Shown one piece after another: positions 1 through 64,000 of a DNA stretch of 64,000 bases. The stretch covers positions 62,661 through 126,660 of the forward strand of contig JAUCBJ010005935.1 in NCBI GenBank assembly GCA_032718475.1. The letters are read 5' to 3'. The notes below the pieces were generated by a model. That model was given only the letters and a program-made list of their open reading frames with translations, was not told the origin of the DNA and searched no databases. The number at the start of each line of letters is the position of its first letter. Positions within the stretch are counted from its first letter, which is position 1. Made by a program: the position numbers and the translations under genes. This DNA is from Nemertoderma westbladi. Taxonomy: Eukaryota > Animalia > Xenacoelomorpha.

Positions 1-3000
1 AATTATTATGTAGTCTTTTATTGCAAAATAATTGTTCTTTGGATCAGGGTTTATGAGATAAACAGATGGCAGTTTTCCTTGAAAGACAGTTGATATGTCC
101 AATAATGATGTTGATGGGGATGAATTTTCTGGAATATTTAATTCAGCATGGAGTGAAGGTATATCACAGCATGGGCGGGGAAGTTTTGTTGTATAGGGGG
201 TTGGTGTAGGTGTCGTGAATGTAGCTGGACATGATGTCGCTTTATACGTTGTTGGACAAGATACAGGTGTAGTTGTAGTTGTTGATTCAATACAGTCTAT
301 TATGACATTGACTGATCCATAACTATTGCAGTCATTGTTTGAGAATTTAAGTTGTAAATAAAACTCTTTGGTATCAAAACAGTCAAGCTCTTTCTTCAAA
401 ATGATCATGTAACCCTTTATTTCAAAATAATTGTTCTTTGGATCAGGGTTTATGAGATAAACATATGGCAGTTTCCCTTGAAAGACAGTTGAAATGTCCA
501 ATAATGATGTTGATGGGGATGAATTTTCTGGAATATTTAATTCAACATGGAGTGAAGGTATATCACAGCATGGGCGGGGAAGTTTTGTTGTATATGGAGT
601 TGGTGTAGGTGTCGTAAATGTAGCTGGACATGATGTCGCTTTATATGTTGTTGGACAAGATACAGGTGTAGTTGTAGTTGTTGATTCAATGCAGTCTATT
701 ATGACATTGACTGATCCATAACTATTGCAATTATTATTTGAGAATTTAAGTTGTAAATAAAACTCTTTGGTATCGAAACAGTCAAGCTCTTTCTTCAAAA
801 TTATCATGTAATCCTTTATTTCAAAATAATTGTTCTTTGGATCAGGGTTTATGAGATAAACAGATGGCAGTTTTCCTTGAAAGACAGTTGATATGTCCAA
901 TAATGATGTTGATGGGGATGAATTTTCTGGAATATTTAATTCAGCATGGAGTGAAGGTATATCACAGCAAGGGCGGGGAAGTTTTGTTGTATATGGAGTT
1001 GGTGTAGGTGTCGTGAATGTAGCTGGACATGATGTCGCTTTATATGTTGTTGGACAAGATACAGGTGTAGTTGTAGTTGTTGATTCAATGCAGTCTATTA
1101 TGACATTGACTGATCCATAACTATTGCAGTTATTATTTGAGAATTTAAGTTGTAAATAAAACTCGTTGGTATCAAAACAGTCAAGCTCTTTCTTCAAAAT
1201 TATTATGTAGTCTTTTATTGCAAAATAATTGTTCTTTGGATCAGGGTTTATGAGATAAACAGATGGCAGTTTTCCTTGAAAGACAGTTGAAATGTCCAAT
1301 AATGATGTTGTTGGGGTTGAATTTTCTGGAATATTTAATTCAACATGGAGTGAAGGTATATCACAGCATGGGCGGGGAAGTTTTGTTGTATATGGAGTTG
1401 GTGTAGGTGTCGTGAATGTAGCTGGGCATGATGTCGCTTTATATGTTGTTGGACAAGATACAGGTGTAGTTGTAGTTGTTGTTTCAATACAGTCTATTAT
1501 TACATTGACTGATCCATAACTATTGCAGTCATTGTTTGAGAATTTAAGTTGTAAATAAAACTCTTTGGTATCAAAACAGTCAAGCTCTTTCTTCAAAATT
1601 ATTATGTAGTCTTTTATTGCAAAATAATTGTTCTTTGGATCAGGGTTTATGAGATAAACAGATGGCAGTTTTCCTTGAAAGACAGTTGATATGTCCAATA
1701 ATGATGTTGATGGGGATGAATTTTCTGGAATATTTAATTCAGCATGGAGTGAAGGTATATCACAACAAGGGCGGGGAAGTTTTGTTGTATATGGAGTTGG
1801 TGTAGGTGTCGTGAATGTAGCTGGACATGATGTTGCTTTATATGTTGTTGGACAAGATACAGGTGTAGTTGTAGTTGTTGATGCAATGCAGTCTATTATG
1901 ACATTGACTGATCCATAACTATTGCAGTTATTATTTGAGAATTTAAGTTGTAAATAAAACTCTTTGGTATCGAAACAGTCAAGCTCTTTCTTTAAAATTA
2001 TCATGTAATCTTTTATTTCAAAATGATTGTTCTTTGGATCAGGGTTTATGAGATAAACAGATGGCAATTTTCCTTGAAAGACAGTTGATATGTCCAATAA
2101 TGATGTTGATGGGGATGAATTTCCTGGAATATTTAATTCAGCATGGAGTGAAGGTAAATCACAGCATGGGCGGGGAAGTTTTGTTGTATAGGGGGTTGGT
2201 GTTGGTGTCGTGAATGTAGCTGGGCATGATGTCGCTTTATATGTTGTTGGACAAGATACAGGTGTTGTTGTAGTTGTTGATTCAATGCAGTCTATTATGA
2301 TGTTTATTGAACCATAACTATTGCAGACGTTGTTTGAGAATTTAAGTTGTAAATAAAACTCTTTGGTATCAAAACAGTCAAGCTCTTTCTTCAAAATTAT
2401 TATGTAGTCTTTTATTGCAAAATAATTGTTCTTTGGATCAGGGTTTATGAGATAAACAGATGGCAGTTTTCCTTGAAAGACAGTTGATATGTCCAATAAT
2501 GATGTTGATGGGGATGAATTTTCTGGAATATTTAATTCAGCATGGAGTGAAGGTATATCACAGCATGGGCGGGGAAGTTTTGTTGTATAGGGGGTTGGTG
2601 TAGGTGTCGTGAATGTAGCTGGACATGATGTCGCTTTATACGTTGTTGGACAAGATACAGGTGTAGTTGTAGTTGTTGATTCAATACAGTCTATTATGAC
2701 ATTGACTGATCCATAACTATTGCAGTCATTGTTTGAGAATTTAAGTTGTAAATAAAACTCTTTGGTATCAAAACAGTCAAGCTCTTTCTTCAAAATGATC
2801 ATGTAACCCTTTATTTCAAAATAATTGTTCTTTGGATCAGGGTTTATGAGATAAACAGATGGCAGTTTCCCTTGAAAGACAGTTGAAATGTCCAATAATG
2901 ATGTTGATGGGGATGAATTTTCTGGAATATTTAATTCAACATGGAGTGAAGGTATATCACAGCATGGGCGGGGAAGTTTTGTTGTATATGGAGTTGGTGT

Positions 3001-6000
3001 AGGTGTCGTAAATGTAGCTGGACATGATGTCGCTTTATATGTTGTTGGACAAGATACAGGTGTAGTTGTAGTTGTTGATTCAATGCAGTCTATTATGACA
3101 TTGACTGATCCATAACTATTGCAATTATTATTTGAGAATTTAAGTTGTAAATAAAACTCTTTGGTATCGAAACAGTCAAGCTCTTTCTTCAAAATTATCA
3201 TGTAATCCTTTATTTCAAAATAATTGTTCTTTGGATCAGGGTTTATGAGATAAACAGATGGCAGTTTTCCTTGAAAGACAGTTGATATGTCCAATAATGA
3301 TGTTGATGGGGATGAATTTTCTGGAGTATTTAATTCAGCATGGAGTGAAGGTATATCACAGCAAGGGCGGGGAAGTTTTGTTGTATATGGAGTTGGTGTA
3401 GGTGTTGTGAATGTAGCTGGACATGATGTCGCTTTATATGTTGTTGGACAAGATACAGGTGTAGTTGTAGTTGTTGATTCAATGCAGTCTATTATGACAT
3501 TGACTGATCCATAACTATTGCAGTTATTATTTGAGAATTTAAGTTGTAAATAAAACTCGTTGGTATCAAAACAGTCAAGCTCTTTCTTCAAAATTATTAT
3601 GTAGTCTTTTATTGCAAAATAATTGTTCTTTGGATCAGGGTTTATGAGATAAACAGATGGCAGTTTTCCTTGAAAGACAGTTGAAATGTCCAATAATGAT
3701 GTTGGGGTTGAATTTTCTGGAATATTTAATTCAACATGGAGTGAAGGTATATCACAGCATGGGCGGGGAAGTTTTGTTGTATATGGAGTTGGTGTAGGTG
3801 TCGTGAATGTAGCTGGGCATGATGTCGCTTTATATGTTGTTGGACAAGATACAGGTGTAGTTGTAGTTGTTGTTTCAATACAGTCTATTATTACATTGAC
3901 TGATCCATAACTATTGCAGTCATTGTTTGAGAATTTAAGTTGTAAATAAAACTCTTTGGTATCAAAACAGTCAAGCTCTTTCTTCAAAATTATTATGTAG
4001 TCTTTTATTGCAAAATAATTGTTCTTTGGATCAGGGTTTATGAGATAAACAGATGGCAGTTTTCCTTGAAAGACAGTTGATATGTCCAATAATGATGTTG
4101 ATGGGGATGAATTTTCTGGAATATTTAATTCAGCATGGAGTGAAGGTATATCACAACAAGGGCGGGGAAGTTTTGTTGTATATGGAGTTGGTGTAGGTGT
4201 CGTGAATGTAGCTGGACATGATGTTGCTTTATATGTTGTTGGACAAGATACAGGTGTAGTTGTAGTTGTTGATGCAATGCAGTCTATTATGACATTGACT
4301 GATCCATAACTATTGCAGTTATTATTTGAGAATTTAAGTTGTAAATAAAACTCTTTGGTATCGAAACAGTCAAGCTCTTTCTTTAAAATTATCATGTAAT
4401 CTTTTATTTCAAAATGATTGTTCTTTGGATCAGGGTTTATGAGATAAACAGATGGCAATTTTCCTTGAAAGACAGTTGATATGTCCAATAATGATGTTGA
4501 TGGGGATGAATTTCCTGGAATATTTAATTCAGCATGGAGTGAAGGTAAATCACAGCATGGGCGGGGAAGTTTTGTTGTATAGGGGGTTGGTGTTGGTGTC
4601 GTGAATGTAGCTGGGCATGATGTCGCTTTATATGTTGTTGGACAAGATACAGGTGTTGTTGTAGTTGTTGATTCAATGCAGTCTATTATGATGTTTATTG
4701 AACCATAACTATTGCAGACCTTGTTTGAGAATTTAAGTTGTAAATAAAACTCTTTGGTATCAAAACAGTCAAGCTCTTTCTTCAAAATTATTATGTAGTC
4801 TTTTATTGCGAAATAATTGTTCTTTGGATCAGGGTTTATGAGATAAATTGATGGCAGTTTTCCTTGAAAGACAGTTGATATGTCCAATAATGATGTTGAT
4901 GGGGATGAATTTTCTGGAATATTTAATTCAGCATGGAGTGAGGGTATATCACAGCATGGGCGGGGAAGTTTTGTTGTATAGGGGGTTGGTGTAGGTGTTG
5001 TGAATGTAGCTGGACATGATGTCGCTTTATACGTTGTTGGACAAGATACAGGTGTAGTTGTAGTTGTTGATTCAATACAGTCTATTATGACATTGACTGA
5101 TCCATAACTATTGCAGTTATTGTTTGAGAATTTAAGTTGTAAATAAAACTCTTTGGTATCGAAACAGTCAAGCTCTTTCTTCAAAATGATCATGTAATCC
5201 TTTATTTCAAAATAATTGTTCTTTGGATCAGGGTTTATGAGATAAACAGATGGCAGTTTTCCTTGAAAGACATTTGAAATGTCCAATAATGATGTTGTTG
5301 GGGTTGAATTTTCTGGAATATTCAATTCAACATGGAGTGAAGGTATATCACAGCAAGGGCGGGGAAGTTTTGTTGTATATGGAGTTGGTGTAGGTGTCGT
5401 AAATGTAGCTGGACATGATGTCGCTTTATATGTTGTTGGACAAGATACAGGTGTAGTTATAGTTGTTGATTCAATGCAGTCTATTATGACATTGACTGAT
5501 CCATAACTATTGCAGTTATTATTTGAGAATTTAAGTTGTAAATAAAACTCTTTGGTATCAAAACAGTCAAGCTCTTTCTTCAAAATGATCATGTAATCGT
5601 TTATTTCAAAATAATTATTCTTTGGATCAGGGTTTATGAGATAAACAGATGGCAGTTTTCCTTGAAAGACAGTTGAAATGTCCAATAATGATGTTGTTGG
5701 GGTTGAATTTTCTGGAATATTTAATTCAACATGGAGTGAAGGTATATCACAGCAAGGGCGGGGAAGTTTTGTTGTATATGGAGTTGGTGTAGGTGTCGTG
5801 AATGTAGCTGGACATGATGTCGCTTTATATGTTGTTGGACAAGATACAGGTGTAGTTGTAGTTGTTGCTTCAATACAGTCTATTATTACATTGACTGATC
5901 CATAACTATTGCAGTCATTGTTTGAGAATTTAAGTTGTAAATAAAACTCTTTGGTATCAAAACAGTCAAGCTCTTTCTTCAAAATGATCATATAATCTTT

Positions 6001-8150
6001 TATTTTAAAATAATTGTTCTTTGGATCAGGGTTTATGATATAAACAGATGGCAGTTTTCCTTGAAAGACAGTTGAAATGTCCAATAATGATGTTGTTGGG
6101 GTTGAATTTTCTGGAATATTTAATTCAACATGGAGTGAAGGTATATCACAGCAAGGGCGGGGAAGTTTTGTTGTATATGGAGTTGGTGTAGGTGTCGTGA
6201 ATGTAGCTGGACATGATGTCGCTTTATATGTTGTTGGACAAGATACAGGTGTAGTTGTAGTTGTTGCTTCAATACAGTCTATTATTACATTGACTGATCC
6301 ATAACTATTGCAGTCATTGTTTGAGAATTTAAGTTGTAAATAAAACTCTTTGGTATCAAAACAGTCAAGCTCTTTCTTCAAAATTATAATGTAGTCTTTT
6401 ATTGCAAAATAATTGTTCTTTGGATCAGGGTTTATGAGATAAACAGATGGCAGTTTTCCTTGAAAGACAGTTGATATGTCCAATAATGATGTTGATGGGG
6501 ATGAATTTTCTGGAATATTTAATTCAGCATGGAGTGAAGGTATATCACAACAAGGGCGGGGAAGTTTTGTTGTATACGGAGTTGGTGTAGGTGTCGTGAA
6601 TGTAGCTGGACATGATGTTGCTTTATATGTTGTTGGACAAGATACAGGTGTAGTTGTAGTTGTTGATTCAATGCAGTCTATTATGACATTGACTGATCCA
6701 TAACTATTGCAGTTATTATTTGAGAATTTAAGTTGTAAATAAAACTCTTTGGTATCGAAACAGTCAAGCTCTTTCTTTAAAATTATTATGTAGTCTTTTA
6801 TTGCAAAATAATTGTTCTTTGGATCAGGGTTTATGAGATGAACAGATGGCAGTTTTCCTTGAAAGACAGTTGATATGTCCAATAATGATGTTGATGGGGA
6901 TGAATTTTCTGGAATATTTAATTCAGCATGGAGTGAAGGTATATCACAACAAGGGCGGGGAAGTTTTGTTGTATATGGAGTTGGTGTAGGTGTCGTGAAT
7001 GTAGCTGGACATGATGTTGCTTTATATGTTGTTGGACAAGATACAGGTGTAGTTGTAGTTGTTGATTCAATGCAGTCTATTATGACATTGACTGATCCAT
7101 AACTATTGCAGTTATTATTTGAGAATTTAAGTTGTAAATAAAACTCTTTGGTATCAAAACAGTCAAGCTCTTTTTTCAAAATTATTATGTAGTCTTTTAT
7201 TGCAAAATAATTGTTCTTTGGGTCAGGGTTTATGAGATGAACAGATGGCAGTTTTCCTTGAAAGACAGTTGATATGTCCAATAATGATGTTGATGGGGAT
7301 GAATTTTCTGGAATATTTAATTCAGCATGGAGTGAAGGTATATCACAACAAGGGCGGGGAAGTTTTGTTGTATATGGAGTTGGTGTAGGTGTCGTGAATG
7401 TAGCTGGACATGATGTTGCTTTATATGTTGTTGGACAAGATACAGGTGTAGTTGTAGTTGTTGATTCAATGCAGTCTATTATGACATTGACTGATCCATA
7501 ACTATTGCAGTTATTATTTGAGAATTTAAGTTGTAAATAAAACTCTTTGATATCAAAACAGTCAAGCTCTTTCTTCAAAATTATTATGTAGTCTTTTATT
7601 GCAAAATAATTGTTCTTTGGATCAGGGTTTATGAGATAAACAGATGGCAGTTTTCCTTGAAAGACAGTTGATATGTCCAATAATGATGTTGATGGGGATG
7701 AATTTTCTGGAATATTTAATTCTGCATGGAGTGAAGGTATGTCACAACAAGGGCGGGGAAGTTTTGTTGTATACGGAGTTGGTGTAGGTGTCGTGAATGT
7801 AGCTGGGCATGATGTCGCTTTATATGTTGTTGGACAAGATACAGGTGTTGTTGTAGTTGTTGATTCAATGCAGTCTATTACGATGTTTATTGAACCATAA
7901 CTATTGCAGTTTTTGTTTGAGAATTTAAGTTGTAAATAAAACTCCTTGGTGTCAAAACAATCTAATTCTTTCATCAAAATTAATATATAGTCATTTAGAG
8001 CAAAATAATTATTTTTTGGATCCTGATTTATAATAAATACTGAAGGTAGTTGTCCATGAAGCATTATTGATGAATCCAATAACTGTGTTGATGGCATTGT
8101 GTTATCTGGGATAGATAAATCAGCATGGAAAGAGGGGAGGTCGCAGCAGT
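1..8150 (-). repeat. Coding tandem array A, 399-bp unit (133 aa), 20 copies plus one diverged lead copy, continues off window
   Basis: Landmarks recur every 399 bp from 95 to 7673, with one 396-bp copy near 3700. Unit: PCCDIPSLHAELNIPENSSPSTSLLDISTVFQGKLPSVYLINPDPKNNYFAIKDYIIILKKELDCFDTKEFYLQLKFSNNDCNSYGSVNVIIDCIESTTTTTPVSCPTTYKATSCPATFTTPTPTPYTTKLPR. Confidence 0.97.
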
Positions 8151-11100
8151 TTATGGGTAAATTTGTAGGACAAGGTGTTGGGGGAGGCATTGTTGGTAAA
8201 ACCTCAAATACTGGACAAATCAATGGACAGAGAGGTTGTAACAACATCTCAGAAATAGCTATTGGATATCGATTTGGTTGTAAAATATCAATATCATTGA
8301 GTGAATTTCGGAGCTGCACACTGCTTGCAAGTATTGGATTTGTACCATCAATGATAATTGCCATTAAAATTATTGCATATGTAGACAAAACCTCATTGCA
8401 ATCAGTGTCATAATGTTGTTTAATTGCATATATAGATGTCCGAAATGAATTGGGAGTTTCTGCATTAAGCTCTGCCAAGAAGTCTCGTTCCTTGGAAGCA
8501 ATAACAGATGGGTCTTCTTCTTTTGTAAGCAATATTAATTGGTAATCTTCATTAGTTACACAAATATCAATATTAACACTATTGCTTTCAGATGTCCCAA
8601 TATCTGTTGCTCTAGCAACACATTGAAAACATTCACCTTTTAGTGCTGTAATATAATCTGATGTTCGTAGTATACCAGTTGTTCTGTCAATAGTAAATGA
8701 CAAACATTTGTTAGAACTAACTAGACTATATTCTGTTCTTCCATTTCCAACAGTGTCTTTATCACTTGTGGTGAGTGTAGCAATGAAGCTGTGTGGAGCT
8801 ACACAAGCATCTAAAATGAATTGATATTCGTTATCAAATTGTGGAGGATTGTCATTTGTATCCAGAATTGAAACATCAATAACAGCTATAGCCTCGCATA
8901 ATGCTCCAATCAAATTAACTTTAACTATATGCCTGTCATTGATTTCAAAATCGGAATTAACAATATCAACTGCCTTGTTTCTAACTAGAAAGTTGTTTAA
9001 GTCACTTCCACTGCTGACGCTACCAATACTAATACTCTGTAAAGACCCCAAATTGATATAATCATGGAGTTCCACAAATTGTGTATTTTCTGTTATCTCC
9101 ACAGCATTATATAAGCCATAACACCAGTCTGGTAGCTGGGACGAGCATCTACTGGCACATCTTATGGCATCGTAGTGATCGATATAATTCAAACCATTAC
9201 TTAGAAGTTCTGCAGTTACATCAGTAAGATCACTACTTATTAATGTATATATCTGGTTGGTATTCATGAGTTTGTATTCATCATTAGTAGAAAAGTCACT
9301 TAAACGCACTGCAGTGAATTCAACTGTTGTTTCAGCTGTTTTAAGGACGCAATTCTTATCATACCGCGCATGTGCATTATTTACAATAATATGATTTTGT
9401 TTTAAATTTAATGTGTTTGAAAGTATTTGTTTCACTTGTTCAATCGACTTTTCAACCTCATTCAGTGGATTATTGAAGTGGATGGCAGCTAAATTAGAAG
9501 CAGTTTGAACACAAAGATTAGCATTTGTGCGCTTGCTATGCTCACCTTGATCTACAACTTGTGGTATACATAATTTGCATGCTCCTATTTCACTTTCAAC
9601 AGGCTCTCTCTCAAGACGAACCATACCTGTTTTATCATTAACAGAAAATGGTGCACAATTTGTTAAACTGTATGTGAGTTCATCTAAAGGGTCTGCATCT
9701 TGGGCGATAAGTTTAACTACTTCAGTCCCCAATTTATCACATTCATTAGCTACACCAAAAAAGGTATTTTCAGTGAACCGTGGAAATTCATCATTTATGT
9801 TTTGTACATTGATAGTCACTGTAGCAAAACGTACACAATGTTGCAATAAAACTTTGACGCTGAGAATGTATTTAGTTGAACCTTCATCATAGTTAAGTGC
9901 AGAAATTGTTACTATTTTATTTGGATTTTCTACACCAAATAGACCTTGAATGTCCCCTTTAACAATTTCAATTTCAGTTACACCATCAACATTTATAATC
10001 CCAACTTCAGCACCAGCAATATTTTCATCTACCTTGAATTCTTCATAAATTGCATCTGAAAAGATACATGATACCATTGGAGTTGTAGTAGGGCACTGTA
10101 TTGGTTCAGCTGTTGTAGTAATTTCAATACAATCAATATTTATGTTTAATGACCCATAACTGTTACAGTTGTTATTGAACAATTTAAGTTGTAAATAAAA
10201 CTCTTTGGTATCGAAACAGTCAAGCTCTTTCATCAACAGAATCTTATAGTCTTTTACAGTGAAATAATTGTTCTTTGGATCTGGATTTATCAGATAAACA
10301 GATGGCAGTTTTCCTTGAAAGACTGCTGATATGTCTAATAATGATGTTGATATTGGTGAATTTTCTGGAATAGTCAATTCAGCATGGAGTGAAGGTATAT
10401 CACAGCATGGACGGGGAAGTTTTGTTGTATATGGGGTTGGTGTAGGTGTCGTGAGTGTAGCTGGGCATGATGTCGCTTTATATGTAGTTGGACAAGATAC
10501 AGGAGTAGTTGTAGTTGTTGATTCAATGCAGTCTATTATGACATTTACTGAACCATAACTATTGCAATTATTATCTGAGAATTTAAGTTGTAAATAAAAC
10601 TCTTTGGTATCGAAACAGTCAAGCTCTTTCATCAACAGTATCTTATAGTCTTTTACAGCGAAATAATTTTTCTTTGGATCTGGATTTATCAGATATACAG
10701 ATGGGACTTTTCCTTGAAAGACTGCTGATATGTCCAATAATGATGTTGATATTGGTGAATTATCTGGAATAGATAATTCAACATGGAGTGACGGTATATC
10801 ACAGCAAGGGCGGGGAAGTTTAGTTGTATATGGGGTTGGTGTATGTGTCGTGAATGTAGCTGGGCATGATGTTGCTTTATATGTTGTTGGACAAGATACA
10901 GGAGTTGTTGTAGTTGTTGATTCAATGCAGTCTATTATGACATTTACTGAACCATAACTTTTACAGTTGTTGTTAGAAAACTTAAGTTGTAAATAAAACT
11001 CTTTGGTATCGAAACAGTCAAGCTCATTCATCAACAGTATCTTATAGTCTTTTACAGCGAAATAATTGTTCTTTGGATCTGGATTTATCAGATAAACAGA

Positions 11101-14100
11101 TGGGAGTTTTCCTTGAAAAATTGCTGATATGTCCAATAATGATGTTGATATTGGTGAATTATCTGGAATAGATAATTCAACATGGAGTGAAGGTATATCA
11201 CAGCATGGGTGGGGAAGTTTAGTTGTATATGGGGTTGGTGTAGGTGTCGTGAATGTAGCTGGGCATGATGTTGCTTTATATGTTGTTGGACAAGATACAG
11301 GAGTAGTTGTAGTTGTTGATTCAATGCAGTCTATTATGACATTTACTGAACCATAACTTTTACAGTTGTTGTTAGAAAATTTAAGTTGCAAATAAAACTC
11401 TTTGGTATCGAAACAGTCAAGCTCTTTCATCAACAGTATCTTATAGTCTTTTACAGCGAAGTAATTGTTCTTTGGATCTGGATTTATCAGATAAACAGAT
11501 GGGAGTTTTCCTTGAAAGACTGCTGATATGTCCAATAATGACGTTGATATTGGTGAATTATCTGGAATAGATAATTCTGCATGTAGTGAAGGTATATCAC
11601 AGCATGGGTGGGGAAGTTTTGTTGTATAGGGAGTTGGAGTAGGTGTTGTTAAAGTAGCAGGACATGTTGTTGCTTTATAAGTAGTTGGACAAGGTACAGG
11701 AGTAGTTGTAGTTGTTGATTCAATGCAGTCTATTATGATATTTACTGAACCATAACTTTTACAGTTGTTGTTAGAAAACTTAAGTTGCAAATAAAACTCT
11801 TTGGTATCGAAACAGTCAAGCTCTTTCATCAACAGTATCTTATAGTCTTTTACAGCGAAATAATTGTTCTTTGGATCTGGATTTATCATATAAACAGATG
11901 GCCATTTTCCTTGAAAGACAGTAGATATGTCCAATAATGATGTTGATGGGGATGAATTTTCTGGAATATTTAATTCAGCATGGAGTGAAGGTATATCACA
12001 GCAAGGGCGGGGAAGTTTTGTTGTATAGGGAGTTGGAGTAGGTGTTGTTAAAGTAGCAGGACATGTTGTTGCTTTATAAGTAGTTGGACAAGATACAGGA
12101 GTAGCTGTAGTTGTTGATTCAATGCAGTCTATTATGAAATTTATTGAACCATATCTTTTACAGTTGTTGTTAGAAAACTTAAGTTGCAAATAAAACTCCT
12201 TGGTATCGAAACAGTCAAGCTCTTTCATCAACAGTATCTTATAGTCTTTTACAGCGAAATAATTGTTCTTTGGATCTGGATTTATCAGATAAACAGATGG
12301 GAGTTTTCCTTGAAAGACTGCTGATATGTCCAATAATGATGTTGATATTGGTGAATTATCTGGAATAGATAATTCTGCATGTAGTGAAGGTATATCACAG
12401 CATGGGCGGGGAAGTTTTGTTGTACAAGGTGTTGGAGTAGGTGTTGTTAAAATAGCTGGGCATGATGTCGCTTTATATGTTGTTGGACAAGATACCGGAA
12501 TAGTTGTAGTTGTGGATTCAATGCAGTCTATTATGACATTTACTGAACCATAACTTCTACAGTTGTTGTTAGAAAACTTAAGTTGCAAATAAAACTCTTT
12601 GGTATCGAAACAGTCAAGCTCTTTCATCAACAGTATCTTATAGTCTTTTACAACGAAATAATTGTTCTTTGGATCTGGATTTATCAGATAAACAGATGGC
12701 CATTTTCCTTGAAAGACTGCTGATATGTCCAATAATGATGTTGATATTGGTGAATTATCTGGAATAGATAATTCTGCATGTAGTGAAGGTATATCACAGC
12801 ATGGGCGGGGAAGTTTTGTTGTATAGGGAGTTGGAGTAGGTGTTGTTAAAGTAGCAGGACATGTTGTTGCTTTATAAGTAGTTGGACAAGATACAGGAGT
12901 AGCTGTAGTTGTTGATTCAATGCAGTCTATTATGACATTTATTGAACCATATCTTTTACAGTTGTTGTTAGAAAACTTAAGTTGCAAATAAAACTCCTTG
13001 GTATCGAAACAGTCAAGCTCTTTCATCAACAGTATCTTATAGTCTTTTACAGCGAAATAATTGTTCTTTGGATCTGGATTTATCAGATAAACAGATGGGA
13101 GTTTTCCTTGAAAGACTGCTGATATGTCCAATAATGATGTTGATATTGGTGAATTATCTGGAATAGATAATTCTGCATGTAGTGAAGGTATATCACAGCA
13201 TGGGCGGGGAAGTTTTGTTGTACAAGGTGTTGGAGTAGGTGTTGTTAAAATAGCTGGGCATGATGTCGCTTTATATGTTGTTGGACAAGATACCGGAGTA
13301 GTTGTAGTTGTGGATTCAATGCAGTCTATTATGACATTTACTGATCCATAACTATTACAGTTGTTGTTGGAGAATTTAAGTTGTAAATAGAACTCTTTGG
13401 TATCAAAACAGTCAAGCTCTTTCTTCAAAATTATTATGTAGTCTTTTATAGCAAAATAATTGTTCTTTGGATCAGGGTTTATGAGATAAACAGATGGCAG
13501 TTTTCCTTGAAATACTGCTGATATGTCCAATAATGATGTTGATGTTAGTGAATTATCTGGAATAGATAATTCAGCATGTAGTGAAGGTATATCACAGCAT
13601 GGGCGGGGAAGTTTTGTTGTACAAGGTGTTGGAGTAGGTGTTGTTAAAATAGCTGGGCATGATGTCGCTTTATATGTTGTTGGACAAGATACCGGAGTAG
13701 TTGTAGTTGTTGATTCAATGCAGTCTATTATGACATTTACTGAACCATAACTTCTACAGTTGTTGTTAGAAAACTTAAGTTGCAAATAAAACTCTTTGGT
13801 ATCGAAACAGTCAAGCTCTTTCATCAACAGTATCTTATAGTCGTTTACAACGAAATAATTGTTCTTTGGATCTGGATTTATCAGATAAACAGATGGGAGT
13901 TTTCCTTGAAAGACTGCTGATATGTCCAATAATGATGTTGATATTGGTGAATTATCTGGAATAGATAATTCTGCATGTAGTGAAGGTATATCACAGCATG
14001 GGCGGGGAAGTTTTGTTGTATAGGGAGTTGGAGTAGGTGTTGTTAAAGTAGCAGGACATGTTGTTGCTTTATAAGTAGTTGGACAAGATACAGGAGTAGT

Positions 14101-17100
14101 TGTAGTTGTTGATTCAATGCAGTCTACAATGATATTTACTGAACCATAACTTTTACAGTTGTTGTTAGAAAACTTAAGTTGCAAATAAAACTCTTTGGTA
14201 TCGAAACAGTCAAGCTCTTTCATCAATAGTATCTTATAGTCTTTTACAGCGAAATAATTGTTCTTTGGATCAGGGATTATGAGATAAACAGATGGCAGTT
14301 TTCCTTGAAATATTGCTGATATATCCAATAATGATGTTGATATTTGTGAATTATCTGGAATAGATAATTCAGTATGTAGTGAAGGTATATCACAGCATGG
14401 GCGGGGAAGTTTTGTTGTACAAGGTGTTGGAGTAGGTGTTGTTAAAATAGCTGGGCATGATGTCGCTTTATATGTTGTTGGACAAGATACCGGAGTAGTT
14501 GTAGTTGTGGATTCAATGCAGTCTATTATGATATTTACTGATCCATAACTATTACAGTTGTTGTTGGAGAATTTAAATTGTAAATAGAACTCTTTGGTAT
14601 CAAAACAGTCAAGCTCTTTCTTCAAAATTATCATATAATCTTTTAAAGCAAAATAATTGTTCTTTGGATCTGGATTTATGAGATAAACAGATGGCAGTTC
14701 TCCTTGAAATATTGCCGATATATCCAATAATGATGTTGATATTGGTGAATTATCTGGAATAGATAATTCAGCATGTAGTGAAGGAATATCACAGCATGGG
14801 CGGGGAAGTTTTGTTGTACAAGGTGTTGGAGTAGGTGTTGTTAAAATAGCTGGGCATGATGTCGCTTTATATGTTGTTGGACAAGATACCGGAGTAGTTG
14901 TAGTTGTGGATTCAATGCAGTCTATTATGATATTTACTGATCCATAACTATTACAGTTGTTGTTGGAGAATTTAAATTGTAAATAGAACTCTTTGGTATC
15001 AAAACAGTCAAGCTCTTTCTTCAAAATTATCATATAATCTTTTAAAGCAAAATAATTGTTCTTTGGATCTGGATTTATGAGATAAACAGATGGCAGTTCT
15101 CCTTGAAATATTGCCGATATATCCAATAATGATGTTGATATTGGTGAATTATCTGGAATAGATAATTCAGCATGTAGTGAAGGAATATCACAGCAAGGGC
15201 GGGGAAGTTTTGTTGTACAAGGTGTTGGAGTAGGTGTTGTTAAAATAGCTGGGCATGATGTCGCTTTATATGTTGTTGGACAAGATACCGGAGTAGTTGT
15301 AGTTGTGGATTCAATGCAGTCTATTATGATATTTACTGATCCATAACTATTACAGTTGTTGTTGGAGAATTTAAATTGTAAATAGAACTCTTTGGTATCA
15401 AAACAGTCAAGCTCTTTCTTCAAAATTATCATATAATCTTTTAAAGCAAAATAATTGTTCTTTGGATCTGGATTTATGAGATAAACAGATGGCAGTTCTC
15501 CTTGAAATATTGCCGATATATCCAATAATGATGTTGATATTGGTGAATTATCTGGAATAGATAATTCAGCATGTAGTGAAGGTATATCACAGCATGGGCG
15601 GGGAAGTTTTGTTGTACAAGGTGTTGGAGTAGGTGTTGTTAAAATAGCTGGGCATGATGTCGCTTTATATGTTGTTGGACAAGATACCGGAGTAGTTGTA
15701 GTTGTGGATTCAATGCAGTCTATTATGATATTTACTGATCCATAACTATTACAGTTGTTGTTGGAGAATTTAAATTGTAAATAGAACTCTTTGGTATCAA
15801 AACAGTCAAGCTCTTTCTTCAAAATTATCATATAATCTTTTAAAGCAAAATAATTGTTCTTTGGATCTGGATTTATGAGATAAACAGATGGCAGTTCTCC
15901 TTGAAATATTGCCGATATATCCAATAATGATGTTGATATTGGTGAATTATCTGGAATAGATAATTCAGCATGTAGTGAAGGAATATCACAGCAAGGGCGG
16001 GGAAGTTTTGTTGTATATGGGGTTGGTGTAGGTGTCGTGAATGTAGCTGGGCATGATGTCGCTTTATATGTTGTTGGACAAGATACTGGAGTTGTTGTAG
16101 TTGTTGATTCAATGCAGTCTATTATGACATTTACTGATCCATAACTATTGCAGTTATTATTTGAGAATTTAAGTTGTAAATAGAACTCTTTGGTATCGAA
16201 ACAGTCAAGCTCTTTCTTCAAAATTATCATATAATCTTTTATAGCAATATAATTGTTCTTTGGATCAGGGTTTATGAGATAAACAGATGGCAGTTTTCCT
16301 TGAAATACTGCTGATATGTCCAATAATGATGTTGATGTTAGTGAATTATCTGGAATAGATAATTCAGCATGTAGTGAAGGTATATCACAGCAAGGGCGGG
16401 GAAGTATTGTTGTACAAGGTGTTGGAGTAGGTGTTGTTAAAATAGCTGGGCATGATGTCGCTTGATATGTAGTTGGACAAGATACAGGTGTTGTGGTAGT
16501 TGTTGATTCAATGCAGTCTATTATGATATTGACAGAACCGTAACTATTGCAGTTATTGTTTGAGAATTTAAGTTGTAAATAAAATTCTTTGGTATCGAAA
16601 CAGTCAAGCTCTTTCTTCAGAATTATTATGTAGTCTTTTATAGCAAAATAATTATTCCTTGGATCAGGGTTTATGAGATAAACAGATGGCAGTTTTCCTT
16701 GAAATACTGCTGATATGTCCAATAATGATGTTGATATTGGTGAATTATCTGGAATAGATAATTCAGCATGTAGTGAAGGTATATCACAGCAAGGGCGGGG
16801 AAGTTTTGTTGCACAAGGTGTTGGAGTAGGTGTTGTTAAAATAGCTGGGCATGATGTTGCTTTATAGGTAGTTGGACAAGATACAGGTGTTGTGGTAGTT
16901 GTTGATTCAATGCAGTCTATTATGACATTTACTGATCCATAACTATTACAGTTGTTGTTGGAAAATTTAAGTTGTAAATAAAACTCTTTGGTATCGAAAC
17001 AGTCAAGCTCTTTCTTCAAAATTATCATATAATCTTTTATAGCAAAATAATTGTTCTTTGGATCTGGATTTATGAGATAAACAGATGGCAGTTCTCCTTG

Positions 17101-18093
17101 AAATATTGCCGATATATCCAATAATGATGTTGATATTGGTGAATTATCTGGAATAGATAATTCAACATGGAGTGAAGGTATATCACAGCATGGGCGGGGA
17201 AGTTTTGTTGTATATGGTGTTGGTGTAGGTGTTGTGAATGTAGCTGGGCATGATGTCGCTTTATATGTTGTTGGACAAGATACTGGAGTTGTTGTAGTTG
17301 TTGATTCAATGCAGTCTATTATGACATTGACTGATCCATAACTATTGCAGTCATTGTTTGAGAATTTAAGTTGTAAATAAAACTCTTTGGTATCAAAACA
17401 GTCAAGCTCTTTCTTCAAAATTATCATGTAATCTTTTATTTCAAAATAATTGTTCTTTGGATCAGGGTTTATGAGATAAACAGATGGCAGTTTTCCTTGA
17501 AGTACTTCCGATATGTCCAATAATGATGTCGATATTGGTGAAGTATCTGGAATTTTTAATTCAACATGTAGTGAAGGTATATCACAGCATGGGCGGGGGA
17601 GTTTAGTTGTATATGGGGTTGGTGTAGGTGTTGTGATAGTAGCAGGACATGATGTCGCTTTATATGTAGTTGGACACGACACTGGCATATGTGTTGTTGT
17701 AATTTCTTTTCCGCATTCAACGTTGATCTTCATGGAGCCATGCTGGAGGCAATTTCCATTTTTAAATGACAGTTGAAGATATATGTCATTAATGTCATGG
17801 CAATCGAGTTCTCTTACTAAGATTAATCTATTGAATTGTATTTCAAAATACTTATGTTTAGGGTCTCTGTTTGTTATTTCTACACTGACTTCTGATTCTG
17901 GGAAATAGTCACCAAAATCCACAATTGTGGATAGGCCATAGCTATCAGGCACAGTGACTTCTGCGTTCAGTGTGGGGATGTGGCAACAGATAGGTGGTTG
18001 TGAAGTTGGGCATGGTGTAGGTACAATCACTGTCCCAGGTGCTTTGATATTCACTACCATAAACCCACTGCTTGGTGGTTCTAACGACTCTGC
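1..18093 (-). CDS. Cadherin exon 17: giant repeat-coding exon, at least 18,093 bp, truncated by window edge
   Basis: TTTTAG|GCA acceptor at 18093; same frame (AESLEPP...) at both ends and in every stretch I translated. The only length change seen among repeats is a 3-bp deletion. The ORF track reports no long ORF here, which is expected if there is no stop before base 1. Confidence 0.9.
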
Positions 18094-21000
18094 CTAAAAT
18101 ATAATATAAAAATTAAAATTATTTAGTGAACATCAATGTAACCTATATAAATAAAGTATATCTTACCATTATCATAATAAAATACCAGTATAATGCATCG
18201 TGCAATGCATCCCTTATTTAGAGAATATATAATTTTTAACTATTGTCTGAGGAAATAAATGAATGTTGGTTAAAATTGTGAATAGTATGGTATTGTACCA
18301 CCAATATATCTATCTATATTATTCAACAACTGAACAAGAACAACACGTTATGATAACAAACAATTAAACTATAACAGTAACGTAGAACAAGCGGTAAATC
18401 TCCCCCACAACCTGCAGACCTGCAACCCTTCACTGATCTGCTCTCGCCTAACGGTACTTTTCATGTAGTCTGTCCGTTCTCTCTCCCTAGTTCCATAGAG
18501 GGCGAGCCAAGTACCTTACTTTCTTCCACTACCTATTTATACTACATATGGTGAGTATAGATGTATTATTTGTAATTTATATAATATGAAAAATAACTCT
18601 ATTGTGAGCGCATTGAAATTGAAAGATGAAGAAGATTGCTGAACAACATCTCCAGTTTTATCAAAGCTGTCCATGTTAATATTTCTCTTAAACCGCACAT
18701 TATGGAATATCTTGTTTTCACACTGATCTGTTTTACATAAAAGTTTAGGGATGGGGTACCAGTTTTGCACCTCCCATGCAAAATGCCATGCACAACTTAT
18801 GCAGACTTGATTTTAAGCATGGTGGTATGCGGTAAGTTTTTGTTGACATCGAAATTGAGAAGATTCGTCTTTCCAGAATAAATTGAGAGGGGAGAACTTA
18901 AGGAAAGGGCAGGAAAGGAATTGAATTGAGTCAGAAAAATATACAACTTTGTTGTCCATAAGAGCTTGGTGTATATTTGACATCCGACAAGTCCTAATAA
19001 AGACACTTCATATAAGCCACAGTACTTATCTATAAAGGTCCATTGGCTTTTAAACGATTAAGTATGAGAAAGCTTTCACTTTCACATTTAGGCGATATAG
19101 ACTGAATAAAAAATGGCGACATCAACAGAAGTAACAACTGTAGATTGATTGCATAATGCAATTATAGTGTAGTGTGCTAATTTCCACCTTAAAACTTCCA
19201 ACTTAAACTAGGAGTGTTGGTTTATTTTTACAGTAGCGCTGTGTTTATGGTGATACAAGTCAATTTTTTTTTTAAGTTAAGTAAGCAGTGTTGCAACACT
19301 ACCTCATTGTATTCGATATGAAGTTACTATTATGATTAATTTGATCAAATTGATTTATTTTTGCTCCATAGCATTTACAAAGAGTGTTCGAATCTAATGT
19401 GTTTACTAACACTTAATTGGTCTCAATGATCTCAAGTTATTCTACATGAATCATGTTATCACGCCCTTTCCACAATAATTTATATTCAACCAACAACCAA
19501 ACTGCTTGTACGACATCCTAAGGCTACAACTACTCAGGTGGTAATTCCAATCCTAAATCATCGCGAGTACTCATCGATTCTACCTGAAGTACAAACTCGT
19601 TCATCTACACACCAACCTTCACTGTTATAGCAACATCGCTGACCAACGCTTCATTTAGAGTTATCTGTCCATTGTCTTTATTAATTTGTATCCCCGTGGT
19701 AGCAGTTGGAAATACTATAATATTAACAAATACCTTAATAAAAAAGACCTGTCAAAATTCAGAAAGAATCTAAAAAAACAATAAATATATAAATCCAGAA
19801 TACTTTCTTTGACATAGTTAAAAATTAATTGAAGGTTAATATTATGTTAGACACTGATATGAATCAATATTTGGCATAATTGACCAACAGATGAACCAGA
19901 GAATATCTTGTATACACAAACAATAACTAATCAATCGCGCAGTAACCTTCACTACTTCACTCTCACCCGAAGCAATGGAATAGGTGACTCCAGTTCCAGT
20001 AGCTTTGATCTCAGTAACTGTGTCACCCGTCGTTAAACTTTTGTAAGTATCAATGTTTGCCGGCAATATCAACGTCTCATCATATATTGCTTCATAGGTT
20101 ACAGCGCACCTAGAATGTATAAGAATCAGTTTTATTTATCCCTTACATGGATACCTGAATATTCCAGGAACTCATATACACTTAAAATATAATTTGTAAA
20201 ATTGTCAAGAAAAAATTTAACAAGATACCTTTTTATACTCTTAATGTAGTTATGTAAGCTATGTACGCAGTACAAGAGACACATCCATGGGATGCTAAAT
20301 ATAGACAGAACCGCGTTATTAGTGTTATTTTTCGACCCAAAATATTTTTTAATAAAGTGGTAAGTATATAGTATAGCAAGCTCTGAAAAAATTGAAGCTA
20401 ATTCGTCCAGAGAGTTCTCGAGGTATAATCGATCAAAGTTTACATATTTGCCAACAAAAAAACTGGGCTGGGGTGATTTAAGAAATTGGGACAAATAAGC
20501 TGGTTGCTCTCAAAGGAAAGAAAGAAATCGAGAAATATGAATAATCAGCAGGATTTTGACCGCTGCTACTTTTTTCACCAGAATAATGTTGAACTAGATA
20601 TGAAATCCGATTTCAAGCTCAATTTCAAGTTCCTGCTGGGCAACCAAAACAGGTGATATAGACTCAACTGTAGGCTGTATCCCATGTCGGTCTGCTTGTA
20701 AAACCAGAATTATAACTAAAAACTTGGATTCCCCTGGCAGGTCGTAATGTGAATTAATCATTGGATATCCTTGTTGCTCATGTAGCTTTACTACCTAGAA
20801 TCTTCGATTCAGGGATCTGCTGAAGACCTCCCCAAATTCGAAAGGGTAAGGCATGTTCTACATTAGATAATCTAATAAATTGGAACGTAATGCTGTAAAT
20901 TTTTATTATTTGCCATTATTTTACATCATTAAATAATCTATCAATGATTTAGAAATCACAGGCAGTAACACTTCCTCTGATGGTGAAATTATTAAGGGAA

Positions 21001-24000
21001 GCATTAAATCCAGTGCTGCATTACTGTAAATTTTAAACACTTACCTAAGCAAACCAGTTGGACAGGTTCCGAATTGGAGAGACAAAGTTTCACCTGGTTC
21101 TCGAATGTTAATTGTAACAGAGGTTGTAGCACTATTACCAAAGGAATCCTGTGATAATATATTTATGTTTGGTTTAATATTCATGTTTATATTCGGTTAA
21201 CTAATTAATATGTATAAAATGTTACAATAGTGATAATAATAATAATAATTATATAAACACATTAACACTAAAATAATTAATAATTAGTTCTTTAATACTA
21301 TGAATATCTAACCTGAGCTATGACTTGCAGAACCCTTTGACCCGGTGAGGTAAACATCTCTGAGGAACGAATGATTCCCGTTCTGAAATACAGTATGAAT
21401 TAGACAATTCAATGGCACTAACACTACATATAACACTACTGCATGTATAAAATAAACTATTATGTGAAGAAACCTTTGCACCGTAGCGGGAAGAGTGGTA
21501 GATCTATACTGGCGAATAGTCGCTTCTATAAATCAACCACTCATTTTTAAATTAACTATATTGACGCTAATATACTAAACTTAGCTTTATGTGATGGACA
21601 TAGAATAAAGATAAATAGATAAATAAATAGATGGTAATGATAGGCATAGGCACTACAGTATGACCACAGGTCCAGTAATATCACTTGCAACATGACTTAC
21701 TCTTGGTCGATTACAAAACCAGTCGCGCTTCCCGCACCGAGGCTATATGTAACATCGGCCCCAGGTTCAACTGTAACGACAGTAGCTATGGTTTCTGATG
21801 GTTCACCAGTTGCTATGGTAACGGGTAATGTTCCTTGTATAACAGAGAATGTTGGTGTGTAGGCATTTACAGTGACAACAGCAAAAGATTGACTGAAAGA
21901 TAGAAAACATATCATTCAATACACGAAGCTACCTTCGACATTGATATCGAGAATGGCAACGACTCCTACAACTATATGTCCTGCAACAAAGCCCATCCTA
22001 AGCCAGTTAAAAATTAAAAGTATTAGAATTAAACATTATCATTATTTTAATATCTAAAAGACATTAAAAATAAAAAATAAGGACAGAATTTTGTAATTAT
22101 AAATAAAATAAAGATCAGCTTCTGAAGAATTTCATTAAAATCATCCTATAGAATGAGTCAAAGGGGGGTAGGCCTCTATCTCGATTAGTGCTGCATGAGT
22201 AGCATAATTATTATTTTACTATTAAAATATCAGCCGTCACTCACCTTGGTACCACAGAACCAGTTTCTTCTGCTCTAACCAGTAATACATACTGACTCCC
22301 AGACTGTATTGCTGAGGCTTTCATTCCCTCTGTCGTTATAGAAACCTGACCTGATCCGTCGACTTCAAACAAAGTTGCACCGTTGTTGGACACAAATGGA
22401 AGGCTGTATGCGATTGGGTTGGTCTTCGTATCTTCATCGCTAGCAGAGACCTGTGAAAAACGATAAAGCAGATAATGCATGCATTATATGCTGATCCGAT
22501 GTGCTTATCAGATATGCGCCTTTCATCCACTGGGGTCGATAAAATGAGTACCAGTTAAATAACTGGGAGCAAATCTTGGGATAGGAGTAGCGCCCACCCC
22601 TACCCTCGGGTAGCAGCTATCGAAAGAGGAGCCTTCGGGTCGCCTCCGGCTTCGGCCGACTGTTTGCTTTTGCTTGTTTGCTATGCTTAGGAATGCATGC
22701 ATATAGGACCGACCTCTGAAAGTAAAGAGCAAGGAGGTACTGTACCATCATTATTAAGATTATTTAATACTGCAGCATCAAACCACACATTAAGGAAAAT
22801 CAAATCTATTGTTACTATAAATTTTGCAGCAACTAATCTCTCAGTCAATATTACCCTGTTGTATAAGGTGACTCACCTTCACTACTCCGTTCTGATTGGG
22901 TACACCGTTTGTAGTCAGGATTATTGCAGCGGTATATTGGCTGTCTGGCACGAACTTTGGAGGCGTCTCATTAATGTCTGTTACTGTAACTGCCACTTGA
23001 GTTGACTCACTTCTACCCTGGTCATCAGTGACTGTCACCTAAACAAGTACCATATGATAGATGCAGTAGTTGGTAGATTGGGGGTTGCCCTGGCCTGGGG
23101 ATATAGGTTGATTGCATGGATACTAATGGAGTGCAGTAGATTGGCCGTGTGGAGCCCTGCAGTTAGTCGCTTATTGCTATTGGTTGCATTCCCAATCATA
23201 TACTACTATTGTGCTAACAAGTTGTAACATTATTGTTTCATATTTTATGTGTATTTACCTAATTATCAGGTTGTAGGGAGTTCGGCTGGTAGTAGTAACG
23301 GGCATATAGGGGCTCTACATAGTGGTTTGCGGGTAACTCTGTCAGAGGTGGAAGGAAGTGGTATGTTGTATTGTTTTCATCATTTTTATGCATTTTATTG
23401 TTAGAGACAGAACCAAAAATACTATTGTCTCATTTTTAACAACTGAACTACACAGTGATAGGGGCGGACAATCACATAGAGCACGGAATCAATGCTGTGC
23501 TAATGTTTATAGATTGATGAAACCAAAAAAAATCTTGCACTCTCAAACCCTAAGATTGGGAAAATTGATCAGATAGGGAGTAACAAGTGGCCGCGGCCGG
23601 TAATATTCATATTATAACTAATTGTGGGGCGAGCCACGAAGTTGGCGGAGCCTTAGCGAATTGACACTGTTAGGGGGTGGGTCAATTTATGCAAATAGTT
23701 GTCGTCGTCGTCGTCGTCGTCGTTGTCGTCGTCGTCGTTGTCGTCGTCGTTACGATTTTGACATGCTAATAACTTTGTCGGATTTAAAGCTGCCAAGTTG
23801 AAAATTTGTAGGTATCAATATGAGCAAAAGTTGAGATTTTTGAGAGACTTTCAGACACCATCAGTGCAATGGTCTCCCGCTAGAGGGCCACATGTCTAAA
23901 CATTAAATGCCCTCCCATTTCTTTGCTTTTAATCCGTTTAAGCTGAAACTTGGCAGATATGTATTAGACCATTAGCTGTGACTTTCAAAGGAGGCGAATC

Positions 24001-27000
24001 CATCTGCAGTTCTCCAGTCTGCCGCTAGAGGGCCAACGTGACTATTTGCATAAATTGACCTACCCCCTAACAGTGTCAATTCGCTAAGGCTCTGCCAACT
24101 TCGTGCTGCGCGAAGTCCCCACTTCGTGTACTGTTATATATAATATATATATAATTATGAGATGAGTTTTTTTTGAGGAATAGATAATTGGATTTATAAA
24201 TGTTTACTAAAATATTGTTTCTTAAATTCAATCACACTAAATGAGCTATTCAACGAAAGATAGATGTAGCCAGTTAAAATCAGTACTCCGGTATCAAGGC
24301 CAATGCCATGACCGATATTATCTAGCACATGGGCGTGAAGAATACCAGGATTTCACTTTTCGGTCGACTTTTTATTGGAATTTTATATATTAAGAAGTTT
24401 TATTTTTTTAATTTATCTTTTATTAAGTGTTTTATAGCGCTTATTTCTGTCTTATATATAACCTATACTAATTTGTTTATTGTTTTTGTTAGATTCAGCC
24501 CTTCTTGTATCCTGTGTTTTTGGTTAAAACATGGTATTCTTCACAATGGCCATGGGGGTAACGGCAAAGTGAAATATAACGGCAGAAAGTCTGGTATTTT
24601 TCATATGGGCCGTTTACACACCGTTGTTTGCGGTTGTTTGATCACCTTGATCGATTTAAGGGGAAAGGGAAACTAACTTTATTTTTCAATATTTGTATTA
24701 ATAAATGAATACGCCTTGAAGTCGGCATGTTGTTGGCTGTTATATATTATTCTTGAGATTTGCAGGACTTTTACTTAACTCTATATTAAATTATTATAAA
24801 ATCATTTACCTGAATATTGAATGGATCGGGGGACGTCTCCTTATCTAGACTTCCCGAGAGGCTAAGAAGCACAGCTCCATTAACTTCAGTAGCAGTGAAT
24901 GGAGCGGTGCTTGGTGACACTGAGTATGTCCTATTAGGAACCTCGCCCTATAAATTAATAAATGGATGATTAAATGTTTGAAATATCGAAACAAAGTGGA
25001 CTATATAACCTACATGTTATCAAAATATATCATTGCCCCAATCTGTGTTACTTCTCACAGTCATCCTCCTGACACCGACCCCATCCCACCAGACTCGACA
25101 CGCAACCATCATTAATCCCGTTATGCGCTCTTAGCTCGTTCGTCTTTATTGTTAAATTAAAGCGTAGATGTAACTAAATGTTGCGATGGGTGTGAGAGAT
25201 AAAGAAAAAATAAATAGCGTATTCATTATATTTTTTTACTGATAATGTTCTCTATCTATCACATTTAATAATCGTTTTACTCACTTTTTTGTTTTTTGTT
25301 TTCAATTCATGTTTCAATTTTTTCCGTCTGAGAAAAACGTCAGAGAAACTTATCAAAATGACCCAAGAAACGGCCAGGCGAAAACTGTACTTTAAGGCCA
25401 TTATTCGTAAATTATACTACGTTAAGTGGTTTTAATATTCGAAGAAACGTCATGATTTTATAACGTAAGATGTTTTTTTAAATGCAAAAACATTATGCTA
25501 TTGGACTATATATAACGTATAATTTGTTTGGAGAAACCAACAAATAAGCCCATTTTTCAGAAATGTTCTAACCACATTCACCAAAATGTGATTTTTAATG
25601 CATTCAGCTAAAAGCTATATTTTTTTTTATATAGTAACCTGTTAATAAATAATTTAATTTATATCTTACAGGCATTAGTTTGTCCGCGTCTGTTAAAGTG
25701 AGTAACAGTGTCCGTTTTGTGGTCCCATCAATAAGTGTTGTCCCTAATGGGGAATTCTCCGGAATAACCCCGGCGAAAGAAGGTGAGCTGAAAACGGTTG
25801 GAAATTCGTTCACGCCGTTTATGTTGATCGAGATTTGGGCTCGACGATAGAAACCTTCTTGGTTGTTTAACGGATTCACCTCTAACGCCTAAAATATATA
25901 CAAAAAATAATTTTACAAACAGCTCGGAAATGGTGATGTATAGAAATGTAACTTTCCTATTCATTTAATATACTTGGCAGCGTGTATCTTCAGTAACAGC
26001 GGTGTATCATGCTCGACACTTGAACGGATCCGCCTCCACTTTGCAGGACATTGCTTTCGCCGTGACGAATAGCCAGTGCATAATCTTGCGCTTTGGCGGC
26101 CTCATGAAGTGAATAAGCATGGTGGACAGCCCATGACTTTCTTGAGACGCATCTTAAAGGACACTGGCCTTGAAGATGCGGATAATCTAGCGAAATTCGT
26201 GGGTGCTAGGAAGTTGTGTCGCGTAAGTTTGACGCCAAGCCGGCAAAACTTACTTCATATATACTGTATGTAATATATATAATGCCGCTGCAATGCAGCA
26301 TGCCGTCAGTCACACTTAGACATAATTCTAAATAAAATGAAGGATAATAGAGACTCTGAAACTGAAACAATATAACAATCACCAACCTTTACGTAAAACA
26401 CCATATTCTGGAATACTTCTCTGTCTATTGACTCTTTCACTTCCAACTGAATTCCACGATTTTGTGAGGAATCGGTAGAAATTTCTTTTACGCTAAAATA
26501 TCTATTGATTTGATCGGCAGTTAATCTGTTATCGTCAGTGACCCCTGTGACAATAAATAAACGGTGAACGGTAGGAATTGCTATACCGGTATACAAATTA
26601 TTGATCGGAATATTAACCTGTTACAGCGATTAGTGTAGGCCTATATAATATGTTAAACATTTATAATAATTTGTTTATGATACTTACCAGGAATTAGGGA
26701 GTAACGAATATTAACTTTTGTTTTCAAGTCAATGTCAGGATCGACCGCGTAGATAATCCTACCATCCAGATTTCCGTTTACTCCGTTTACGCTGAATGTT
26801 TCAATAGTTGTTGGACCAGATCCTTCAGTAATTGTAGCTTGGTACTTGAAGTAAAGTTCATTGGCGTCTATCAAATAAGTATAATTAATTAGCTGCATGA
26901 AAAATCAAATCATAACAATTCATAAAAAAAACTACAGTCTTAATCATTAAAAACTTATTATAACTTTTTGTTGGGCGCTGCTTTTGCAAAGTCGGCAATG

Positions 27001-30000
27001 ACGTCCAGGTGGGATCGAACTGGTGACCTCCCACCTGGGCGTCATTGCCGACTTTGCAAAAGCTGTGCCCAACAAAAAGTTATAATAATATGAAACCACT
27101 CATTCACCCAAAAACACCAATAATAAATTAAAAACTAAATAAATTAAAATATGTAATATTTGATTGAAAAATTCACAATACCTGTAAGTACGAATTATTA
27201 CAGCTACGATTTATATTTTATTTCCTTAAATTTCATTAAAGTCCATAGAAAATTATTAAAATTTTAAAATTATAATAGAAATGACGACAAGTAATGATAA
27301 TAAAATTGAATGAAATTTTATTGGCATTGTAATAGTATTAAGTATTTTATTCAGTTAATATATAATATAATACTAATATAAAGAATTCGATTATCACTGT
27401 TTTTTTCCACTTTTCTTATAAAATACATATATATAGTTTAGGTCATGATACAGTACTGACATATATTAGTTATCACTTATCAGTGTAAATATATACACTG
27501 TTCATTTTATGTGGTGCCTTCGCGCAGTCTAATCACTTTTACCCCTAGCGGTAGACTCTGAAAGTCTTTCAAATATATCACTTTTAGTCCTAGTAATGCC
27601 TACAAATTTTAAATTTGTTAGTTTTAGATCCGACAGAGTTATTATCCAGTAAAAATCGTAAGGACGACATGACAATAACAAAATGTTGTTGTTGGTGTTG
27701 TTCATAGGTGATTGGGCGCAAGATACAAACTGCTAATGTCTACGAACCTGAGCATGATGCTAGTGATGTCAGAGAACCAGTTGTGGCGCAAGGAACAAAC
27801 TGAGGCCTTTGGTCGTTCTCATCGACTATATTTACCGTCAACGTAGCTGTGCTCGTCAAGGAATTGGCACTGATCTTCGGGTTATCCTGTAGAGAAATAT
27901 TAGAACCAATAGATTTCATCTGTGTCCATATTTGTTTTATATATATAGACGTTTGTTTCATATATATTACGTATATATATGCGGATATATCAGTATTTAT
28001 GACAATAAATAATTGCAATTAACGATAACCGTATAAATAGTATTAATTATTGAACTAGTAATAAGTATACGGTATTTCCGTAAATCAGGTAGTTTAATTA
28101 GTTGCCATGGCGGCTTACCTTGGCCTCAATCGTAATCTTATACAGCGAAGTTTTCTCATAATCCGGAGAATTGGGTTCGACCAATTTAATCACACCAGTT
28201 TCGGAATCAATCGAGAAAAAATTCGGTTCGTCATTTCCGGCGTTGTCCTTTACCGCGGTAATGGAGTATGTAACCTCATTGTTAGGAGATGTAGCATCAT
28301 TGTCTGTAGCCTGAACTGTAAAGACCTGCGTGAGGATGGTGGGGTCGGCGTTCTCCGGTAGATTAGTCTCGTAGGGGGTCCCAATGAATACCGGTTCATT
28401 GTCGTTCACATCAAGTAGATGGAACCGGATAATATATTCTAGCTGTGAAAAAATAAAAGGGCAGTAAAATATGTGTTTAAACTTCTGCATTCTTTATTGC
28501 TACAGTACCTGCTGGTCTGATTAGAGATTTGAGATATAATACTGCATTGTTGCTACAGTACCTGCTGGTTCGATTCTAGATTGGTGATATAATGCTGCAT
28601 TGCTGCTACAGTACCGGCTGTGCGATTGGAGATTTGTGTTATAAATCTGAATTGTTGCTACCGTACCTGTTGGTCCGATTGGAGATTAGTTATATAATGC
28701 TGCATTGTTGCTACCGTACCTGCTGGTCCGATTGGAAATTAGTGATATAAAGCGGATCAGCAGATATGGTAGCAACAATGTATTGTTGCTACCATATCTG
28801 CTGATCCGATTGGAGATTAGTAATATAAGGCTGCATTGTTGCTACAGTTCCTGCTGGTTCGATTGGAGATTACTGATATAAAGCTACATGTGGAAGCGCT
28901 ATCGGCGCCCGGTCCCGGATCCACGGCCACGCACTATCCCGCTCGAGGGGTGAGCTGGAGAAGACTGAAGTGAAACTAGCTGCAGTATACCAGTATATTG
29001 TGTATTGAGATACATGAATAACAAATAATGATATGATACAATCAGACAATGAAACTAATAACGAACTACCTACAAAACATGACTGACAACCCTACACCGG
29101 TAAGTCATCTCAATAACTAAACTGAATGATAACTGCTCACTGCGCCCTGCCCCCAGGACTATATCCCTGACAGCTACCGTACAACCAGCTGTTCACACCC
29201 TAGGTGCTAACAAGATACTACTATATTATACCTACTTAACCTATACAATACATACTAATCAGTCCAATTATACACCATCCCATAATACAATATCACATCC
29301 CCCCTTCTTAAAAAAAACTCGCCCACGAGTTTCTAGAACGCACAAACTACAAACCCCAAGTCTAATGACTACATCGACAAGTAAAGTCTACCTCAACGGC
29401 AGTATAGATACTGTATATGAAGCACGATACCAACAATACATTCAACTAGCCTAAGGCCAATAATATCTAAATCGAAATTTCGTGCTGCATGTATCGTAAG
29501 CCAGTATGACTAAAGAATAACACGTACAACTCAATGAGTAACCAAATAACACTATATCAAGCATATTGCAATCTATAAATCGCACCGTAAGTAACCGACC
29601 ATAGTACAATCCATAAAATGTGTCACTGCCACAATAAATAAAGGCTATATAAGTAAATAATTAATACGTGTATCTATCACATGAAAATGTATCCATACAG
29701 TATCTATCATAAACATGTATCCATCCATACAGTATCTATCTATCCGTATCTTATGTAATAATAATACGTAATGACGTAACAAAAATATACAAAAAAATAT
29801 ATATGTTGGAGTTATGTACATAAGGTAAATAATAATACATACAGAATAGAGAATACTCTACAAAATGTACATAACTGAGGCACAAAATATCTCGTGGGCG
29901 AATAACGGGTGAGAGCCGAGCAATGGAACGGAATTTAAAAAAAATCACAATATCTAAATAATTCAGGATAACAATTTTTTTTCCAAACAAAAGTTATTCA

Positions 30001-33000
30001 TTGTTAATAAATGCAATTTATCTATGTAGCCATGGTAACCAGCAAACAGTCAAGTCACATCGACTACGTCTCTATAATTTGCGTCAACGGTCAACAGTCG
30101 CTATCGTCACCGTCGTAGTCGTCCCCACTGTCATTCCCCCTACCTGTATCATCTCCCGTGGAGTTACTTTCTTCCCTATAGTATGGTTTTAAGTCCTTCA
30201 CATTTACAATAATAAGTCGAGAACGTGGATTTGGTTTTCCCGATTTTCCCAACAGTTTAATGGCATAACTTGATTTACCAACCTGATCAACAATAGCATA
30301 AGGACCCCTAAACCTGAAGCTCAGCTTCGTATTCTTACCTTTGGTCGTCCTATCATAGTATAATACAGACTGCCCCTTAGTGTAGGTTCGAATGTTACTG
30401 CGTTGGCGCTTCCCCAGCTTACCGTCGTGGTATTGTTTCTGTTTAACCTGTGTAAGCCTAAGAGCTTCCCTGGCTATCCCATGGGCCCGCTCCAAACGAA
30501 ACCTTAATTCGTCTGCGAATGTTGCTTCATCTGCTAGCAAGCTGTACGGCCGGGCTATCTGCGTGTCTACTTGTGTTGTCGCCTGTCGCCCATACATTAA
30601 AGAGTGTTCCTACCTAATCTGCTGGTCCGATTCTAGATTGGTGATATAATGCTGCATTGTTGCTACAATACCGGCTGGTTCGATTGGAGATTGGTGATAT
30701 AATGCTGCATTGTTGCTACAGTATCTGCTGGACCGATTCTAGATTGGTGATATAATGGTGCATTGTTGCTACAGTAACGGCTGGTTCGATTGGAGATTGG
30801 TGATATAATGCTGCATTGTTGCTAAAGTATCTGCTGGCCCGATTGGAAATTAGTAATATAAGGCTGCATTGTTGCTACCGTACGTGCTGGTCCGATTGGA
30901 GATTAGTGATCTAAAGCTACATTGTTGCTACGGTATCTGCTGGTCCGGTTCTAGATTGGTAATATAATGCTGCATTGTTGCTACAGTAACGGCTGGCCCG
31001 ATTGGAAATTAGTAATATAAGGCTGCATTGTTGCTACCGTACGTGCTGGTCCGATTGGAGATTAGTGATATAAAGCTACATTGTTGATACCGTATCTGCT
31101 GGTCCGGTTCTAGATTGGTAATATAATGCTGCATTGTTGCTACAATACCGGCTGGTTCGATTGGAGATTGGTGATATAATGCTGCATTGTTTCTACAGTA
31201 CCGGCTGGTTCGTTTGGAGATTGGTGATATAATGCTGCATTTTTGCTACAGTATCTTATGGTTTGATTGGATATTGGTGATATAATGCTGCATTTTTGCT
31301 ACAGTATCTTATGGTTCGATTGGATATTGGTGATATAATGCTGTATTGTTGCTACAGTATCCGCTGGCCCGATTGGAAATTAGTAATATAAGGCTGCATT
31401 GTTGCTACCGTACGTGCTGGTCCGATTGGAGATTAGTGATATAAAGCTACATTGTTGATACCGTATCTTCTGGTCCGGTTCTAGATTGGTAATATAATGC
31501 TGCATTGTTACTACAATACCCGCTGGTTCGATTGGAGATTGGTGATATAATGCTGCATTGTTTCTACAGTACCGGCTGGTTTGATTGGAGATTTGTGATA
31601 TAATGCTGCATTTTTGCTACAGTATCTTATGGTTCGATTGGATATTGGTGATATAATGCTGCATTTTGCTACAGTATCTTATGGTTCGATTGGATATTGG
31701 TGATATAATGCTGTATTGTTGCTACAGTATCTGCTGGCCCGATTGGAAATTAGTATTATAAGGCTGCATTGTTGCTACCGTACGTGCTGGTCCGATTGGA
31801 GATTAGTGATATAAAGCTACATTGTTGATACCGTATCTGCTGGTCAGGTTCTAGATTGGTAATATAATGCTGCATTGTTGCTACAATACCGGCTGGTTCG
31901 ATTGGAGATTGGTGATATGATGCTGCATTGTTTCTACAGTACCGGCTGGTTCGATTGGAGATTGGTGATATAATGCTGCATTGTTGCTACAGTATCTTCT
32001 GGCCCGATTGGAAATTAGTAATATAAGGCTGCATTGTTGCTATCGTATCTGCTGGTCCGGTTCTAGATTAGTAATATAATGCTGCATTGTTGCTACAGTA
32101 ACGGCTGGTTCGATTGGAGATTGGTGATATAATGCTGCATTGTTGCTACAGTATCTGCTGGCCCGATTGGAAATTAGTAATATAAGGCTGCATTGTTGCT
32201 ACCGTACGTGCTGGTCCAATTGGAGATTAGTGATATAAAGCTACATTGTTGCTACCGTATCTGCTGGTCCGGTTCTAGATCGGTAATATAAGGCTGCATT
32301 GTTGCTACAGTAACTACTGGATCGATTGGAGATTAGTGATATAAAGCTACATTGTTGATACCGTATCTGCTGGTCCGGTTCTAGATCGGTAATATAATGC
32401 TGCATTGTTGCTACAATACCGGCTGGTTCGATTGGAGATTGGTGATATAATGCTGCATTTTTGCTACAGTATCTTATGGCTCGATTGGATATTGGTGATA
32501 TAATGCTGCATTGTTTCTACAGTACCGGCTGGTTGGATTGGAGATTGGTGATATAATGCTGCATTATTTCTACAGTACCGGCTGGTTCGATTGGAGATTG
32601 GTGATATAAAGCTGCATTTTTGCTACAGTATCTTATGGTTCGATTGGATATTGGTGATATAATGCTGCATTTCTACAGTACCGGCTGGTTCGATTGGAGA
32701 TTGGTGATATAATGCTGCATTGTTGCTACAGTATCTGCTGGCCCGATTGGAAATTAGTAATATAAGGCTGCATTGTTGCTATCGTATCTGCTGGTCCGGT
32801 TCTAGATTGGTAATATAATGCTGCATTGTTGCTACAGTAACGGCTGGTTCGATTGGAAATTGGTGATATAATGCTGCATTGTTGCTACAGTATCTGCTGG
32901 CCCGATTGGAAATTAGTAATATAAGGCTGCATTGTTGCTACCGTACGTGCTGGTCCGATTGGAGATTAGTGATGTAAAGCTACATTGTTGCCACCGTATC

Positions 33001-36000
33001 TGCTGATCCGATTGGAGATTAGTAATATAAGGCTGCATTGTTGCTACAGTACCTGTTGGATCGATTGGAGATTAGTGATCTAAAGCTACATTGTTGCTAC
33101 GGTATCTGCTGGTCCGGTTCTAGATTGGTAATATAAAGCTACATTGTTGCTACCGTATCTGCTGGTCCAATTCTAGATTGGTGATATAATGCTGCATTGT
33201 TGCTACAGTAACGGCTGGTTCGATTGGAGATTGGTGATATAATTCTGCATTGTTGCTACCGTACGTGCTGGTCCGATTGGAGATTAGTGATGTAAAGCTA
33301 CATTGTTGCCACCGTATCTGCTGATCCGATTGGAGATTAGTAATATAAGGCTGCATTGTTGCTACAGTACCTGTTGGATCGATTGGAGATTAGTGATCTA
33401 AAGCTACATTGTTGCTACGGTATCTGCTGGTCCGGTTCTAGATTGGTAATATAAAGCTACATTGTTGCTACCGTATCTGCTGGTCCAATTCTAGATTGGT
33501 GATATAATGCTGCATTGTTGCTACAGTAACGGCTGGTTCGATTGGAGATTGGTGATATAATTCTGCATTGTTGCTACCGTACGTGCTGGTCCGATTGGAG
33601 ATTAGTGATGTAAAGCTACATTGTTGCCACCGTATCTGCTGATCCGATTGGAGATTAGTAATATAAGGCTGCATTGTTGCTACAGTACCTGTTGGATCGA
33701 TTGGAGATTAGTGATCTAAAGCTACATTGTTGCTACGGTATCTGCTGGTCCGGTTCTAGATTGGTAATATAATGCTGCATTGTTGCTACCGTACGTGCTG
33801 GTCCGATTGGAGATTAGTGATGTAAAGCTACATTGTTGCCACCGTATCTGCTGATCCGATTGGAGATTAGTAATATAAGGCTGCATTGTTGCTACAGTAC
33901 CTGTTGGATCGATTGGAGATTAGTGATCTAAAGCTACATTGTTGCTACGGTATCTGCTGGTCCGGTTCTAGATTGGTAATATAAAGCTACATTGTTGCTA
34001 CCGTATCTGCTGGTCCAATTCTAGATTGGTGATATAATGCTGCATTGTTGCTACAGTAACGGCTGGTTCGATTGGAGATTGGTGATATAATTCTGCATTG
34101 TTGCTACCGTACGTGCTGGTCCGATTGGAGATTAGTGATGTAAAGCTACATTGTTGCCACCGTATCTGCTGATCCGATTGGAGATTAGTAATATAAGGCT
34201 GCATTGTTTCTACAGTACCTGTTGGATCGATTGGAGATTAGTGATCTAAAGCTACATTGTTGCTACGGTATCTGCTGGTCCGGTTCTAGATTGGTAATAT
34301 AAAGCTACATTGTTGCTACCGTATCTGCTGGTCCAATTCTAGATTGGTGATATAATGCTGCATTGTTGCTACAGTAACGGCTGGTTCGATTGGAGATTGG
34401 TGATATAATTCTGCATTGTTGCTACAGTATCTGCTGGCCCGATTGGAAATTAGTAATATAAGGCTGCATTGTTGCTATCGTATCTGCTGATCCGGTTCTA
34501 GATCGGTAATATAAGGCTGCATTGTTGCTACAGTACCTGCTGGATCGATTGGAGATTAGTGATATAAAGCTACATTGTTGACACCGTATCTGCTGGTCCG
34601 GTTCTAGATTGGTAATATAATGCTGCATTGTTTCTACAGTACCGGCTGGTCCGATTGGAGATTAGTGATATAAAGCTACATTGTTGCTACCGTATCTGCT
34701 GGTCCGGTTCTAGATCGGTAATATAATGCTGCATTGTTGCTACAATACCGGCTGGTTCGATTGGAGATTGGTGATATAATGCTGCGGTTCGATTGGAGAT
34801 TGGTGATATAATGCTGCATTGTTGCTACAGTATCTGCTGGCCCGATTGGAAATTAGTAATATAAGGCTGCATTGTTGCTATCGTATCTGCTGGTCCGGTT
34901 CTGGATCGGTAATATAATGCTGCATTGTTGCTACAATACCGGCTGGTTGGATTGGAGATTGGTGATATAATGCTGCATTATTTCTACAGTACCGGCTGGT
35001 TCGATTGGAGATTGGTGATATAAAGCTGCATTTTTGCTACAGTATCTTATGGTTCGATTGGATATTGGTGATATAATGCTGCATTTCTACAGTACCGGCT
35101 GGTTCGATTGGAGATTGGTGATATAATGCTGCATTGTTGCTACAATACCGGCTGGTTCGATTGGAGATTGGTGATATGATGCTGCATTGTTTCTACAGTA
35201 CCGGCTGGTTCGATTGGAGATTGGTGATATAATGCTGCATTGTTGCTACAGTATCTTCTGTCCCGATTGGAAATTAGTAATATAAGGCTGCATTGTTGCT
35301 ATCGTATCTGCTGGTCCGGTTCTAGATTAGTAATATAATGCTGCATTGTTGCTACAGTAACGGCTGGTTCGATTGGAGATTGGTGATATAATGCTGCATT
35401 GTTGCTACAGTATCTGCTGGCCCGATTGGAAATTAGTAATATAAGGCTGCATTGTTGCTACCGTACGTGCTGGTCCAATTGGAGATTAGTGATGTAAGGC
35501 TGCATTGTTGCTACAGTACCTGCTGGATCGATTGGAGATTAGTGATATAAAGCTACATTGTTGCTACCGTATCTGCTGGTCCGGTTCTAGATCGGTAATA
35601 TAAGGCTGCATTGTTGCTACAGTAACTACTGGATCGATTGGAGATTAGTGATATAAAGCTACATTGTTGATACCGTATCTGCTGGTCCGGTTCTAGATCG
35701 GTAATATAATGCTGCATTGTTGCTACAATACCGGCTGGTTCGATTGGAGATTGGTGATATAATGCTGCATTTTTGCTACAGTATCTTATGGTTCGATTGG
35801 ATATTGGTGATATAATGCTGCATTGTTTCTACAGTACCGGCTGGTTGGATTGGAGATTGGTGATATAATGCTGCATTATTTCTACAGTAGCGGCTGGTTC
35901 GATTGGAGATTGGTGATATAAAGCTGCATTTTTGCTACAGTATCTTATGGTTCGATTGGATATTGGTGATATAATGCTGCATTTCTACAGTACCGGCTGG

Positions 36001-39000
36001 TTCGATTGGAGATTGGTGATATAATGCTGCATTGTTGCTACAGTATCTGCTGGCCCGATTGGAAATTAGTAATATAAGGCTGCATTGTTGCTATCGTATC
36101 TGCTGGTCCGGTTCTAGATTGGTAATATAATGCTGCATTGTTGCTACAGTAACGGCTGGTTCGATTGGAAATTGGTGATATAATGCTGCATTGTTGCTAC
36201 AGTATCTGCTGGCCCGATTGGAAATTAGTAATATAAGGCTGCATTGTTGCTACCGTACGTGCTGGTCCGATTGGAGATTAGTGATGTAAAGCTACATTGT
36301 TGCCACCGTATCTGCTGATCCGATTGGAGATTAGTAATATAAGGCTGCATTGTTGCTACAGTACCTGTTGGATCGATTGGAGATTAGTGATGTAAAGCTA
36401 CATTGTTGCTACAGTATCTGCTGGCCCGATTGGAAATTAGTAATATAAGGCTGCATTGTTGCTACCGTACGTGCTGGTCCGATTGGAGATTAGTGATGTA
36501 AAGCTACATTGTTGCCACCGTATCTGCTGATCCGATTGGAGATTAGTAATATAAGGCTGCATTGTTGCTACAGTACCTGTTGGATCGATTGGAGATTAGT
36601 GACCTAAAGCTACATTGTTGCTACCGTATCTGCTGGTCCAATTCTAGATTGGTGATATAATGCTGCATTGTTGCTACAGTAACGGCTGGTTCGATTGGAG
36701 ATTGGTGATATAATTCTGCATTGTTGCTACAGTATCTGCTGGCCCGATTGGAAATTAGTAATATAAGGCTGCATTGTTGCTATCGTATCTGCTGATCCGG
36801 TTCTAGATCGGTAATATAAGGCTGCATTGTTGCTACTGTACCTGCTGGATCGATTGGAGATTAGTGATATAAAGCTACATTGTTGACACCGTATCTGCTG
36901 GTCCGGTTCTAGATTGGTAATATAATGCTGCATTGTTTCTACAGTACCGGCTGGTCCGATTGGAGATTAGTGATATAAAGCTACATTGTTGCTACCGTAT
37001 CTGCTGGTCCGGTTCTAGATCGGTAATATAATGCTGCATTGTTGCTACAATACCGGCTGGTTCGATTGGAGATTGGTGATATAATGCTGCATTTTTGCTA
37101 CAGTACCGGCTGGTTCGATTGGAGATTGGTGATATAATGCTGCATTGTTGCTACAGTATCTGCTGGCCCGATTGGAAATTAGTAATATAAGGCTGCATTG
37201 TTGCTATCGTATCTGCTGGTCCGGTTCTGGATCGGTAATATAATGCTGCATTGTTGCTACAATACCGGCTGGTTGGATTGGAGATTGGTGATATAATGCT
37301 GCATTATTTCTACAGTACCGGCTGGTTCGATTGGAGATTGGTGATATAAAGCTGCATTTTTGCTACAGTATCTTATGGTTCGATTGGATATTGGTGATAT
37401 AATGCTGCATTTCTACAGTACCGGCTGGTTCGATTGGAGATTGGTGATATAATGCTGCATTGTTGCTACAGTATCTGCTGGACCGATTGGAAATTAGTAA
37501 TATAAGGCTGCATTGTTGCTATCGTATCTGCTGGTCCGGTTCTAGATTGGTGATATAATGCTGCATTGTTGCTACAGTAACGGCTGGTTCGATTGAAGAT
37601 TGGTGATATAATGCTGCATTGTTGCTACAGTATCTGCTGGCCCGATTGGAAATAAGTAATATAAGGCTGCATTGTTACTACCGTACGTGCTGGTCCGATT
37701 GGAGATTAGTGATGTAAAGCTACATTGTTGCCACCGTATCTGCTGATCCGATTGGAGATTAGTAATATAAGGCTGCATTGTTACTACAGTACCTGCTGGA
37801 TCGATTGGAGATTAGTGATCTAAAGCTACATTGTTGCTACCGTATCTGCTGATCCGATTCTAGATTGGTGATATAATGCTGCATTGTTGCTACAGTAACG
37901 GCTGGTTCGATTGGAGATTGGTGATATAATGCTGCATTGTTGCTACAGTATCTGCTGGCCCGATTGGAAATTAGTAATATAAGGCTGCATTGTTGCTACC
38001 GTACGTGCTGGTCCGATTGGAGATTAGTGATATAATGCTACATTGTTGATACCGTATCTGCTGGTCCGGTTCTAGATTGGTAATATAATGCTGCATTGTT
38101 GCTACAATACCGGCTGGTTCGATTGGAGATTGGTGATATAATGCTGTATTGTTTCTACAGCACCGGCTGGTTCGATTGGAGATTGGTGATATAATGCTGC
38201 ATTTTTGCTACAGTATCTTATGGTTCGATTGGATATTGGTGATATAATGCTGCATTGTTTCTACAGTACCGGATGGTCCGATTGGAGATTAGTGATATAA
38301 AGCTACATTGTTGCTACCGTATCTGCTGGTCCGGTTCTAGATCGGTAATATAATGCTGCATTGTTGCTACAATACCGGCTGGTTCGATTGGAGATTGGTG
38401 ATATAATGCTGCATTTTTGCTACAGTATCTTATGGTTCGATTGGATATTGGTGATATAATGCTGCATTGTTTCTACAGTACCGGCTGGTTCGATTGGAGA
38501 TTGGTGATATAATGCTGCATTGTTGCTACAGTATCTGCTGGCCCGATTGGAAATTAGTAATATAAGGCTGCATTGTTGCTATCGTATCTGCTGGTCCAGT
38601 TCTAGATTGGTAATATAATGCTGCATTGTTGCTACAATACCGGCTGGTTGGATTGGAGATTGGTGATATAATGCTGCATTTTTTCTACAGTACCGGCTGG
38701 TTCGATTGGAGATTGGTGATATAATGCTGCATTTTTGCTACAGTATCTTATGGTTCGATTGGATATTGATGATATAATGCTGCATTGTTTCTACAGTACC
38801 GGCTGGTTCGATTGGAGATTGGTGATATAATGCTGCATTGTTGCTACAGTACCGGCTGGTCCGATTGGAGATTAGTGATATAAAGCTACATTGTTGCTAC
38901 CGTATCTGCTGGTCCGGTTCTAGGTCGGTAATATAATGCTGCATTGTTGCTACAATATCGGCTGGTTCGATTGGAGATTGGTGATATAATGCTGCATTGT

Positions 39001-41631
39001 TTCTACAGTACCGGCTGGTTCGATTGGAGATTGGTGATATAATGCTGCATTGTTGCTACAGTATCTGCTGGCCCGATTGGAAATTAGTAATATAAGGCTG
39101 CATTGTTGCTATCGTATCTGCTGGTCCGGTTCTAGATTGGTAATATAATGCTGTATTGTTGCTACAATACCGGCTGGTTGGATTGGAGATTGGTGATATA
39201 ATGCTGCATTGTTTCTACAGTATCTGCTGGCCCGATTGGAAATTAGTAATATTACGCTGCATTGTTGCTACCGTATCTTCTGGTCCGGTTCTAGATTGGT
39301 AATATAATGCTGCATTGTTGCTACAATACCAGCTGGTTCGATTGCAGATTGGTGATATAATGCTGCATTGTTTCTACAGTACCGGCTGGTTCGAATGGAG
39401 ATTGGTGATATAATGCTGCATTTTTGTTACAGTATCTTATGGTTCGATTGGATATTGGTGATATAATGCTGCATTGTTTCTACAGTACCGGCTGGTTCGA
39501 TTGGAGTTTGGTGATATAATGCTGCATTGTTGCTACAGTATCTGCTGGCCCGATTGGAAATTAGTAATATAAGGCTGCATTGTTGCTATCGTATCTGCTG
39601 TCCGGTTCTAGATTGGTGATATAATACTGCATTGTTGCTAAAGCAGTACCTGCTGGTTCGATTGGAGATTAGTGAGATAAAGCTGCATTGTTGCTACCGT
39701 ACGTGCTGGTCCGATTGGAGATTAGTAATATAATGCTGCATTGCTGCTACTGTACGTGCTGGTCCGATTGGAGATTAGTGATATAAAGCTGAATTGTTGT
39801 TACAGTACCTGCTGGTTCGATTGGAAATTATATAGTTATATAAAGCTGCATTGTTGCTACCGTACGTGTTGGTCCGATTGGAGATTAGTAATATAATGCT
39901 GCATTGCTGCTACTGTACGTGCTGGTCCGATTGGAGATTAGTGATATAAAGCTGAATTGTTGTTACAGTACCTGCTGGTTCGATTGGAAATTATATAGTT
40001 ATATAAAGCTGCATTGTTGCTACCGTACGTGTTGGTCCGATTGGAGATTAGTGATATAAAGCTGCATTGTTGCTACCGTACCTGCTGGTTCGATTGGAGA
40101 TTGGTGCATATGAGCTTCATTGTTGCAGTCGGAGGTACCGCTTCACGGTCCGGGGCCTTGAACATTTCGATCCGTTGTTCTCCAGCCTTTATTCGAATGT
40201 GCTGCAATAAATAAATAATCATTAAATTAAAGAGGTGCCAAAATATTACAAACCAATCAATACCGGTATATGATCTGATAAATATTATCGTTTAGTCGTA
40301 TCATGCATTGCAATGGCCTTCATTTCAAAGGAAACAAAATATTGAAAGTATTTTAGATTTCTGTAAGAAACACTGAATATTAAATATACACGGAAAAACA
40401 AATGTATCACACCCTAAAACAGTTCAGAGTATTTCTGAAAGCCCAAAAACTATCTTTGGACGATAAAATTAGTGAAACTCATCCAGCCGCTGCTGGTTTC
40501 AAAGCATCACAGCGCGCAAAGAAACGGAAACTTATGTTATGAGATTCTCCGTGGTATTACTAGTACAGGCCTACACCGATTCCGGAAACCTGGCGCCACT
40601 ATCACTATAACGCTATTTCAGCTCCAACTTGTCACAACTTTTGCCACAAGCAGGGCAGGTATCTTTCTACAATCAACCTGATGCTAATACTGTACGTGTA
40701 CATGGCTATTCGAAACAAGATACCGACGGTTATCAAGTATGTAGTAGAACAGTAGGTACTTTAAAACATAGGAGTTACGTCCATAGTAAGACACGAAGTG
40801 GGGCCTTCGCGCAGCACGTGACTTAATTATACTTAGTTATACATTTCGCCCTCTAGCGGCAGACTGGAGGACTCCAGACCGTTTACTGCCCACCAAAGAC
40901 TCAGGCCGACTTCTACTACATATCTGCTACGTTTCAGCTTGAACGGATCATAAATAACGAGATGGGAGAAAGATTTCACTTTCAAACATTTCGCCCTCTA
41001 GCGGCAGACTGAAGAACTGCACACGGATTAGCCTTCAATTCAATTCAATTCAATTCCTTCTTTCAAAGTCACAGCTAATGGTCTAGTACATATCTGCCAA
41101 ATTTCAGCATAAATGGATTAAAAGCAAAGAAATGGGAGGACATTTAACGTTTAGACATGTGGCCCTCTAGCAGGAGACTATTGCTCTGATGGTGTCTGAA
41201 AGTCTCTCAAACGTCTCAACTTTAGCTCATATTGATACCTACAAATTTTCAACTTGGCAGCTTTAAATCCGACAAAGTTATTAGCATGTCAAAATCGTAA
41301 CGACGACAACGATTTCACTTTCAGACCTTTGGCCCTCTAGCGGCAGACTGGAGAACTGCAGATGGATTCGCCTCCTTTGAAAGTCACAGCTAATGGTCTA
41401 ATACATATCTGCCAAGTTTCAGCTTAAACGGATTAAAAGCAAATAAATGGGAGGGCATTTAATGTTTAGACATGTGGCCCTCTAGCGGGAGACCATTGCA
41501 CTGATGGTGTCTGAAAGTCTCTCAAAAATCTCAACTTTTGCTCATATTGATACCTACAAATTTTCAACTTGGCAGCTTTAAATCCGACAAAGTTATTAGC
41601 ATGTCAAAATCGTAACGACGACGACGACGAC

Positions 41632-41718
<87 letters not shown>

Positions 41719-44700
41719 AACTATTTGCATAAATTGACCCACCCCCTAACAGTGTCAATTCGCTAAGGCTCCGCCAACTTCGTGGCTCGCCCCACAAGGT
41801 TTATCTAAAATAGCAATCTAGACCTATTTTGTGTTTCGTCTCTAGAACCGTCGTACAGTATTACAGTAGCTCTCTGTCTGTATGGATTAGTACTCTACCT
41901 CCGTTGCATCGGCGTCGCTTGCTGTATCATCGTGTACCAACTTGAGTGTAAAGTCTGTGTCTAGAATTCCAGATAATTCGAAGTTATCGCCGATATCCCT
42001 TGGAACATTGCCGTTCTCGTTCACATTAACTTCCAACTCGGCTCCTCCACTAAACGGCGACCCCTGTTCCGCGAAGCAAGGCAGCTGAGCTGGAATATAA
42101 TAACAAAAAAGTGAAAATCACAATGTATAGAGGGGTGGGGGCTAATAGGTCTATAGATCACACTTCCTTGAAATCCAAAAGTTATGTCTGGGGTAGTAGA
42201 AATTAACCTAATTCTTCGAGTAGTAAATTGTCTATTAATCCCTGTATCAGATGTTTTTATTTTGAAAAATATTTCAATACCTCTTATCTTCAATGTTCTG
42301 TATTCCTATTGTAACTTAATATTGTTAACCAGAATACACCCCCTATTTATATGGGGTTCCAAACATGTCAAAAACAATTTTGCATTTGAATTTCAAACAT
42401 TGGGGTGGGGGTAAGGAGCCAATTAGAGAGATGGTACTCTACTCATAGTGAGCAGAAGCGATAATAACCATAATTATTTGGCCTACTCCAGTTGTCAAAT
42501 TTAATAATATGCGTATATATAACGATTTTGTTTTTGATCTTGGGTCTTCAGTTCAGATTGTGTTAATGTTAAGACACGTGCGTGGGGCGTCGCCCCACGC
42601 AAGCAGGCTTTGCATGAGCAAGTTCGATTTGATCTGAAGTCAAAAGTTTGAGAGGTAATTGCCCGTAACTTTAAAAAATATTGTAAATTTTTCTCTAGTA
42701 TGAACCCATACAAAATTTGGTTGATAATGGTTAAAATCTTCAAAAGTTATTTACGAATGAATTTTTCATTACAGACAGACAAACAGACGGACGGACAGAC
42801 AGACGGACGTGATATTTTGCCCTATTTACTAATTATAATTGTGCGCTAAGGCTCGCCCTGACAGCGTGGCTCGCCCCACGGTAAACTATTAATTGAAACT
42901 CATCATATTTATTATTACACATACATAAAAACATCATCATCTGATTTTTCCCAGAACCCACCCAGCCCCCTTCGGCCAAATCCCGTAACTACTTGAAATT
43001 CAGCGCATGGTGGATTTCGGAGAATGGAGAACTAACCCAAAGATCCAATACGGCAGGGTAAATCAACCAAGGGAAAATCAACCCAAGCAACCCAATGGTT
43101 GCGAACTTTGTTCCAATGGTTGCGAACTTTGTTCCAATGGTTGCGAACTTTGTTCCAATGAGAGTAGTCCAACTGCGAACATTGTTCCAATGGTTGCGAA
43201 CTTTGTTCCAATGGTTGCGAACTTAGTTCCAATGGTAGCGAACTTAGTTTCAATGGTTGCGAACTTTGTGCCAATGGTTGCGAACTTTGTTCCAATGGTT
43301 GCGAACTTTGTTCCAATGGTCGCGAACTTAGTTCTAATGGTTGCGAACTTTGTTCCAATGGTTGCGAACTTTGTTCCAATGAGAGTAGTCCAACTGCGAA
43401 CATTGTTCCAATGGTTGCGAACTTAGTTTCAATGGTTGCGAACTTTGTGCCAATGGTTGCGAACTTTGTTCCAATGGTTGCGAACTTTGTGCCAATGGTT
43501 GCGAACTTTGTTCCAAAGGGTTGCGAACTTTGTTCCAATGGTAGCGAACTTTGTTCCAATGGTCGCGAACTTAGTTCTAATGGTTGCGAACTTTGTTCCA
43601 ATGGTTGCGAACTTTGTTCCAATGAGAGTAGTCCAACTGCGAACATTGTTCCAATGGTTGCGAACTTTGTTCCAATGGTTGCGAACTTAGTTCCAATGGT
43701 AGCGAACTTAGTTTCAATGGTTGCGAACTTTGTGCCAATGGTTGCGAACTTTGTTCCAATGGTTGCGAACTTTGTTCCAATGGTCGCGAACTTAGTTTCA
43801 ATGGTTGCGAACTTTGTGCCAATGGTTGCGAACTTTGTTCCAATGGTTGCGAACTTAGTTCCAATGGTTGCGAACTTAGTTCCAATGGTTGCGAACTTTG
43901 TGCCAATGGTTGCGAACTTTGTTCCAATGGTTGCGAACTTTGTTCCAATGAGAGTAGTCCAACTGCGAACATTGTTCCAATGGTTGCGAACTTTGTTCCA
44001 ATGGTTGCGAACTTAGTTCCAATGGTAGCGAACTTAGTTTCAATGGTTGCGAACTTTGTGCCAATGGTTGCGAACTTTGTTCCAATGGTTGCGAACTTTG
44101 TTCCAATGGTCGCGAACTTAGTTCTAATGGTTGCGAACTTTGTTCCAATGGTTGCGAACTTTGTTCCAATGAGAGTAGTCCAACTGCGAACATTGTTCCA
44201 ATGGTTGCGAACTTAGTTTCAATGGTTGCGAACTTTGTGCCAATGGTTGCGAACTTTGTTCCAATGGTTGCGAACTTTGTGCCAATGGTTGCGAACTTTG
44301 TTCCAATGGTTGCGAACTTTGTTCCAATGGTAGCGAACTTTGTTCCAATGGTCGCGAACTTAGTTCTAATGGTTGCGAACTTTGTTCCAATGGTTGCGAA
44401 CTTTGTTCCAATGAGAGTAGTCCAACTGCGAACATTGTTCCAATGGTTGCGAACTTTGTTCCAATGGTTGCGAACTTAGTTCCAATGGTAGCGAACTTAG
44501 TTTCAATGGTTGCGAACTTTGTGCCAATGGTTGCGAACTTTGTTCCAATGGTTGCGAACTTTGTTCCAATGGTCGCGAACTTAGTTTCAATGGTTGCGAA
44601 CTTTGTGCCAATGGTTGCGAACTTTGTTCCAATGGTTGCGAACTTAGTTCCAATGGTTGCGAACTTAGTTCCAATGGTTGCGAACTTTGTGCCAATGGTT

Positions 44701-47700
44701 GCGAACTTTGTTCCAATGGTTGCGAACTTTGTTCCAATGAGAGTAGTTCAACTGCGAATATTGTTCCAATGGTCGCGAACTTAGTTCCAATGGTTGCGAA
44801 CTTAGTTCCAATGGTAGCGAACTTAGTTTCAATGGTTGCGAACTTTGTGCCAATGGTTGCGAACTTTGTACCAATGGTTGCGAACATTGTTCCAATGGTT
44901 GCGAACTTAGTTCCTATGGTTGCGAACTTAGTTCCAACTTAGTTCCACATGTGATAATGCAAGCTAAGGTGATCAGGACGCAACCTGTCGATTCTCTATA
45001 AAGATCATCCCACACCGTAGTCTTTACACCATACGTGATGTAAGTACTTTGTAAGTACGTTAAGGTGGTGTATGTAAGTTATTTAGTGTGCCTGAGATGT
45101 AAGTACGTTAGTGTGGTGTATGTAAGTTATTTAGTGTGCCTGAGATGTAAGTACGTTAAGGTGGTGTATGTAAGTTATTTAGTGTGTTATAGATGTGAGT
45201 ACTTTAGTGTAGTGTATGTAAGTTATTTAGTGTGCCTGAGATGTAAGTACGTTAAGGTGGTGTATGTAAGTTATTTAGTGTGCCTGAGATGTAAGTATGT
45301 TAAGGTGGTGTATGTAAGTTATTTTGTGTGTTATAGATGTGAGTACTTTAGTGTGGTGTATGTAAGTTATTTAGTGTGCCTGAGATGTAAGTACGTTAAG
45401 GTGGTGTATGTAAGTTATTTAGTGTACCTGAGATGTAAGTACGTTAATGTGGTGTATGTATGTTATTTAGTGTGCCTGAGATGTAAGTACGTTAAGGTGG
45501 TGTATGTAAGTTATTTAGTGTGCCTGGGATGTAAGTACGTTAAGGTGGTGTATGTAAGTTATTTAGTGTGTTATAGATGTGAGTACTTTAGTGTGGTGTA
45601 TTTAAGTTATTTAGTGTGCCTGAGATGTAAGTACGTTAAGGTGGTGTATGTAAGTTATTTAGTGTGCCTGAGATGTAAGTACGTTAAGGTGGTGTATGTA
45701 AGTTATTTAGTGTGCCTGGGATATAAGTACGTTAAGGTGGTGTATGTAAGTTATTTAGTGTGTTATAGATGTGAGTACTTTAGTGTGGTGTATTTAAGTT
45801 ATTTAGTGTGCCTGAGATGTAAGTACGTTAAGGTGGTGTATGTAAGTTATTTAGTGTGCCTGAGATGTAAGTACGTTAAGGTGGTGTATGTAAGTTATTT
45901 AGTGTGCCTGAGATGTAAGTACGTTAAGGTGGTGTATGTAAGTTATTTAGTGTGCCTGAGATGTAAGTACGTAAGTTATTTAGTGTGCCTGAGATGTAAG
46001 TACGTTAAGGTGGTGTATGTAAGTTATTTATTGTGCTATAGATGTGAGTACTTTAGTGTGGTGTATTTAAGTTATTTAGTGTGCCTGAGATGTAAGTATG
46101 TTAAGGTGGTGTATGTAAGTTATTTAGTGTGCCTGAGATGTAAGTACGTTAAGGTGGTGTATGTAAGTTATTTAGTGTGCCTGGGATGTAAGTACGTTAA
46201 GGTGGTGTATGTAAGTTATTTAGTGTGTTATAGATGTGAGTACTTTAGTGTGGTGTATTTAAGTTATTTAGTGTGCCTGAGATGTAAGTACGTTAAGGTG
46301 GTGTATGTAAGTTATTTAGTGTGCCTGAGATGTAAGTACGTTAATGTGGTGTATGTAAGTTATTTAGTGTGCCTGAGATGTAAGTACGTTAAGGTGGTTT
46401 ATGTAAGTTATTTAGTGTCCCTGAGATGTAAGTACGTTAAGGTGGTGTATGTACGTTATTTAGTGTGCCTGAGATGTAAGTACGTTAGTGTGGTGTATGT
46501 AAGTTATTTAGTGTTCCTGAGATGTAAGTACGTTAAGGTGGTGTATGTAAATTATTTAGTGTGCCTGAGATGTAAGTACGTTAGTGTGGTGTATGTAAAT
46601 TATTTAGTGTGCCTGAAATGTAAGTACGTTAGTGTGGTGTATGTAAGTTATTAAGTGTGCCTGAGATGTAAGTACGTTAAGGTGGTGTATGTAAGTTATT
46701 TAGTGTGCCTGAAATGTAAGTACGTTAAGGTGGTGTATGTTAGTTATTTAGTGTGCCTGAGATGTAAGTACGTTAGTGTGGTGCAGGTAAGTTATTTAGT
46801 GTGCCTGAGATGTAAGTACGTTAGTGTGGTGTATGTAAGTTATTTAGTGTGCCTGAGATGTAAGAACGTTAGTGTGGTGTATGTAAGTTATTTAGTGTGC
46901 CTGAGATGTAAGTACGTTAAGGTGGTGTATGTAAGTTATTTAGTGTGCCTGAGATGTAAGTACGTTAAGGTGGTGTATGTAAGTTATTTAGTGTGCCTGA
47001 GATGTAAGTACGTTAAGGTGGTGTATGTAAGTTATTTAGTGTGCCTGAGATGTAAGTACGTTAAGGTGATGTATGTAAGTTATTTAGTGTGCCTGAGATG
47101 TAAGTACGTTAAGGTGGTTTATGTAAGTTATTTAGTGTGCCTGAGATGTAAGTACGTTAAGGTGGTTTATGTAAGTTATTTAGTGTGCCTGAGATGTAAG
47201 TACGTTAAGGTGGTTTATGTAAGTTATTTAGTGTGCCTGAGATGTAAGTACGTTAATGTGGTGTATGTAAGTTATTTAGTGTGCCTGAGATGTAAGTACG
47301 TTAGTGTGGTGTATGTAAGTTATTTAGTGTGCCTGAGATGTAAGTACGTTAAGGTGGTGTATGTAAGTTATTTAGTGTGCCTGAGATGTAAGTACGTTAA
47401 GGTGGTGTATGTAAGTTATTTAGTGTGCCTGAGATGTAAGTACGTTAAGGTGGTTTATGTAAGTTATTTAGTGTGCCTGAGATGTAAGTACGTTAGTGTG
47501 GTGTATGTAAGTTATTTAGTGTGCCTGAGATGTAAGTACGTTAAGGTGGTGTATGTACGTTATTTAGTGTGCCTGAGATGTAAGTACGTTAGTGTGGTGT
47601 ATGTAAGTTATTTAGTGTGCCTGAGATGTAAGTACGTAAGTGTGGTGCAGGTAAGTTATTTAGTGTGCCTGAGATGTAAGTACGTTAGTGTGGTGTATGT

Positions 47701-50700
47701 AAATTATTTAGTGTGCCTGAGATGTAAGTACGTAAGTGTGGTGCAGGTAAGTTATTTAGTGTGCCTGAGATGTAAGTACGTTAGTGTGGTGTATGTAAGT
47801 TATTTAGTGTGCCTGAGATGTAAGTACGTAAGTGTGGTGCAGGTAAGTTATTTAGTGTGCCTGAGATGTAAGTACGTTAGTGTGGTGTATGTAAGTTATT
47901 TAGTGTGCCTGAGATGTAAGTACGTTAAGGTGGTGTATGTAAATTATTTAGTGTGCCTGAGATGTAAGTACGTTAGTGTGGTGTATGTAAATTATTTAGT
48001 GTGCCTGAAATGTAAGTACGTTAGTGTGGTGTATGTAAGTTATTTAGTGTGCCTGAAATGTAAGTACGTTAAGGTGGTGTATGTTAGTTATTTAGTGTGC
48101 CTGAGATGTAAGTACGTAAGTGTGGTGCAGGTAAGTTATTTAGTGTGCTTGAGATGTAAGTACGTTAGTGTGGTGTATGTATGTTATTCCCGACTGTTTT
48201 TCAACGGGATTCCGAAGTATAAATTGTGAAGTAAATTTGTTCAATATCTGGTGAACAGTTGCACCAGAACATACATTTATTGATTATAATATTGAATTAA
48301 TATGTAAACCATTTATCTTCTAATATTTTAGCACTGTGCAATAAGTCAGGCTGTATCTGTATAAAGGAACACACTATTTTCCTTAATATTTCTTTTTCGT
48401 TGCTATTGATACTAACAAAAGGTTTGTAACTGTCACTGTAGCTACATGTTATATGTAACGCTGTGAACAACAAACATCTCCCTTAATACAACAACCAATT
48501 TTAGCCTCATCTAACTTATTTTTTTTTAATTTCAAACATATGCTACGAAATTTGGTATGATGTTAGTTTTTACTGCTGGCAGGGCAGGATTTTTAAATTT
48601 CTGTGCTATTTCGATACAACAAGCCGATAAAAATCGTCTATTTGACAATAATATATATAGCCACCTCCATCGGATTTATTTCTCGTCTTTGAAATATAAT
48701 CTAGATATCTTCATCTGCAGATTCCGAATCTGAAAACCGTTTTAAATTTCACAAGAAATTGCCAAAGATATTATCAAAATACTACGCTGTAAATTTTGAG
48801 ACGTAAATCGCTATAATTCTAATGTTTTTTGTCTTCATTCTAGAATATTAATTATTATTTAGCTGAGCGTTTAAAACTCTACATGTTGTTTCTTCATTGC
48901 GCGTAATTAATATAACTTCAGTAAATATAATCATATTATATTATAATATTATAAATATAATATCTCCGGAAGTTATTGGTGAAATTGAAAGTTGTTTCGG
49001 ATTCGGAATCTACAGATGAAGGCTGTTCTAATGATATCTAGATTACATTCCAAAGGCCAAAAATAAAACTGACGGAGGTGGCTAAAAATTGTCAAATAGC
49101 CAATTTTATCGGCTTGTTGTATCGAAATAGCTCAAATATTGAAAATATCTTACTTGCCGGCCAGGCCAACAGTAAGAAAAGTTGTCGAACTATCATCGTA
49201 CCAAATTTCATAGCATGTGATTGAAATTTGAAAACAATTTAGGGGTGGGGGGGTACTTACTAGAAATGGTTGTGGTATTTATAGTCGAGTCAATCTAGCA
49301 AAAAACCCATAAGTATTTCGCAATCAATCCGAACCACACATTTTGGATTCTATATTACCTTATTAATTACCAAAAAAAAGTCTATAAAATTTTATTTTGC
49401 GGATCATATGTTTATTCATGGAAATTCTGCGTAAATTTGCATAACAGAAGCCAAACAAAAGGAACAGTAGGGAAAAGTAAGTAGCAAATTGGTGATGTTC
49501 TAGAATAATTTAATTAATTTCACAATAAGCTGTGATTCAATGTGAAATTAGTAATATTTACACTGGCGTGTTACACATTAATTGCTATATCTCTGAAACT
49601 AGAAGTCACATCAAATTTTTAAATATATCAAAAACTTCACGATATATTAAGGAAACTGTTGTAAAAAAATTATACAATTCTACTGCAAGGAAATTTCATA
49701 ATTTCCATTAATATTAGTGAAGATTTTTCACATAATTAAATTGTGATTGCTCTATTGATTTTAGGTGTAATTTATTTATTTGTTTTAGTTTGAAAACCGC
49801 AATAGTTTATCATATAACAAATAATTTTTTTGGGGATAAGGGTTTTTGAGGTCGATAAATCCGATGGGCGAGGTTATATCCACCCGTTTAGTAGAGAAGT
49901 TGTGTAAATAAGATCCTTATATTGTACCAGCAAAATTGGTATTAAAAATTGTTAAATTATTACACAAATTTCCGTTGCTCTGAAAACTAAATTGGTAACT
50001 ATCTAGAAGTGCATACTTCAGTCAATCGATAGTCATTAGAGTAAAGTTTGTCTGTACCAAATTTGGAGAAAATACCACCAATAGACCCCTTGTTGCTATG
50101 TAAAATCCATGTTGCTAAGGAAAGAAACAGGAAATTGAAGGTGATCCGCATAATATATTTTTATAGACTTTTTTGGGGGTATTAACAAGGTAATTTAGAA
50201 TAAAATAAAATTGGTTTGGATGAATTGCGAATTTGTTATGGGTTGACACCCTTTTTCGGCTAGATTGACTCGCCTATTAAGGGAGATGGTGTAAATACAG
50301 TACTGTATAAACAAACATTTACACGTAATATACTTAGATGGAACGGGTACTACTATGTTATGGGTACCCACTTTTTAAACAAATTTATTCATATGAAAAT
50401 TGCTTTTATCATGAGGTTTTTTGTTCTAGAACAAGTATTTAACCTTCTGCCAGTACGATGGTAGCTAGTAATTTTGATTTTGTGTTATAGCTAGTACTTT
50501 TTATTACCTATTGAAAAAAATTATAATGGAAAAATTGAAAAAAAATTTGACCAACTATTTTCTTGTAAAAATATATTTTATTTTGAAGTTTTTTATCTAG
50601 AACAAATATTTGACCTTCTGACAGTAAGATGGAGCTAGTACTATTAATTTTGTGTTAGCTAGTACTATTTATTAGCTAGTAAATGTAAGATATACTGGTA

Positions 50701-53700
50701 ATTTAATTCTCAATTATATATTTGCATGGAATAATTTATGAGTCATGGCAGCTAGTAATTTTTATTTGATAGTCAACGTAGCTAGTAATTATTCACTAGC
50801 TAGTTTTTTATACAAAATATGAGATACAGATGTAAAAATAGAGTTTTTACATATTTTACTTATTTAGGCCTATTTTACTTATTACTAGATTTATTTATCT
50901 TTTTATTAGTCATTTCTACAGAAGAATATATTGATGATATGGAAATTGTCTAAATAAAAGGGGCACTACAAAATTTCTTTTCTAATTTTAAGATCACTAT
51001 CTATCTACCTTTAAAAACACTAGCTACCATAATAAAAAATAATAGCTAACCTCGCTCAGAAGGTGAAATAATTTATGTTCTAGAACAAAAAACCATCTTG
51101 ATAATATCCATTAACATGGTCCAAAATATTATTTTGTAATTTTAAGATCTCTAGCTACTTTTAAAAACACTAGCTACTTTAATAAAAAATAATAGGTAAC
51201 CTCTCTCAGAAGGTGAAATTTATGTTCTAGAACGAAAAACAACATGATAATATCCAATAATATGGTAAAAATAATTGCTCAAAAATTTGGGGCCAAAAAT
51301 TTGGTTTTGTAATTTTAAAAACAGTAGCTACCTAAAAGAAATCACTAGCTACCATAAAAAAAACAATAGCTAACGTCTAACAGAAGATGACATTAATGTT
51401 ATAAAACAAAAAACCTCAAGATAATAGCCATTAACATTGTCAAATAAATGGTCAAAAAGTGGGTACCCATAACATAGTAGTACCGATGGAACGTACGTAC
51501 ATAAGTATTAATTAATTAATTATATATTTTATGATTTTTGTATTGTTGTATTGTTGTATATTAATATTAATATTGTTCAAGAGAATTAGCTGATGTCTTC
51601 CAAAAATCTCCTTGCTGACATCCCACTCAATTACTCAGAACCTGTTATTAAAGGCCCAGCGGATAATAAACATTACAAACCATTTACCCTCGAAGGCAGT
51701 GGTATCAAAGTACTTCTCATTCAGGATGTAGTCAAATTCGGAAAGCCGATTGAAAGACCAAGTCTGGAATCCCTGTTCAAAAAAAACAATGAAAAGCAAG
51801 GGTTGTCTTCTGTAGAAGATGACGTTGAAACAGTGAATGACGTCAGTGGGTCTAGTAGTAGTAGTAGTAGTGGAACGTCGTGTTTGCTGAGCGACAAATA
51901 CATTAGGAACAGCAGCATTCTGACGTCAGAGGAAAAGAAGGCGGCCGTTGCATTGTGTGTGGGCGCTGGTAGCTTCGATGATCCTGATGGATTGCCGGGA
52001 TTGGCTCACTTCCTCGAGCATATGTTGTTCATGGGCAGTAAGAAGTATCCGAAGGAGAACAGCTGGGAAACCTTTATCGATGAGCACGGAGAATCGGAAA
52101 ATGCCTACACAGACCACGAACGTACAGTGTTTCATTTTTCCATACAGCAAGAGTTTCTCAAAGAAGCTTTGGAACGGTTTGCGAGTTATTTTATATCACC
52201 ATTGTTTGATAAAGATTCGATGAAGAAAGAACTAAAAGCGCTCGATAGCGAGTTTCAAATGAAGAGCACAACCGACTGCCATCGTCAAGAACAGGTTCTT
52301 CAAACAACGGTTAAACCATCTCATCCAATGTCGCGCTTCTTTTGGGGGAATATAGAAACATTGTCCACAATCCCTGAGCGGGAAGGCATCAATGTAAGAG
52401 ACAGAATTGTAAAGTTTTATGAAGACATTTATAAGAAACGATTGATAACAATATGTGTACAGTCTCTTCACCCATTGGAAACAGTGGAGAAATGGGTGAC
52501 TAAATCATTTTCTAAATTTCACGCAAACTTGGAGACCAAAGACGAAAATATAGAGCGAGTTTTTCTTAAAAAATATCCTTTTATTCGTGAAAGCTTCAAC
52601 AAAATATTACACATTAGACCTATCTTCGATCACAATAAAATATGTGTGACCTGGTCTATAGATTCAACATTCCAGTTTTATAAAGAGAAACCTCTCGTAT
52701 TTTTATCCAGTTTATTAGGTCATGAAGGCGAAGGGTCTATAATAAATTACTTAAGGAAACGACTATGGGCTGTTGAAATCGTAGCAGGTCAAACAGACAG
52801 CGGATTTGAGGATAACTCATTCCAAAGTCTTTTTCATGTTGACATATTTCTAACTCATGATGGTCTTAAGAATGTTATGACTGTTATCAACATTGTCCAT
52901 CAGTATATAAATATGTTAAACAGATGTCAACCTTATGATTGGCTCTGGAGTGATATTGCCAATATATCTCAGTTGGAATTTGTTTTCAGAAGCGAAACAG
53001 ATCCTGAGATAAATGTAGATAATATTGCGTGCGCTATGCAAAAATACAACCCAGAGGACTATTTAATAGGGGACTACTTGGTTCTCACATCAGGTTCAGA
53101 GGTTGTTGATACAGTTTTGCATTTACTAACACCACGAGCCGCAAATTATCGACTTGTCTCAAAACATTACTTTACAAATAAATTCAACTTAGTTGAGCCA
53201 TGGTTCGGCACACAATACGGGGTAGAAGACATCCCTGAAGATCAAAATAATACTTGGGAAACCGACCAACAACTTGAGTACTTGCATCTCCCGCCACAAA
53301 ACAAATACATACCACATGACTTTGCTATAAAATGGGATGACAATACTTGTAATTCGTATGACGCTGATGAACTCATCAAATATCGTAAGAAACCCACATT
53401 AATTTGCGACAATCTCGGATGCCAAGTTTGGTTTCAACCGGATTTAAAATTCAGAGTACCCAAGGCATATGTGAAATTCCACCTTATGACCAATTTCAAT
53501 TACAGGGCACCATTTGAATTTGTCACTGGGCAACTTTTAGCAATGATTATTATGCAACGGTTAGCCCCAGTTCTGTATAACGCAAGGTCTGCTGATATGA
53601 ATTACAGAGTGTACACTGGTCATTTGGGATTAGTACTTTCTCTTCACGGTTACAATGACAAATTGCTTCTTCTTATGAAAACGGTTATACGTTTCATAGC

Positions 53701-55633
53701 TGAGTTTGAATGTTGTCAAGAAGTATTTGATGTAGCAAAGAAAATGTTTGCGAGGGAATGTCAAAATGCTATGCGAAACCCACAAATACTTTGCAAGGAA
53801 ATGAGATTGCGAGTGTTACCCCAAAGTTACTGGAACACAAGAGATCAATATCAAATTCTTGAATCTATTCATTTGAGTGATCTTAGAACCTACCTAAATA
53901 GATTGCTGCATAATTTGCACATTAATGGACTAATACAAGGGAATTTAACGAAGGAAGATGCCTTGGAATATGTTGATGTTGTGATCAGTCAACTACAACT
54001 CGGGGTTCTTGATAAATGGGCGATTCCTCATCTTAGAGTTTATGAGATTCCCTGGGGACAACACGTTCTTCGAGTTCGCAACCCCATGGCGGGGGATGTC
54101 AATTCCGTTACCTCTAACTACTACCAGTTCGGATCTTCCACCATCGACACGTTGCTAATGATGGAAATTTTGACAGACTTTCTAGTCGAACCGGTGTCTG
54201 AGATTCTGCGCACAAAGGAACAACTCGGTTACGACATCCGTTGTGAGATGCGGCCGATATTCGGCACAATCGGATTTCACATCCAAGTCATCTACCAAAT
54301 AGATAGGCACAGTCCTAATCATGTTGATAACAAGATCGAGGAATGCCTAACTACTATGAAAAGAAAGATTCGACTAATGAGCAAACATATGTTTGGTGAG
54401 CTGGTTGAAGGGTTAATTAGCAGTAAAGTGGCAGAGGAAAATAGCCTAGGAGAGGAAGTATCACGAAATTGGCGAGAAATTCTAAATCGCACGTATCTGT
54501 TCAACAGACGCGTGCATGAAATTTCACATTTGACGAAATTGTCAGTTGAAGAATTCAAGAGTTGGTTTTTCAAAGCGTTACCAGAATCTGCTGCGGGTAA
54601 GAAGTTATCCTTCCAGGTTGTAGGTAACATGAGAAACGATCCCAACTTCATGGATAATCTTGAGGAAAGTCTACCGGAGAAGGGGATCACATTGGAAACA
54701 GGACGCCATGGTGATAACGATACAAAAGACGTAGCAACCGGTCGCAAATTCATTAAAAATATTATGGAGTTTCAAAACAAACTTCGTCTTTACCCAGTGT
54801 CTATATAAATAGCAACAAATAAATGGTCATTCATAATATACAAAAGTACACGCAATTAAACGTGCGTGCATAATAATATCGAACATATTTAGTACTATTA
54901 TGTATAGAACCATTGTACTCTACAGGCGGGGCGTTCATAAAGTATGTCCCGCAAAAGGGGGGGGGGGGGTCTAGCTTGCGTGACATTTTGTGACAAGGGG
55001 GGGGGGGTTGACTTTTGTGACAGTCACGGCGATGTTCTACGGTATGCTTTAATGGTAGCTTGACTTTGACTAACACATTTGTAGATGAGTAGTTATGGAC
55101 TACAACACTGAAGGAAATAGTTGGTATATATTCGATTCGTAATCATAATATCGTTGTTATGCCGGAATTCTTATGTTAGTCACTAAAAACCTAGGTGTAG
55201 GGTTCATAGGAACAAAGTTCGAATCCTATTGGAACAAAGTTCGAATCCTATTGGAACAAAGTTCACAACTATTGGTACAAAGTTAGCAACCCATTTGAAA
55301 AAAGTTCACAAAAGAAGGTTTTGGAACAAAGTACCGTACACGAGATTAAATGACCTTGTGTAGATGGCCAAAGGGAAAGTGCTGTTTGTAGCTTGTAGGT
55401 AGTGTTGTCAAATTTGTCGTAGATAGGGTATACAGTATATAAAGAGGAATTATTTATATTGCTTGTTTACACATTACGCTATTTGATTTCTGTTTCCAGT
55501 TCCAATGAATAAACTCAATTGTTAAATACCAATAATTACTATTCTACTGGTACTTACCCTGACACAACGAGGCTGTCCATAGCAAGAACAGCCCCAGTTG
55601 CAGCCACAAAGTAAAATAAAACGGGCCACCCAT
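1..55633 (-). CDS. Giant multi-exon cadherin-related protein (PCDH15/Cad99C/CDHR5-like N-terminus, ~40 cadherin-mucin repeats), 3' end outside window
   Basis: 17 exons joined with consistent phases: 55633-55558, 42089-41899, 40201-40082, 28442-28119, 27886-27748, 26867-26688, 26544-26387, 25888-25670, 24947-24810, 23038-22877, 22450-22245, 21892-21701, 21382-21313, 21148-21045, 20109-19967, 19714-19617, 18093-1. The first 16 exons total 2520 nt (840 aa) and the last adds 6031 codons. Cadherin motifs include DVNDNEP, PEN, ATDND, DYE, DRE and DINETPP. Confidence 0.9.
8220..10070 (-). other. Non-repetitive coding insert: two tandem EC-EC-MAD/SEA-like modules
   Basis: Translation shows VDEN..LNYD..NINDEFPRF..AQDAD..TG, then LAAIHFNNPLNEVEKSIEQVKQILSNTL. 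A second module follows: ITEN..DFE..DTNDNPPQF..SDKD..FTIDRTTG..ATD, then YQLILLTKEEDPSVIASKERDFLAELNA. Confidence 0.7.
10090..18030 (-). repeat. Coding tandem array B, 399-bp unit, 19 copies plus one diverged lead copy
   Basis: Landmarks 10331 to 17513 span exactly 18 x 399 bp. The lead copy (ICCHIPTLNAEVTVPDS...RELDCHD...INVEC) is diverged but keeps the domain cysteines. Confidence 0.97.
19617..19714 (-). CDS. Cadherin exon 16 (EC7)
   Basis: FPTATTGIQINKDNGQITLNEALVSDVAITVK; AAG|GTTGGT donor, phase 0 into the giant exon. Confidence 0.85.
19967..20109 (-). CDS. Cadherin exon 15 (EC7)
   Basis: CAVTYEAIYDETLILPANID...IKATGTGVTYSIAS; G|GTGAGA donor; phases match both neighbours. Confidence 0.8.
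21045..21148 (-). CDS. Cadherin exon 14 (EC6/EC7)
   Basis: DSFGNSATTSVTINIREPGETLSLQFGTCPTGLL; AG|GTAAGT donor. Confidence 0.85.
21313..21382 (-). CDS. Cadherin exon 13 (EC6)
   Basis: TGIIRSSEMFTSPGQRVLQVIAQ; completes F-x-ID-x-x-TG-x-I across the splice. Confidence 0.85.
21701..21892 (-). CDS. Cadherin exon 12 (EC5/EC6)
   Basis: QSFAVVTVNAYTPTF...VTYSL...FVIDQ; GTAAGT donor. Confidence 0.85.
22245..22450 (-). CDS. Cadherin exon 11 (EC5)
   Basis: VSASDED...IAYSL...LFEVDGSGQV...YVLLVRAEE; AG|GTGAGT donor. Confidence 0.9.
22520..22680 (+). mobile_element. SINE-like fragment
   Basis: GGTCGATAAAATGAGTACCAG resembles a conserved SINE core motif as I recall it; followed by a GC-rich segment and a TTTGC-type tail. 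Not verified by search. Confidence 0.35.
22877..23038 (-). CDS. Cadherin exon 10 (EC4/EC5)
   Basis: VTVTDDQGRSESTQVAVTVTDINETPPKF...GVVK; AAG|GTGAGT donor. Confidence 0.9.
23624..24130 (+). mobile_element. Non-autonomous DINE-1/Helentron-associated-like element with (GTC)n tract
   Basis: Begins GTGGGGCGAGCCACG and has a ~65-bp internal inverted repeat (about 23635-23699 vs 24041-24105), a (GTC)n microsatellite and two CCGCTAGAGGGC motifs. A near-identical inverted copy lies at 41315-41795. Confidence 0.7.
24810..24947 (-). CDS. Cadherin exon 9 (EC4)
   Basis: GEVPNRTYSVSPSTAPFTATEVNGAVLLSLSGSLDKETSPDPFNIQ; CAG|GTAAAT donor. Confidence 0.85.
25670..25888 (-). CDS. Cadherin exon 8 (EC3/EC4)
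   Basis: ALEVNP...ININGVNEFPTVF...IPENSPLGT...LTDADKLMP; GTAAGA donor. Confidence 0.9.
25985..26235 (+). mobile_element. 3' fragment of RTE-like non-LTR retrotransposon
   Basis: Translates RIRLHFAGHCFRRDE*PVHNLALWRP...GGQPMTFLRRILKDTGL, the typical RTE ORF C-terminus pattern, with an internal stop. Confidence 0.65.
26387..26544 (-). CDS. Cadherin exon 7 (EC3)
   Basis: VTDDNRL...YFSV...ESIDREVFQNMVFYVK; AAG|GTTGGT donor. Confidence 0.9.
26688..26867 (-). CDS. Cadherin exon 6 (EC3)
   Basis: ANELYFKYQATITEG...IYAVDPDID...IRYSLIP; G|GTAAGT donor. Confidence 0.9.
26955..27088. repeat. Near-perfect hairpin, 60-bp arms, 14-nt loop
   Basis: 26955-27014 is the reverse complement of 27029-27088 with about 4 mismatches. 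Confidence 0.9.
27748..27886 (-). CDS. Cadherin exon 5: EC2 end and EC3 start with Cys loop
   Basis: DNPKISANSLTSTATLTVNIVDENDQRPQFVPCATTGSLTSLASCS; phase 0/1. Confidence 0.85.
28119..28442 (-). CDS. Cadherin exon 4: EC1 end and EC2
   Basis: LEYIIRFHLLDVNDNEPVF...LPEN...ATDND...FSID..TG...DYE...IEAK; TTTCACAG acceptor, AAG|GTAAGC donor. Confidence 0.95.
28497..40126. repeat. 53-bp satellite, roughly 185 units, filling intron 3 (interrupted at 28889-30610)
   Basis: Minus-strand unit GCAACAATGCAGCTTTATATCACCAATCTCCAATCGAACCAGCAG-GTACGGTA. Higher-order periods of 318 and 530 bp are visible from identical spurious ORFs at 33150, 33468 and 33998. Confidence 0.97.
28889..30610 (-). mobile_element. 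5'-truncated Ty3/Gypsy-like LTR retrotransposon: integrase C-terminus, PPT and 3' LTR
   Basis: ORF 30597-30091 has LMYGR, QKQYHD and FRGPYAIV (GPY/F domain). Polypurine tract AAGAAGGGGGG lies just before an LTR at 29297-28889 bounded by TGTG...CACA. Confidence 0.85.
40082..40201 (-). CDS. Cadherin exon 3: second half of EC1
   Basis: TTGCAG acceptor; HIRIKAGEQRIEMFKAPDREAVPPTATMKLICTNLQSNQQ (DRE motif, F-strand Cys); CAG|GTACGG donor; 120 nt, phase 0/0. Confidence 0.85.
40790..41795 (-). mobile_element. Second, longer DINE/HINE-like element with internal duplication and (GAC)n tract
   Basis: Reverse complement of the 23624 element; ~340-bp internal duplication; five GCCCTCTAGC(G/A)G motifs; (GAC)n at about 41616-41718. 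Confidence 0.75.
41899..42089 (-). CDS. Cadherin exon 2: first half of EC1
   Basis: TTCCAG acceptor; QLPCFAEQGSPFSGGAELEVNVNENGNVPRDIGDNFELSGILDTDFTLKLVHDDTASDADATE; GAG|GTAGAG donor. Confidence 0.8.
42575..42885 (-). mobile_element. Related DINE-1-like element with ACAG/ACGG microsatellite
   Basis: Shares the GCTAAGGCT...CGTGGCTCGCCCCAC end with the elements above; (ACAG/ACGG)n at 42771-42810; GCGTGGGGCGTCGCCCCACGC hairpin at the other end. Confidence 0.6.
43092..44946. repeat. 21-bp minisatellite (CCAATGGTTGCGAACTTTGTT) with ~790-bp higher-order period
   Basis: The variant unit containing GAGAGTAGT recurs at 43160, 43381, 43624, 43950, 44171, 44413 and 44739 (spacings 221, 243, 326, 221, 242, 326). 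Confidence 0.97.
45040..48188. repeat. 48-bp minisatellite, about 65 copies
   Basis: Unit GTGGTGTATGTAAGTTATTTAGTGTGCCTGAGATGTAAGTACGTTAAG. Confidence 0.97.
48475..50288. mobile_element. Long-TIR MITE (older) whose right end is split by another insertion
   Basis: About 48475-48760 is an imperfect inverted copy of about 48975-49280 (e.g. GCTATTTCGATACAACAAGCCGATAAAA). The terminal CATCTCCCTTAA pairs with TTAAGGGAGATG at 50277-50288. Confidence 0.7.
49282..50276. mobile_element. MITE nested in the right TIR of the previous element
   Basis: Termini TAGTCGAGTCAATCTAGC / GCTAGATTGACTCGCCTA; ~125-bp imperfect TIRs; flanks TTTA / TTAA. Confidence 0.75.
50346..51484. mobile_element. Mutator/foldback-like non-autonomous element with 9-bp TSD
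   Basis: Perfect 31-bp TIR GGTACTACTATGTTATGGGTACCCACTTTTT. TSD GATGGAACG at 50337-50345 and 51485-51493. Internally repeated TAGCTA(G) blocks in inverted arrangement. Confidence 0.9.
51593..54808 (+). CDS. NRDC: Nardilysin-like M16A (insulinase family) metallopeptidase, uninterrupted 1071-aa ORF
   Basis: EKKAAVALCVGAGSFDDPDGLPGLAHFLEHM (HxxEH), ENAYTDHERTVF, DSEF, HPMSRFFWGN, GHEGEGS, LRTKEQLGY. An insertion precedes the active site, as in nardilysin. AATAAA at 54818-54823. Confidence 0.92.
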   Translation: MSSKNLLADIPLNYSEPVIKGPADNKHYKPFTLEGSGIKVLLIQDVVKFGKPIERPSLESLFKKNNEKQGLSSVEDDVETVNDVSGSSSSSSSGTSCLLSDKYIRNSSILTSEEKKAAVALCVGAGSFDDPDGLPGLAHFLEHMLFMGSKKYPKENSWETFIDEHGESENAYTDHERTVFHFSIQQEFLKEALERFASYFISPLFDKDSMKKELKALDSEFQMKSTTDCHRQEQVLQTTVKPSHPMSRFFWGNIETLSTIPEREGINVRDRIVKFYEDIYKKRLITICVQSLHPLETVEKWVTKSFSKFHANLETKDENIERVFLKKYPFIRESFNKILHIRPIFDHNKICVTWSIDSTFQFYKEKPLVFLSSLLGHEGEGSIINYLRKRLWAVEIVAGQTDSGFEDNSFQSLFHVDIFLTHDGLKNVMTVINIVHQYINMLNRCQPYDWLWSDIANISQLEFVFRSETDPEINVDNIACAMQKYNPEDYLIGDYLVLTSGSEVVDTVLHLLTPRAANYRLVSKHYFTNKFNLVEPWFGTQYGVEDIPEDQNNTWETDQQLEYLHLPPQNKYIPHDFAIKWDDNTCNSYDADELIKYRKKPTLICDNLGCQVWFQPDLKFRVPKAYVKFHLMTNFNYRAPFEFVTGQLLAMIIMQRLAPVLYNARSADMNYRVYTGHLGLVLSLHGYNDKLLLLMKTVIRFIAEFECCQEVFDVAKKMFARECQNAMRNPQILCKEMRLRVLPQSYWNTRDQYQILESIHLSDLRTYLNRLLHNLHINGLIQGNLTKEDALEYVDVVISQLQLGVLDKWAIPHLRVYEIPWGQHVLRVRNPMAGDVNSVTSNYYQFGSSTIDTLLMMEILTDFLVEPVSEILRTKEQLGYDIRCEMRPIFGTIGFHIQVIYQIDRHSPNHVDNKIEECLTTMKRKIRLMSKHMFGELVEGLISSKVAEENSLGEEVSRNWREILNRTYLFNRRVHEISHLTKLSVEEFKSWFFKALPESAAGKKLSFQVVGNMRNDPNFMDNLEESLPEKGITLETGRHGDNDTKDVATGRKFIKNIMEFQNKLRLYPVSI
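54926..55030. mobile_element. MITE end fragment (Harbinger-like)
   Basis: GGGGCGTTCATAAAGTATGT terminus-like motif with G runs and GTGACA repeats; partner end not found. Confidence 0.3.
55205..55332. repeat. Short degenerate array of the 21-bp repeat, inverted relative to 43092-44946
   Basis: TTGGAACAAAGTTCGAATCCTA-like units, about 5-6, match the reverse complement AACAAAGTTCGCAACCATTGG. Confidence 0.75.
55558..55633 (-). CDS. Cadherin exon 1: start codon and signal peptide
   Basis: MGGPFYFTLWLQLGLFLLWTASLCQ then G|GTAAGT. The phase-1 end joins CT of the next exon to give ...LCQA-QLPC, a plausible signal cleavage site. Confidence 0.8.
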
Positions 55634-56879
55634 CGTTTGTGGCACTATGTGTGGCCTTCCACACCTAACACCCCGTCATTCCAATGAAACTGAATGTATA
55701 CAAATTTTAACTTTTTATAAATTTATTATAATTCATAAATTAACAAGTGTTTAATATACTTATTTGAATTTCAAATGAGGGTCTCTTTACTGGCAGTGGG
55801 AGAGACAAAATTAGCCTTAATTAACTTTAGTATATATACCGGTACCGTAACTGATAGTTGTTGTTGGGTGGGGCCACTTTAGTTGCCAGGTAACTTAACT
55901 ACTAATATCATTTATTAACATGGGGTTCCCTCAATCACTCTGCTGGAAAATGTAAAATATTAGCCAAATTCCGCCCTCCCTAAATATGTATATAAGCCAA
56001 CTCTACCACTAATTAAATAAATACTGTAAATCATTCATACGTATTGGCAAACCTCGGCTGGTCTTAGGTAGATGATGGGTGATAATGGATGATAAAAATG
56101 CTTAATATATATTTAAAAACTTAGGTAACTAATTAATAAGCACCAAAATAAATATAAATGATTTAAATAATAATACTAATTATAAAAGCTGTAATACAGA
56201 CACATTAAACAAAAAATTCGATTTACGTTAGGTACGAATCATTTTATTAAAAGTTGAAAAAATTGTAGATATAGCTGACAACAAACATCGCGAATCATTG
56301 AAACATATTTTATTCTATTGGATCTAATACTAATGATCAGATTTCACTGTGCGAAATTCCGGCATACCCAGAAACAATGTCGGCCAAGTAGAAGGCCTAC
56401 TTTATCCAAATAATCTTACTGAACCATTATAAAGCTAATAATTACAGAAATAATACATATCAATAATAATAATAATAATAATAAACACAATAGTGAAACA
56501 CTATAAATAATACTGTACAGTAACTACTCATCAAAAGTCTTAAGTGTGTTCATGATACAGTAGAACCGTAAAGATGTCAGAGGACATCATGGTCCGCGGT
56601 GCTTTCATACAGTAGTATCTGGTGGCGTGATCCATTTGAGGACAGATCTAATACTTTACATACTATGAAATTGTTGCGTGTGTCTCAATGAGCTGTAGGT
56701 TTGATTATATTGCTATACAGCATTGTAGACAAAGTACTGAGAGCAGTCCTGTTATGGGAGAACTTCTAAGTTTGTAGCATCTTCTATCACACCTACTGTA
56801 AATATCCTAGATATAGAAGACCAATCTCTTTAAAGGGAGATGGTACCCCAGGCTATCCCCGTACATTTTACTATTAAAA

Positions 56880-59800
56880 CCCACGAAGGCCCACAGGGGT
56901 CAAATCTGACCCCAAGCGTCACTTTGCCTCTACTAAACACTGTTAAACTATTTGAAATATGCTAAAACTTTACTAATTCGTTACCTTATGTATTATAAAC
57001 CTCCCTAGCATAAAAATGTTAAAAATATTTAATTGGAATTTTTTTTAATTGAATTTAAAGTTTTGAACCACGCGCATGACCGAGTGGGGTCAGAATTGAC
57101 CCCACTAATAATTTATATGTAAAACTAAACTTATGATTAAATATCTAATTAATTTAGCTAAGCTAAAAGACAAATGATGTTACATATAATGTTACCAGAT
57201 GCTATGAAGACCATATCCTGTCTGTCTGAGTTTCTGTCTGTCTGAGTTTCTGTCTGTCTGAGTTTCTGTCTGTCTGAGTTTCTGTCTGTCTGTTCATAAA
57301 AATTGTACACATTTACCATTACATATTTAACAGTTACTTTTCAAAATTTCAGCCAGTGAGGTGATTGAATAATGACAAATCAACGGCCGGTTTACTCATG
57401 TAGGCATATCTGTCACTAGCAGGGGACCATGCAGCTATGCATAGCTACACAGGTACAGTATCTATGTAGCTACCTGCAGTAGAAATAGTATTACCCCGGC
57501 CCCATACAGCCATACCTATTGAAATAGGCTAACTGTACTTCAGTATCAAAATGAATGTAGGCTAGGCCTAGGTTTGTAGGGCAGTAGGTTGTAATAATTT
57601 TGCACCCATTGCTGGTTTGGTTATTTTATTTAGATTATGTATGTAGGCCTATTGATCAGCTGAACAATGGATAAAGATCTGCAGCGGAGGAGAATTCAGA
57701 GGATCGATCGATTTTATGAACCTCCTGAGGTACTCTCACATAATGACGATAATGATGGTCAAGCTAGCGACACTGGGAACGAGAATGAGGTCGATTTGAT
57801 TGAGACAATAGATTCCGAGCTCAAACTGTCAAACGAAGACTATTCCTATGAAGAGGAAAATAGCCCAAGCATTACCCGTGGTTTACCCGTGGTTTACCCG
57901 TGGTATCTACTGCTTCGGGTTCGGGTTCGGCAGACAGGACTAATGCTTCTGGTGGGCCTACTGCAAAGGTCAGAAGGTGTCGCGGTGTTCCAAGAAATGC
58001 TCCCACCATCCCCCTTCTTCAGGTCATAAACCTTTTTTATCTCGAAAAGGTAACATTCAGTGGGACAGTGATCCAGTTACACCAGTGCGAGAAAAAAATC
58101 GATTAACATTGTACGAGAGACTCCAGGATTACCTCAACATGTAAAAACAAAAAATTTCATGTCTGCTGCAGATGTATTACTACATTTTTTAAACGATTCT
58201 CAAATTAATATTATTCTTTCAAACTCCAACGTAGAACGTCTGCGAGTTTTAAAAGAAGATACAAATCCATTCCAATGAAAAGAACTCCTTGGATTTATTG
58301 GAATCCTCTTTTTCGCTGGGATTCAACACGATTCAAGATTACCTATTCATAAATTGTTTAATTTAACATATGGGCGACCCATATACAATGCCACGTTATC
58401 ACGAAACAGATTTACAGAATTTTTACGTTTCTTGCGTTTTGACGACAAGAGAACAAGATCTACTCGAAGAGAAAACGATCAACTTGCACCCATTAGAGAA
58501 TTTTGGACGGAACTAATTCGAACTATTAAATCATCATATATACCGGCACCGGGGCTGTTTACAACGGTGGATGAAATGTTGACCCCATTTCGTGGAAGTT
58601 ACCCTTTTACATTTTAGGCAGTATATTAAGTCTAAACCAGCTAAGTATGGAATCAAAATATGGTGGATTTCCGACGCTACTACATTTTACCCGTTTAATG
58701 GGCAAGTGTATACTGGTAAGGAAGATAAATCACCTGAAACTAATCAATGTAGGCGAGTTGTTTTAGATCTTATTGAAACAATAAGGGGATCGGGAAGAAA
58801 TATGTGCAGATAAATTTTTTACCAGCCTGGACCTTCTGTCTGAACTTTATAAATTAAAATTAACTTATCTCGGAACAATGAGGATAAATAAACCGGAAAT
58901 CCCATATGAAATGTTGCCTTGTCCTCGGAGACCTCTGAATTCTTCCGTTTTTCGATTTCTTCCAACTTGTACGATTGTGAAATACGTTCGGAAAAAATCG
59001 AAATCAGTTACACTTATTAGCTCCCTTCACTCAGATGCAGGTCTAGAACAAGAAGAGAAAGCTCGTCCTGATATTATAATCATCATAAAGTTGGTGTTGA
59101 TTGCATGGATAAAATGGCTGGAATCATGACAACACGGAGAGCCACACGAAGGTGGCAAATACTATTTTATACATCATTAGATATTTATGGAATTTGTTCC
59201 TTTGTGGTATACAATCTAAAGTTTCCAACTGCGCAAAAGACATGAAGGAACTTTCTGTTCGAAGCTTCTGAAGAACTTATGAAGCAATCAATACTTAGTC
59301 GTAGTATCTCAAGGAATATCCCCGAACCTGCTAGAAACATTGTTGAGTCTTACTCACCTGTTGAGTCTCGATCTTCTAGTCCCTACAGAGAGTCTAATAA
59401 TAGTCCAAAGTGACGTCGTTGTTCACAGTGTCCACGTGAAATGGACAGAAAAACCCCCTTGTCTTGTTCAAAGTGTAATATTCATGTTTGTTTGCTTCAC
59501 TCTAGTAAAATAGTAGTTTGTAGCTCATGCCACTCTTTGGGATGAGTGGATCGAGTGAATCTGTCATATATTATACTATATTGTGCTATATTATACCTTA
59601 CTTATAGGGAATCTCTACTACTATAGGGGTCCTCTACTACTACCTATAACATTCTACTAACATAATACTTTGTTACCAGTTTATTTCCAATAATTATTAA
59701 TTGTTTCGAATAATGAATAATACTTTGTTTCGCTCAACTATTAAAATGTTCTACTGTTATCCCCCCCCCCCCCCCCCCCCCCCAGCCCAGTGCAAAAATA

Positions 59801-60124
59801 ATCTCCAATTTGTTATTCAGGTATAATTTCGCGGAACCAACTTATATATATATATATATGTATAGCGAGCAAAAATGATTAAAAATTTGAGTATTACAAT
59901 GACATTAAATATATTACAAAGTTTGCATTTCTTGTTTAAAGTAGCCTACCTCCCATCCATCAAAAATGTCATAAAATACTTTCTGAATGATAAAATTATC
60001 ATTTCCGATCAGTTGTATAAAGTAAAATAGCAAAGTTTTACATTCTTAGTTAGAAAAGTACTCGGGGTCAGATTTGACCCCACCTGGTACATAGCGTGGT
60101 AAAAAAAACCTGGTCAGGCGTGGG
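56880..60124 (+). mobile_element. Decayed piggyBac DNA transposon
   Basis: Ends CCCACG...CGTGGG with TTAA on the right and TTAAAA on the left. Subterminal palindromes GGGGTCA-N4-TGACCCC at 56896, 57086 and 60064. Confidence 0.9.
57667..59545 (+). pseudogene. piggyBac transposase pseudogene
   Basis: LSRNRF..FLRFDD, TVDEM..FRG, QYIKSKPAKYGIK, D-x-FFT, GVDCMDK and a C-terminal CxxC..CxxC..CxxH..CxxC domain, broken by several frameshifts and stops. Confidence 0.92.
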
Positions 60125-60722
60125 TTAACACATATGTACCCATTACGCTGGTTCTACAAGATGGAATTTCATGAAAATTTCCAGAACGGCGGAGTAACTA
60201 TCGAGACACACCTGGAACCTAAAAAATTTTTTGAGGGTGTAAGAAATTGAAATTGAATAAGAAATTGGGGGTGTAAGACTCCTGTTCTTCCATTAATTTA
60301 ATTCGAAATATAAGTGGCAGAGTTTTACCATTACACGTCGAGTTCACAGAGCTATGTCGGTCAAGTACACGTTCGTGGGGCCTTCGCGCAGCACGAGGCC
60401 CAGTTATGAGATACAAGTTAAAATTGTGCGACTGTATCACAAAATCAGGTTATGAGAGATTAACCCACACCACCAATTAATCAAAGAAAGGGGGAGGACA
60501 GTACGTGTTCACCCCTTTTAATCTGCACCCCCCCCCCCCCTCCCCCCACCCACCAATACATAACCGCGACATCTACCACCCACGGAAGGGTAGCACGAAC
60601 TTATTTCCAAACGCACGTTCAATATGCAAAGCCAGGTGGTTTATAGGAATATAATCAATGCAGTACTCGTCTTCATTATAAGCCTCTTTGCGTTCGACCT
60701 GTTTTGTATTAAAATATATTTA

Positions 60723-61094
60723 TTAAACGCAGGCTGATTTATAATAATAATACCTAGGGATGCCAGCTTCCAGACTTTCAATCTTTACTGCCGCGCAAAC
60801 CCCGCAGAGGAAGTTTTGGTTTGAGAGATCAAGCACATCGGCAATTGGTGTTTCAATTTCGGTCCAGGAACTCTGACAATGGGAGCATTCAATCTTAGCT
60901 GTGGTCCATTCCCGTGGTTTCGGCTTCCTTTTCTTCGTCCCAATGACAGATTCTTCTGAAGACGTTCGATTCGCTTTCAGTTTATTGTTGGCGTTTGTGT
61001 TTTGAAGTTGTATTCGAGTGGACAGTCGCGCCGGTTTCGAGGTAACCATACCGACCTGTGATAAGCGTTGGTTTTGTTGAGTGCCGGTATTCAT
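60723..61094 (-). mobile_element. Possible LINE ORF1 / PHD-like zinc-finger fragment
   Basis: KIECSHC..W...FLCGVC pattern followed by a coiled-coil-like KIESLE; no adjoining reverse transcriptase seen. Confidence 0.3.
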
Positions 61095-64000
61095 CTTCTC
61101 TCACCTCTTCAATGTCAGATGTTGCAAATACTGATAACACGAATAACGGTATATATTTCAATACTTGTCAATAGTAATATATATAATTTAGATAACTATT
61201 TTATATCTGTACTGTTGAGCAAACTCTACATAAATTTCAACCTGTGTATCGCCGGTAGTGCTGTTGCTGTGCAAGTGCTGAAGTGCTAGTTGCCACCGGT
61301 CACGCGGTCAGCCGGTACCGGTAGTAGGGTGGTACCATGGCCTACTACACACAGGCCATGACAAGGACTTTGCTGTGAAATTAGCGTAGGCTGACTGATG
61401 AATTATCAAATATTATATTTTCCATGAATGCAGGGTCCATATTTAAAAGAAGATGACTAGATTTTCGTAAAGAATTTAATTGAAACAGTATTTAATAATT
61501 AATAAATTAATTAACGCTCGAGTTCCTGCAGCTTTTATTTGTTTGTGGCTGCCTCTGGCTATGTTTGTGGCAGGAATGTTTGAAAAGCTAATAAGTCGGT
61601 CAATCATGGATGAAATGGAACCAAACTTGGTGCACATGTAGTCTATAAAAAATTTAGAAATTCTACACACAGACGGACTTCTACAGTTCCCCGGTCTGCC
61701 GCTAGGGGGCGAATTAACAGAAACGTAAAAATAGCTGTAATTATAGAACCAAAGATCAGATTCATCTGAAATTTAGTAGTAGTTACCTAAGAGCATTGCT
61801 TAATTAGAAATTCTACAGAGACTTTTACAGTTCCTGCCTGCCGCTAGTGGGGAATTGTTAGAGCTCCAGTTCAACGTGCTTAGCACGGTTTAATAAACAA
61901 TAAATTAAGGGGGTTAAGGGGGCATCTGCCCCTCCGCAGGTATCTTGGGGGGGGGGGGGGCTTGCCCCCTCCCTAGCGAAAGGTAATGTGGTAAATCCGT
62001 ACCAGTGGGTACCGACTTGCTCGAAAACAGACCTCTCTGGGAAAAGACTTCTATTTTTTTTCAAAATTTTGTTACTACCCGGAGATATCCATTATAAAAC
62101 ACTCTGATATTTTTGTAAAATTCTGGAACTTTGGGAATTCGGGAAAAAATCGGGAAATTTTCTTCAAAGTTTTCTTCTTCGAACTGTAGCTTGTTTCCGA
62201 AACGTGCAGTGGCGTGCAGAAGGGGGGGGGGGGGGGGGGCGCCAAAATTTGAGCAGTAGTGGCATCATAGCCAGCTGATAGTATAATGGTGGTTCCAAGT
62301 TTAGCTTATTGATGCTAGACATTTAGCCCATCCAACATACAAACATAGTAGTTTGGTTCTGTATTGGTTGCATAGCCTTTCAGCACTGCCCACATTGCAC
62401 ATGTGAAGGTGTCACAGGTGAGAAGGTAGATGTCTCCTGCGATTGGTCCATGGTATGGTCACTGGAAATATCTCCATTGGTAAGTTCAGTGGCTTTGTGG
62501 TTTAAGGCATGTGCAAGTAAATTTAAGCAGTAAATTTCTTAATATAATATAATTTTGCAATTAAAATAGTCTTAAAATAGTCATTTAATTACTTCAATAT
62601 TTTACACTACCACACATGTTATGAAAGTTTGTGCGGCTAAAATACTAAAGTATATTTATTGCCTCGTAAATAATTAAATATAAGATAATTATTTTATTGC
62701 GCAGAACACCATCTCCATACCGAAACCTAACTAACCTGTTCGCGCCGCTGACTTTTTCTAACTCACAACGCGATATTTGTCACGGAGCGATGGTATTTTT
62801 ACGTTGAGTTGCAATACGCTAATTAATTAGTACTTTAATAGGCTTAATGAATATATGAAGTGTATGTATAGATTACGGTGCCCGGAATGTAATTGAACCG
62901 GACAACAATCGGACACAAAGGGCTGTCAATCACACACAGTGCACTGGCAATAAAGGGCAGAGAACAAATGGCTTGACACTCACCGTGTGCGGCAAATAGC
63001 TCCCCTTGTTTCCCTTTAATCGTTGAACAACGTCTTGTGTTATATCTTTCTTCATATATTACTTTCAATGCAGATTACAGTATATACCGTATATATCAAA
63101 CTTATTATACACTTAATAATTAATGATTTATAAATACTGCATAACTATTAAATTTAGTACTATTTGAACTTAATTTTATTGCTTTCCTATAGCAACTCTA
63201 TCGCGTTACGATGAGGGATAAATTAATAATCACCGCTCAATATTAAACCAAGGCCTTATATACCACATAACAAATAGGTATGTCCTATACACAAGTACAG
63301 CAGCTGCGATTGCCCTAGAAATTGAACCAATCACAGCGTCAGAAAGCTGTAAATCTAATTAACTGCCATATGGTTGTTACAGCTGAATCTTCTACAATAA
63401 GCAGAATATGAGAAAGAAAGAAAGCGCACAATATAAATTACGTTTCAATAACCTAACCAACCACCAATATGGCCCTCATGGATTTGCCTTAGGACGGCAG
63501 AATATATCAAGTTATTAATAGTAATGAATTCACTGTACCGTAATAGGGGAACATAATCATTGGTGAAATCAGGCTAGGGAATATAAACTAATGAGAGCTT
63601 ATAACGATATTTAAGATACTGAATAGGGCCTATAACAGATAAACTAAATATAGGCGAGTTTCACCAACACCGCCCCCAAAGGGTTTGTGTGGCATGTCCC
63701 AAAAACATATAAAATACTACAATTTTCTCAAAACACAAACTCTTTCAAAGAATGAAACAATAGTAAGTCGCCTATAAATATAAATCGCACATTGTTGCAA
63801 ATTTTACTAGTTCATTACTTGCTTGCATGCATAGGATAAAAATATTTCCATTAAGATATCATAATGTATACTGGACAGATTGTACGAAATTGATAATAAT
63901 TTTTGAGCAATTTAAATACAATAAAGATCAACCTCAAACTTAAATCAGTCATTGCTCCAAACTATTTAAATTTCAGTTACATACATCTGTAATCAACTAC

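Follow-up and report, generated by a model that had tools for sequence, protein, structure and literature searches.

We analysed a 64,000-nucleotide stretch of the Nemertoderma westbladi genome (contig JAUCBJ010005935.1, positions 62,661 to 126,660 of the forward strand; hereafter the window). In character this DNA is eukaryotic, its introns are short and it contains satellites. On its minus strand lies a gene of 17 predicted exons, rebuilt by coordinates from stop-to-stop translations and the raw sequence, that encodes 6,871 aa with no internal stop. All 16 introns of this predicted splice model are bounded by GT..AG, and their phases chain. Exon 1 (55558..55633) provides the start codon and a predicted signal peptide of 25 aa. 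The first half of EC1, with an N-terminal cysteine (Cys30), is encoded by exon 2 (41899..42089) and its second half, with a PDRE motif and Cys121, by exon 3 (40082..40201). Exon 4 (28119..28442) covers the EC1-2 linker and EC2 (Pfam PF00028, E 3.5e-12), and exon 5 (27748..27886) the EC2-3 junction with a PCDH15-type FVPC...C loop (Cys270 and Cys282). EC3 and the start of EC4 are spread over exons 6-8 (26867-26688, 26544-26387 and 25888-25670), EC4 to EC6 over exons 9-14 (24947-24810, 23038-22877, 22450-22245, 21892-21701, 21382-21313 and 21148-21045) and EC7 over exons 15-16 (20109-19967 and 19714-19617), the latter ending inside the domain.

Exon 17 (1..18093) measures at least 18,093 bp and is open; its first ~19 codons complete EC7. 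Read along the minus strand, it then contains a first array of 20 units of 133 aa (10069..17988), a middle block of two modules, EC-EC-MAD1 (9130..10068), recognised by Pfam and by our EC and MAD profiles, and EC-EC-MAD2 (8200..9126), and a second array of 20 complete units plus a partial one (1..8148). Throughout positions 1-18093 this strand forms one open frame of 6,031 codons, and each of the other five frames has 269-510 stops. The gene leaves the window at position 1 still open, without a stop or a membrane segment: no membrane segment was found in the 6,871 aa, where hydropathy stays at or below 2.0 in every 19-residue stretch after the signal peptide. A first-pass annotation of this DNA had given the length as at least 6,871 aa, with neither TM segment nor stop, and the rebuilt model arrives at exactly that figure. 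The same annotation had estimated about 50 cadherin-fold domains; we counted 7+20+4+20 = 51 predicted ones and one partial. Over the whole chain there are 319 cysteines, and P, T and S make up 31% of the residues.

The introns contain several further elements. In intron 3 (28497-40128, minus strand) there is a 53-bp satellite whose repeat arose from the final 47 nt of exon 3 together with the splice donor. It comprises 183 copies, including the real exon end, with a mean identity of 72%; GT stands at the donor position in 78 copies, and only the first of them can be reached without a stop codon. At 30094-30609 (minus) this satellite is interrupted by a remnant of a Gypsy/Tf2-type integrase C terminus (PF24626, E 8e-7). 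Inside intron 1, the plus strand encodes an intact and intronless nardilysin-like metallopeptidase of 1,071 aa (51593-54808) with HFLEH kept. Its identity to any match is at most 38% and its branch in a quick tree is very long; the gene is probably a fast-evolving nested retrocopy. Intron 1 also carries two tandem arrays, with periods of 21 bp (43092-44937, ~75-83 copies) and 48 bp (45050-48188, ~65 copies), whose ORFs are apparent by-products of the repeat, and a short copy of the 21-bp motif appears again at 55205-55311.

Tandem ECs with calcium-linker motifs, a trait of the cadherin superfamily, are present in the protein. The EC profile detected seven EC stretches in the N-terminal head, EC7 being weak (1.8 bits). 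DxNDN-type linkers occur at aa 140, 259, 420, 536, 3605 and 3918, and the calcium motifs of the head are kept at the EC1-2 to EC4-5 linkers. Between EC6 and EC7 (exons 14-15, 20087-21064; aa 754-761) we observed a second short cysteine loop, and there the calcium motif is missing. Two further features recall particular cadherins. Placed by sequence motif, Cys30 and Cys121 of EC1 fall on strand A and F positions, and a cysteine pair on strands A and F is described for EC1 of CDHR5 and PCDH15 (PMC8691648). The FVPC...C loop lies at aa 267-282, at the start of EC3, where PCDH15 likewise has a cysteine loop (PMC7547225). As a reference we used 151 cadherins fetched by two word-index homologue searches, which are not a census; none of the 151 has the FxPC motif, and none is labelled PCDH15.

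In PDB searches, PCDH15 ranked second for exon 5 and ninth for exon 8. The best stretch of exon 5 against PCDH15 (chain 11iy_C, residues 223-248) is the EC2-3 junction including the F-x-P-C cysteine, and exon 8 aligned to residues 358-401, the following junction; exons 2, 3, 6 and 7, searched singly against the PDB, found no cadherin. We also scored the head with five subfamily profiles, built without PCDH15, Cad99C or CDHR5 sequences. Generic protocadherins came out highest (69.9 bits) and a Cr-3-like set of fish proteins with the same EC1 cysteines lowest (41.9 bits). The five profiles did not discriminate between subfamilies. Kinship with PCDH15 and CDHR5, which the first-pass annotation had proposed for the head, is suggested by two cysteine motifs and not by overall similarity. 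By motif, the head would be a PCDH15-type tip. Three fish proteins (P0045, P0052 and P0053) carry the names 'protocadherin Fat 4-like' or 'Fat' but are probably mislabelled: each combines 12-13 ECs with a MAD-like domain and a membrane segment, and P0045 and P0052 show PCDH15/CDHR5-type EC1 cysteines.

The join between exons 16 and 17 (19617 to 18093) connects this head to the giant open frame. Exon 16 stops in the middle of EC7, and reading through its end meets a stop after three codons. The ORF of exon 17 starts in phase 0, exactly behind an AG that has a pyrimidine tract. It lacks a separate signal peptide, and the residues it begins with can be aligned gap-free to the end of EC6 (NIREPG / NIKAPG). 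In addition, we recognised no further long coding exon on the minus strand from 19617 to 18093. All of this speaks against a different model, in which exon 17 does not belong to the cadherin-head transcript: the head splices elsewhere, and the giant ORF, with upstream exons of its own, is another gene, either separate or captured. Such a model could point to the lower GC3 of exon 17 (0.24 versus 0.43 for the pooled head exons, which singly range from 0.24 to 0.64), to the 16 introns within the first 840 codons versus none within 640 non-repetitive codons of the middle block, and to the EC profile, which gained modestly from the join (6 of 200 shuffles were equally good). We consider a split gene improbable and the 16-17 join plausible on these sequence features.

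Across both arrays we counted 41 places where a unit starts: 20 precede the middle block, and 20 complete units and a partial one of 57 aa follow it. TRF reported a period of 399. Each unit consists of a ~95-aa domain of predicted cadherin fold and a 38-aa Thr/Pro/Cys linker; unit 1 is diverged (42% in the domain) and the linker of unit 20 is short. Neither a Pfam scan nor a PDB sequence search recognised the unit, the PDB matches being chance only (E 0.68 or worse), and an Atlas score of 0.88 with low recognition served as a lead only. A profile of ten units searched against 1.84 billion proteins returned a single match, P0195 (E 1.9e-5), which is bacterial and has four cadherin domains. This match is in register, with IPDN/IPEN on xEN, ELDCFD on the DYE motif and IIDCIES on DxND. 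The AlphaFold model of the unit, computed from 26 rows taken from the window only, is a beta-sandwich with a mean pLDDT of 73.9 (76-88 in the domain). With this model as query, every row listed by Foldseek was a cadherin entry, the best being PCDH15 EC4-7 (E 4.9e-6). VIA, run on the Foldseek matches as a second look at the same candidates, gave Z 12.9 for a cadherin (rmsd 3.1, 95 aligned) and Z 12.7 for PCDH15 EC6-7 (rmsd 2.0, 93 aligned). The profile match and the model support the predicted cadherin fold of the units and the earlier description of them as EC-like; the unit profile did not score the ECs of the middle block above shuffles (-0.6 bits).

The earlier description had overlooked two traits of the units: their calcium motifs are lost, and their invariant cysteines are odd in number. 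Other residues (ELDCFD, IIDCIEST) stand in place of DxD, the DRE glutamate and DxNDN, and successive domains are held apart by a linker of 38 aa. By motif, canonical calcium sites between units are absent, most of the calcium ligands being gone. Seven invariant cysteines recur in all of the 37 units compared, nine of which have an eighth. Two of the invariant cysteines occupy the DRE and DxNDN positions. In cadherins these positions cluster around calcium ions, and the alignment suggests that a disulfide may have taken the place of a calcium site. In unit numbering, the expected pairs would be Cys64-Cys93 and Cys1/2-Cys81, with one thiol left free. The linkers consist of 39% T, 21% P and 7% S (67% P/T/S), with ~17 Ser/Thr each, and are all encoded in exon 17. 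PTS-rich tandem repeats within a large exon are a trait of mucins.

Since several of these units are identical or nearly so, the array might be an assembly over-expansion, or a neutral repeat that is not expressed. Three units show no differences, and array 2 includes a 6-unit higher-order duplication whose copies differ, over 2.39 kb, by 8 mismatches and a single 3-nt indel. Over the 37 full units (unit 1 left out), however, pN/pS was 0.20 (domains 0.21, linkers 0.13), and 0.27 and 0.25 when each allele was counted once. The repeats are under purifying selection and, since pN/pS among the units is 0.20, the 18-kb last exon is coding. On average, two units of array 1 differ at 33 of 399 nt, two units of array 2 at 17 and units from different arrays at 47, and the only unit of deviating length has lost one whole codon. 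All of these values oppose an artefact or neutral repeat. They accompany recent tandem and higher-order duplication within one exon.

Public short reads were compared as contigs covering the middle block and its flanks. For the middle block, the contigs of 4 of 4 DNA runs from three studies (one possibly the source of the window) contained no other letters. Among the sequencing runs listed as matches there was no RNA run, a result without bearing on expression. Contigs of single unit variants had 11-17 times the depth of the middle block (runs X1 and X2, two studies); the window contains the corresponding words 9-12 times, so that the depth ratio is similar or higher. Contig depth does not measure true copy number, but no over-expansion is apparent from it, and it hints at an array 2 that extends past the window. 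Taken with the pN/pS and the unit differences, it makes an artefact or neutral repeat highly improbable. One X2 contig of 4,946 nt begins at the boundary of units 1 and 2 and seems to run toward the upstream exons. Runs X2 and X3 also yielded a loose contig end with a unit-like linker that has no match in the window at 3 mismatches; there is therefore a diverged unit elsewhere, either downstream or in a paralogue.

In the middle block, our home-made EC profile found four EC stretches (Pfam PF00028, E 2.2e-12). Modules 1 and 2 align from end to end with 22% identity and with their cysteines in register, so that module 2 reads as an old duplicate of module 1. For the MADs we built a profile from 11 juxtamembrane regions of the fetched cadherins, in each of which the MAD stands before a membrane segment. 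MAD1 scored 20.6 bits (best of 500 shuffles: 5.2), which supports it as a cadherin MAD. MAD2 matched over its full length and in register, but two of the 500 shuffles exceeded its 3.6 bits; the alignment of the two modules and the Atlas lead given below support it indirectly. For both internal modules together, MAD identity is predicted. The architecture given in the first-pass annotation was recovered in its signal peptide, seven ECs, both arrays and the first of two MAD-like domains; the second, taken on its own, is weak and scores in the range of shuffled sequences. Atlas placed module 2 best with cadherin clusters (0.93) and at 0.85-0.86 with MAD-bearing cadherins and dystroglycan, values that we treat as leads only. 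Pfam found nothing real on the MADs, an alignment-free AlphaFold model of the 643-aa middle block reached a pLDDT of 33 and gave no match in a fold search, and homologue searches with the block retrieved generic cadherins only, at 38% identity or less (74 and 77 matches). Two internal MADs set this protein apart from the cadherins described in 10.1101/460097, in which every MAD is single and follows the last EC; the same source describes the PCDH15 MAD as dimerising and as predicted to be mechanically weak.

The protein is a real and unusual non-classical cadherin, built from known parts. Its size, which had been singled out as exceptional, is no record at 50 ECs: 8 of the 151 cadherins have 50-70 EC matches. 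Giant EC-only cadherins reach as many ECs or more (70 matches in P0284 from Octopus, 54 in P0253 from Monosiga), but their ECs are contiguous, without PTS spacers and without a detected internal MAD. A single PTS stretch between ECs occurs in two of the 151. None of the 151 shows one-to-one alternation of ECs and mucin, and none has internal duplicated MADs, the MAD profile being of limited sensitivity and detecting 13 of the 151. One apparent internal MAD, in the fish 'hypothetical protein' P0029, was rejected: a membrane segment follows it directly and then a second cadherin, with membrane segments at 1451 and 2344, and the entry seems to be a fused annotation of two neighbouring cadherin genes. 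The architecture was also not found in the mostly open-access literature searched, judged by titles and the starts of abstracts. The first-pass statement that ECs each alternating with their own mucin linker are unmatched has thus withstood both comparisons. An exact look-up of three proteins of the window returned none of them from the protein collection. One-to-one EC/mucin alternation and internal, duplicated MADs are apparently undescribed.

Several known systems share parts of this design. PCDH15 and Cad99C have in common with it a signal peptide, N-terminal and F-strand cysteines in EC1, a cysteine loop at the start of EC3 and a MAD (PMC8691648, PMC7547225). They are described with 11 ECs, one membrane-adjacent MAD and a PDZ tail (PMC2171266; 10.1101/460097), whereas the protein analysed here has seven ECs in its head, 40+ EC-like and calcium-poor beads separated by mucin spacers, and two internal MADs. 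CDHR5 shares the Cr-3-type EC1 cysteines and the combination of cadherin repeats and mucin-like sequence in one ectodomain, but comprises four ECs and one mucin block followed by a membrane segment (PMC8691648); here, the mucin is divided into 40 short cysteine-containing spacers, one per domain. MUC5AC, MUC5B and MUC2 (CysD/PTS) also set folded domains among PTS spacers, with a large exon (PMC1552070). In MUC16, too, repeated folded domains (multiple SEA) stand among PTS spacers, and mucin length likewise evolves by tandem duplication. Unlike in these mucins, the repeated domain is a predicted cadherin fold instead of CysD or SEA, the scanned parts contain no VWD, and P, T and S account for no more than 31% of the chain. 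Dystroglycan carries a cadherin-like and a SEA-type domain twice, around a mucin stretch. It resembles our protein in layout, with repeated cadherin-like plus ferredoxin-fold modules beside mucin (Atlas 0.86 for module 2, a lead only), but measures ~750 aa in the Atlas cluster and has no tandem array or cadherin head.

We favour the explanation, at a probability of roughly 55%, that this giant non-classical cadherin is a membrane-anchored and sugar-coated apical filament, microvillar or of the glycocalyx, that is lengthened like a mucin. The head would be the adhesive tip, binding a partner cadherin or matrix. The units would serve as calcium-independent beads, stapled by disulfides with cysteines where calcium ligands were, and the 38-aa linkers as presumably O-glycosylated stiff rods. 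Beads and rods together would form a stalk with a contour of, by a rough sum, ~0.6 um within the window. Its length may be tuned by unequal crossing-over, as in mucin repeats, and mucin PTS regions usually lie in one large exon (PMC1552070). The EC-EC-MAD pair might be a duplicated relic of the juxtamembrane end, and its MADs, now in mid-stalk, could pair chains or yield under mechanical load. Cross-links between neighbouring chains might form through the odd cysteine, and the membrane anchor would lie beyond the window. PCDH15, Cad99C, CDHR2 and CDHR5 each cross the membrane once and belong to stereocilia or microvilli (PMC8691648, PMC2171266), and a microvillar role has its nearest precedent in Cad99C because the ectodomain of that protein sets microvillus length (PMC2171266).

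Some observations count against an anchored filament, namely the 6,871 aa without a membrane segment and the position of the MADs, which are not membrane-adjacent as in known cadherins; a PCDH15-type origin is not favoured by the subfamily profiles. Cysteine-rich repeats with mucin spacers are, moreover, typical of secreted gel-formers (PMC1552070). The main rival is accordingly a secreted scaffold of mucus, cuticle, egg coat or adhesive, in which cysteine-rich beads would cross-link a gel and the cadherin head would dock the mesh to cells. A signal peptide with no membrane segment fits such a scaffold, as do the abundant cysteines, invariant in an odd number per unit, and the alternation of folded domains and PTS in one large exon, which is the CysD/PTS layout of gel-forming mucins. 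On the other side, the MAD-bearing cadherins in our profile have the MAD before a membrane segment, as do those described in 10.1101/460097, and Pfam scans of the head exons, of the first units and of the middle block showed neither a VWD nor a cystine-knot domain. We regard secretion as less likely than an anchored filament, and a split gene or an artefact as unlikely explanations of the locus.

Going further, the anchored filament could represent a new class of surface polymer, a possibility that we raise tentatively. A tip-link-type cadherin would have turned mucin, with 40+ calcium-independent, disulfide-stapled beads between glycosylated rods and a MAD duplicated in mid-stalk as a branching or force-release node. 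The product would be a cross-linked, micron-scale mesh of glycocalyx or mucus, anchored by a cadherin handshake.

So far the protein is an orphan of a single species, and our reading of it is drawn from sequence and predicted structure. Combined in it are two designs that the proteins we examined have only singly, the adhesive tip of a microvillar or tip-link cadherin and the repeat-expanding, glycosylated stalk of a mucin. If this is true, the cadherin fold can be calcium-free and disulfide-stabilised, and a MAD, otherwise membrane-adjacent, can function at a distance from the membrane. The protein would also be a candidate for the long filaments by which microvilli are connected with cuticle, mucus or egg coats, in a lineage of animals that has been under-sampled.

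Follow-up and report, generated by a model that had tools for sequence, protein, structure and literature searches.

Minisatellites that span an exon-intron boundary are a kind of repeat already described and named (PMC1557585; PMC3087553). The human F7 gene carries a 37-bp VNTR in intron 7, and the 6-16, CBS, LAMIN B2 and PDGF cases are alike; arrays of this type are described with 5-25 units of 37-100 bp (PMC1557585). Where F7 presents several identical donors the most upstream is used, as shown in mammalian cells, and for human 6-16 and CBS two downstream pseudo-donors are reported to be used as well (PMC1557585). The amphioxus 'mirages', found in Adh3 and the globins BflGb6 and BflGb9, seemingly leave regular splicing unaffected (PMC3087553). 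Internal tandem repeats at exon-intron boundaries are also reported from human segmental duplications (mean 30-bp units, 4 copies, 160 bp; PMC2812944).

The locus described here lies on the minus strand of a 64,000-nt stretch of Nemertoderma westbladi DNA (the window, whose numbering is used throughout). Two coding exons of a cadherin gene, 40201-40082 and 28442-28119, are separated by an intron of 11,639 nt, of which a 53-bp minisatellite makes up 9,853 nt (85%). The features, in the 5' to 3' order of the gene, are:

41899..42089, minus strand: coding exon before the repeat-bearing one, in which EC1 starts (frame open in the 16-exon model)
40082..40201, minus strand: 120-nt coding exon of phase 0-0, whose final 45 nt belong to the founding unit
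40074..40126, minus strand: founding 53-bp unit, 45 nt of exon plus 8 nt of intron (open 16-exon model)
30617..40073, minus strand: main intronic array, 179 tiled units (TRF and tiling)
28889..30616, minus strand: putative 5'-truncated LTR-retrotransposon remnant, sense orientation, 1,728 nt (Pfam, purine tract, LTR, depth)
28497..28888, minus strand: distal 7 units plus a final GCAA (TRF and tiling)
28750..28811, no strand assigned: fold-back, an inverted copy of a unit junction (arms of 30 nt with 97% complementarity, loop of 2 nt)
28443..28496, minus strand: non-repeat intron tail, 54 nt, with a T-rich tract and the acceptor CAG
28119..28442, minus strand: 324-nt coding exon that follows the intron, completing EC1 (DVNDNEP) and covering most of EC2 (Pfam PF00028, E 3.5e-12)

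Tiling gives 187 units of 53 bp, partial units included: one anchored in the exon and 186 intronic, the latter falling into 98 distinct sequences. By TRF the 53-bp period extends over 30617-40126 (178.9 copies), 28782-28889 (2.0) and 28497-28750 (4.8). The array starts at 40126, in the last 45 nt of the exon, and stops 54 nt short of the next acceptor. These values bear out the preliminary description, which had given an 11.6-kb intron, about 185 copies, and an array running from inside the exon to about 55 bp from the acceptor. The 53-bp tandem that it described is present, but is not continuous, being broken by the LTR remnant (30616-28889) and the inverted copy at 28750-28811. Other, unrelated intronic minisatellites are present in the window. 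The Drosophila Y genes kl-3 and kl-5 reportedly have satellite-filled giant introns on the megabase scale, and those satellites are said to be simple and not derived from the gene's own exon; the present intron, likewise mostly tandem repeat, differs in measuring 11.6 kb.

The minus-strand exon 40201-40082 ends in ATMKLICTNLQSNQQ, followed by GTACGGTA, and its last 45 nt encode an EC1 strand with a Cys. A 16-exon model that joins 40082 to 28442 is open throughout (6,845 aa, 0 stops). Across this junction the C-x18-D[IV]ND spacing equals that of five of the six Cad99C-like proteins compared; the sixth yielded no motif. Given the open model and the matching spacing, 40082 is likely spliced to 28442, and on the strength of that spacing the exon end is the likely source of the 53-bp unit. 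Alone, the preceding exon 41899-42089 has no Pfam or database match, and a scan upstream for a signal-peptide exon gave no candidate. The label 'exon 3' is the number assigned in the preliminary description.

We consider it very probable that the array is a boundary-spanning minisatellite, derived from the tandemly duplicated end of the exon with its donor and expanded as unselected DNA, with the first donor predicted to remain in use. The equation of the unit with the exon end plus donor holds exactly for the founding unit (45 + 8 nt), which spans the exon-intron boundary in the open model (40126-40074). The intronic units are only similar to it: aligned to the exon end without gaps they resemble it (mean identity 75%, best 81%), but three exon-specific motifs, one of them with the Cys codon, are carried by none of the 186. 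A GCAA word stands on both sides of the ancestral unit, confirming the microhomology proposed earlier; an overlap of at least 4 nt has a chance probability of about 2%. Slippage between these two words, 53 nt apart, may have produced one copy of exon end and donor. The changes common to all 186 intronic units suggest that this copy, freed from coding constraint, changed first (losing the Cys codon) and was then amplified.

The same shared characters, absent from the exon, would also fit the repeat being the source, a dispersed satellite or mobile minisatellite having landed here and its first unit having been exonised; the unrelated intronic minisatellites of the window lend this some colour. 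It would, however, require 15 codons of random satellite to supply both a Cys and the exact Cad99C-like spacing, which is unlikely, and the unit may be confined to this locus. Contigs of both samples S1 and S2 join the unit to this exon and to the intron tail, and among the unit-bearing contigs listed these are the sole non-repeat flanks. Elsewhere in the window the unit has no match longer than 11 nt. Depth over the unit sums to 74-207 times single copy, which is on the scale of the number of local copies, versus 3,898-11,428 times for a dispersed element 700 nt away; these figures are summed contig depths rather than copy numbers, and the three runs differ almost threefold. The contigs are short-read assemblies in which the array is collapsed. 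The stretch is present in three of six runs, all recorded as probable DNA, and the window itself may derive from any of these, samples S1 and S2 included. Run X5 covers dispersed repeats only and X4 part of the LTR element only, so that neither bears on the array. The flanks and depth argue against a foreign repeat as source, which we judge very unlikely, and favour local tandem amplification of exon end and donor, as first proposed.

Within the main array the first eight units are older and all keep GT, and the middle has been recently homogenised, with higher-order repeats of 4, 6, 10 and 16 units. Nearest-neighbour identity is 0.99 among middle units, and 0.92 and 0.91 to the middle for the first eight and last six units, respectively; units from opposite ends of the array are alike. 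The interior is thus homogenised with the edge units excluded, as in the mirages. Unequal exchange would explain a recent expansion of the middle while both ends stayed old.

The remnant at 30616-28889, 15% of the intron, escaped the preliminary description. A putative integrase C-terminal ORF piece (SH3-type domain, 30609-30091) matches Pfam PF24626 with E 8.3e-7 and 29.5 bits, just under the cut-off of 30, and is followed by a purine tract at 29309 and a 409-nt TG...CA LTR (29297-28889). These elements point to a Ty3/Gypsy-like LTR retrotransposon, although with one LTR only, and without the pair of LTRs and a target-site duplication. Its 5' part is absent, and a 12-nt filler joins the remnant to a cut unit. 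The element is multicopy (summed depth about 7-21 times single copy), and other genomic copies extend past both ends of the remnant; no unit-LTR junction occurs among the contigs listed for S1 and S2. It may have inserted near the 3' end of the array, with a subsequent loss of both its 5' part and some units.

The last donor-like GT, at 28508, lies 66 nt from the acceptor end at 28443, as had been noted, and from this the preliminary description derived an ancestral intron of exactly 66 nt, grown about 175-fold. The GCAA words at both ends of the 53-nt period speak for such an ancestor, as do the unit-tail join found in both samples and a tail that has a normal acceptor and is not significantly unit-like (28443-28496; shuffle p 0.15-0.27). 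An intron of 66 nt would, however, be less than half the length of the shortest of the 14 other introns of the gene (143-1,771 nt, median 462). Moreover, 15% of the intron is transposon, and the deletion at the remnant means that the intron also loses sequence. A 7-nt word of the unit recurs in the tail, 4 nt out of register, and the tail may start with a decayed partial unit; the tail as a whole is not supported as a decayed unit (p 0.40 local, 0.15-0.27 anchored). An ortholog was sought with exon 4 (283 cadherins of generic type, none of the 120 listed more than 48% identical), exon 2 (0 of 27 candidates), the giant-exon region (Fat-type cadherins at 22-37%) and in 16 metagenome loci (cadherin domains of generic type; neither exons 2-3 nor the unit had a match there), and none was found. 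On balance we put the chance of an ancestor of precisely this length at slightly below even.

The authentic donor, CAG/GTACGG with G(+1) at 40081, scores 8.6 on a matrix built from the other 14 donors of the gene. It is reiterated head to tail down the intron, as in the mirages, but the resulting ladder of decoy donors is mostly worn. GT is retained in 80 of the 186 intronic units, AG/GT in 18 and the exact 9-nt donor in two, at 28719 and 28666, both more than 11 kb from the exon. The statement that many units keep donors is overstated, and so is the 'array of decoy donors': all but two of the 186 units (184) either score below the real donor or lack GT. Even the eight units nearest the exon score 3.5 or less versus 8.6. 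(Twelve exact donors would be expected; this figure presumes that the exon's +5 G is ancestral, and the deficit is hence not counted as evidence.) Common donor changes are of at least five kinds, at -2, at -1, two at +1 and at +5; +2 T and +3 A hardly vary. Read-through beyond the first donor gives QQVR-stop, confirming the TAG reported there. Exon definition would rest on the T-rich acceptor and, 120 nt downstream of it, the nearest donor; use of a later one would bring in the in-frame TAG and probably nonsense-mediated decay. With such transcripts likely decayed, the protein would be unchanged.

One observation counts against expansion as unselected DNA: change within the unit peaks in the donor window, a pattern not predicted by pure drift. 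It could be accounted for if the origin were the same but splicing acted as a filter on turnover; units whose donor is weakened would amplify free of cost, and the array would record selection against decoys. Among 27 re-phased windows, the 9-nt one over the donor has the most parsimony changes (49, versus a median of 27 and a range of 13-32 for windows clear of the donor), and the frequency of its top variant (0.15) is the lowest of 45 windows. The donor changes, at least five different ones, are each common, and the two exact donors lie over 11 kb from the exon. The excess does not reach significance, however, when changes are counted as distinct alleles (binomial P 0.105-0.145; hypergeometric P 0.06-0.33), and neither units nor windows are independent. 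Selection should be strongest close to the exon, yet GT is kept in 8/8 of the units nearest to it, versus 67/171 middle units; the near-invariance at +2 and +3 also counts against such a filter. The donor as the most-changed part of the unit is a weak hint, and we think it unlikely that turnover was filtered in this way. It is similarly doubtful that the locus is a natural record of selection on minisatellite turnover, each amplified lineage bearing a donor-weakening change; if it were, the variants of a repeat able to expand within an intron would be determined by splicing fidelity.

A further proposal of the preliminary description was that CAG/GT units could act as recursive splice points, the intron being removed stepwise. 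A YAG directly precedes GT in 18 of the 186 units, in each case as CAG/GT and spread along the intron, and recursive sites are reported in introns of similar size, with a median of 3.4 kb in that study's own set of 100 (PMC10156609). The locus thus resembles the published cases in having YAG/GT words within a multi-kb intron, but differs in the pyrimidine motif (PMC10156609): the published search motif requires five pyrimidines within 4 nt of YAG, and Y5-N0-4-YAGGT is matched by none of the 27 YAGGT sites of the present intron. All 18 AG/GT units have 3-4 T at -20..-5, versus 6-12 in the 16 real acceptors, and 16 of the 18 CAG/GT units lack the +5 G. As acceptors the units score poorly (-5.6 to -12.8 for the 18, versus -1.9 to 15.7 for real sites, leave-one-out, on a matrix of only 16 sites). 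Without a polypyrimidine tract in the units, recursive splicing is highly improbable. Nor does the locus look like intron gain from a duplicated exonic AG/GT, in which the duplicated unit would supply both splice sites; its acceptor lies in the non-repeat T-rich tail.

The origin by boundary duplication that we favour places the array beside the F7-type cases, whose first unit spans the exon-intron boundary and whose donor is reiterated down the intron (PMC1557585). The pseudo-sites described for F7 are identical, whereas 98 of the 186 units here are distinct sequences and two have the exact donor; donor use was measured in those cases and is predicted from sequence in ours (PMC1557585). With the mirages it shares an invertebrate setting, tandem duplication of the exon-intron boundary, splice signals kept in many but not all units, and a homogenised inside that excludes the edge units (PMC3087553). 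In BflGb6 the units number 3 and 6 and measure 150-160 bp, in contrast to 9.85 kb of array here (PMC3087553). As in segmental duplications, minisatellite expansion lengthens exons or introns with a bias to expansion; some of those repeats create new introns, whereas the present intron was only lengthened and kept its own acceptor (PMC2812944). The kind being known, the gain lies in scale, and apart from the weak hint that no part of the unit has changed more than the donor, only size stands out. Nearly an entire intron can consist of copies of its own exon end, the reading frame apparently being kept, and the locus is a potential test case for first-donor preference outside mammals and for the purging of decoy donors during array growth. 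Against the 5-25 units of the F7 type stand 186 here, with an LTR remnant inside, about seven times the longest published case compared (25 pseudo-sites, human 6-16; PMC1557585).

The array-bearing gene is a cadherin gene on the minus strand, modelled with 16 exons that extend from 42089 to the first base of the window. All 15 introns have GT and AG, and the translation (6,845 aa) contains no stops; the exon 3' of the array matches the Pfam cadherin domain (E 3.5e-12). Joining 40082 to 28442 gives an alignment to Cad99C of Danaus plexippus that is gap-free across the junction (E 4e-22, 359 columns), and 18 residues separate the Cys from D[IV]ND both in the model and in five of six Cad99C-like proteins checked (the sixth yielded no motif). 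This homology supports 40082 to 28442 as the predicted splice. Since Fat-type repeats score equally high, orthology to Cad99C is not established; sequence searches found no ortholog. Features of the gene and its surroundings are:

58279-59129, minus strand, fragmented DDE transposase sequence (Pfam PF13843)
51590-54808, plus strand, uninterrupted 1,072-codon frame of a peptidase M16 protein (Pfam PF16187, E 6.9e-67)
45050-48188, 48-bp minisatellite, ~65 copies, upstream of exon 42089
43092-44937, 21-bp minisatellite, 75 copies, upstream of exon 42089
40771-41720 and 23620-24130, copies of a dispersed element of high copy number that includes a (GTC)n tract
30616-28889, LTR-retrotransposon remnant of 1,728 nt (ORF piece, purine tract, TG...CA segment)
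28750-28811, inverted 30-nt copy with a 2-nt loop (fold-back), just before two exact donor copies
18093-1, minus strand, single exon of the same cadherin gene, open throughout its 18,093 nt or more (6,031 codons) and continuing beyond the window edge

The M16 frame is opposite in strand to the cadherin gene and possibly nested in its first intron. Neither the 21-bp nor the 48-bp minisatellite contacts any modelled exon; read on the plus strand, the 48-bp unit contains GTAAGT. In the giant exon, cadherin domains separate two arrays, of 18.9 and 20.1 copies, of a Thr/Pro/Cys-rich unit of 399 bp (133 aa); the exon may be more unusual than the intronic minisatellite. The 133-aa repeat matches no Pfam family above the cut-off.

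The intron of 11,639 nt comprises 9,853 nt derived from the array, the 1,728-nt LTR remnant and 58 nt past the last full unit. Tiling yields 187 units of the 53-bp repeat: 186 lie in the intron (98 distinct) and one is anchored in the exon. The array of the preliminary description is real, apart from the insert at 30616-28889, which had been overlooked. About 48% of the window is tandem repeat, which makes a large array less surprising here.

The exon end is likely to be the source of the unit, because the exon retains a Cys common to Cad99C-like proteins. GCAA bounds the 53-nt period on both sides (chance ~2%). Aligned without gaps, the units are on average 75% identical to the one anchored in the exon and 89% identical to their own majority sequence. 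Because none of the 186 intronic units carries any of three exon-specific motifs tested, we infer that a single intronic copy was altered first and amplified afterwards. The middle 171 units have a nearest-neighbour identity of 0.99 and form higher-order repeats of 4, 6, 10 and 16 units, whereas the first eight and last six (0.92 and 0.91) have no such repeats and are partly alike across the two ends; this contrast agrees with recent growth in the centre of a small, old array. An ancestral intron of 66 nt, as originally proposed, is an evenly balanced call: the arithmetic is correct and the 54-nt non-repeat tail (28496-28443) is not significantly unit-like, but the gene's 14 other introns measure 143-1,771 nt and sequence searches found no ortholog for comparison of intron length.

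The unit has no match longer than 11 nt elsewhere in the window. In the sequencing runs of two samples, one contig leads at even depth out of the upstream intron, across the exon and on into the first unit, and another joins unit to tail. Among the rows listed, summed depth over the unit peaks at 207x, 165x and 74x single copy in the probable DNA runs X1, X3 and X2, against 10,258x, 3,898x and 11,428x for the nearby dispersed element, rough ratios, since summed depth is not a copy number and both samples may be the window's source. At 40771-40900 summed depth reaches thousands of times single copy.

The supposed decoy donors are worn: GT persists in 80 of 186 units and AG|GT in 18, and two units (28719, 28666) have the 9-mer unchanged. 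Scored with a matrix from the gene's other 14 donors, the real site and both exact copies reach 8.6 and one unit 5.6, the remaining 77 GT units scoring 3.5 or less. An in-frame TAG directly follows the first donor, as noted earlier, and so lies within any later-donor product. Selection against donor copies during array turnover seems unlikely. The donor window does have the most changes of 27 windows (49, median 27; trees from the flanking 44 columns), but by allele counts the donor excess does not reach significance (P 0.105-0.145), the units cannot be treated as independent, and GT is kept in all eight units nearest the exon vs 67 of 171 middle units. The fold-back's inverted arm and the units' donor region are complementary; fold-backs of this form arise via template switching.

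Recursive splice points, also proposed, are not supported by the sequence. The 18 AG|GT units have 3-4 T at -20 to -5, disjoint from the 6-12 of 16 real acceptors, and not one of 27 YAGGT words satisfies Y5-N0-4-YAGGT, the minimal motif used in PMC10156609. The intron's three top-scoring GT sites and its top-scoring internal AG all lie within the LTR remnant, none in the array. There, an acceptor-like site (11.7, best within the intron) is followed 40 nt on by a donor-like site (6.0), making 29625-29586 (minus strand) a candidate frame-shifting cryptic exon. The remnant's ORF piece matches a Tf2-type SH3 domain just below threshold (E 8.3e-7, 29.5 bits vs a cut-off of 30). A purine tract lies at 29309, and the TG...CA segment measures 409 nt. 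Contigs over it have ~7-21x single-copy depth and run on into other sequence at both ends, and it is therefore one member of a small family of similar elements; the copy in the array has lost its 5' part.

A literature search that did not extend to most subscription journals showed no paper that treats this locus or an equally large array, which does not prove that none exists. PMC1557585 describes an identical exon-boundary repeat arrangement in human F7, also listing 6-16, CBS, LAMIN B2 and PDGF, with only the first donor used in F7, LAMIN B2 and PDGF and two further donors used in 6-16 and CBS. Such repeats have been surveyed among human duplications (PMC2812944) and in amphioxus are named 'mirages', their edge units being left out of homogenisation (PMC3087553). 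The array is a real, unusually long example of this known kind: the arrangement is that of human F7, but the arrays described there (PMC1557585) have 5-25 units, as against 186 intronic units here.
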